This document shows, piece by piece, positions 1 to 32,273 of a stretch of DNA of 32,273 bases. Position 1 is the stretch's first letter; each line of letters starts with the position of its first letter. The notes below the pieces were generated by a model, which saw only the letters and a program-made list of their open reading frames with translations, was not told the origin of the DNA and ran no database searches. The DNA comes from Candidatus Bathyarchaeia archaeon. GTDB taxonomy: Archaea > Thermoproteota > Bathyarchaeia > Bathyarchaeales > Bathycorpusculaceae. The stretch lies in assembly GCA_050012755.1 (NCBI GenBank), contig JBEKGO010000038.1, positions 1-32,273 of the forward strand, written 5' to 3'. The translations under genes and the position numbers were made by a program.

Positions 1-528
1 GAAAAAGACAAATTTGATGAACGTTTGACTGGTATGAAGAATAATGTTCAGAGGCTATCGCTTAAAGATTGGAAACAGCCGGTTGTTGGAGAAGAAAGCA
101 TTTACATACTGATAGCGGAAAAAAAAGCAATTTTGGCGAAGACTTCAGAACTAGTTGGAAACTCAAGAAAAGAAGTCGCGTTGATTTCAGACAACAAAAG
201 AATTATACCTGTTTTGGCTCAGTTTTCAAATGAATATAAACAGGCAATAAAGAAAGGAGCGAAGATTCGACTAATTTTTGAAGGAGAAAACCCAGACAGT
301 CTGCTGAAAGAAAAAGTGAAAAAACTCATCGGCGACACTTCGGTTAACATAAGGTTTCATCGTGAACCTTTGAATCACTTCATAATGTCTGATGATAAAG
401 AAGCATTGATTACCACTTCTAAAGAAAGCGGATTAGGTGAAAGCCCTTCTCTTTGGACAAACAACGGCAACCTTATAGGCGTACTCAGAACAGGTTTTGA
501 ATCTGACTGGAAAAAAGCCGAAGACTAA
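1..528 (+). CDS. TrmB-family transcriptional regulator, C-terminal part (5'-truncated by window edge)
   Basis: Frame is open from base 1 (EKDKF...). A..GAKIRLI, HFIMSDDKEALI and SLWTNN..LI..LR..FE..W resemble the PLD-like effector domain of archaeal TrmB proteins. Confidence 0.75.
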   Translation, partial: EKDKFDERLTGMKNNVQRLSLKDWKQPVVGEESIYILIAEKKAILAKTSELVGNSRKEVALISDNKRIIPVLAQFSNEYKQAIKKGAKIRLIFEGENPDSLLKEKVKKLIGDTSVNIRFHREPLNHFIMSDDKEALITTSKESGLGESPSLWTNNGNLIGVLRTGFESDWKKAED

Positions 529-816
529 CCTGATAATCTTATTTTTCTTTGTGGTTTCGGGTTCAAAAATTCCTGCCAGCGCTTATGCCAATTAGTGTAA
601 CAAAAACATCAGAACGTCAGTGAAGGCTCAAATTTACATGCAAATTAACTCTGTCAACAAGAAATTTGTAGAGTGCATAAATCATTTTAAACACGCAGCA
701 CAAAGGTCTGAAAAAACCGTGATCTAACATGAAAAAGAAGAGAAGGTTTAGGCGTCAAGTTGTCGCAATTGCATCATCAATGACCTTGGCCAAGGGAGCA
801 TTTTTCTTAACTGATA

Positions 817-975
817 CTATATTCTACGTCCTGAAAGTAGTCGTACAACTATTATGATGATAGCGATGACTAGCAGTACCCATATGATGGTGCCAAGGTT
901 GAAGAATACAAAGCCAAGAAGCCACAGTATGATAAGTATAGCAGCAACTACGAAAAGCAAATCAAGCAAACCCAT
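817..975 (-). CDS. Lmo0937/DUF5670-family small membrane protein (52 aa), copy 1
   Basis: Hand translation MGLLDLLFVVAAILIILWLLGFVFFNLGTIIWVLLVIAIIIIVVRLLSGRRI with the LWLLG...GRR signature. GAGG SD upstream. Near-identical paralog at 19743-19901. Confidence 0.88.
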   Translation of the reverse strand: MGLLDLLFVVAAILIILWLLGFVFFNLGTIIWVLLVIAIIIIVVRLLSGRRI

Positions 976-1022
976 TTTCAAAACCTCACTTAGACTGACT
1001 TGAACCCTTTACTTTAGGATGT

Positions 1023-1044
1023 GTGGCTGGGAATAAACACCTAC
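1023..1044 (-). promoter_or_regulatory. 22-bp inverted-repeat operator (degenerate)
   Basis: In gene orientation GTAGGTGT-ttattc-CCAGCCAC; homologous to the site at 19673. Confidence 0.6.
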
Positions 1045-1150
1045 AGCTTCATTACTCTTATTATTTCATCTTTTAAGAAAGCATATTTGCTTTATTGAAT
1101 TATTAATAGGCTCAGTTCATTTCAAACATGAAGTCAATCCATTGGCTAGC

Positions 1151-1657
1151 CTAGAAGTGATTCATGATAAAATCCCTAACGGTTCTATGACTAGCCATGA
1201 TTTCGACGATCTTTTTTGTAACTTTGGTTAATTGCGCATCAAACAGCCTTGTTATAACCAACGAAAGCGCAAACGTAAATATGCCAAAGAAATAAAATGT
1301 AATAGCGTTTATTTTGCCAAGGTACAAGATGAAAAAGAATGTAACGGTTGAAGCTATCAGTCCCATGATGTAGGATCTTATAATGAAATAAAGTCTCTGC
1401 AACCACGTAGAAAACAATAGAACCTTGATTACGGCTCTTTTCTCGATCTCGCTTTCAGCTCCATTGCTGTGCTTTGTTTCTATCTGTTGTAATACTCTTT
1501 TTGCGTAATGTATGTCTGCTAAATGCAATATTTTTTTTGCATAACGAGCGTCTGATAAATTTGTGGCAGTTGCGCTTTCAAGCTCTTTCAAGATCCTTTG
1601 TGCTATTTCGTCTATTTCGGCATCTACTCGGTCTACTTTAGCATCTTTAGTTACCAT
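1151..1657 (-). CDS. Hypothetical membrane protein with 2 C-terminal TM helices
   Basis: 168-aa ORF, AGGTGA SD upstream, hydrophobic hairpin near the C-terminus. Confidence 0.75.
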   Translation of the reverse strand: MVTKDAKVDRVDAEIDEIAQRILKELESATATNLSDARYAKKILHLADIHYAKRVLQQIETKHSNGAESEIEKRAVIKVLLFSTWLQRLYFIIRSYIMGLIASTVTFFFILYLGKINAITFYFFGIFTFALSLVITRLFDAQLTKVTKKIVEIMASHRTVRDFIMNHF

Positions 1658-2315
1658 TATCTCACCTGAATATTCTAGTATCTTATTCCATCTGTGTTTC
1701 TAAATCTTTGTCTATAAAAAGAGCAACACGTATACACGTCTACTCCTAATCTTACCCACGCACGCTCCCGTGAATGTAATGTCTGTCTCTTTGTTACCAT
1801 TTCAGTCACTGTCTCAGTCAGTCACGCATACATGCAATATTGTTGCGCGGCGCGCGCTGGGTATAGGCGTAGTTGTAGTGTGTGGGGGATCTTGAGGTGT
1901 TTTTGGGATAGATTTATCGAAAAAGTGAAAAGCCACATTAACGCTCTACTCACATCGTGAGCCATACTTCAGTCACTTTCTTAGTACAGAGCGATTGAGG
2001 TATGGTTTACGATAAAACATTAACAGCTCAAAGCACCTTCGAAACTACTGATCCAGCAATACAATTTATTTATAAAGAAAGACTCTCGTTTAATTTGTTG
2101 CAGACGGAATATGACAATTAACGGACCCAAGTCGAGTGTTTGGCACATTGCTACAATCGGAGTTGTAACAACCATGATGGCAGAAGATTACTCTGAGAAA
2201 TCTATAAGTGTGGAAAAGATGAAGAAGCCGATTGATCAATCGATTCCTCCGATAAAGTGGACGACTTCTCGTTTATTTGCAACGGTCCCGCTATATGTAG
2301 AGTGAGGTGTGAAGC

Positions 2316-3428
2316 ATGAGTCAGGAGACCGCGGATCCGACTAAGGCACCGACGGGCGGCTTTCAGCTGCCCAGATCGGTCATAAGGTGGATAGCCGTGG
2401 GCTTGGTTCTAACATCCGCCGTTGTTATCATTATATCGTTATATTCGGGCGTGAAGTTCTCGGATTTTGAACGTATCGGTTTCTTGGCATTCGGCCTAGC
2501 AGCTACTGCATCTGTGGCCAGACTCCTCGTCCAGATCGTGCGGTTCAGAGTAATAACGGTAGGCTTGGCTGATGACCCGAAAATGGATTTGAGTGGCTTG
2601 GCGCTTACCAGAGTAAGCAGCGAGTTCATCTCGATAGCGACACCCGCATCGAGTACGGGCGTCTTTCTACGCACTGCCTGGCTATCGAGCAAGGGGGTGA
2701 CCGGCGGCAAGGCGCTCTGGATTGGCTATTTTGAGGTGCTCATCGAGGTATATGTTGGTGTTGGTCTCGGAATTGCTGGGGGCGTATACGCCTACTTGAA
2801 GGGCGCGGTCGTCTTGGGGTCAACAATTGCTGTGATTGCGTTGGTCGTGCTTATTGGGTACACGATCATTTTCATAATTCCGGCTAGGAGAGCCGTCAAG
2901 GTTCCTCATTTTGTTTTCACGATTGCGGAGTATCTGGTAGGTGGCCCAAGAGCTACAGCCCTTTATCTTCACGCTGTCGTCGGCTCTCTGAATTTTTCAG
3001 TTTCCGCGCGCGCAATTCTAACGAGAGATAAACTACCTGTAGCGCTAAAGGCTGTTGTTCTGACAATCGTTGAGGATGTGTTGGAGGGTGCGACTCTCTG
3101 GTTTGTGCTAAACGCCGCGGGCTTGAAGATCGACCTGCTTTCCTCAACCATTGTAGTCTTCGGTATCGACACCATCGCTCAACTCCCGATATCCATAGGC
3201 GGCGCGGGAATCACGGAGCTCACCATACAGGGCTACCTGACTGCAGTCTATGGATTCTCCTCGTGGGCGTCCGTTATAATATGGAGAGTCGCCACTTATC
3301 AAGTCCTACTAGCGACAACTGGTATCGTGTTTCTGTTCTTCGTGCGCAAGTATACGAGGCATGTCGAGAAGCCACGTGAAGTGGAACATCAGAAGGATGC
3401 TAAGGAATTCTTGCAAGATGGGGGATAG
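2316..3428 (+). CDS. Lysylphosphatidylglycerol synthase TM / UPF0104 flippase-like membrane protein
   Basis: Multi-TM protein with family motifs S.ATP, LPISIGGAGITE and IIWR..TY; GAGGTG SD. Confidence 0.85.
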   Translation: MSQETADPTKAPTGGFQLPRSVIRWIAVGLVLTSAVVIIISLYSGVKFSDFERIGFLAFGLAATASVARLLVQIVRFRVITVGLADDPKMDLSGLALTRVSSEFISIATPASSTGVFLRTAWLSSKGVTGGKALWIGYFEVLIEVYVGVGLGIAGGVYAYLKGAVVLGSTIAVIALVVLIGYTIIFIIPARRAVKVPHFVFTIAEYLVGGPRATALYLHAVVGSLNFSVSARAILTRDKLPVALKAVVLTIVEDVLEGATLWFVLNAAGLKIDLLSSTIVVFGIDTIAQLPISIGGAGITELTIQGYLTAVYGFSSWASVIIWRVATYQVLLATTGIVFLFFVRKYTRHVEKPREVEHQKDAKEFLQDGG

Positions 3429-3911
3429 AAAGGGATATCCCAGAGTAGAGCATTTCAGAGCAAGAACAACGAGCAGGAATCACGCATTGAGGCCGTAGTA
3501 CTTCTACTCCGCGGGAATCATCTAGAACGCGTGGTTTCCAGCGAGGCTGATCATTGCGAGGGCGTTCTCGAAGGTTATCATGAAGCCAATCATCCGGGTG
3601 CAGGCAATCGGGGCCACGTTTCAAATGCCCACAGGGTACTTCAGAATGTAGCAAGGAATCAAGCATAGAGTGTAGTCTACGCATCAACATTGCAGCATGC
3701 GCGCAATCCAATATCCTGGCGCTGCCAAAATGCTGAAATAGTTGTGTTGTTTATATTTTTCGTGGCATACTTTGCTATTGCCGCTGTACTAAACCTATAA
3801 AGGCTAGAGTTGAATGAAAATCAATAGAACGAATTTGATTCGTGTTTCTACGGCTGATCTTTCTAATACCCTCGCCCGTTCATCCACCAAGAACAAGTTC
3901 AAGGCTGGTCG

Positions 3912-4241
3912 TTGAATTCATTGTCAGCAACTTCAGGGATGGAAGACTTTGCAACCACGTTTGCAAATGCGGTGCACGGTGGACTGGATAAGGTTCTAGG
4001 TCAGAGCGGGGCGGCGGCGGTCTTAGCTAACATGAAGATGACTAGTAATCTTCCCGACCCGGCTGAATTCCATAAGAAGTTGCTCGCACTTTTCGGCAAA
4101 GAAGCAACACTTTCGCTGGAAAGATCGATAGTTAGGGATCTTGTGACGAGGCTCAAGTGGGCGCTAGAACTTTTGAGTATAGAAGGACCCTTCGATTTCA
4201 ACACGACCATGCTCAAGATACAGAAGGGTATGAAAAAATGA
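3912..4241 (+). CDS. Small alpha-helical protein, DUF3227/NitrOD5-like partner of KaiC-type ATPases
   Basis: Pattern AV..GL.KVLG.SG...V.....P.EF...L..LFG.....LER.I...L. Stop codon overlaps the next start (ATGA at 4238-4241). Confidence 0.6.
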   Translation: MNSLSATSGMEDFATTFANAVHGGLDKVLGQSGAAAVLANMKMTSNLPDPAEFHKKLLALFGKEATLSLERSIVRDLVTRLKWALELLSIEGPFDFNTTMLKIQKGMKK

Positions 4242-5671
4242 CGACTAGAAAAAGCCCAGGATTGAAACCCCTTGTTCAAGTGGATAGCCAAGGGGGTACT
4301 GCTGATTCTGGAGCAGATGATCTGGCGGAGACACGGATAGCTGCTGTACTTGGTCTGAAACAATTCACGCAGCGACCCGTCAGAACCTTACTCGTCAAAG
4401 GTCTCGCAGGTACTGGCAAGACAACAATCGCCCTTGAAATTCTCAAGGCAGCGGGCAACGGGAAAGGTGCGTACATATCCTCAAGAGTTCCAAAAGAACT
4501 CCTTGAAATGCAGATACCAGCCATGAAGAAGACCTTACAGAATCAAGAGTTCTTGGACATTAGGCTCGAGGACGCGACAGCAGCACTGGATCTTGTCATC
4601 AAACTGACGGGGCCAAAGAAAGTCAGAACCATTGTGTTTGATAGTTGGGATGGCCTCGCGAAGGAATTGGACCCGAAGGAAAGGTTACGCGCCGAGAAGA
4701 CTTTGATGGCCCTTGCAAATAATTCCGGCGCCCAACTTGTCTTTGTTAGCGAGGAACCCGGCGCCACGACCATAGACTATCTCGTCGATGGTATCCTCGA
4801 GTTGGTGAGGGTTGAAGAACAAGACCGTGCGGTACGAGAATTTATCATACACAAACTGCGTGGGACAAAGATACCCCAACACAAGTATCTCTTTACACTT
4901 CTAGAAGGAAAATTCACTTTCTTCGGACCCTACGCCGTTCCCGATTACTCGAAGGTGGACAAGTTTGTTCGAAAGCCTGACATCGATGGATCCTATTCTT
5001 TCGGGAGTGGGGCTCTGGATAGACTGTTTGGAGGCATAATTCCTGGGAGCACCATGACTATCGAATACGATGAGAATGTTCCCTACTCTGCGCTCAGAGC
5101 AATCGAACTGCCTCTCATCATCAACTTTCTGTCGATGGGAAGGAGTGCGATCCTTCTCCCATTACCAGGCGCAAATGACGAGCGAACGAACTCGATTCTG
5201 ACCAAAACGCTTGGCGAAAGTATCGTAGGCGACCGACTCCGCATTCTCAACGTAGTCAGAACTAGCGACCTTGAGACCACGCAATTGCGGAAAAATGTCA
5301 CTCCCAATGAAATCCATGAAATAGTAACTAGAGAGACGACAAGACTGCGGGAGAAATCGAAGGACCGGTCCGTGTTACTCGTAAAGTCCGTGAGCGCTCT
5401 AGAGAACTTGTTCGCTTCTGATTTGGATTCACTGCTCGAAGTGACCTCCCAAGAGATAATCACCCTCGCACAGTCGCATGATGTGCACATTCTCTTCTTG
5501 GCAAAGGATTCGCCTATCCGGTCGCGCATCCTCTCGATGAGTTCCAGTTACGCAAAATTGTTCGTTAGAGATGGCACCGTTCTGATGTTTGGCGTGAAGC
5601 CTCACACTGGGATTTACGTATTACAACATCTCGAGGATCCCACTTCTCCATCACTAACCCAAATGGTGTGA
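4238..5671 (+). CDS. GvpD/KaiC(RAD55)-like P-loop ATPase with two domains, the second degenerate
   Basis: Walker A GLAGTGKT, Walker B IVFDSWD, DYLVDG..L and KLRG motifs. Second domain begins FGSGALDRLFGGI but has no Walker A. Start reassigned to the ATG at 4238 (ATGA overlap). Confidence 0.85.
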   Translation: MTTRKSPGLKPLVQVDSQGGTADSGADDLAETRIAAVLGLKQFTQRPVRTLLVKGLAGTGKTTIALEILKAAGNGKGAYISSRVPKELLEMQIPAMKKTLQNQEFLDIRLEDATAALDLVIKLTGPKKVRTIVFDSWDGLAKELDPKERLRAEKTLMALANNSGAQLVFVSEEPGATTIDYLVDGILELVRVEEQDRAVREFIIHKLRGTKIPQHKYLFTLLEGKFTFFGPYAVPDYSKVDKFVRKPDIDGSYSFGSGALDRLFGGIIPGSTMTIEYDENVPYSALRAIELPLIINFLSMGRSAILLPLPGANDERTNSILTKTLGESIVGDRLRILNVVRTSDLETTQLRKNVTPNEIHEIVTRETTRLREKSKDRSVLLVKSVSALENLFASDLDSLLEVTSQEIITLAQSHDVHILFLAKDSPIRSRILSMSSSYAKLFVRDGTVLMFGVKPHTGIYVLQHLEDPTSPSLTQMV

Positions 5672-5807
5672 TCCATTTACACATCCATCTATCATATTGT
5701 TTAGGTTCCAAGCCTGATTTCGTGCATAAGCGGTCTGTATAAGAAGCGCGCGCAAAGTTTAGTCTTTCTCAGCCTTTTTAACTCATTAATGTCGTTCTTG
5801 CTTATTA

Positions 5808-5969
5808 ATGCTAAAAAATAATCATAATTTATCTAATGAAGTTATAACAGAAGAAATTAAAGAACAAAAAAACAATTCTCTCGGAGTGACTGTGGGAAAA
5901 CAAGCAATCAACGTGGGAGTCAAAGGTTCCAGCGAAAAAACAACAAAAAAATTTTCAAAAACAAAATGA
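5808..5969 (+). CDS. Small hydrophilic ORF (53 aa), possibly the N-terminal half of a frameshifted gene
   Basis: MLKNNHNLSNEVITEEIKEQKNNSLGVTVGKQAINVGVKGSSEKTTKKFSKTK; ATGA overlap with the next ORF. Confidence 0.4.
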   Translation: MLKNNHNLSNEVITEEIKEQKNNSLGVTVGKQAINVGVKGSSEKTTKKFSKTK

Positions 5970-6115
5970 ATAGTGACAAGAAAGAATATAATGCTAAACG
6001 GGATAGTGACAAAAAGTCGTTCGATGATGCAAGCGACAGTGACAAACGCGACTATGAGGACAAAAGAGAGCGCGACAAGAAAAAGTTTAAGAAGAAAGAG
6101 GGTTCCATGAAATAG
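5966..6115 (+). CDS. Highly charged 11-mer repeat peptide (hydrophilin/LEA-like, 49 aa)
   Basis: M-NSDKKEYNAKR-DSDKKSFDDAS-DSDKRDYEDKR-ERDKKKFKKKE-GSMK; 33-nt periodic AGTGACAA. Confidence 0.6.
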   Translation: MNSDKKEYNAKRDSDKKSFDDASDSDKRDYEDKRERDKKKFKKKEGSMK

Positions 6116-6510
6116 CAGACTTGGCAAAGAGAAAAGTTATGATTTAGTTAAAGAGAGGGCATATTTACATATGCTGTTTCAAACGGACTTCTAAAGTTTA
6201 CGTATTGTCTTTAGAACTTTTCGCAAACTTATTTCCTATGGGCTAGCCCAAGTTATTGTTCGAGTTTCTTTAGTAGAACACTAACGCTGCGAAATTCAAT
6301 TGTTGGTAGTAATTGTCTATTGGATAATGAATGCGCCAAGAAGTCAATTTTGGCACACGCAAGCATTTAATCATAGTGTTGGGCAATTAACTCTTATTCC
6401 TTAGTTCAACGAGAGCAATCCTGTCACAGGCTTGAATATTATTGTGGTTCCTGAATATAAGATTCAAACCTACAAAACCAAATAGGCTCTCTTTAAAGCA
6501 AAGGCTTATT

Positions 6511-6532
6511 GTCGGTGTGAGATAGCAGTCAC
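6511..6532 (+). promoter_or_regulatory. 22-bp inverted-repeat operator upstream of csbD
   Basis: GTCGGTGT-gagata-GCAGTCAC, then 5 nt, then TTTAATATA. Confidence 0.7.
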
Positions 6533-6579
6533 ATATGTTTAATATAATCACAAAGGCACTAGGTTTATAGTGAAATTTT

Positions 6580-6744
6580 ATGAGTAAAGATGAAGTTAAA
6601 GGTAAACTCAAAAAGGATGAAGGTAAAATCCGCGTAGGCGTGGGCAAAGTAACTGGCAACACAGGTCAAATAATTAAAGGCGAAGCTGAAAAAGTCAAAG
6701 GAAAAATCCAAGAGGACGTAGGCAAAGCCAAAAGAAAACTCTAA
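6580..6744 (+). CDS. csbD: CsbD/YjbJ-family general stress protein (54 aa)
   Basis: MSKDEVKGKLKKDEGKIRVGVGKVTGNTGQIIKGEAEKVKGKIQEDVGKAKRKL shows the classic D.VKG....G......G..TG.......G.....G.IQ...G pattern. Absent from the ORF track. Confidence 0.92.
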   Translation: MSKDEVKGKLKKDEGKIRVGVGKVTGNTGQIIKGEAEKVKGKIQEDVGKAKRKL

Positions 6745-6864
6745 CTAATCGCAAAAACCACTGTTCAAGGCTTCGATAGTCAAACCTACTGCTGGCTGCT
6801 AAGCACATAGCTTCCCTCCTTTTCTGTCTTTTGTGTTGTGAGCGAGAGAAGTTGGCGCTGAGTT

Positions 6865-6886
6865 GTGACCGTTAACCCACAGTTAT
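6865..6886. promoter_or_regulatory. Orphan copy of the 22-bp operator
   Basis: GTGACCGT-taaccc-ACAGTTAT followed by acatgcATTTATG; no clear downstream gene. Confidence 0.45.
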
Positions 6887-7131
6887 ACATGCATTTATGG
6901 GCTGAACACGTAATAAAAAGTTAAGGTTGAACGTGTTAAAATATTCCATTCTTTCCATATCTCTTCTGATGAGAGTTGAATTAACCGATATGATTGCTAA
7001 AGGGATTTGATTATAAGTGGAAAAAGGAGAAATGCAAGATACCTCTTTGACACAATTATCAATTACATTCTGTTTGTCTTTATCATGTTGTCATGGCGCT
7101 AAAGAAACTCGACAACAAGAAGTGGCGCTAG

Positions 7132-7914
7132 TCATATCTTGGCTCGTTCTGTTATTTCACGACCCTCAAAGATAGACAGTCTAGGTTTTCCGCAGCTTAG
7201 ATCTACTACCGTGTTATGGACGGTTGAGTCTGTGACCCAACTGCCAGTGTTCACGACATTCTCAGCTTCGTTTATGAAAGGGTGATGCGTGTGGCCGAAG
7301 ACCAATATTTCGCCTTGTTTGATTTTTGAGAGTGCAATGTGCTCTACATCTTTCAGAATTTGGGATAATCGTTTTTCCGGCGGTTGCGTTACTCCACCGA
7401 AGAGGTCTTCAAAGTTCTCTATCGGGTCGTACATAACATGGCACAGGGCTTCCATAACTGCAGCTTTCTGTTGAGGGTCAAACTCGAGACCATGGCATAT
7501 CATGTAAGTGTATTTCCCATCTGTGAACTTCAAGTCTTTCGCAAAACTGAACGGGTAAGAATGCCCCCGCATTTGAAGGACATGGTAATCATGATTCCCC
7601 GCGACGTAATGTACTCTCATCTTCTCCTTCAGTCTGATAACCTTCTGCACGAAATCCCAGTTTTCCAGAAATACTCCAGAAGCGTCTCGTCTCCACATGT
7701 CCACAATGTCTCCCAGCAGCACCAAGTCGGTAGTTCCCTTATCTGACTGCAGACTGTCCAGAAACCTGTTAAACGACTCTTTATCCGAATTCTTGTAGCC
7801 CAGATGGACGTCCGAGACTACTTTAAGTTTCAGCGGCTTACCTTCAGTAGCTGAAAATGAGCAGCCTTGTTTCTCACTCATTTCACCGAGAGTATCCATG
7901 AATGAAACCGTCAT
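7132..7914 (-). CDS. Calcineurin-like metallophosphoesterase (LpxH-like)
   Basis: Motifs SDVHLG, LGDIVD, GNHD, HG and FGHTH. Confidence 0.9.
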   Translation of the reverse strand: MTVSFMDTLGEMSEKQGCSFSATEGKPLKLKVVSDVHLGYKNSDKESFNRFLDSLQSDKGTTDLVLLGDIVDMWRRDASGVFLENWDFVQKVIRLKEKMRVHYVAGNHDYHVLQMRGHSYPFSFAKDLKFTDGKYTYMICHGLEFDPQQKAAVMEALCHVMYDPIENFEDLFGGVTQPPEKRLSQILKDVEHIALSKIKQGEILVFGHTHHPFINEAENVVNTGSWVTDSTVHNTVVDLSCGKPRLSIFEGREITERAKI

Positions 7915-8444
7915 TAGCTAAACCTCAAAAATGGAATTACATATAAAATTAAGTCGGAGGTCTATTTGAGACTTCTTGTTGCTTTCTTAAGATGGCATCC
8001 TTAATCCTTGCAGACGATAACCTTCTTTCCACTTTGCCTGTCCCTGTTTTTCTCCGTCCCTTATCGTCAGTTTCGCTTCTTTGTTCATAATTTTCTCAAT
8101 TAAACGATGTTTTTTAATATGCCCGTCAAGGCAAACTTCAAACATTTTTCTCTCACTTCTACTTTTCTACTAACATTTTCCAACACTGTTCATCAGTTCA
8201 AAAGCTTTGTTTCCTTGTTCTTTTTTGGAAGCTTCACCTATCGCCTGTTTCTGTTTCTAGAAAATCTCATGCTACATAACCATCATTCGATAGGGAGGAA
8301 AAGTAATCGTCAAGCCAATAGAACACTTTTTGCTTTCTTTCAAATTGCTAGAATTTCCAAAGAATATCCACGACCAGATTACTTTTTGTTAGCTTTTAGA
8401 AGAACCTGATTTGCCAAAACAAAACAAAGAAGTGTGGTAGAATC

Positions 8445-8882
8445 TTATGTTAATGACTCTGCGTATTCAATAACATTCTTTTTCATCTGATTGTTAATCT
8501 TTTCAGTCCGTCCATGCAAAAAGAAAATCTTGTCTGGAATACCCCAAACAACTATTCTGTTTTTACATTCAAAACATTTCTGTAACACCGAGTTTCTATG
8601 TCTCTCTTCCATAGCAATAATAATATTATACCGCTCCAATTGTTTACTATCAATACTTTCAGGCGTCTTCTTAAGATACTGCACAGCATCTTCTGAAATT
8701 AAATCTTCTCTAGCTTCTTTTGTGATTTTACGTGCAATTTTTGTCCCAGCAGAATCCACTTCCAAATCTGGTCTAAGTTTTTTGAGAAGTGCTTCACATA
8801 TTAGACTGCGATATGCATTTCCGGTACATACAAACAATACTTTTTGAATGCAGTCTTCATTTTTCATACTTTCAAACTTCAT
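8445..8882 (-). CDS. Low-molecular-weight protein tyrosine phosphatase / arsenate reductase-like protein
   Basis: VLFVCTGNAYRS (CX5R) P-loop, DSAGT, IIAME and WGIPD. Start is probably 8882 or 8867 rather than 8990. Confidence 0.85.
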   Translation of the reverse strand: MKFESMKNEDCIQKVLFVCTGNAYRSLICEALLKKLRPDLEVDSAGTKIARKITKEAREDLISEDAVQYLKKTPESIDSKQLERYNIIIAMEERHRNSVLQKCFECKNRIVVWGIPDKIFFLHGRTEKINNQMKKNVIEYAESLT

Positions 8883-9120
8883 TCTAGGTAATGGTCTTTT
8901 TCGCCGCCTATACTGTCCATTCCATAGGCTTAAAAAAATATACCTAAAGACAAGTTTCTCAACTTTTGGATAGCTATAGTCGGCAACCATGTTACAGCAA
9001 GCAGAATTTAACCTTTCTTGATATTTTCTTTTTGAATCAAGCTGAACGCAATCCTACTTCACAGTTCATCCTCTGTAATTTGAACTCGTTTTAGTCGTTT
9101 CTTGTGCAGCACTTAGCAAC

Positions 9121-9321
9121 TTATGGTTTCTTTGGCTTTATACCTAGCTTAACGTTGACTTCTACGATGTATTCTTTTTCTTGTTTTCCAACAGCAAAAT
9201 GCCAGTCCTTTACTTCCACATCCATATCTTTAAAATGATTTACGAGGGAATCTTTGTATTCGTTGACGGTTTGACCTATTTTTTGCAATCGCTCGGTAAT
9301 GTCAATATGTTTCTCAGTCAT
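9121..9321 (-). CDS. Small hypothetical protein (66 aa)
   Basis: GGAGGTG SD; preceded by the operator and TTTAAGA box. Confidence 0.8.
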   Translation of the reverse strand: MTEKHIDITERLQKIGQTVNEYKDSLVNHFKDMDVEVKDWHFAVGKQEKEYIVEVNVKLGIKPKKP

Positions 9322-9386
9322 TCAATTACACCTCCCAAAACGTGATACAACGTTAGTGTGATTCTGCGCAGAGTTCTTAAAGGTGT

Positions 9387-9408
9387 GTGGCTGTTAACTA
9401 ACAGCAAC
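9387..9408 (-). promoter_or_regulatory. 22-bp inverted-repeat operator
   Basis: In gene orientation GTTGCTGT-tagtta-ACAGCCAC, then 5 nt, then TTTAAGAA. Confidence 0.75.
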
Positions 9409-9513
9409 TAAACCTTCAGCATACCCAATTTAAATCTAATTTTTTTAAAAGGTGTTTTAGGAGATCTCCAATTGATTTCTTATGATGATAAGCACCAAAA
9501 TGATAAGAACACC

Positions 9514-9594
9514 AAAAACGCCTGAAGTGGGACTCAAACCCGCCAAAACGCGTGGAATCTAAACGTGTATCTAAATCTCGCTTTAGGCGTTTTT
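9514..9594. repeat. Imperfect inverted repeat with arms resembling a tRNA 3' end
   Basis: aaaaacgcctgaagtgggactcaaacccgc versus the reverse complement of the right arm, aaaaacgcctaaagcgagatttagatacac. Confidence 0.55.
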
Positions 9595-9725
9595 TCCAAA
9601 TCAGCCAATCTTCCATGTATCTGCTTTGACTTTTATGATACAGTCGTATATCACGTTGGAAACATAGGCTTCCTTAACACTCAATTTTGCTGAGCAGTTT
9701 TGGCACCTTATTCTTTTTGGCATTT

Positions 9726-9747
9726 GTCGGTGTGGGCTCACATTCAC
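9726..9747 (+). promoter_or_regulatory. 22-bp operator upstream of the PRC-barrel gene
   Basis: GTCGGTGT-gggctc-ACATTCAC, then 5 nt, then CTTAACT. Confidence 0.6.
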
Positions 9748-9821
9748 ATTAGCTTAACTCTGTCGATGGTCTCTTATTGGTTAGTTCAAATTATGAGCGT
9801 TTAAAGGAGGGATATACAAGT

Positions 9822-10112
9822 ATGAGAACTAGAGAGTTTATAAATAGAAGTGTGTTTGCGTTAGATGAGAAAATCGGTACCGTTAAAGGTATAGAAGTTG
9901 ATCCGGACGAGTGGAAAATAACTCATCTTGAAATCGAATTGAAAAAAGAAATAGCTGAATCAGTGCTTGGTGTAAAGAAAGGCGGAGTGCGAAATATGTT
10001 GGCCGTTTCATCTCTGGAGAAAGGGGTTGCCCGCTGGACAGACAATGGACTGCACTTAAAAGTTTCAAAAGATCAACTTCACATGTACCTTAGACCAGTA
10101 GTTAAGACTTAG
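9822..10112 (+). CDS. PRC-barrel domain protein
   Basis: EFINRSVFALDEKIGTVKGIEVDPDEWKITHL matches the PRC pattern. AGGAGG SD precedes the ATG at 9822. Confidence 0.85.
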   Translation: MRTREFINRSVFALDEKIGTVKGIEVDPDEWKITHLEIELKKEIAESVLGVKKGGVRNMLAVSSLEKGVARWTDNGLHLKVSKDQLHMYLRPVVKT

Positions 10113-10414
10113 TTAAGCAGTTTGCCATGAACGTGTGGTTGACGAGCGCTGTTATTATTGTGATACTTTGGTTAATTGGATTCTTTTCTTTGCCAGACGT
10201 AGGCCCGTTGATACACATAATGCTCGTAATAACTGTAATCATACTAGTCACTTGGCTGTTGACCGGCAGAAAGCTATTAAATAGCCACTTTTCTTTTTTT
10301 TGTTAATCTTAATCCAAACCGAAAAGTTAGATTGGATCACCTTTCCAACGTTTTCTCACAATTAAGCTACTTGGCGTATGGATGACCCGAAATTTTCGGA
10401 AAATTAACAACCTT

Positions 10415-10436
10415 GTTACTGTAGCTCTCCAGTCAC
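10415..10436 (+). promoter_or_regulatory. 22-bp operator plus TATA box with no intact downstream CDS
   Basis: GTTACTGT-agctct-CCAGTCAC, then 5 nt, then TATTTATC. Confidence 0.65.
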
Positions 10437-10487
10437 AAAGTTATTTATCATTAAAGATAAGTATTCATATTGAGGAAACAACTAAGC

Positions 10488-10579
10488 TTTGGCGGATCAG
10501 CGTTAGACAAGACGTGAATGATTTATAATACCCCACTTATCGAATGTTCGCGTCCTTTTAACTGCGTAGGTCCGCCAAA
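10488..10579 (+). ncRNA. Candidate structured small RNA (long imperfect hairpin)
   Basis: Nested stems tttggcggatc/ggtccgccaaa, gttaga/tttaac and gacgtgaat/gttcgcgtc with G-U pairs on the + strand; lies downstream of an operator and TATA box. Confidence 0.35.
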
Positions 10580-10587
10580 ATATATTC

Positions 10588-10818
10588 TTAAATCGCGCGC
10601 ATTTGTGTTTTGGATTTGGTCAAGAAAATATTTGTCATCATTTCGTTTTTCCATAAAGTTATTGTTCGTATTTCGGCTCCACATTCGCAAGTAATGATGG
10701 GCAAAAGTTCTTTCAGGTAGCTATCAACATTAACGTTTTTGCTTTCTGATATGTTTGCAATTATTGCGGACTCGGTTGACAACAGTTTCTGAATTTTCTC
10801 AATTCTATTCCGACTCAT
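10588..10818 (-). CDS. Small hypothetical protein with a CECG motif (possibly truncated)
   Basis: LLPIITCECGAEI zinc-knuckle-like half site with no second ligand pair; GGAG SD. Confidence 0.5.
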   Translation of the reverse strand: MSRNRIEKIQKLLSTESAIIANISESKNVNVDSYLKELLPIITCECGAEIRTITLWKNEMMTNIFLTKSKTQMRAI

Positions 10819-10939
10819 CTAAACTCAAAAATCTCCATTTACTTTCCCGATGGATAACAACGTTCAGGTATTTCCTTTTATGGTCATGCCTGTGTGGCTA
10901 CAAATCTACAACGTTAAATATCTTCGGAACACGCGTTTT

Positions 10940-11860
10940 TTAAACAATTAGTGGCTCTTTCTTGCTGTCTACTGAAAAACCTCGCGTAGAAAAGATCAAC
11001 ACACCCCAAGCGACTAAGATAAAAACGACTATCCCAGCAACAATGAAGGGCATCAAGCTGAGCGTAGTGGATACAGCTGCCGGATTCAAAATCCCGCCAA
11101 GAAATATCGCAAAAATCATAAGTCCAATGGAGAAGATAAATGAAAACTTGTAGGGTTTATCTGACTTGGTCTTAACCAATTTCTTTCTGTCAAGTTCGCC
11201 AACAAGAAAATTCAAGAAAACTCCAGCCGAACCAATTAGCAACGGAACTATAATAGAAAAGGTGTCATTCCGCGTGCTGAAATCGATAAAATGCCGCAGG
11301 CCGAGAACCGAAAAGAGAACTATAAGCAGAAAAATAGCTATGGATCCAAAAAAGATAGACCTATCTAAAAACTTTCCTGAGAGAGCTGGACCATAAGTTC
11401 TTCTATTTGGCACGGGCACTTCACCAGGTTTAATATCTTTTGTAGTTCTTCGTGTCAATCCAGGCAAATCGTTAGAAAGAAAGTAGATCTTATGTTTTGG
11501 ATCAAGCGGCAATTTGTTGCCATCCGAATCATACACCGCTTTAGTTACAATTCTTGAAAAAGGATATAGCCATTCGACGCCTCTATCTCTCGTTGTGGTG
11601 AATGAATCCAGGAATGAGTGAAGAAAGGCGCCAATGCCAAAAAATGGGTTTATCAAATACACGATGCCTATAAATAAAAAATTGTGGAATAATGCACGAT
11701 GTACCTGTCGGAGTCGAAAGGACTCCTTGCTAAAAAAACCGTATTCTCTATCTAGGTCAGGAATTGCGGAACCGATACCAACCATTAGCGCTATTTCTGG
11801 TTTGCCAAATAATAGGGCTCCGACTAGTATACCAACCATTATGTGGGTAGAAAGATTCAT
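10940..11860 (-). CDS. Membrane-bound metal-dependent hydrolase (YdjM/DUF457 family)
   Basis: TH, PDLD, HRALFHN and LHSFLD motifs; additional C-terminal TM helices. Confidence 0.85.
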   Translation of the reverse strand: MNLSTHIMVGILVGALLFGKPEIALMVGIGSAIPDLDREYGFFSKESFRLRQVHRALFHNFLFIGIVYLINPFFGIGAFLHSFLDSFTTTRDRGVEWLYPFSRIVTKAVYDSDGNKLPLDPKHKIYFLSNDLPGLTRRTTKDIKPGEVPVPNRRTYGPALSGKFLDRSIFFGSIAIFLLIVLFSVLGLRHFIDFSTRNDTFSIIVPLLIGSAGVFLNFLVGELDRKKLVKTKSDKPYKFSFIFSIGLMIFAIFLGGILNPAAVSTTLSLMPFIVAGIVVFILVAWGVLIFSTRGFSVDSKKEPLIV

Positions 11861-12177
11861 GAGAACAACCCGTTATCTTCGGACTAGTTATTATAATATT
11901 GCTAATTTTAAGAATATAAAGTTAATTAGAGGTAAAATCTTCGTTTCTTCAGGCTTATTTTGCCCCAAAACTTGCAATGACCTAACAGATTTTGGCGTTG
12001 TATTTATCCAATCAAACACCAGCGAATTTGACGAAATTACAGACTTGATAGAAAGAAAAAAGGATCTGCGAATTCGATGAGTAACAAATACCGCTGGTTG
12101 TTCAGAATTAGAAATGTCGAGCTGGGTTAACCTTTCTCTGAGAGAAAGACTAGAAGCCTGTAAAAGACAAAAAAAGG

Positions 12178-12403
12178 TTATTGATAACTTTTATGCCTGT
12201 CCATTGTTTCCTTGTTAACTCTGGTTTTTCCTAAACCACCATTGTGAGCGCTCAACACAAACTTCAAAGTGTTTTCTTTGAAGTATTCTCTAAATTGATT
12301 TCCACATTTAGTGCACTTGTACATCTTAACTCGAAATCTTCCAAAGTTCCAATTCCTTATCAGGTTCTTTCATGTGGGCTGTACAATTAGGACATTTAGG
12401 CAT
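12178..12403 (-). pseudogene. Frameshifted copy of the zinc-ribbon gene at 20435-20659
   Basis: 226 nt versus 225 nt in the paralog. GAA TTGG versus GAA TGG (1-nt insertion near 12351) gives a premature TAA; the protein is otherwise nearly identical. Confidence 0.85.
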
Positions 12404-12613
12404 TAAATTCACCTATAATGCTAAAACGAAAGTGACTATATATACCCATTTCGATGCTAAGCATAAAAGTTCAATTCATGTGAGCCTGAAAAGCTGAGGG
12501 TTATGAAGGTAAATAATCTCAAAACTGCTTAATTCTTTTCCTGCTATTATAAAAATAGTAACATCTAAAATATCATTAGCAGACGTTGAAATATGGACAC
12601 ATTTCCAAGTTCG

Positions 12614-13417
12614 TCAGGAAGAAATCGGTTGTGAAGATTTCGTTAATTCTGTGATGCGATTTTGAACCGTTTTGGACACCTCTTCCCTCAATTTTTCGTC
12701 GTCGTGGATCCATAAATTAATCTGGTCAATTCTTTTGGATAGTTCTTCATCGCCAATGGTGTTCTTGAACCATCTTTGAAAATCTTGCCGCTGAAAATGA
12801 AACGTGACTGATTGAAGGGGTACTGTTTGGAGTTTTGCAGCGAATTCAACAGTGCTACTTGCAGTTATTCCTGTGTTTTTTCTTAGCTCTGTGAAAAATT
12901 GAAAAGCATTTTCGAAGGGAACCGTATCGAGCAGGTTTATGTTTGGCGGTAGGGATTGAAAATTAAGCTTCTTTCCAAGGTCTATTGCCCAATCCCTTAC
13001 TCTGTTCATGTTTAGATTGTCCATGACGGCTTTTCCCTGTTTAAGCAGGCAGCCTCCAAAAGCGGTAACGTCAATGGGCTTGAGCGACTTGTTTTTGGCA
13101 AGTACTTTTTTTGTGTTGTCTGCAGTGCTTTGCGCTTTCGGGTTTTCAGCGTCTTCACAGCAGAAATAGAGTGCAACTTTTTTGTCTTCAAAGTTCTTCT
13201 CCAAAAAATCTACGGCTTCATCGTAAACACTCGTACTTTTTACGCCACCGCCAACGATGATGTTTTGGTATGGTGTAATGTCCGGTGGACCATTTTGAAG
13301 ATCTACGACAGTTACATCCGTGTTGTAGGTTGTTTTTAGCGTATCAGCTATGACACGTGCTGCCTGGGCATTTATTCCAGTTTTTGTCGAATAAACAATT
13401 AGTGTTCTTTCTGTCAA
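12614..13417 (-). CDS. Flavodoxin-like domain fused to a C-terminal DUF5752-like domain
   Basis: N-terminal LIVYSTKTG..IIVGGGV..AFGG. C-terminal VP.ENAF.F....TG..A.S..EF...L..VP..SV.FH..R.DF.RW....IGD.EL. Confidence 0.85.
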   Translation of the reverse strand: MTERTLIVYSTKTGINAQAARVIADTLKTTYNTDVTVVDLQNGPPDITPYQNIIVGGGVKSTSVYDEAVDFLEKNFEDKKVALYFCCEDAENPKAQSTADNTKKVLAKNKSLKPIDVTAFGGCLLKQGKAVMDNLNMNRVRDWAIDLGKKLNFQSLPPNINLLDTVPFENAFQFFTELRKNTGITASSTVEFAAKLQTVPLQSVTFHFQRQDFQRWFKNTIGDEELSKRIDQINLWIHDDEKLREEVSKTVQNRITELTKSSQPISS

Positions 13418-13470
13418 TGTTCTTCACTTTCTCTGTTCTATATTTAGAACGTGCGTGCTTAATTGTGTGT

Positions 13471-13492
13471 GTGACTGCGAAGCCACAGCTAC
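13471..13492 (-). promoter_or_regulatory. 22-bp operator upstream of flavodoxin 1 (divergent from YihY)
   Basis: In gene orientation GTAGCTGT-ggcttc-GCAGTCAC, then acacaca, then ATTAAG. Confidence 0.75.
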
Positions 13493-13723
13493 AAGCCAAA
13501 ACACACTTGAACAGTAAATGTCTCTTTTCACTATTTTGCAGCAAGCTGAAACAATTCAGGCAGGTGAGAAAATTTTTGCGCGTTAAACTACTAATCTAAG
13601 ATTATACACATAACATACTAAAAGGACAACAAAAGAAAGATATATGCCAAACTTAATTTCTTGCTTAAGCATAATATAAGAGAGTGTTTTATTAAAATCA
13701 TTTTACCAGATGGACTAGTTAGT

Positions 13724-14581
13724 ATGGATCGAAAACAATTCGCATCTCTTCTTAAAGAATCATTCAGTGAATGGCAAGTCAATAGCGTAAGCTTGCGGTC
13801 TGCGGCGCTCGCATTTTTCATCATTTTACCGCTTCCTTCACTTCTACTTATCCTAATGGTAGTTTCTTCTCAATTCCTAGGTCAAACCCAAGCCTTCCAA
13901 CAATTAATAGCACAGATAAGCGCCGTCGCCGGACCAGCAGTTGCAAACTTAATTACTCAGGTTCTTCAAAGTAGCAAAACTCCCTCCACTTCATTTTTGG
14001 CTACCGTCACATTTGTGGGTTTTTCTGTCGCCGGCGTAATCGGCGCGTTCCAAGTGTTGCGAAATACGATGGACATCGTTTGGAAGATATCGCCTCCGCC
14101 AAAAAGGCGGACCCTCATGACAAGAATAAGACGTAATATACGGCCGTTTCTGCTTGTTTTTTCCGTTGTAATCATCATTATTGCTTGGACAGTAATAATG
14201 ACTGCAATCTTAAGCTCCGTTGGCAGCGTAATAGTACCTATGACTGGAGGTTTAAACTCGTTATTTCTAAGAATACTTCAGATCGTGCTCTCTTTTATTC
14301 TAGCGACAGGTCTGTTTGCCATCATCTACCGGGAGGTGCCTGATACAGACATTCAATGGGGAGACGTCAAGATAGCAGCGGTCATGGTGGCAGTTGTGTT
14401 CAGCATTACCAATGTGTTGTTTTCTTGGTATATTCAAACTTTCTCTATCACATCGGTGGCCGGAGCCGCTGGAGCAATCATGATTCTGTTATCATGGGTT
14501 TTCATAATGAACCAACTCATGCTTTTTGGCGCTGAATTCTCAAAAACATATGCTATTCGATTCGGCTCACAAAAAAAATAG
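13724..14581 (+). CDS. YihY/virulence factor BrkB family membrane protein
   Basis: SAALAFF..L.LP.LL, IY..VPD..I.W.D and GAAGAI...L.W.......L.GAEF motifs; start reassigned to MDRKQ. Confidence 0.92.
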   Translation: MDRKQFASLLKESFSEWQVNSVSLRSAALAFFIILPLPSLLLILMVVSSQFLGQTQAFQQLIAQISAVAGPAVANLITQVLQSSKTPSTSFLATVTFVGFSVAGVIGAFQVLRNTMDIVWKISPPPKRRTLMTRIRRNIRPFLLVFSVVIIIIAWTVIMTAILSSVGSVIVPMTGGLNSLFLRILQIVLSFILATGLFAIIYREVPDTDIQWGDVKIAAVMVAVVFSITNVLFSWYIQTFSITSVAGAAGAIMILLSWVFIMNQLMLFGAEFSKTYAIRFGSQKK

Positions 14582-14800
14582 TTTGCACAGACAGCATAGG
14601 AAAACTTGTGGCAGCAATAACCATGACGCTATCATTGCCACACTGCTCAGCCTATAGTTTACGCTTTTTGTTCTGATTCACAGTTGATTACTCTCTGGGA
14701 GTGAAAATCGCTTATAAAGCATAGATAATCTCACTAACCTTAGCCTTTATACCATGAAAATTGGTCTATTAAGAAAGCTTCAAAGCATGGATTTAGATAG

Positions 14801-15130
14801 CTAAGGAGATCTTAATTGTTTTCTTATGATAATGTAAAGCACCAAGAGGAGCAGTACACCCATAACACCTGAAATGAGACCCACGATGTACCAAGCTTTC
14901 CATGCTGGCATGAAAGTGCTAAGATATTTTAGCGAACCGATTAGAACGAAAATAGAAGCAGACCCGATTAATGCAATTACCAAGGCCAACAAAACACTTA
15001 TAATTATTCCAATAATCAGAATCTTTTGGACGCGTTTCTTTAGAGCAGGCTTATTTTCATTCACATATTCTTTGAGAATGGCTTTTATATCATTGAGCAA
15101 TCCATAGATAATTTCCTTCAAAAGCGGCAT
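14801..15130 (-). CDS. Two-TM membrane protein, phage-holin/DUF1469-like
   Basis: Amphipathic N-terminus, TM1, MPAW.A..IVG, TM2 and basic tail; GGAGG SD. Confidence 0.6.
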   Translation of the reverse strand: MPLLKEIIYGLLNDIKAILKEYVNENKPALKKRVQKILIIGIIISVLLALVIALIGSASIFVLIGSLKYLSTFMPAWKAWYIVGLISGVMGVLLLLVLYIIIRKQLRSP

Positions 15131-15203
15131 CTAACCATAACCCCTCCATACGTATTCCGCACAAGTCCGGCTGAAAAGATTTTCGTCAGAACCGCCCAAG
15201 TGA

Positions 15204-15611
15204 TTATTTGGGAGTGGCAGGAGAATCAGGTGCAGTAGAGGTGCTATCATATCCGGTTGAAAATGGCGCTTGGTATTTTCCAATGTTCTCTCTGATGATG
15301 CCATATCCTTTTTCTGCTTCGGAATTAGACAAATCACCTAAGGATAGCGGTTCTCCGCCGAACCTAAGTGTACACTTGATTGTTGACCTCAGAACTCCCT
15401 TGTCCAACACCACGTTAGCTATGTCCTTGTAATTGTAATCTGTATAATCCTTCTTCAAACCAAGCGCGTGAGGATGCCGCAGAATCATACGTTCGTTCGT
15501 AAAGACTACAGAGTCAATATTAATCTTCGGATGGTAGATTTTCTGCTTAATATATAACTCAACCTTCTCGTTTGGACCAAGTATTTTCGCTATATCATCT
15601 GGAGAACTCAT
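15204..15611 (-). CDS. Bacterial PH-domain protein
   Basis: LGPNEKV, DSVVFTNER.I and Y.Y.DI..V...KG.....I motifs. Confidence 0.85.
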   Translation of the reverse strand: MSSPDDIAKILGPNEKVELYIKQKIYHPKINIDSVVFTNERMILRHPHALGLKKDYTDYNYKDIANVVLDKGVLRSTIKCTLRFGGEPLSLGDLSNSEAEKGYGIIRENIGKYQAPFSTGYDSTSTAPDSPATPK

Positions 15612-15675
15612 AATTTACAACCAACTTGGAATTCTTAACTGTACAATTGTACCTAATGAGGGGATAAATAGTCTT

Positions 15676-15697
15676 GTGACTGTAAGACTACAGCGAC
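15676..15697 (-). promoter_or_regulatory. 22-bp operator upstream of the PH-domain gene
   Basis: In gene orientation GTCGCTGT-agtctt-ACAGTCAC, then 5 nt, then TATTTATC. Confidence 0.8.
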
Positions 15698-15847
15698 AAG
15701 CAAATTGTGATTATTTAGTTAACTCCTCACAGGCGTCCAATACCAGAGCGAGATTTATTTGTCTATAAGATATATACGTTAGATATCCCATTTTCAAAGG
15801 GCTTTCGCACAAGTATCGAAAAAAGAAAAAATTAGGAATTATTAGGC

Positions 15848-16804
15848 TTAGGTCGCTGCCGTTGTGCAATCAACGACTTTGGCCATTGGCGCATTCTTCT
15901 TCACTGATGAGATGCCGGTTTCGGCTGCCTGCTTTGATAAGTAGGATTGGCTTACTGCAATTATCTCTCCGTTGGCAGCTTTCAGATGGAAACGATACCT
16001 ATCAGGAGCATTGAATTGAATTTCAAAAATTGGGTCTTGATCAATGCCAGCTGCGTGCGTTAGCACACCATCTGCGGTAGATAGATCAACGATTTTGGCG
16101 ATTGGGGCATTCTTCTTTATTGAATCAATACCTGTTATGGCTGACTCTTTTGCTACGTAGGATTGGCTTACTGCAATTATCTCTCCGTTGGCAGCTTTCA
16201 AATGGAAACGGAACTTATTAACAGAATCAAGTATAATCTCGAAAACTCCTTCTGTTTCTTTCGCTTTTGCAGTCTTCTCAACTACTGGCATCACTTTAAC
16301 AGGTGGGACCACCGGTACCACTTTAACAGGTGGGATTGGTTCACGCGCGACAAACTTCTCGCCCAGCTCTTTTGCCCAATCTTTTATCCTGTTCATATTT
16401 AAATCGTCCATGACGGCTTTTCCCTGCTTAATCATACAGCCTCCAAAAGCGGTAACGTCAATAGGCTTGAGCGACTCATTCTTGGCAAGTACTTTTTTTG
16501 TGTTGTCTGCAGTACTTTGCGCTTTCGGGTTTTCAGCGTCTTCACAGCAGAAATAGAGTGCAACACTTTTGCCTTCAAAGTTCTTCGCCAAAAAATCCAC
16601 AGCTTCATCGTAGACGTTTGTACTTTTTACGCCACCGCCAACAATGATGTTTTGGAATGGTGTAATGTCCGGTGGACCATTTTGAAGATCTGCAATAGTT
16701 ACATCCATTTTGTAGGTTGTTTTGAGCACTTCAGAAATGGCATATGCTGCCTGTGCATTTATTCCAGTTTTTGTCGAGTAAGCTATTAGTGTATTTCTTG
16801 TCAT
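15848..16804 (-). CDS. Flavodoxin-like domain fused through a Pro/Val linker to two YegP/DUF1508 domains
   Basis: N-terminus nearly identical to 12614-13417; two copies of FEI......(F/Y)RFHLKAANGEIIAVSQSY..K..A..GI.S.KKNAP. Confidence 0.9.
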   Translation of the reverse strand: MTRNTLIAYSTKTGINAQAAYAISEVLKTTYKMDVTIADLQNGPPDITPFQNIIVGGGVKSTNVYDEAVDFLAKNFEGKSVALYFCCEDAENPKAQSTADNTKKVLAKNESLKPIDVTAFGGCMIKQGKAVMDDLNMNRIKDWAKELGEKFVAREPIPPVKVVPVVPPVKVMPVVEKTAKAKETEGVFEIILDSVNKFRFHLKAANGEIIAVSQSYVAKESAITGIDSIKKNAPIAKIVDLSTADGVLTHAAGIDQDPIFEIQFNAPDRYRFHLKAANGEIIAVSQSYLSKQAAETGISSVKKNAPMAKVVDCTTAAT

Positions 16805-16858
16805 TTTTCTTCATTTCCTTGTTCTAAGTATAGCACTCGCGAGCGCTCTTTAAGCTGT

Positions 16859-16880
16859 GTGACTGTAGGGTTACAGCGAC
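16859..16880 (-). promoter_or_regulatory. 22-bp operator upstream of flavodoxin 2
   Basis: In gene orientation GTCGCTGT-aaccct-ACAGTCAC, then 5 nt, then TTAAAGA. Confidence 0.8.
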
Positions 16881-17005
16881 AACCGAATTATGATTATTTC
16901 ATTGACTCTGCAACCTGTGACCTTTACATTCGGCATTTACTTCCTTTGCAAGATTTGGATAAATTAGGGAGCACTTTTTCGAGGGGCACTCTCAATAGAG
17001 TAGGT

Positions 17006-19552
17006 TTAGAATTTTACGCGTTTGTAAAAAATTCTTTTTACGACTTCACCTGAGACTAAATAGAGAACTACGATTGCGACCATTACAATAACGACCGAAA
17101 GAGGGACTGACGTAAATCCGAAAAGCCGTCCGAGCAAAGTGAAAGGCAAAATAACTGTGGCACCAACAATCAATAAGGTAGTCAGTAGAAGGTATTTTCC
17201 TGGGACACTTTTAAAGAATGGTCCTCTGCTTCGAATAACGAGCACAATTAGACTTGCTGAAATGACCGATTCTATGAACCAGCCGGTTCTAAAAAGGGTC
17301 ATTGGGCTCTTAAAAACAAAGATTAGTACTCCGAAGGCGAGATAGTCAAACACCGAACTTAAAATGCCGAAAACTATCATGAAATTGCGAATGAAGCCAA
17401 CGTTCCAGCGGCGTGGATGTTCAACCATTTCATTATCCACATTGTCTGTGCCAATTGTCGTCTCTGGAAAATCTGTCATCAAATTGGTAAGCAAAATTTG
17501 CCTAGGAAGCAGTGGTAGAAAAGACAGAAAGAGAGATGCGCCTGCCATGCTAAACATATTTCCGAAATTTGCACTTGTTGCCATAAACACGTACTTTAGA
17601 GTGTTGGCAAAAGTTTTCCTTCCTTCTTTCACGCCATTTGCAAGCACACCTAGATCCTGTTCAAGCAAGACAATATCGGCAGCTTCTTTGGCAACATCTA
17701 CTGCGCTTTCGACCGAGATACCGACATCTGCTGCATGAAGAGCAGAGGCATCGTTGATTCCATCACCCATGTACCCCACCACATTCCCGGATTTCTTAAG
17801 CGCGAGAATAATCCTTTCCTTCTGGTTTGGTTCAACCTCAGCAAAAACGTCAACCTCATTTACTTGCTTAAGCAACGCCTCATCACTCAGGGCACGAAGA
17901 TCTGAACCCGCTAGTACTCTTGGATTGGGAAACCCAACTTGTTGACTAATGCTCGCTGCAACAAGTCGGTTGTCTCCCGTAACAATTTTCAGTGAAATCC
18001 CAAGACGCTTTAACTCGCCAATCGTCTCGGCGATTTTAGGCTTACTAGGATCGAAGAGAACCAGAAAACCCAAGAAAGTCATTCCCACCTCACTATCTTT
18101 CGAGATGACTTTTTCAGATCCGAGGTCTTTGTAAGCAATTCCCAGAACGCGAAAACCCTTGCTGCTGAACTCTTCAAAGCGTTGCTGGATCTGCTGTTGT
18201 ACACCGCTGATTTGCACTGCGGTTCCTTCTGAAGTTTCAACTGAACCGCAAACATCAAGGACGTTTTGCAACGCGCCTTTGGTCACCATCAGATTTTTAT
18301 TGTCCTTTGATACCAGGACGCTGAGGCGTTTGCGGATAAAATCGTAAGGCACCTCGTCCAGTTTTTGGTAACCCGACAAATCAAGTTTGTTTGCCCGAAT
18401 CGCTTCATCGATCGGGTTTGTGAATCCTGTTTGGTAAAAAGCGTTGAGGTACGCGTAAAGCAGGGCTTTTCCGCTTTGGTTACCGTTGAAATCAACGACG
18501 GACTGTATTTTTATCGCGCCTTCGGTGAGAGTGCCGGTCTTATCCGAGCATAGAACGTTCATGCTGCCGAAGTTCTCAATTGATGCAAGTCGTTTAACAA
18601 TCACTTTTTGGGTTGCCATGATCTTGGCTCCTTGGGCGAGGTTAATGCTGATGATAGCGGGCAGAAGCTGTGGGGTCAGTCCAACAGCGAGTGCCAAAGA
18701 GAAAAGAAGTGATTCCAATACTGAACGCGCGAAATACACGTTTATGGCAAAGGTCACGACGACCAGTACAAGTGTTACTTCCATAAGGAGATACCCGAAA
18801 TGCCGGACTCCATGTTCAAATTCTGTTTCAGGTGGTCTAAGTTTTAATCGCTCTGAGACTTTGCCGAACTCCGTTTTTGAACCTGTTCCTACAACAATGG
18901 CCTGTGCGCTGCCGCTAACTACATTAGTTCCCATGAAAAGACTGTTTGTCCGCTGACTAAGTGATGTCTCTGGCGGAAGAACTCCTGCGGTTTTCTCTGC
19001 CGGGTAGGTTTCTCCTGTCAAAGATGCTTCGTTTACGAAGAGATCTTTTGATTCCAGAACTATGGAATCTCCTGGGATCAGGTCTCCAGCGTTGAGGATT
19101 ATGACATCTCCCGGTACAATCTTTTCAACTGGAATGTCCGTTTGATTTCCGTCTCGAAGAACGGTCGCTTTTGTCTGCACTATTGCAAGTAGCTTTTGGA
19201 TGGCATTGGCTGCTCCTCTTTCCTGCCAGAATCCAAGAAGGCTGCTTATCAGTATGATCGTTACGATAATTATTGCATTCGTGGGCAGAGCACCCTGTGA
19301 AATATCGAGGTATAATGACAAGCCAGCTGCAAAGATGAGAATAATGATGAGTGGACTCTTGAACTGAGTTAACAGGAGCGTGAGCGTGTCTGATCTTTTC
19401 TTGGGCGTTAGAAGATTGGAGCCGTATTTCGTGAGTCTCTTTTCAGCTTCGTCACTAGTCAAACCTTTCGATGTCGTCCGGAGTTGTTGAAGAGCCTCAG
19501 AAGTGGGGATACTCCAGAATGACTGATTGTCTTGGATATTTTGGCTGCCCAG
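17006..19552 (-). CDS. mgtA: Magnesium-translocating P-type ATPase (P3B)
   Basis: DKTGTLT, TGET, GLTPQLLP, DEVPYDF.RKRLSV, GDGIND and SANFGNMFS motifs. The frame extends upstream of 19462 through FWSIP..EALQQL.T...GLT; probable CTG start at 19552. Confidence 0.93.
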   Translation of the reverse strand: MGSQNIQDNQSFWSIPTSEALQQLRTTSKGLTSDEAEKRLTKYGSNLLTPKKRSDTLTLLLTQFKSPLIIILIFAAGLSLYLDISQGALPTNAIIIVTIILISSLLGFWQERGAANAIQKLLAIVQTKATVLRDGNQTDIPVEKIVPGDVIILNAGDLIPGDSIVLESKDLFVNEASLTGETYPAEKTAGVLPPETSLSQRTNSLFMGTNVVSGSAQAIVVGTGSKTEFGKVSERLKLRPPETEFEHGVRHFGYLLMEVTLVLVVVTFAINVYFARSVLESLLFSLALAVGLTPQLLPAIISINLAQGAKIMATQKVIVKRLASIENFGSMNVLCSDKTGTLTEGAIKIQSVVDFNGNQSGKALLYAYLNAFYQTGFTNPIDEAIRANKLDLSGYQKLDEVPYDFIRKRLSVLVSKDNKNLMVTKGALQNVLDVCGSVETSEGTAVQISGVQQQIQQRFEEFSSKGFRVLGIAYKDLGSEKVISKDSEVGMTFLGFLVLFDPSKPKIAETIGELKRLGISLKIVTGDNRLVAASISQQVGFPNPRVLAGSDLRALSDEALLKQVNEVDVFAEVEPNQKERIILALKKSGNVVGYMGDGINDASALHAADVGISVESAVDVAKEAADIVLLEQDLGVLANGVKEGRKTFANTLKYVFMATSANFGNMFSMAGASLFLSFLPLLPRQILLTNLMTDFPETTIGTDNVDNEMVEHPRRWNVGFIRNFMIVFGILSSVFDYLAFGVLIFVFKSPMTLFRTGWFIESVISASLIVLVIRSRGPFFKSVPGKYLLLTTLLIVGATVILPFTLLGRLFGFTSVPLSVVIVMVAIVVLYLVSGEVVKRIFYKRVKF

Positions 19553-19672
19553 AGAAATCGCCTGCCAATAGGTTGATGCGCCTAAATTAATTAATCGAAA
19601 ACAGGTCTATAAACAATTTATCGTTGCTTAAGTTTAGAATGGTTGGAGATTGATGCATAAGACGATAAAGCT

Positions 19673-19694
19673 GTAGCTGTTTATTCACAGTCAC
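19673..19694 (+). promoter_or_regulatory. 22-bp operator upstream of Lmo0937-like copy 2 (divergent from mgtA)
   Basis: GTAGCTGT-ttattc-ACAGTCAC, then 5 nt, then TTAAATA. Confidence 0.8.
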
Positions 19695-19742
19695 ACACAT
19701 TAAATAGAAACTTCCAAGCTAAGGGTAAGTGAGGCTTTGAAA

Positions 19743-19901
19743 ATGGGATTACTTGATTTACTTTTCGTAGTTGCTGCTATACTTATCATATTGTGGCTCC
19801 TTGGCTTTGTCTTATTTAACTTAGGTACCATAATTTGGGTTCTGCTTGTCATTGCAGTCATAATAATACTTGTGCGACTAATTTCAGGACGCAGAATATA
19901 G
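19743..19901 (+). CDS. Lmo0937/DUF5670-family small membrane protein (52 aa), copy 2
   Basis: MGLLDLLFVVAAILIILWLLGFVLFNLGTIIWVLLVIAVIIILVRLISGRRI; 4 conservative differences from copy 1. Confidence 0.88.
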   Translation: MGLLDLLFVVAAILIILWLLGFVLFNLGTIIWVLLVIAVIIILVRLISGRRI

Positions 19902-20006
19902 CTTAAGCCAAACTAACTGAAAACTGCATTGCTTTAAAGATTCGGAATGTGCTGCACTCACACAGACCTGAGCCCGTGCTTAATATTTGAGGAGGTGAAT
20001 TTGAAT

Positions 20007-20321
20007 ATGTCAGAAATTTCGCGATTAGCATACTACTTAGCACTTATAGGGGGAATACTGCTGGTAATCTTCGGGTTGCTATCACTCATCGGATATGCCT
20101 TCTCATACATTGGATCATTTATATCATTTGGCTTTGCTTACTACGGTATTGTTACAATCATCTGCGGCATCATAGCAATCATCGGCGCAAAAAGCGTAAC
20201 TACACTTGTTTGGGCAATCGTTCTCATAGTCGTTGGAATCATAGGTGGCGGACTTGGAGGACTGCTAGTTATTCTCGGAGGACTCATTGGACTCATTGCA
20301 GTAATAACTAAAAAAACATAG
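20007..20321 (+). CDS. Gly/Ile-rich small membrane protein
   Basis: GGAGGTGA SD before the ATG at 20007; about 4 TM segments. Confidence 0.8.
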   Translation: MSEISRLAYYLALIGGILLVIFGLLSLIGYAFSYIGSFISFGFAYYGIVTIICGIIAIIGAKSVTTLVWAIVLIVVGIIGGGLGGLLVILGGLIGLIAVITKKT

Positions 20322-20434
20322 TTGCTCGCTGATAAAGCCTGAATTTGATTCATCTTAATCAGAGAAACCATTTCTCTTCAAATGCAGGAGACTGGCGCTT
20401 ACCTATAGAAAAATAGGAAACGGTCGGATAAGGT

Positions 20435-20659
20435 TCATTGATAGCTTTTATGTCTATCCAATGTTTCCTTATTTGCTCTGGTTTTTCCTAAACCGCCGTT
20501 GTGTGCGCTCAGAACAAATTGTAGGGTGTTTTCTTTGAAAAATTCTCTAAATTGATTTCCACATTTGGTACACTTATACATCTTAACTCGGAATCGCCCA
20601 AAATTCCATTCCTTATCTGGTTCTTTCATGTGGGCTGTACAATTCGGACATTTAGGCAT
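20435..20659 (-). CDS. Zinc-ribbon protein (Cren7-like fold possible)
   Basis: MPKCPNC...P.KEW.F..F.VK.YKC.KCG.QFRE; the paralog at 12178-12403 supports the MPK start. Confidence 0.8.
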   Translation of the reverse strand: MPKCPNCTAHMKEPDKEWNFGRFRVKMYKCTKCGNQFREFFKENTLQFVLSAHNGGLGKTRANKETLDRHKSYQ

Positions 20660-20897
20660 AGTTTTCAACCTGTCAAGCTAAAAGACAAAATAGCTTTATA
20701 TCCATTTCAGCGATAGTTCCAAAAACTCATCTCGCGTCTCCAACGAGCAGATAGTTCAAACCTTAGAATCGAATTTAGGGTAAAGGCCGTTTTATCCTCT
20801 GTTTGGGTAAAGTTTGAATTGTCGTCTTTGTTTTTTTCCGCGAGGAGAGTGTGGTCCTGTTTGCGATTCATTTTGCTTAGTACTTACTTTTTTGTTC

Positions 20898-20975
20898 TCA
20901 CGAGTGTATCGTCACGTGTGAGTGCGGCTGCCTTGTTTCTGGCTCATTAACCTTAATATTTTCTTTTTCAGTCAT
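20898..20975 (-). CDS. Micro-ORF (25 aa) or truncated gene remnant
   Basis: Strong GAGGTGA SD; MTEKENIKVNEPETRQPHSHVTIHS. Confidence 0.35.
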   Translation of the reverse strand: MTEKENIKVNEPETRQPHSHVTIHS

Positions 20976-21042
20976 TTTTTTTCACCTCAGCTACTGGTTT
21001 TCCTTTTTTTTCAAAAAAGAATAGTTACTGAAATTAGTGCAG

Positions 21043-21351
21043 TTAGGACTTTATTTCTCTGTCTTCTTTGTAGTCTCTGTCTTCGTGGACTTCCTCTTCT
21101 TCTTCGTCTTCGGTTTCTTCTTCAGCCTCGTTTGCTTCTTCGCCTTCAGCTGCTGCTTTGTCTTCAGCTTCTCCTTTTGGCGGATAAGTCTTGTCCAACC
21201 AGACTTCAAACTGTCTTTTGCTGTCTGAGACTGAAAAAGCCCATTCACATAATCCGCTGATAACTTTGCTGATGTCTATTTCGTGGTCGTCTGTTAACTG
21301 TTTTAAATACTCTTCCCAATTTGCAGGTAACGACACAGAAAAACTACCCAT
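21043..21351 (-). CDS. Putative ribbon-helix-helix protein with an acidic C-terminal tail
   Basis: SFSVSLP..W.EYL..L.......ISKVI..L matches the RHH pattern; poly-Glu tail. Confidence 0.65.
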   Translation of the reverse strand: MGSFSVSLPANWEEYLKQLTDDHEIDISKVISGLCEWAFSVSDSKRQFEVWLDKTYPPKGEAEDKAAAEGEEANEAEEETEDEEEEEVHEDRDYKEDREIKS

Positions 21352-21479
21352 AAAACAATCTCCACTATCTTGTTAGTTCTAGGATATATTTAAGCTTCAA
21401 ATGCACTTGAGAATTTGCAAGCTGGAATTTTTTGGTGAATCGATGTCCTAAGTCTCCAAAAGAGACAACAGAAATGTGT

Positions 21480-21632
21480 CTATCTTTGCTCTTTCACCAA
21501 TTGTAGTCGTTTGGCGACTTCTTTGGCGATTTCTTTTAAGCCTTCCGCTAATTCTTCACGATCGACTTCATCTAAAGGGTACCATTTCCCTTCTTTATCG
21601 ATGAACACAAGTTCCAGTTTCTTATTAACCAT
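21480..21632 (-). CDS. Small hypothetical protein (50 aa)
   Basis: AGGTGA SD; MVNKKLELVFIDKEGKWYPLDEVDREELAEGLKEIAKEVAKRLQLVKEQR. Confidence 0.7.
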   Translation of the reverse strand: MVNKKLELVFIDKEGKWYPLDEVDREELAEGLKEIAKEVAKRLQLVKEQR

Positions 21633-21875
21633 AATTTTCACCTTGTTAACTAAATTCTTATTTGTTCGCGAATTGCTTAAACTTTTCTTGCCAATTGCCT
21701 TCAGCTGGGGTAAACGTAGCTTGCTGGGATGACCATTCTAAAAGGGGCTTCCAGCTAGATTGCCCATAATACCCGCGCGGTTTTGGGTGTTTTGAGGCTA
21801 ACTGGCTTCCCGGCGCCTTTTACTTAGGCACTCTTATAATATAGTTATTGGATTTGCAGGGGGCGGCTTCATTTT

Positions 21876-22019
21876 TTACTCTTTTTTGTTGATCCATGTT
21901 TTTACAGCTTCTTGGACTGCTCGGGATAAGTCGCCTTTTTTGCCCCCGAATTTTTCTACTGTTTTTAATCTTAGCTGTTTTTCTAGCTCATTTGAGATAT
22001 CAACGTTTATGCGACCCAT
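21876..22019 (-). CDS. Ribbon-helix-helix (CopG/Arc-like) DNA-binding protein (47 aa)
   Basis: MGRINVDISNELEKQLRLKTVEKFGGKKGDLSRAVQEAVKTWINKKE: alternating beta strand, helix, then LS.AV.EAV..W. Confidence 0.82.
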   Translation of the reverse strand: MGRINVDISNELEKQLRLKTVEKFGGKKGDLSRAVQEAVKTWINKKE

Positions 22020-22136
22020 TTTAATCACTTGATGTTATTGATGCTGTGTGTGTGATATATTTTCAAAATGATCGAATCGCCACTTTCTAAATTTGGCGCT
22101 TGTTTTCGTCATTTTTTAAACCTTTATTCACTTATT

Positions 22137-22178
22137 CACATATAGCTATAAGTGCATACATGCTTATAAGTATATGTG
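22137..22178. promoter_or_regulatory. AT-rich inverted repeat upstream of the RHH gene
   Basis: cacatatagctataag ... cttataagtatatgtg; arms match at 14 of 16 positions. Confidence 0.5.
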
Positions 22179-22270
22179 TTTAAGTGCTGAAGAATTTAGG
22201 TGAAGTAAAAAATTTCCGATCAAAAAACAAGCAAAAAAGCAACCTAAATCAAAGAAAAAAATCACTCTCG

Positions 22271-22408
22271 GGACGTTTAGGGACGCAAGGAGACGCAACT
22301 AGACGGGCAGAGTCGCATAGAGTCGCAGGGAGACGCGTAGAGCCGCAGCCTGCAAAGAAATAAAGCTTTCAAGCAGAAAAGCAACTTGAACCACAAAGAA
22401 CAAAAAAT
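22271..22408 (+). repeat. Dispersed element copy A: 8 x 10-bp (AGACGC-type) array plus conserved core
   Basis: ggacgtttag/ggacgcaagg/agacgcaact/agacgggcag/agtcgcatag/agtcgcaggg/agacgcgtag/agccgcagcc, then the core. Confidence 0.8.
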
Positions 22409-22415
22409 GGGGAAG

Positions 22416-22556
22416 GGTTTCCTTAGGTTTCCACAGGTGTACGTGCTTTTCCTTCTGTGTACTTGCTTGTACTCTGGTGTACTTCTATGTACGCAGCCAG
22501 CAAACGAATTAAAACCTAAATCAAAAAAGAAGCTCAAAACAACTTGAACAAAAATT
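22416..22556 (+). repeat. Dispersed element copy B: 8 x 10-bp (GGTTTCC to TGTAC) array plus conserved core
   Basis: ggtttcctta/ggtttccaca/ggtgtacgtg/cttttccttc/tgtgtacttg/cttgtactct/ggtgtacttc/tatgtacgca, then gccagcaaacgaattaaaacc... Confidence 0.78.
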
Positions 22557-22677
22557 CGCCACAACCGTTGTTTCTTGGCCGATTATGAGTGGGATCGCAT
22601 GTGATGTCTCTTGTCTTCCCTCTTTGAATTGTTCTAAAAATTAGCATTAAATATTACACAGTTAACTTAGCTACTGT

Positions 22678-23157
22678 ATGGTGAAGATAACTCGAACGTT
22701 TGTTTTCGTTACCGCTTCTTTAGTTATCGTTGCCATTCTAATCTCCACTGTCTTTTTTGCAGATCAAACACACCCAGCTGGAACACCACCCGTTTACTCC
22801 ATAGTTAATGGGGACTTCACAGTTGACGCAGAATCTTACGAAGCCTTCAACTTCACAACACCTACAGATATCTCCCAAATCCAGGTGAACGGAGATTTTA
22901 GCGTTTTGGGAGCAAATCCATATGGAATTCGTGTTTTCATCTGGGATACTGTCAGCTTCACTAACTTTCAAAGTGGGCACGTCTCGCAGTCCCCATTAGG
23001 ACAGGCTATAAGCGCCTATGATAGCGGACTCACGACCAACGGCACAATTGAAGCATCGCCATATCCGGGCGGCATGTACTTTCTTATCTACCAGAACAAC
23101 TCAACTGAGCCGCAGAATGTAACTTCGCAAGCTTCTTTCTGGTACATCCAAAAATAA
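22678..23157 (+). CDS. Membrane-anchored or secreted beta-rich hypothetical protein
   Basis: N-terminal TM/signal segment; several N-x-S/T sequons. Confidence 0.8.
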   Translation: MVKITRTFVFVTASLVIVAILISTVFFADQTHPAGTPPVYSIVNGDFTVDAESYEAFNFTTPTDISQIQVNGDFSVLGANPYGIRVFIWDTVSFTNFQSGHVSQSPLGQAISAYDSGLTTNGTIEASPYPGGMYFLIYQNNSTEPQNVTSQASFWYIQK

Positions 23158-23246
23158 GTAATAGTGAAGTCTTGAACCTGAATAGTGCTCTTGATTTCTG
23201 CTTCATAAATGATAAATCATTTTCGTACTGACATATTCAGTTTGTA

Positions 23247-23426
23247 ATGGATAATAATTCGGAAATTCCCTGCTCTTTCTGCAAGAATTATGATTCAAAA
23301 GCAAGAAGTTTCTCTTGTAACCCCGATGAATGCCGAAAGCTTTCTGAGTGGCTTTTTGACCACGCTCATATAGAGCCTAAGGAAACCAAGTGGGTTAAGC
23401 TACTGCCAATTCAATATGTAGTTTAA
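23247..23426 (+). CDS. Small Cys-rich protein (59 aa)
   Basis: MDNNSEIPCSFCKNYDSKARSFSCNPDECRKLSEWL...; C-x2-C-x11-C-x4-C. Confidence 0.65.
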   Translation: MDNNSEIPCSFCKNYDSKARSFSCNPDECRKLSEWLFDHAHIEPKETKWVKLLPIQYVV

Positions 23427-23908
23427 AAATTTCCGAGAATCGCTTCATTTTTTCCATTGAGGGTGGATTAACTTTTAGTCCCCAAACCCAAACGACTACG
23501 CCTCTTATACTCTCTCTACTTTCCCACTCCCCCGCTCCCTCGACAGACAAATAAAGGCAGACCCAACTAAAGAAAATTGAAAGGCTGAGTTGAGCGGAAT
23601 ATATCCGTGCGTTGTCTTTTCCCGAGAATGGTTAAAAGGTTTACTGGGTCCAAGTTCACATATTTTAAATGTGACTACTTTCGATTTTATGTGGACACTT
23701 GTGGCAACATTTAGTCGCTAATAATTACCTCTTTTCTCAAGGTTAAGTTAACTAACATTGACAAGTCTGAGCACAGAATTTTTGGTCAAATCTAATTATG
23801 GCTTAATTTGGGCAGCAATTGGGGTAATAGTTTAAAGATAAAGAAGGTTTTTCCAAAGAAAACAGGAGGTTAATAGTAACGCCCATCCCATTTTATAGGA
23901 CTATTAAA

Positions 23909-24835
23909 ATGGCGCGTAAGCAAGGCTTTGAAAAGACAGTTTCCATAATCATCGCAATATTACTCAAGAATCTTCTTCTGCGTCTGAGATACTTGCCTAA
24001 AAATGGCGCCATTGTAGAAGTCAACAACTCCAAAATGCTTCTCTTTCCCAAAAATGGAGCTATTCACTTGGACTTGTTTTTGCATAAGAAAAGAGAGTTT
24101 ACCTGCACTGATTATTTGATGAGCAACGGCATTATCAAGGAGGGCGATGTTGTCTTAGATATTGGTGCCAACATCGGTTACTACGTTTTAATCGAGTCTC
24201 AACTTGCGGGAGCAAACGGAAGAGTCTACGCAGTTGAACCCGTTCAAAGCAACATTGATTTACTGAAAAAGAACGTGCATCTAAATAATTTAAAAAACGT
24301 AGCTATTTTTCAACTAGCAATTGGAGAGTGCAACGAAGAATCCGAGATTTATGTTTCCAGCTTTTCTAATTTATGTTCCATGGATAAAAATTCCGTCGGA
24401 GGTAAAATTATTGGAATACAAAACGTTTCTGAAGAAACAGCAGACACATTCCTCAATAATAAGCCTTCGCCAAATCTAATTCGGATGGACGTCGAAGGTT
24501 ACGAATATAAAATAATTAGAGGTATGCCCCAGACACTTAAAGGAGACGTGCGAATTCTTGTAGAATTGCATCCCACCTATCTCTCTGAAGAAAAATTGGT
24601 TGAAATCTTCACAATCTTGAGGCAAAATAACTTCTGGGTCAGATTTGCAGTCTTTGAACCTAAAGTTGACGAAAGCAAGATTGTTAATTCTCTATTACAA
24701 AAAAGCGAAGCTGTTACGCCTTCGCCTAATTTTGTCATCGAAAATGTCTCCTTGCAAAAACTTCAAAAGGTAATGAAAAGCTACCCAAGTATATCTCCTA
24801 ATGTACTTTTTGAGAAACAAATTGTCAATAGTTAA
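23909..24835 (+). CDS. FkbM-family SAM-dependent methyltransferase
   Basis: VLDIGANIGYY, VYAVEP and IRMDVEGYE motifs. Confidence 0.93.
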   Translation: MARKQGFEKTVSIIIAILLKNLLLRLRYLPKNGAIVEVNNSKMLLFPKNGAIHLDLFLHKKREFTCTDYLMSNGIIKEGDVVLDIGANIGYYVLIESQLAGANGRVYAVEPVQSNIDLLKKNVHLNNLKNVAIFQLAIGECNEESEIYVSSFSNLCSMDKNSVGGKIIGIQNVSEETADTFLNNKPSPNLIRMDVEGYEYKIIRGMPQTLKGDVRILVELHPTYLSEEKLVEIFTILRQNNFWVRFAVFEPKVDESKIVNSLLQKSEAVTPSPNFVIENVSLQKLQKVMKSYPSISPNVLFEKQIVNS

Positions 24836-24870
24836 CTTCATAGAAGCTGTTGTTAGCAGCGCAGCACTCT

Positions 24871-24984
24871 TCCTGAACTTTTTTGGACTTATTTAGACTT
24901 TTTTGGACTTTTTCCGACTCAACCTACAAACAAACCAAACCCCAAAACAAAGAAGCAAACCAAAACACAAACAACAAAATAGCT
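24871..24984 (+). repeat. Dispersed element copy C: 5 x 10-bp (TTTTGGACTT) array plus conserved core
   Basis: tcctgaactt/ttttggactt/atttagactt/ttttggactt/tttccgactc, then aacctacaaacaaaccaaacccc... Confidence 0.82.
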
Positions 24985-25023
24985 TGGTGCTCATAAAAGC
25001 CTTTTAAAGCGTTCAACGTAATC

Positions 25024-25518
25024 TTGATTCGTATGTCTATGCCCATGTTTCTTTCGATGGCTGTGCTGGCTCCTCCTATGCCTTACGGTTATCTTTGGGA
25101 GATATTTTTTGCTGCTATTCTTGTGGTTAGTTGGGTGTTGGCGGTTAAGTTTCTGTCTTTTGGAAGAAGATGGATAGTCATCCTATTTGTAGTCGGAATT
25201 GGGGAGATGGTCTTCTCGGCTAACACACGTGGATACAGCAGTTTAGTAGGTGGTTTAGTTATTGGTCTCGTCACTGCATACAGTGGGTTTATTATTCCTG
25301 CTTTATACATGGCAAAACTGCCTCTTCGCAAAAAACAAACAAAAATAGCTGTTATCTTATCCGGTTGCCTCGAACTGATATTTGGTTATGTCGGTATAGT
25401 TACCGCATTTAATTTTGGTGTCGATCCCTTCTTACTGTATTTTGGTTTGCTCACAATCGGTTTCTACTCTTTAATCGTCGGTGCTGCAAGCCTTTTCTTC
25501 ACCAAAACCAAGATTTAG
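25024..25518 (+). CDS. Hypothetical integral membrane protein
   Basis: About 5 TM segments; start uncertain (25024, 25033 or 25039). Confidence 0.7.
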   Translation: MIRMSMPMFLSMAVLAPPMPYGYLWEIFFAAILVVSWVLAVKFLSFGRRWIVILFVVGIGEMVFSANTRGYSSLVGGLVIGLVTAYSGFIIPALYMAKLPLRKKQTKIAVILSGCLELIFGYVGIVTAFNFGVDPFLLYFGLLTIGFYSLIVGAASLFFTKTKI

Positions 25519-25670
25519 AAATCACTTAAACATTTCATTAATTTAGAGAATTAGGTTGGTTATCTGGTTATAATTTGGGTAAGATTTGAGTGCAAATCTG
25601 GAATATCGATTAATAATCTCTCCCCTTAGAAGAAGTGAGAACTCAAAAACAAAGAAGGGAGGTTTGAAGA

Positions 25671-25913
25671 ATGAAGCAAATACAGGTATATAGTTTGGAT
25701 TTGACCAAAATGGATGGAAGCGGAGACTTCTCGTGTCCAAGATGTGGAAATGCGATATCTCCTGATGACTGTACCGAAAAGGCTTATTCCATTCTAGAAG
25801 CAAAGGTCAGTGATCGGGGTTTGGAGGAAATAATGATTCGCTGCAACAAGTGCGAAAGTGAACTCCATTTGACTGGTTTTTCTCTTTTACAAAAACTGGA
25901 CGAGAACTCTTAA
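25671..25913 (+). CDS. Zinc-ribbon protein
   Basis: GDFSCPRCG..ISPDD and CNKC.S motifs; GGAGGT SD. Confidence 0.85.
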   Translation: MKQIQVYSLDLTKMDGSGDFSCPRCGNAISPDDCTEKAYSILEAKVSDRGLEEIMIRCNKCESELHLTGFSLLQKLDENS

Positions 25914-26117
25914 GTCATCAAAGGAGGCAGAAAATAATGCAGCAATCTCTGCAAAAGAATAGAAGCAAAAAACCAAAAAAATCTAACTGGGAATGCCCTG
26001 AAAAGAAGAATGTGTCTTCAGGATCTTACGTTGACCACATCTAAATAAACTCAATGAGACAAATTTTAGAGGAAAATAGTTAAATACTAACTTCATAAAA
26101 GTTAATTTTGGTATAGA

Positions 26118-26924
26118 ATGGACTTTTTGAATCAAACTGTAACTTTCAAGTGTTTTGATGGCGCTGATTTGACAACTTATGTTGCCGCTCCTAAACCTGA
26201 AGGCCGACACCCCGCAATTATTATTGTGCACGAAGCTTGGGGACTTAACGAGCAGATTAGAGGTGTGGCGAACATGTATGCTGAACAAGGCTTCGTCGGT
26301 ATAGCTCCTCATCTTTTCAGCCGAGACAAAGATCTAACCGAACAAGCGATCGAGAAAGCTATGATGCGCATGTGGCAAATTCCCCCTGAAAAACGTAATG
26401 ACCCAGCTGCAGTGCAGAGCCTAATGGAGAGCCTGTCAGAAAACGAGCGAAAGATAATGAACTTTTTCTTCACAGGGCGAGAAAATGCCGAAAAAGCAAT
26501 GAGACAGGACATTCTTAGCTGTGTAAACTATGCTAAAACCTTGGAAGCGGTAGATGGAGAAAGGCTTGGAATCACAGGTTTTTGTTTAGGTGGCGGATTA
26601 ACTTACCAGCTTGCAACCGAATACCCATTCAATGCAGCTGCTCCTTTTTATGGCGCAAACCCCAAACCACTTGAAGCTGTCGCAAAAATCAAATGCCCAG
26701 TGTTTGGAATTTATGCAGGTGAGGATCTAAGAATAACCAGCGGAGTTCCAGCCTTAGTTGAGAGCATGATTTCTCACAAGAAAACGTTTCAAATGAAAAT
26801 CTACCAAGGAACACAGCACGCCTTCTTCAACGAAAAAAGACCATCGTACAATAAAGACGCCGCGGAAGATGCATGGACCATGACTTTAGCTTTCTTCAAT
26901 AAGTACCTCAAGGCGAATATATGA
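26118..26924 (+). CDS. Dienelactone hydrolase family protein
   Basis: HEAWGLN, GFCLGG nucleophile elbow, D and HAFFN. Confidence 0.93.
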   Translation: MDFLNQTVTFKCFDGADLTTYVAAPKPEGRHPAIIIVHEAWGLNEQIRGVANMYAEQGFVGIAPHLFSRDKDLTEQAIEKAMMRMWQIPPEKRNDPAAVQSLMESLSENERKIMNFFFTGRENAEKAMRQDILSCVNYAKTLEAVDGERLGITGFCLGGGLTYQLATEYPFNAAAPFYGANPKPLEAVAKIKCPVFGIYAGEDLRITSGVPALVESMISHKKTFQMKIYQGTQHAFFNEKRPSYNKDAAEDAWTMTLAFFNKYLKANI

Positions 26925-27115
26925 GCGAAACCAAAAACCAAAACGAGTCAAGTCTACTTTGGGACTGCTTCACTAATTGGTCGTTAACACTGGAAAAAAC
27001 CGAAAAACAAGAAATGCCCAAATAGTTTGTGCCGAAAGGTTAAATTGCACCTGTAAACTGGCTATTAATGTTCATTGTAGCGAAGAAATTTTAGGAACGT
27101 TAACTAAATGGTGAG

Positions 27116-27625
27116 ATGGTGAAGTGTATGTCTTTGTTTGATGTGATTCTAAGCCGTAGGAGTATTCGAAGCTATGAAAATAAAGAAATACCCCAAGAAA
27201 TCTTACGCCAAGTTCTCGAAGCTGGCAGGCAAGCACCATCCGCAGCTAACAGACAGCCGATTCGATTTGTAGTAGTGACAGATTCCGAAGCTAAAAATGA
27301 ATTATCCAAAAGTTTGTTTGGTAAACATATTAAGAATGCGCCTATGGTTATCGTTGGATGCGCAGATGAAGAATCGATTTTAACTGGAAAATGGGCAGTT
27401 GTTGATACTACAATTGCCCTTCAAAACATAGTTCTTGCCGCTTGGACCTTTGGTATAGGTACATGTTGGATAGGGTCTTTTAGTGAAGAAAAAGTCAAAA
27501 AACTCTTTGAAATTCCAGACAAGTGGAAAGTTGTTGCATTATTAACCCTTGGCTATCCTGCGGAGCAGCCGAAAGCAAAAAACAGAAAGCCCTTTGAGGA
27601 ATTGTTTAGCTTCAACAAGTTCTAA
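27116..27625 (+). CDS. Nitroreductase family protein
   Basis: RRSIRSY, APSAANRQP, GIGTCWIG and LGYP motifs. Confidence 0.93.
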   Translation: MVKCMSLFDVILSRRSIRSYENKEIPQEILRQVLEAGRQAPSAANRQPIRFVVVTDSEAKNELSKSLFGKHIKNAPMVIVGCADEESILTGKWAVVDTTIALQNIVLAAWTFGIGTCWIGSFSEEKVKKLFEIPDKWKVVALLTLGYPAEQPKAKNRKPFEELFSFNKF

Positions 27626-27666
27626 TATCAAGCGCATTAAAAAAGGAAAGTGCGAGTGACATCTTC

Positions 27667-27702
27667 ACGGTGTCGGGGGATCAAATCTTCCCGATCCGTT
27701 TT
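27667..27702. terminator. Hairpin plus T-run between convergent genes
   Basis: acgg..tcgggggat-caa-atcttcccga.ccgt followed by tttt. Confidence 0.4.
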
Positions 27703-27741
27703 TGGAGCTAAAATTTGCATGGAAATCTTTCAATTCTTGGC

Positions 27742-28713
27742 TTAGCCTTTGACGACTGGGCTGCCGTTTTTGTAGGAGCATTGAATTCCGTATTTCTTGA
27801 CACATGCAAGACAAAGCACGGGGTCGCATAGATTTGTACTTAGATATTTTTCTCCTCCATCAGGCGCTATAGCCACCAAAACGCCCTCTGAGAGTTCTTT
27901 TGCCTTCTGCATAGCGATATGGAAAATCGCGCCAGAGCTGGGTCCAACAAACAGAGCTTCCTGCAGCGCCAAAAGCCTAGCTGCCTCATCTGCAGACTTG
28001 GGATTTACATAATATATTTCGTCGACGAGTTCTTTGTTCCAGATGGCGGGTACGTATTGAGTTTTCAGATCCTTTAAGCCTTGAATTGCTGTGCCTACCT
28101 CGGGTTGAACGGCGATGACTTTCACGTTGGGGTTGTATTCTTTGAGCCTTTTTGAAACTCCCATCAATGTGCCTGTCGTGCCAATTCCACCAAAGAAATG
28201 GGTGATCTGCCCGTTTGTATCTCGCCAGATTTCCTCGCCCGTGGTCTCGTAATGAGCTAAGACATTTGCTTGGTTGGCGAATTGGTTGGGCATAAAGTAA
28301 TTTTCTGGGTTTTTGTCAACTAATTCGTGGGCTAAATCTTCTGCCCCATTCATGCCCTTAGCTCCATCGCTCAACACGATTTTAGCACCCAGCGATATGA
28401 GAATTTGACGCCTCTCCAGTGTCATCGTCTCAGGCATAACCAAGACAAGATCATAACCCTTCGCGCGACAAACCAGGGCCAATCCTATGCCTGTGTTTCC
28501 GCTGGTTGGTTCAATTACGGTTTTGGCACTGGTGAGCTGCCCTGATTTTTCTGCTTGCTCAATCATGTACTTGGCAATCCGATCTTTAACGGACCCTCCT
28601 GGATTGCACTTTTCCAGCTTGACAAACATCTTTACTCTATGGTTGGGACTTAGACTGCGGATTTCGACCAACGGAGTGTTACCGATAAGCTCAAGCACAG
28701 TTTTAGAATTCAT
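27742..28713 (-). CDS. cysM: PLP-dependent cysteine synthase (CysK/CysM family)
   Basis: IGNTPLV, NPGGSVKDR, EPTSGNTG, GIGTTGT, GPSSG and D.GEKYLS motifs. Confidence 0.9.
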   Translation of the reverse strand: MNSKTVLELIGNTPLVEIRSLSPNHRVKMFVKLEKCNPGGSVKDRIAKYMIEQAEKSGQLTSAKTVIEPTSGNTGIGLALVCRAKGYDLVLVMPETMTLERRQILISLGAKIVLSDGAKGMNGAEDLAHELVDKNPENYFMPNQFANQANVLAHYETTGEEIWRDTNGQITHFFGGIGTTGTLMGVSKRLKEYNPNVKVIAVQPEVGTAIQGLKDLKTQYVPAIWNKELVDEIYYVNPKSADEAARLLALQEALFVGPSSGAIFHIAMQKAKELSEGVLVAIAPDGGEKYLSTNLCDPVLCLACVKKYGIQCSYKNGSPVVKG

Positions 28714-28773
28714 GTAAACCCATCACGAAACATGTAGCTAGTTTAATAAGATTCTAATAAATAATGTGACGAC

Positions 28774-29205
28774 CTACTCCACTCGAAAAACGAATCTGTA
28801 GCGGTCTTTTCCAACCCTTTTAACCTTAAGAATTTCAAAATAGCCGACCTCGCCTGTGTTTTCGACATGCGGATCCTTGCATGGAGTTTTGTCAAACCCC
28901 TCGATCTCCACAATTCTAACCTTTTCTATTGAAGAAGGCAATCTTGTCAGATCAAATTCTTTTTGTGCATCTTCCCTATTCATAATATGCTTGCTTACTC
29001 GAAGGTTCTTCTTTATCACTGAGTTGACGTCATTCTGCAGCGCTGTTCTGTCAATCTTCCTTAAATCCTCTTTGGTGGCAATTTCCATCCTTCCAAAGTT
29101 CTCTTCAAACTTGGCGATGATGAATTTTGCATCGGGAAGCTTGCTCTCCAACGTTCTTGAGAGAATGTGTTCGGCGGTTTGAAGTCTGCCTTCGATTGGC
29201 TTCAT
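28774..29205 (-). CDS. Stand-alone AlaX-like tRNA editing domain protein
   Basis: RLQTAEHIL (HxxxH variant), VRIVEIEGFD and PCKDPHV.NTGEVG (CxxxH). Confidence 0.8.
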   Translation of the reverse strand: MKPIEGRLQTAEHILSRTLESKLPDAKFIIAKFEENFGRMEIATKEDLRKIDRTALQNDVNSVIKKNLRVSKHIMNREDAQKEFDLTRLPSSIEKVRIVEIEGFDKTPCKDPHVENTGEVGYFEILKVKRVGKDRYRFVFRVE

Positions 29206-29312
29206 AAGATTTTGTTGATATCAATTTCTATTTAAGAATTGGGTCAAAACCTAAACGAGTTTACAATGATGAACTGTCTTTATATTTTTATTAAGCTAAT
29301 AATATCAAGCAT

Positions 29313-30443
29313 ATGCTTAAGTCAACAAAAAGAGCTTTAACTCTCTTGTTTTTGCTCTTAACTCCTATTATAACAGCCAACTTGACGCGAGTTAATGCTG
29401 AATTTGCAACAGATCAATCTGGCATGATTAACGGAGTATTAGCCCACGAGATGACCTCTCAAGAAGCTCAAACTTTAGCAAAGTCCAATATCACTTGGGT
29501 AAGCTGTGACGTAACATCGAATCCCTCTGACGACTGTGAATGGGATCAGATCTATTCTTTGGCAAAGCAATACAATCTGTCTTTACTAGGCATTCTCGAT
29601 TGGCATCTCATGAATTATAGTCAAACTTTTCAACTAAGCGATTGGAGTAACGCTGTGAATCAGGCAATAAACGAGTTTGGCGATGTAGTTAAGACTTGGG
29701 AGATATGGAATGAACCAAATTTTGCGTGGAATTCCTACGGATTTTATAATGGAACAGCACAACAATATGTAACTCTCATGCAAACAGCCTATGACAACAT
29801 AAAATCGGCAGCCCCTAATGATACCGTCATAGGTTTAGGCGGAGTACCATTATTTACGGGTGCAGAACCCACTATTGCTAACACGTATGCTTCACAAGCC
29901 TTTGTCTGGGCGCAAAGCGTGGTACAATTGGGTGGAATGAAATATTGTGACGCTATAGCTGTACATGCCTATCCTTATGGCGCTTACAATCAAATAAGCC
30001 AGCTCGCATTCGAGTATTTCCTTCAAAATTACCAACAATTGTGTCAAGGCAAACCCATCTGGGTTACAGAAGTGGGACAAGAATCTTTCAGCACCAACTG
30101 GGCGGCTACAGAAACTCAGCAATCTGCGTTCTTAAACCAAAGCTATTCTCTGCTTCAAGGTTTAGGTGTTAAAGCTTACATATGGTATGAGCTTAACGAT
30201 AATTATACAGATAGACCAGACTCTAACTTTGGTCTTTTTGATAATAGCGGAAACCAAAAGGATGCGTTTAGCGTATTTGCGAATTTGGCTTCTCCGAGTT
30301 TATCCCCGACGCCTGTGCCCTCAACTGCCCCAGAATTATCATTTGGGCTGGTTCTTGCTCTAATTATTGTGATATTGTTTTGCACAATTCTGATAAGAAA
30401 ATGGGGAAACCCTAAATTGAAAAAGACAATCCAAAATAGCTAG
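29313..30443 (+). CDS. Secreted clan GH-A glycoside hydrolase with a C-terminal membrane anchor
   Basis: Signal peptide; WEIWNEP acid/base, VHAY and WVTEVG nucleophile; Pro/Ser/Thr linker, then PE-TM-basic tail. Confidence 0.88.
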   Translation: MLKSTKRALTLLFLLLTPIITANLTRVNAEFATDQSGMINGVLAHEMTSQEAQTLAKSNITWVSCDVTSNPSDDCEWDQIYSLAKQYNLSLLGILDWHLMNYSQTFQLSDWSNAVNQAINEFGDVVKTWEIWNEPNFAWNSYGFYNGTAQQYVTLMQTAYDNIKSAAPNDTVIGLGGVPLFTGAEPTIANTYASQAFVWAQSVVQLGGMKYCDAIAVHAYPYGAYNQISQLAFEYFLQNYQQLCQGKPIWVTEVGQESFSTNWAATETQQSAFLNQSYSLLQGLGVKAYIWYELNDNYTDRPDSNFGLFDNSGNQKDAFSVFANLASPSLSPTPVPSTAPELSFGLVLALIIVILFCTILIRKWGNPKLKKTIQNS

Positions 30444-30500
30444 TTCAAATATTTTGCGCTGAAAATGCTTCCGACCTTTATCTTTCGAGTCATAATCCTA

Positions 30501-30622
30501 AATGCCTAATTTTGTCAAATAATGTCAATTTATGTCAAATAGTGTCAAAAAATGTATCAACCCGTAACCAATTCAAACCCTGAACCAAAAAAGCAAACCG
30601 AAACATAAAGAACAAAATGGCT
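30501..30622 (+). repeat. Dispersed element copy D: about 5-6 x 10-bp (TGTCAA) array plus conserved core
   Basis: tttgtcaaat/aatgtcaatt/tatgtcaaat/agtgtcaaaa/aatgtatcaa, then cccgtaaccaattcaaaccc... Confidence 0.82.
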
Positions 30623-30650
30623 GGAAAGACCAAAATATCGAGTCTCTCTA

Positions 30651-30776
30651 TCTTCACTTTCTTCTCTTTTCCTCACTTTTTGTCACTTTTCTTCACTTTA
30701 TTTCACTTTTTTCACTCAACCAGCAAACAAACCAAACCCCACACCAAAAAGCAACCCAAAACAAACCGCAAAAATC
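30651..30776 (+). repeat. Dispersed element copy E: about 7 x 10-bp (TCACTTTT) array plus conserved core
   Basis: cttctctttt/cctcactttt/tgtcactttt/cttcacttta/tttcactttt/ttcact, then caaccagcaaacaaaccaaacccc... Confidence 0.82.
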
Positions 30777-30844
30777 TACAACAGAAACTCGTCAACAACT
30801 TCACACAGAATTAAGAAACTAAATGAGGAATGAATAGCCATTAG

Positions 30845-31468
30845 CTACCGTTTAACCACGTTGCCGTAGAAATTCTCTATAATTCTGTAACCATCAAGTT
30901 GTGATTCTCCCTGCACGTTGATGCGTTCGGGATGAAACTGCACTCCGTAAAATGGGTTTCGTCTATGTTTAACTGCCTCTACTTCACAAGATTCAGAATC
31001 CGCAAGCAGATCAAACCCAGCATCCTTTAGGCTTTCTTTCAAAACATAATCATAATGCGATTCAGCAAGGGTGGCGGTCTGGCTCTTTGTAAAACCTGCA
31101 AATAAGTCGTCAGCCTCAACTATGCGGACACTCTCAAACCTATCGAGGACTGACTGATTAAGTGTCTCTACTTTTGCTCCAAATGTCCAACAGAGCAGTT
31201 GATGACCAAAGCAGATGCCGAAAATGGGTACGTAACAGGTTTTTATTAGATTAATCGTTGCTTGAAACAATTCTCTATCAGAAGAACTCACAATTCTTGC
31301 TGCAGATCCGCTTAAGACGACGGCGTCTACATTCTTATCAACTTGGAATTCGCTTTGGATATTTCCAAACGGAACAACTTTGCATTCGCTGAATTTGCCA
31401 ACTGCCTTAAGCAAAGCCTCATTTTGGGTAGCTTTAAGTGAACAGTTTACAATCAATGTTTTGGACAT
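30845..31468 (-). CDS. Class I glutamine amidotransferase (GMP synthase subunit A-like)
   Basis: VVLSGS, GICFGHQ, ESHYD and GVQFHPE triad motifs. Confidence 0.9.
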   Translation of the reverse strand: MSKTLIVNCSLKATQNEALLKAVGKFSECKVVPFGNIQSEFQVDKNVDAVVLSGSAARIVSSSDRELFQATINLIKTCYVPIFGICFGHQLLCWTFGAKVETLNQSVLDRFESVRIVEADDLFAGFTKSQTATLAESHYDYVLKESLKDAGFDLLADSESCEVEAVKHRRNPFYGVQFHPERINVQGESQLDGYRIIENFYGNVVKR

Positions 31469-31541
31469 GTAACCACCTTCAGGATTAGATTGCTCTAGCT
31501 TGTTTTAAATATTTAAACACACAATTATTATATGGGGAGTA

Positions 31542-31739
31542 GTGTTGCTGGAAGAACTGCGTCCATGCTTCAATGGTTTCCCCGATGAATGTGTAGCTTG
31601 CCCTGAATATCGTGAAACAAGACATGATCAAGCGTCGCAACTCGTATTTTTTGCAGGGATGACGTATTTGCCGAACATGGCAACAATCGTCAAAGAATGC
31701 AAACGGTATCACAAACGCAAAGTTGAATACCTAATATAA
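31542..31739 (+). CDS. Small Cys-containing hypothetical protein
   Basis: GGGAG SD; C..CxxC..C pattern. Confidence 0.55.
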   Translation: MLLEELRPCFNGFPDECVACPEYRETRHDQASQLVFFAGMTYLPNMATIVKECKRYHKRKVEYLI

Positions 31740-31808
31740 ATCAAATGCCGCAGCCAAATTTGACTAGAAAAATAGACATCGGGGAAAAATCTCGATCTCT
31801 ACTTGACG

Positions 31809-32273
31809 TCATAAATTAAGGCTGTTTTTTGTTTTCAATGCAGGTTGTTTCGCTGAGTCTTGCAGATGCCTGCTTTTTCGCATCGCAAAAATCGCCTCTG
31901 TTTTGGGGCCACCCAGATCATTTACTACCGATTTAAGTTCTTGAGGGATTTCGATATGCTGTGGACAACGTGCAACACATTTTTTGCATTCTTTACATAA
32001 TGAGGCATCAGACCGTTTACCTGTTAGGCCACCCATCAGCATCATGACATACATTGCACGCGATTTTTGTTCGTCGCCAAACATGTAGTAGTCATTGTAG
32101 ATTCTGAAGACGCTGGGGATGTTAACTCCATGAGGACATGGCATGCAGTATTGGCAACCTGTGCATGGAACCTTCATTAGACGCCTAAAAGATTCAGCCA
32201 CATTCTTGATGACAGCAAGTTCACCACGTTTCATTGAGCAGGGCAATGTATTGTCTGCAGCCTTAATATTTTC
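31809..32273 (-). CDS. Aldo/keto reductase with C-terminal 4Fe-4S dicluster (5'-truncated)
   Basis: VPCTGCQYCMPCP.GVNIP and ASLCKECKKCVARCPQHIEIP; frame is open to the window edge (ENIKAAD). Confidence 0.88.
   Translation of the reverse strand, partial: ENIKAADNTLPCSMKRGELAVIKNVAESFRRLMKVPCTGCQYCMPCPHGVNIPSVFRIYNDYYMFGDEQKSRAMYVMMLMGGLTGKRSDASLCKECKKCVARCPQHIEIPQELKSVVNDLGGPKTEAIFAMRKSRHLQDSAKQPALKTKNSLNL

Follow-up and report, generated by a model that had tools for sequence, protein, structure and literature searches.

A shared palindrome next to predicted TATA boxes marks a putative co-regulated set of small stress-type genes in uncultured archaea

The inverted repeat and the genes behind it

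The window (the whole stretch of DNA analyzed here, 32,273 nucleotides) begins inside a gene for a TrmB-family regulator, the 3' part of which (175 codons, positions 1..528, plus strand) matches the Pfam Regulator_TrmB profile weakly, and it carries an inverted repeat in front of a series of mostly small genes. The leftmost site (1023..1044, minus strand, 29.8 bits) has three mismatches to the search pattern and a weak box, CTAAAGT, and precedes an Lmo0937/DUF5670 gene at 817-981 (ATG at 975). A CsbD-family gene (6580-6744) follows the site at 6511..6532 (plus strand, 33.1 bits), and a 66-aa protein with no family assigned (9121-9321), whose orthologues in the related loci L016 and L022 also carry the site, is encoded behind 9387..9408 (minus strand, 35.7 bits). 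The site at 9726..9747 (plus strand, 38.1 bits), with the proximal half ACATTCAC, stands before a PRC-barrel gene (9777-10112, likely starting at ATG 9822) and a DUF5670 gene (10127-10306); sites of the PRC-barrel type number 11 in 10 sources. Behind 10415..10436 (plus strand, 34.8 bits) lies a conserved structured RNA candidate, a long hairpin of about 95 nt at 10486..10580 on the plus strand (MFE -36.2 kcal/mol, z = -5.8), which has no Rfam match and is kept in L007, L016, L019, and L020, each time about 50 nt past a motif site. Further along, the site at 13471..13492 (minus strand, 34.1 bits) precedes a gene for a flavodoxin_5 + DUF5752 protein (12614-13417), and three perfect matches precede a bPH_3 gene (15204-15611; site 15676..15697, minus strand, 37.6 bits), a gene joining flavodoxin_5 with two DUF1508 domains (15848-16804; site 16859..16880, minus strand, 37.9 bits) and another DUF5670 gene (19737-19901; site 19673..19694, plus strand, 34.1 bits), which probably shares its promoter with a 124-aa membrane protein gene at 19947-20321.

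The site at 6865..6886 (plus strand) has the degenerate proximal half ACAGTTAT followed by CATTTAT, and falls below the 34-nt model introduced in the next section. Behind it are a conserved leader and what remains of the 5' part of a GT2 glycosyltransferase gene (ORF 7017-7175), and the orthologous sites, at 12524 in L016 and at 4616 in L021, both stand before intact GT2 genes. By this comparison, the site is a decayed relic in front of a truncated glycosyltransferase gene.

Searching the window with the pattern GTnrCTGT-N6-ACAGTCAC and at most two mismatches returned 14 strand matches at nine positions (6511, 6865, 9387, 9726, 10415, 13471, 15676, 16859, and 19673), against a chance level of 0.09; the maximum among 100 dinucleotide shuffles was 1, and none reached 14. 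The tenth site, 1023, appears only when three mismatches are allowed, and the sole other match at that threshold, at 5886, has no A/T box behind it and looks like chance. The ten-site repeat of the preliminary description is thus borne out, and so is its observation that matches cease beyond 20 kb: past 19694 the window holds no site at two or three mismatches or by the 34-nt model. Since sites 1023 and 19673 precede paralogous genes, as do 13471 and 16859, the set corresponds to about eight independent promoters rather than to the ten separate ones implied earlier.

Aligned sites give an imperfect 22-bp palindrome, GTyGsTGTrr..yyACAkTCAC. Its promoter-distal half, GT[T/C/A]G[C/G]TGT, differs systematically at two positions from the proximal half, ACA[G/T]TCAC, which is the more strongly conserved of the two. 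The six-nucleotide spacer, first described as free, is in fact biased: purines prevail at positions 9-10 and pyrimidines at 13-14, so that the symmetry extends inward.

Promoter layout and conservation in related archaea

At nine window sites, a TATA-like box lies 5 nt behind the ...CAC half, which faces the gene as previously reported; the exception is 6865, which faces the plus strand with a degenerate ...TTAT half. The predicted boxes take the form yTTAAnT or TATTTAT, and with the ...CAC end 5 nt before them the center of the site falls about two helical turns from the center of the TATA box. This register was found well beyond the window. In 83 of 87 oriented core-only matches an all-A/T tetrad occupies positions +7..+10 after the ...CAC half, whereas the mirrored upstream positions hold one in 7 of 87, which bears out the fixed motif-to-TATA distance expected from the preliminary description. 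Three further columns are conserved outside the search pattern (A23, 0.91; A25, 0.76; T30, 0.89), and for 95 of 100 matches of at least 24 bits an ORF begins 20-90 nt downstream.

To follow the element among relatives, we compared 80 loci from related archaeal genomes. The 24 closest loci and the window form a close set of 409,457 bp; the remaining 56 loci amount to 920 kb. The 34-nt position weight matrix, trained on the loci in which sites were then counted, gave 125 strand matches at 120 positions in the close set (which L029 and L059 joined after the motif had been seen there), compared with 0.05 per block shuffle and with 4 matches in the other 56 loci; many of these sites are orthologous, and the counts therefore overstate independent events. 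Similarly, a core-only scan found 80 positions in L001-L022 (336,365 bp) vs. 9 in L023-L080 (960,932 bp). Across six orthologue groups the information content per column is 1.4-2.0 bits for the arms and the TATA box and 0.2-0.7 for the flanks. Of the 80 related loci, 22 keep the site in front of the bPH_3 orthologue. Judged from these alignments, the palindrome is a conserved promoter element of a single archaeal lineage, and the orientation-fixed, promoter-linked repeat abutting the BRE position that was first noted in the window recurs across many genomes, before the same genes and before other stress-type ones.

The genes behind the element are as unrelated as first described, falling into 41 downstream ORF clusters, 15 of which recur in at least two loci. 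The recurrent core comprises bPH_3, PRC-barrel, and Lmo0937/DUF5670 proteins, two small membrane proteins and a lysine-rich protein of 45-50 aa; other genes under the motif in the window and its relatives encode CsbD, the flavodoxin fusions, the thermosome (in three relatives), an ice-binding protein and the structured RNA. CsbD, which had been emphasized at the outset, is under the motif in the window only, a singleton among the ORF clusters, and the core consists of other families. The host and its close relatives are uncultured peat or soil archaea, and the archaeal assignment made previously fits both the presence of a TrmB-family regulator and the thermosome genes that bear the same motif. 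Collectively, the shared palindrome appears to mark about ten unrelated small stress-type genes as one co-regulated set.

The palindrome promoters seem to lack the A-rich BRE of other promoters in these lineages. Orthologues of bPH without the palindrome have promoters of the CAAAAG-ATAAATA type, and within this one family, by a crude regular expression, AAA[AG][GC] followed by an A/T box was found before 20 of 58 orthologues without the palindrome vs. 2 of 22 with it. In sequence and position, these promoters look like those of a regulon whose operator binds a dimeric factor: as at archaeal operators upstream of BRE/TATA, we found an excess of the repeat, consistent placement relative to predicted TATA boxes and gene starts, and conservation before orthologues.

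A candidate regulator and the direction of control

The TrmB-family gene at the left edge of the window is the best candidate for the regulator, and was overlooked in the preliminary description. The window copy has no winged helix because the window begins inside the gene, and against PF11495, the C-terminal effector-type domain, it scores 19.5 bits, under the cut-off of 22.2. Full-length orthologues have 261 aa; all four examined contain the TrmB winged helix (PF01978, 54-57 bits, cut-off 25.6), and three of the four exceed the PF11495 cut-off (29.3, 24.8, and 23.5 bits). The latter match is limited to about positions 4-137 of the 233 in the profile, which indicates the absence of the sugar-binding half. 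Among solved structures the best relative is TrmBL2, whose PDB chains align end to end, though at no better than E = 1e-6. Against the NCBIfam models, the candidate reaches 29.5 bits for TrmBL2 (cut-off 530) and 26.8 bits for TrmBL1 (cut-off 650); it falls far below both and is not a TrmBL2 equivalog, having the architecture of TrmBL2 and belonging to a different subfamily.

In the window and in 15 related loci, the gene lies inside the motif cluster. The 20-kb neighborhoods of L003, L004, L010, L011, and L014 lack it and still have sites. Its own promoter in close relatives reads AAAAC-TTAAATATAAA and contains no palindrome. Among the 56 other loci the sole homologue is in L056 (30% identity overall, 29/60 in the wHTH), where two of the four non-clade motif matches lie at most 140 nt from the start of the regulator homologue. 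Linkage of the TrmB-like gene to the cluster could be mere synteny. Other DNA-binding genes also occur near sites, namely an RHH_6 gene and a zinc-ribbon protein gene (11 loci each), and an HTH_45 gene has the motif upstream in two loci.

It is very probable that a protein binds the palindrome, which would be the site for a dimeric winged-helix transcription factor, and we lean toward the 261-aa TrmB-family, TrmBL2-like protein encoded in the cluster as the factor that would read it. Because the site abuts the BRE at a fixed distance from the TATA box, in promoters with no A-rich BRE, we infer positive control, in which the bound factor would help TFB/TBP assemble, as for TrmBL1/Tgr, Tar, TFB-RF1, and Ptr2; activation rather than repression is thus mildly favored. 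The element would tie clustered small stress-type genes into one regulon of a single peat/soil archaeal lineage, with stress as its likely signal. Sites upstream of BRE/TATA go with activation for TrmBL1/Tgr, Ptr2, and TFB-RF1 (PMC4158304, excerpts), as do those of Tar (PMC6737238, excerpts) and OxsR (PMC9426492, excerpts).

The same operator and regulon may instead be under negative control, with a repressor that blocks TFB at the BRE and leaves under stress, like Phr or TrmB at malE, an alternative that we regard as less likely. With the proximal arm ending 5 nt from the TATA box, overlap with the BRE is possible and the footprint would reach it, so that a TFB-blocking repressor would fit as well; moreover, thermosome genes bear the site, and chaperone genes carry operators in repressor-run heat-shock regulons. 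TrmB represses at the malE BRE/TATA and TrmBL1 represses with its site over the TSS (PMC4158304, excerpts), TrmBL2, the closest solved relative, is described as a chromatin protein and global repressor (PMC3031468, excerpts), and a site in L056 encloses the TATA-like CTATATAC about 30 nt before the ATG of the regulator, an autorepression layout. Steric blocking, however, requires neither the invariant TATA spacing (83/87) nor the fixed orientation; the absence of an A-rich BRE, unlike in neighboring and orthologous promoters, suggests that these promoters are weak unaided; and the repressor sites described in the literature consulted overlap the TATA box or TSS, not the upstream side (PMC4158304, excerpts).

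Strict TATA register would also be expected if the proximal half and the following A-N-A formed an unusual BRE for a specialized, sigma-like TFB paralogue, whether or not another, dimeric protein occupied the distal half. The better conserved proximal half, the systematic difference between the halves at two positions and the location of A23 and A25 in the BRE position are consistent with this, and in Halobacterium the heat-shock control of hsp5 has been proposed to be GTF-directed (PMC2396416, excerpts). We consider it improbable, however, as the two-fold symmetry spans 22 bp and extends to 27 nt before the TATA box, far past the BRE, and no TFIIB/TBP family gene was found in the 54 ORFs of the window, in the 69 ORFs searched out of 115 from four relatives or in a set of 30 ORFs. 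Least credible of all are readings in which the repeats are RNA hairpins (terminators or processing signals), recombinase core sites (8-6-8) or duplicates of a mobile promoter cassette. A hairpin with 8 bp in the stem and 6 nt in the loop could form, the site at 15676 is located directly past the stop of the gene at 15848-16804, and recombinase core sites have the same arm-spacer-arm layout; yet the TATA box keeps its register and an ORF start follows 95 of 100 sites, several sites lie between divergent genes, where no transcript ends, and gene order is kept across relatives. From site to site and from species to species the arms persist and the flanks change, which argues against recent copying. 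Core sites of a site-specific recombinase were rejected, given this conserved gene order and the fact that no integrase, recombinase or transposase family is represented in the 54 ORFs of the window.

Taken together, the palindrome is probably an operator in a special class of archaeal promoters, read by a TrmB-type factor and serving a stress regulon. More speculatively, and with a good deal less confidence, the TrmBL2-like protein could act as master activator for a general stress response (cold, freezing, drying) resembling that of sigma-B in a widespread lineage of peatland archaea, recruiting TFB to BRE-less promoters of a regulon with thermosome, ice-binding proteins, chromatin-type proteins and a new structured small RNA. 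If true, a hard-wired, activator-dependent promoter class would stand in place of an alternative sigma factor.

To our knowledge, almost nothing is known of how uncultured soil and peat archaea regulate their genes, and we know of few stress regulons in archaea for which a DNA element has been defined. In the excerpts of the literature matches listed for the half-site string together with archaea we found no account of the motif, in agreement with the preliminary description, which did not recognize it as a described one. What is gained is a sharply defined element, a fixed promoter layout, some 15 recurring target families, mostly of unknown function, and a named candidate regulator, which open the system to direct tests with recombinant protein and with peat metatranscriptomes that already exist. 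Orphan protein families and one RNA thereby obtain a first functional handle, their predicted co-regulation with the thermosome, CsbD and an ice-binding protein.

Comparison with known regulatory systems

Phr (Pyrococcus) and CIRCE/HrcA (bacteria) likewise have inverted-repeat operators common to chaperone and stress genes. CIRCE is a repressor operator over the TSS or promoter. Phr, too, is a repressor with sites placed in this way (PMC4158304, excerpts), unlike the system proposed here, and neither operator is related to the present motif in sequence. The SigB regulon of Bacillus and Listeria overlaps in gene content, with CsbD, the membrane protein of the lmo0937 family and small proteins of hydrophilic or membrane type. 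Expression of csbD is SigB-controlled. In a sigB mutant lmo0937 is down by about 3 log2 units (PMC7690807, excerpts). A sigma factor on -35/-10 elements is not homologous to a TATA/BRE promoter with a palindromic site, and a SigB-type regulon by mechanism is ruled out by TATA-box promoters in an archaeon, leaving the overlap in CsbD and the lmo0937 family. The likeness would be one of convergence, families under SigB in bacteria being tied here by a eukaryote-type promoter and an added operator.

Ptr2 is an Lrp-type factor, and for Ptr2 and TFB-RF1 we know of no reported regulon-wide fixed spacing. Both recruit TBP or TFB from a site directly upstream of BRE/TATA at weak core elements (PMC4158304 and PMC6737238, excerpts), similar to the layout found here; they were studied at one or few promoters each, and the protein families differ. 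OxsR of Haloferax volcanii is a single-domain TrmB-family factor of an archaeal stress regulon (PMC9426492, excerpts), whereas the present candidate has an added effector-type domain, and OxsR has a CG-rich motif that is not the present palindrome, and senses by means of a thiol. Tar (TK0271) of Thermococcus kodakarensis, a proven activator, has a 20-bp palindrome, TGGACA-N8-TGTCCA, upstream of BRE/TATA in several operons (PMC6737238, excerpts); its sequence is different, and it serves three amino-acid biosynthesis operons in a hyperthermophile.

The Thermococcales glycolytic motif (TGM), with TrmBL1/Tgr, is also a lineage-restricted inverted repeat found by comparison before functionally linked genes. 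Its reader is a TrmB-family dimer whose gene lies near target genes, activating from upstream of BRE/TATA and repressing from over the TSS (PMC4158304, excerpts). The TrmBL1-Tgr regulon itself is ruled out here by different arms, spacing and arm orientation (PMC4158304, excerpts): the TGM is TATCAC-N5-GTGATA, while the present motif spans 22 bp with GTnGnTGT/ACAnTCAC arms and N6. The targets of the TGM serve sugar metabolism, and the candidate factor described here is without the sugar-binding subdomain and far below the NCBIfam TrmBL1/TrmBL2 cut-offs (26.8/29.5 bits against 650/530). Unlike the TGM, the palindrome stands before stress-type genes, with every site upstream of the predicted TATA box at one fixed distance.

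Palindrome and box at related promoters

Allowing at most two mismatches, the inverted repeat GTNRCTGT-N6-ACAGTCAC (two 8-nt arms around a 6-nt spacer) yields 14 strand matches in the 32,273-base window, distributed over nine positions (6511, 6865, 9387, 9726, 10415, 13471, 15676, 16859, and 19673). Dinucleotide shuffles of the window yield 0.09 matches on average, and none of 100 reaches 14. One further site, at 1023, is found once three mismatches are allowed; the sole other three-mismatch match, at 5886, has no A/T box after it. The outer GT and CAC bases matter, since on its own the inner part CTGT-N6-ACAG exceeds expectation just about twofold (23 vs 11). The repeat, first reported in a preliminary description of this DNA, is thus far above chance, and its reported absence beyond 20 kb also holds, with zero sites past 19694 by pattern or position weight matrix; beyond 20 kb the window carries ordinary housekeeping genes.

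A scan of one genome per species provided 80 loci around orthologues of the bPH_3 gene, with 20 kb per relative. The closest loci (79–88% identity) are all from MAGs of peat, bog, and soil with the title Candidatus Bathyarchaeota/Bathyarchaeia, and the more distant ones derive from Gagatemarchaeum, Nitrososphaerales, and others; where named, bPH_3 homologues are attributed to a Bathyarchaeia or Nitrososphaerales archaeon. The source of the window is accordingly an uncultured archaeon of soil or peat. With up to two mismatches, the 22 closest loci (336,365 bp) contain the original pattern at 80 positions and the other 58 (960,932 bp) at nine, four of these in a single locus, L059. A 34-nt matrix (the 22-nt core, a 5-nt gap, and 7 nt of TATA box), trained on 82 oriented matches and applied at a threshold of 14 bits, gave 125 strand matches at 120 positions in a close set of the window and 24 loci (L001–L022, L029, and L059; 409,457 bp), a count that was taken on the matrix's own training loci, that includes many sites orthologous to one another, and to which L029 and L059 were joined only after the motif had been seen there. 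The same matrix found 0.05 matches per shuffle in the block-shuffled 409 kb and four in the remaining 56 loci (920,113 bp), so that the search of related genomes suggested in the preliminary description recovered the motif well beyond expectation. At least one site is present in 24 of the 25 close-set sources, and the other, L006, carries a mutated one.

In front of bPH_3 orthologues, alignment is perfect over the palindrome and over the box CTATTTATC and breaks down upstream of the palindrome. Across six orthologue groups, the arms and box retain 1.4–2.0 bits per column and the flanks 0.2–0.7; since arms and box are kept where flanks have drifted, the element is under its own selection and is not a leftover of recent duplication. 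The position of the sites, their flanks, and the gene content led us to reject readings as a terminator, a recombination site, or a mobile cassette.

Orientation was assigned by the better-matching strand, and the 87 non-tied core-only matches were used. Four A/T bases occupy +7 to +10 after the promoter-proximal ...CAC end in 83 of the 87, vs 7 of 87 on the mirrored side, which bears out the proposed fixed motif-to-TATA distance in one register. This plain tetrad count replaced an EM estimate of the TATA offset, which the coexistence of two box types (yTTAAnT and TATTTAT) had confounded. Outside the search pattern, the conserved columns are A at +1 (0.91) and A at +3 (0.76), followed by yTTAAnT. 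An ORF starts 20–90 nt downstream in 95 of 100 matches of at least 24 bits, and in the window 47–74 nt separate the core from the start codon. The halves are not equivalent, the distal one reading GT[T/C/A]G[C/G]TGT and the proximal one ACA[G/T]TCAC, with G avoided at position 3 (0.02), an asymmetry inflated somewhat by leaving out tied, near-perfect palindromes. The spacer, described earlier as free, is not fully so, with an rr..yy bias that carries the symmetry inward to TGTGr-NN-yCACA. The center of the site lies ~20 bp, or two helical turns, from that of the box. Many promoters carry, directly before the BRE position, an element that is symmetric and locked in orientation, and the evidence for its reality is unusually clean.

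Genes downstream of the palindrome

The ORFs downstream of 129 strand matches (125 close-set, four other) form 41 clusters, 17 with at least two sites and 15 found in at least two loci. The bPH_3 cluster (24 sites, 23 sources) was the search anchor and so is not independent; the others include a 108-aa membrane protein (12 sites, 12 sources), PRC barrel proteins (11 sites, 10 sources), Lmo0937/DUF5670 (nine sites, eight sources), and a lysine-rich 45–50-aa protein and a 140-aa membrane protein (eight sites, eight sources each). Smaller clusters comprise a CxC protein of about 105 aa and a C2H2-like 54-aa protein (four each); GT2 glycosyltransferases, pyruvate phosphate dikinase (weak sites), flavodoxin or fasciclin fusions with DUF1508, and a 66-aa protein (three each); the thermosome (two, and a third seen outside the clustering); and an HTH_45/Sso10a-like winged-helix protein (two). 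Single-case targets include a cupredoxin and an ice-binding-like protein. Ice-binding-like proteins (Pfam Ice_binding, E 1e-55 to 1e-72) are encoded in L012 (10417–11463), directly after bPH_3, and in L018 (7948–9567), behind a strong motif site of its own, which hints at a freezing-related role of the regulon. Mostly, the targets are small membrane and hydrophilic proteins with no assigned role, plus a chaperonin, a set that by gene names only fits, weakly, a stress or dormancy programme. In Listeria, lmo0937 depends on SigB (PMC7690807). The motif precedes CsbD, for which the preliminary description suggested an enrichment test, in the window only, and the literature we found on CsbD in a general-stress promoter context was bacterial, with no archaeal case.

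Pfam places the following genes in the window. Three recent paralogues encode Lmo0937/DUF5670 (817–981, − strand; 10127–10306 and 19737–19901, + strand), two of them with nearly identical 5' leaders. CsbD (6580–6744), a PRC barrel protein (9777–10112), and BrkB/YihY (13661–14581) are on the + strand, and a P-type ATPase (17006–19462) is on the − strand. Two flavodoxin_5 fusions, likewise recent paralogues, share the N-terminal domain and differ in the C-terminal one, DUF5752 (12614–13417, −) or two copies of DUF1508 (15848–16804, −). The bPH_3 protein (15204–15611, −; 135 aa) and its closest relatives do not have the N-terminal zinc ribbon PF13240 of many homologues (~160–165 aa). A KaiC/GvpD-like ATPase (4157–5671, +) and an LPG-synthase-like membrane protein fall within 2000–6000, a stretch of G+C 0.46–0.49 (vs 0.36–0.43 across most of the window) with no motif site. 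NCBIfam gave no match above cut-offs for 24 unassigned window ORFs. A tblastn search with the relatives' regulon families found no HTH_45, C2H2-like, 108-aa or 140-aa membrane protein, or lysine-rich gene in the window, its matches there being DUF1508 and a shortened copy of the CxC protein. This copy (10588–10818, −) is a 76-codon ORF whose first ~50 residues match the relatives' 101–112-aa CxC protein, whose genes have weak motif sites; its C-terminal part diverges, perhaps through a frameshift or truncation.

The 34-nt model does not recognize site 6865, which aligns, ~120 nt of leader included, with sites before intact GT2 genes in two relatives (L016 and L021). Here the GT2 gene is reduced to a 52-codon 5' remnant (7017–7175, +; 6912–7175 with the conserved leader), the rest missing, which runs into a convergent phosphoesterase gene (7132–7914); on this comparison, site 6865 is a promoter in decay that faces the + strand. 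No credible ORF follows site 10415. Directly behind this site lies a conserved hairpin RNA candidate of ~95 nt (10486–10580, +; −36.2 kcal/mol, z = −5.8), a long hairpin that also follows a motif site in four relatives (L007, L016, L019, and L020), with only two compensatory pairs among 29 in the five sequences. Rfam searches of the window and of 10380–10700 returned no family for this RNA, the sole match being a chance-level snoRNA on the other strand.

A TrmB-like candidate regulator

At the window's start, Pfam identifies a fragment of a TrmB-type regulator (1–528, +; 175 C-terminal residues). It has homologues in 15 close loci (69–81% identity, higher in shorter fragments), intact in 11. 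The full 261-aa protein combines a TrmB winged helix (PF01978, 54–57 bits) with the first half of a TrmB effector domain. It matches the solved TrmBL2 end to end (E = 1e-6) and scores far under the NCBIfam cut-offs for TrmBL2, TrmBL1, and TrmB, and therefore represents a separate subfamily with TrmBL2-like architecture. Homologues split over two or three frames in L007 (11559–12085), L059 (11731–12256), and L012 (12831–13354, a broken second copy beside an intact one) represent frameshifts, assembly errors, or pseudogene copies.

In relatives, the regulator lies mid-cluster, typically in the order site, 108-aa membrane gene, regulator, site, PRC barrel. Its own promoter there reads AAAAC-TTAAATATAAA, and classical autoregulation through the palindrome is unsupported in close relatives because no palindrome precedes these genes, the best core scores being negative. 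Repeated CGAAAAG / GCGAAAA words upstream of the gene in L002, L005, L008, L012, and L018 form a conserved stretch ~−110 to −60 from the ATG, just upstream of its TATA box, and may be a separate control element.

Of the 56 loci outside the close set, only L056 has a TrmB-like homologue; it is 30% identical overall and at 29 of 60 residues in the DNA-binding part, and the stretch of the recognition helix is almost the same. Of the four motif matches in those 920 kb, two fall no more than 140 nt from its start codon, and one of these two encloses a TATA-like CTATATAC ~30 nt before the ATG. Mainly because of this independent co-occurrence, we lean toward the TrmB-like protein as the factor reading the palindrome. 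Also recurring nearby are an RHH_6 protein of 50 aa and a zinc-ribbon protein, each in 11 loci, and the HTH_45/Sso10a-like protein. The small HTH_45 winged-helix proteins (L015, 7243–7476; L021, 6974–7219 and 3398–3682), two of which have strong upstream motif sites, match the NCBIfam Sso10a chromatin family below cut-off, and none is found in the window; they could be chromatin-changing members of the regulon or an alternative regulator.

Sign of control and comparison with known systems

In the mechanism we propose, a wHTH dimer would bind the palindrome, and by analogy with other archaeal regulators it would somewhat more probably activate than not. Sites upstream of BRE/TATA go with activation in the sections consulted of papers on TrmBL1/Tgr, Ptr2, and TFB-RF1 (PMC4158304), Tar (PMC6737238), and OxsR (PMC9426492), and the same sections tie sites over TATA or the TSS to repression. 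Repression by the bound factor would have some basis, as the site ends just 5 nt before the box and could hinder TFB, and TrmBL2 itself is described as a repressor (PMC3031468). However, the invariant spacing and helical phasing favor activation, as does the absence from palindrome promoters of the A-rich BRE seen in orthologous palindrome-free promoters and the regulator's own promoter, and we regard repression as doubtful. By a crude pattern, that BRE precedes 20 of 58 bPH orthologues without the palindrome vs 2 of 22 with it; this argument is confined to bPH orthologues and the promoter of the regulator itself because EM, unseeded and seeded, on 300 motif-free upstream regions of close loci converged on T-runs or A-runs instead of a general BRE/TATA model. 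That the element marks promoters specific to a TFB paralogue is very improbable; no TFIIB/TBP family gene was detected among 54 window ORFs, another 30 ORFs, and 69 of the 115 ORFs of four relatives, the remaining ORFs of which belong to families already identified.

The palindrome system is not sigma-type. In keeping with the preliminary description, no account of the motif turned up among the matches listed from openly available main texts; the sections consulted of a paper on Gagatemarchaeaceae cover neither the present lineage nor the motif (PMC10640624). The motif is not the Thermococcales glycolytic motif (TGM), which is read by TrmBL1/Tgr, since the sequence test fails. The two are nevertheless alike in kind, the TGM as known in 2006 having likewise been a palindrome restricted by lineage that marks out a regulon and has a TrmB-family gene close by.

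Follow-up and report, generated by a model that had tools for sequence, protein, structure and literature searches.

The stretch of DNA analysed here (32,273 nucleotides, hereafter the window) carries five copies of an intergenic cassette, each made of a conserved core preceded on its 5′ side by an array of 10-bp units. All five lie on the plus strand, which is the A/C-rich strand of the cores. The features are as follows.

21879-22028, minus strand: small ribbon-helix-helix gene (Pfam RHH_6, E 1.2e-7), facing away from the first module cluster
22229-22253, plus strand: possible degenerate sixth core, left of array 1 (weak; nhmmer E 0.09-0.43)
22266-22345, plus strand: array 1, eight 10-bp units of the GACG/GTCG class, in register with core 1 (unit table, TRF)
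22346-22405, plus strand: core 1 (pattern match; family nhmmer 32.2 bits, E 3.9e-8)
22414-22493, plus strand: array 2, eight units of the GTAC class (TRF, unit table)
22494-22553, plus strand: core 2, in tandem with core 1 (pattern match; family nhmmer 28.9 bits)
24870-24919, plus strand: array 3, five units of the GGACT/AGACT class with phased T runs (TRF, unit table)
24920-24979, plus strand: core 3, a solo cassette between two plus-strand genes (pattern match; leave-one-out E 5.4e-3)
30498-30557, plus strand: array 4, six units of the TGTCA class, the unit nearest the core being GTAT instead (TRF, unit table)
30558-30617, plus strand: core 4 (pattern match; family nhmmer 30.8 bits)
30651-30716, plus strand: array 5, TCACT class, about 6.8 units, the register slipping by 1 nt ahead of the core (TRF, unit table)
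30717-30773, plus strand: core 5, in tandem with core 4 and carrying a 1-nt deletion (pattern match; leave-one-out E just 0.079)

The recurrence of core plus array in the window is confirmed and lies far beyond chance. A degenerate pattern derived from the five copies had exactly five matches in the window, all on one strand, and none in 100 dinucleotide shuffles of it, in agreement with the first-pass annotation, which had described five copies in the same orientation sharing a common core. Its description of the core as almost ungapped also held, the alignment of the five copies (pairwise identity 55-78%) requiring a single 1-nt gap. The same annotation had proposed an nhmmer model of the core as a further check. 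In leave-one-out nhmmer searches, each omitted core ranked as the next best match, with E-values for cores 1 to 5 of 8.9e-4, 8e-5, 5.4e-3, 2.3e-7 and 0.079; four of the five are below 0.01, core 5 being weak. Core 3 fell under the threshold of the family HMM because of composition bias.

The array of about 10-bp period said to lie directly 5′ of each core was recovered by independent measures. Over the whole 32-kb window, all period-10 rows reported by TRF (Tandem Repeats Finder) were directly 5′ of a core (22282-22348, 22416-22492, 24877-24919, 30513-30555 and 30651-30716, the last with period 10, 6.8 copies and a score of 76). Lag-10 identity reached at least 33/50 in four window segments, all at arrays. 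No window segment reached this value at lags 8, 9, 11 or 12, and none of 200 local-composition shuffles attained 33 at lag 10 (maximum 31). The window arrays have an in-register C in common, as GAC, TAC, GAC, GTC or CAC. This C is kept in 8, 8, 5 and 5 consecutive units in copies 1 to 4, and is displaced by the 1-nt slip in copy 5; in array 1, it is found at -2-10n in its eight consecutive units. The conserved pentamer is indeed different in every copy within the window, as first stated, but this does not hold beyond the window, and the arrays are class-specific rather than copy-specific. Of the five box classes in the window, four are also seen in other genomes, arrays 2, 3 and 4 belonging to classes of 11 (including loci L006, L031 and L033), 20 and 13 members, respectively.

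The gene contexts of the window clusters agree with the original account, the copies lying between divergent genes at 22.0-22.7 kb, tandem genes at 24.8-25.0 kb and convergent genes at 30.4-30.8 kb. All five copies are solo cassettes without the adjacent PhS018-like gene that is found at other loci (see below), and neither tblastn nor nhmmer gave a match to that gene family anywhere in the window. The RHH_6 gene occupies the position where other loci have the PhS018-like gene and is unrelated to this family. Its link to the cassette is unproven, because no homologue of it adjoins any other module.

The five window repeats are real members of a large Bathyarchaeia family of intergenic cassettes. 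A pattern scan of genome contigs, which is insensitive, found the core in at least 105 loci from at least 29 Bathyarchaeia MAGs, with at least 14 and at least 11 modules in two of these MAGs. All loci in the family statistics were found via the core pattern, whose fixed positions are necessarily conserved, and such a search misses any array or gene that lacks a core. Each cassette consists of two parts: an unstructured, conserved core (about 60 bp, with one A/C-rich strand) and an array abutting it in a fixed register. The core edges are sharp and conserved, and conservation is strongest in the blocks CAACCTGCAAAC, next to the array, and AAGCAACCCAAAACA, in mid-core. Arrays have 3-19 10-bp units with a median of eight (full range 0-19) and the consensus TTTWWRGACK, in which an A/T-rich half precedes one (G)AC per helical turn. 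Across 112 modules, C is present at positions -2, -12, -22, -32, -42, -52 and -62 in 92, 91, 86, 74, 73, 66 and 56% of cases. Position -3 is A in 72% and position -4 is G in 53%, and the stretch from -10 to -8 is rich in T, which accounts for 51-73% at unit positions 1-3. The units fall into classes that recur across modules.

At 26 of 133 cores, the outer end of the array marks the start of a divergent gene (about 92 aa) or of its 5′ remnant; the gene is near-full at 13 of these. A DNA profile of the gene gave 27 matches in 26 loci, 26 of which start 44-178 nt from a divergent core, and tblastn with the linked protein placed the gene adjacent to the core and divergent in 20/20 matching loci. 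The ten truncated copies all retain the first gene bases beside the array, beginning at profile positions 1-4 and breaking off at 36-166, and one further fragment, at L091, does not fit this pattern of 5′ remnants. Linked genes have a Shine-Dalgarno sequence 6-12 nt before the start, and the order on the gene strand is core, array, Shine-Dalgarno, start codon, with no TATA evident between array and gene start. Among 21 over-long database homologues, the N-terminal extension is the translated core in 15 and the last part of the core in four; one of the remaining two contains another frame of the core and the other no core sequence. Translation of L056:1997-2068:+ yields the same peptide as the extension of the homologues. 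Annotation errors are therefore possible, gene callers translating core and arrays into false N-terminal extensions.

The linked protein is a single-chain, PhS018-like barrel of the AbrB superfamily. The family profile matched PhS018 (PDB 2GLW) over residues 8-75 with an E-value of 1.5e-4. The AF2 model (pLDDT 84.2, pTM 0.76) comprises two beta-beta-alpha-beta halves, and Foldseek with this model retrieved 2GLW first (TM 0.72, E 2e-5), followed by MraZ-promoter complexes. Some family members are named AbrB/PrlF or MraZ in one source. No Pfam family passed the curated cut-off for any linked-protein member scanned, and TIGR01439, seen in 11 of 25 members (best E 0.017), did not reach the NCBIfam cut-off. 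Paralogous linked proteins are 41-53% identical, while the cores are alignable by a pattern of 21 fixed positions. Protein subgroups track box class: one MAG has three intact paralogues with three box classes (CACA at L035, GTAC at L046 and GACT/AACT at L054). Protein distance also correlates with array-unit distance (Mantel r 0.52, permutation p 2e-4, n 15), a measure that ignores shared descent and on which the joint inheritance of gene and array bears.

Most likely, the arrays serve a family of small, AbrB-like DNA-binding proteins as docking sites. Among the options of the first-pass annotation, helically phased protein binding is favoured because (G)AC recurs in register every 10 bp, because an AbrB-fold gene is linked to the arrays, and because the relatives MraZ and AbrB are known to read 4-5-bp boxes at about 10-bp spacing (PMC12957436, PMC3025583); binding in the cassettes is predicted. 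We see a nearly even chance that the cassettes are, more precisely, MraZ-like operator arrays joined to a shared promoter or leader core. Each unit of such an operator would dock one molecule of the 92-aa PhS018-like protein, with the proteins aligned along one face of the DNA as MraZ is on its GTG(G/T) boxes, and paralogous proteins would read different box flavours, giving the recurrent array classes. In a complete cassette, with the protein gene starting just past the far end of the array and pointing away from the core, the core would be the shared promoter and/or the first part of the leader, and a bound array would throttle transcription through it, resulting in autoregulation. The solo cassettes, about four-fifths of all and including the five in the window, may be under trans control, serve as decoys, or represent copies of a control module set next to other genes.

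The direction of transcription can be read in two ways. A TATA-like TTTAGAAG is found 21-27 bp past the outer edge of the core in a subset of modules. Its reverse complement (TTCTAW/CTTCTA) occurs at +15 to +29 past the core in 25 of 111 modules, against a background of at most 2 per 5-nt bin elsewhere, which puts the element in just about a quarter of modules. A promoter in the opposite direction, made up of the A/T-rich TTTWWA from -10 to -5 and a YAA at positions 17-19 of the core, would be equally compatible with the sequences.

The operator model alone does not explain why so few cores have the gene while solo cores are conserved as well as gene-linked ones (median 37.8 vs 40.1 bits, p 0.19), and it leaves the strong conservation of the 60-bp core unexplained. 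The equal conservation of solo cores would fit a family of sibling sRNAs, each cassette being an independent small non-coding RNA gene with the core as functional seed or protein-binding stretch and the array as a multi-site platform for an RNA-binding protein. The sharp, conserved core edges would fit as well, as would the T-rich stretches that follow the core closely in several classes and could be archaeal terminators. Neighbouring modules are arranged head-to-tail in 29/29 cases, and cassette direction bears no relation to that of the adjacent genes: among 72 cases, the first downstream ORF of 100 aa or more points the same way in 33 and converges in 39, and the upstream split is 42 vs 30, as expected at random. 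We nevertheless regard the sRNA reading as unlikely. RNAalifold found no consensus pairs on either strand of 50 modules, and MFE z-scores were near 0. The window and 20 loci gave no Rfam match at gathering score, save one tRNA elsewhere in L053, and chance-level matches only in E-value mode. Arrays showed no complementarity to their own downstream flank (-14.9 vs -14.1 kcal/mol, p 0.27). The multi-site RNA sponge or guide proposed at first thus receives no support from pairing, Rfam or flank complementarity. Moreover, the one neighbour that recurs codes for a DNA-binding fold, and its placement is that expected of a gene with a divergent or upstream operator.

The operator reading is compatible, and can coexist, with one in which the cassettes are non-autonomous elements, duplicative or mobile, that copy themselves with the core end fixed and the other end variable; the arrays would be slippage or templated by-products and the gene cargo. 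Presence and absence do vary between related genomes: modules lie upstream of the window glycosidase orthologue in L055 (85% nt identity) and of the dienelactone-hydrolase orthologue in L090, and neither place has one in the window. Same-class modules also occur in non-syntenic contexts at about 80-83% identity, and both the per-MAG counts and the retention of the array-side end by the ten truncated genes (the L091 fragment not fitting) would be in keeping with mobility. Locus L030, with 13 identical units, points the same way; such runs, like the arrays of up to 19 units, go beyond the 3-4 boxes known for MraZ and look like slippage products. To this extent the earlier suggestion of slippage is borne out, but it explains neither the fixed register nor the conserved C, and slippage alone would not hold (G)AC in the core register across at least 29 MAGs. 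As an account of the cassettes, mobility is quite improbable. Terminal inverted repeats are found in one subgroup only (about 8 of 112 modules), the others being like the control, and no transposase, integrase or reverse transcriptase was detected with Pfam among 60 divergent neighbour ORFs. Most copies must be old, because linked paralogues are so divergent, and the fixed core end is partly an ascertainment effect, all loci having been found by the core.

It is very improbable that the arrays are purely structural DNA, whose phased A/T tracts curve the DNA or position archaeal histones by a core promoter without a sequence-specific partner: an A/T-rich half does alternate with a G/C-containing half in every unit at the 10-bp period, and T4-6 runs are in phase in window arrays 3 and 5, but the best conserved element is the single C of (G)AC (up to 92%) and not the A/T tract, the common GACAC-plus-CCC and GACGC-plus-GTAGT classes have no A-tract, and neither the discrete recurrent box classes nor the link to a DNA-binding gene is predicted.

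Several known element types were rejected, and the first-pass statement that the architecture does not fit CRISPR, REP or MITE stands. The units are 10 nt and contiguous, as opposed to CRISPR repeats of about 23-50 nt with unique spacers. For a MITE or IS-derived element, flanking inverted repeats of at least 11 nt were found in one subgroup only and otherwise as in the control, and among the loci compared no filled and empty pair had homology on both flanks that would reveal a target-site duplication. A known Rfam RNA family was discarded given no gathering-score match and no consensus pairs. In type III toxin-antitoxin systems, repeats of about 34-36 nt are processed by a ToxN-like endoribonuclease encoded downstream; the 10-nt unit and the AbrB-like fold of the linked protein exclude this assignment.

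Bathyarchaeia are abundant and almost uncultured, and to our knowledge virtually nothing is known about their gene regulation. The family represents a testable regulatory part list (core, phased array and candidate cognate small protein) present in at least 29 MAGs, with many copies per genome, and the cassettes are a sequence marker of the Bathyarchaeia lineage. If the proteins read the arrays as operators, the PhS018 branch, an orphan within the AbrB superfamily, would gain a function, the MraZ mechanism would have an archaeal counterpart, and the repressor-operator pairs would be a natural orthogonal set in which comparison of paralogues could reveal the specificity residues. It is possible, if rather doubtful, that the operator arrays form a genome-wide regulatory system specific to Bathyarchaeia, with portable cassettes of a promoter or leader core and an expandable array, and many mutually orthogonal single-chain AbrB-like readers, each with a box flavour of its own. 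Solo cassettes next to arbitrary genes and tandem cassettes of differing class would then wire these genes combinatorially to several of the proteins and slippage would tune occupancy, making up a modular protein-DNA "box code" with many orthogonal pairs in a single cell.

Among known systems, the ribbon-helix-helix arrays (ParR/parC iterons, omega heptads) consist of short direct repeats bound cooperatively by a small dimeric protein, the operon being autoregulated. They differ from the cassettes in the fold of the protein, and in being plasmid-borne at one locus, and are not known to have dispersed solos or a conserved core. Borg and mini-Borg intergenic tandem repeats are archaeal, with region-specific units not divisible by three and a suspected regulatory role (10.1101/2023.08.02.551345). 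As described in the available part of that report, and unlike the cassettes, they are perfect and have no common period or in-register motif, no adjoining core and no linked DNA-binding gene.

The AbrB superfamily provides closer parallels. According to PMC3025583, AbrB binds TGGNA motifs with A/T spacers of 4-5 bp, and AbrB/Abh bind tandem motifs in vitro, with the SELEX arrangement M-5bp-M-4bp-M-5bp-M. The protein superfamily, the pentamer motifs and the A/T-rich spacers are shared with the cassettes. Unlike these, AbrB sites are loose, often inverted and spread over hundreds of unrelated promoters, without long regular arrays, an adjoining conserved core or paralogue-specific classes. PhS018 of Pyrococcus horikoshii (2GLW) is the closest solved relative of the linked protein, being likewise a single chain of 92 aa with two AbrB-like halves; PMC4333400 predicts DNA binding like that of AbrB-type antitoxins and gives no tested function.

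Finally, the MraZ boxes of the bacterial dcw cluster are direct GTG(G/T) repeats with six spacer nucleotides, present once per helical turn upstream of the mraZ gene itself. A single pseudo-dimeric "cradle" of the AbrB type reads each box, binding is cooperative, and the TSS is located inside the boxes or beside them (PMC12957436). The cassettes resemble this operator in their direct repeats of 4-5-bp boxes about one helical turn apart (by TRF, lag 10 and the 112 modules) and, at the level of the family, in the position of the array upstream of an AbrB-superfamily gene, which the window copies lack. In addition, Foldseek ranks MraZ structures directly behind PhS018 for the linked protein. Unlike the 92-aa protein of these archaeal hosts, MraZ has helical oligomerisation parts, and its 3-4 boxes occupy one locus per genome. 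The cassettes, in contrast, have a median of eight units at many, mostly geneless, loci, a (G)AC box core with class-specific flanks, and an array that is always abutted by the conserved 60-bp core.

Among the window genes identified by Pfam, those around the copies of the element are ordinary metabolic genes:

17006-19462, minus strand, P-type ATPase
23909-24835, plus strand, FkbM methyltransferase
26118-26924, plus strand, dienelactone hydrolase
29313-30443, plus strand, glycosidase
30845-31468, minus strand, glutamine amidotransferase
within the window, nitroreductase, PALP enzyme and AlaX-like protein

The five copies are spread over three intergenic loci (cores at 22346-22405, 22494-22553, 24920-24979, 30558-30617, and 30717-30773), every A/C-rich strand being on the plus strand, and the cores share 55-78% identity in an alignment with one 1-nt gap. 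A degenerate pattern made from the copies matched the window exactly five times, with no match in 100 shuffles, and leave-one-out profiles, each built from four copies, recovered every fifth copy (E 2.3e-7 to 0.079). Every period-10 tandem repeat found by TRF in the 32-kb window directly adjoins a core on its 5' side. Within the window, self-identity at lag 10 reached 33/50 or more at the arrays alone; neighbouring lags never did so, nor did any of 200 local-composition shuffles. Based on pattern specificity, leave-one-out recovery, TRF placement, and the lag-10 tests, the observation of the first-pass annotation is confirmed: the core alignment exceeds chance, and the cores are associated with 10-bp arrays. 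TRF also detected a period-18 repeat at 21096-21176 (4.5 copies, CTT/GTC-rich unit), inside an ORF of 102 aa that has no Pfam family (21043-21351, minus strand) and in which it would encode an acidic Glu/Asp-rich repeat.

Scanning genome_contigs with a core pattern of 21 fixed and three two-fold positions with two variable gaps led to at least 108 matching loci. Among the matches listed, at least 105 loci come from at least 29 MAGs titled Candidatus Bathyarchaeota or Bathyarchaeia, and two (L018 and L025) are off-target and have no array. The contig of locus L069 is titled Candidatus Acidoferrum; its module and the adjoining gene almost match those of the Bathyarchaeota locus L068, and it is probably mis-binned. 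One MAG alone supplies at least 14 loci, and another at least 11. With the family HMM, 133 cores were found in the listed loci, where all neighbouring core pairs, including those of the window, are on the same strand (29/29) and 27 of the 29 are spaced by 53-382 nt. Array classes differ between modules in tandem. The feature is real and lineage-wide and, as far as our literature searches reached, has not been described in print.

The register upstream of the core was read off 112 modules from the listed loci, aligned on the first base of the core. Cytosine is found at positions -2, -12, -22, -32, -42, -52, and -62 in 92, 91, 86, 74, 73, 66, and 56% of these modules, position -3 is A in 72%, and position -4 is G in 53%. 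Each unit opens with T-rich positions, the core-proximal unit being the most A/T-rich (97% A/T at -8), and the unit consensus is TTTWWRGACK. The listed modules have a median of eight units per array and up to 19; units agree at 79% with the consensus of their own array, while single linkage of 92 listed modules separates the arrays into about 24 unit-consensus classes. The pentamers, previously described as copy-specific, are instead class-specific variants around an invariant phased C, and four window modules were placed in the four largest classes. Pattern-fixed positions of the core are uninformative on conservation, being fixed by the search itself; conservation is also found outside them, mainly in the blocks CAACCTGCAAAC (positions 1-12) and around AAGCAACCCAAAACA. 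The strong conservation extends over 60 bp, and solo and gene-linked cores share it equally (37.8 vs 40.1 bits, p 0.19). A second conserved motif, around CACCAAAATTAGAGACAGAGCA, was observed about 40-70 nt after the core in six loci from different MAGs (L042, L043, L047, L062, L064, and L087). Rfam placed a tRNA gene near one module (L053:1775-1850), and L044, L087, and L089, inspected by eye, each show a reverse-complemented tRNA 3' end about 110-150 nt after the core.

At the core-distal end of many arrays we found the motif TTAACGGCAT, which on the opposite strand opens a gene of about 92 aa with Met-Pro-Leu-Thr. All-against-all blastp of 112 divergent ORFs (40 aa or longer) beside the modules gave one recurrent family, with 14 members, and no other recurring neighbour cluster except the L068/L069 orthologues; Pfam, which covered 60 of the 112 ORFs, revealed no further shared family among these divergent neighbours. 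By tblastn, the 92-aa family is present in 20 listed loci, always directly beside the core and pointing away from it. A DNA profile of the gene gave 27 matches in 26 listed loci; 26 of these matches begin at a distance of 44-178 nt from a core in divergent orientation. Ten gene copies are truncated remnants that all keep the first bases of the gene, the fragment in L091 being an exception. The gene-core link holds outside the core-pattern loci too, as judged from the translated sequences of 21 database homologues made over-long by wrong start calls: 15 begin with the translated core as an extension of the N-terminus, four carry the end of the core, one carries another core frame, and one is without it. 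Public gene calls of the family (database proteins P0004, P0025, P0029, P0066, P0076, and others) frequently overshoot by 20-60 aa, the caller having read on through array and core, and these false extensions could serve to harvest further gene-core pairs from protein databases. A conserved spacer of about 100 nt separates tandem modules of L027, L092/L086, and L014; it is located about 100-190 nt upstream of the arrays and resembles a decayed 92-aa gene, as in L064 and L042; this likeness was seen by eye and through nhmmer remnants only.

No gene of the 92-aa family was found in the window by tblastn or with the DNA profile. The two tandem modules at 22.0-22.7 kb face a small RHH_6 gene instead (21879-22028, minus strand), which was rejected as a recurrent partner, having no homologue in any listed locus. 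Between this gene and the two modules, positions 22129-22186 hold an inverted repeat of 24 nt, imperfect at 83% complementarity and with 10 nt separating its arms, which has z -3.1 when folded as single-stranded DNA and chance-level matches to miRNA-precursor models. This repeat might serve the RHH protein as an operator of its own, or might form a hairpin.

The 92-aa family falls below the cut-off in both Pfam and NCBIfam. A 25-member profile matched PDB 2GLW (the Pyrococcus horikoshii protein PhS018, likewise 92 aa; E 1.5e-4), followed by weak matches to AbrB-family regulators and MraZ. The AF2 model (pLDDT 84.2, pTM 0.76) has two beta-beta-alpha-beta halves, and Foldseek returned 2GLW first (TM 0.72), then MraZ and MraZ-promoter complexes. 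Both halves contain G-x-R-x-x-[IV]-P (GNRVQVPK and DGRITVPK in the protein of L004), which we take to be the AbrB signature. Some members are labelled AbrB/PrlF or MraZ by one source. An excerpt of PMC4333400 classes PhS018 with DNA-binding AbrB-like domains, as a predicted function.

By sequence and by analogy, the arrays are candidate operator arrays for the 92-aa proteins. MraZ, according to an excerpt of PMC12957436, binds cooperatively with one pseudo-dimeric cradle per box, and the TSS lies in box 1; for AbrB, an extract of PMC3025583 gives a preference for TGGNA pentamers joined by 4-5 A/T base pairs. The cassette similarly has a box once per turn with an A/T-rich spacer, and its array directly precedes the gene of a one-cradle protein. 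It is this shared logic of phased box, spacer, and gene placement that suggests operators.

A duplicative or mobile element is an explanation that stays alive beside the operator reading, due to the fast turnover of the cassettes. From comparison of the loci, these are gained, lost, and resized quickly: a module present beside the orthologous gene in L055 and L090 is absent at the window's counterpart, same-class modules occur in non-syntenic places, runs of identical units make up some arrays (for example, L030), and gene remnants in the listed loci, with the exception of L091, are truncated from the far side.

On the strand of the 92-aa gene, the gene-linked cassettes run from core to array and then to a Shine-Dalgarno, which precedes the start codon by 6-12 nt. 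No TATA was evident between array and start in the gene-linked loci, and array plus leader span only 52-57 nt in some of them. A TTTAGAAG-like element lies 21-27 bp past the outer edge of the core in eight of about 11 gene-linked loci with visible sequence, and across the family the reverse complement of this element is concentrated at +15 to +29, in 25 of 111 listed modules. From this placement, we propose that transcription would start at the outer edge of the core and then pass core and array into the gene, which would also explain the sharp outer boundary of the core. Transcription may instead run in the opposite direction, since TTTWWA at -10 to -5 makes the core-proximal unit TATA-like, and YAA is found at core positions 17-19, at the usual archaeal distance.

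Several other candidates were rejected. The core is not retained as the promoter or 5'UTR of a downstream protein gene because 39 of 72 downstream neighbours are convergent and, in L055, a separate TATA for the glycosidase orthologue lies between the module and that gene's start codon. Neither orientation is preferred among flanking ORFs of 100 aa or more (downstream 33 vs 39, upstream 42 vs 30, 72 each). Small ORFs that open at the core-end ATG were rejected since the variable columns of the five-copy window alignment, judged by eye, have no codon periodicity, an ATG ORF of at least 40 aa starts within 150 nt in only 34 of 114 listed modules, at scattered distances, and short ORFs differ in frame between close copies. 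An ATG often follows the core in the listed modules and opens no consistent ORF. The two window examples (22408-22547, 46 aa, and 30617-30814, 65 aa) start at the ends of cores 1 and 4, cross the next array (hydrophobic) and then the next core (a Lys/Thr/Gln-rich tail), and resemble small membrane proteins; most likely they are an artefact produced by arrays rich in T and by A/C-rich cores poor in stops.

A long-range stem that would close the module is confined to one subgroup. Array-to-downstream-flank pairing is no better than in mismatched pairs, Rfam gave no family for the element, and RNAalifold predicted no pair on either strand for 50 modules. In the subgroup (L011, L045, L059, L063, L071, L105, and L107), the module is flanked by an 11-13-nt inverted repeat absent from other modules, with GAAGAAGAAGA on the upstream side of a short array and TCTTCTTCTTC some 12-15 nt past the core; this repeat could close the whole module in a stem. 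A plasmid or phage origin was dismissed, the 92-aa protein being without a match in 'phages' and window positions 22271-22560 without one in 'plasmids'.

Returning to the operator reading, array units diverge in correlation with the proteins (Mantel r 0.52 between the two distances, p 2e-4, n=15, uncorrected for shared descent), and one MAG holds three intact paralogues with three box classes; both accord with paralogue-specific recognition. The likeliest working principle is a known one, that of phased boxes of the AbrB/MraZ type. What is new is the format, which combines long class-specific arrays with a fixed conserved core and a high copy number of mostly solo cassettes, in an archaeal host.
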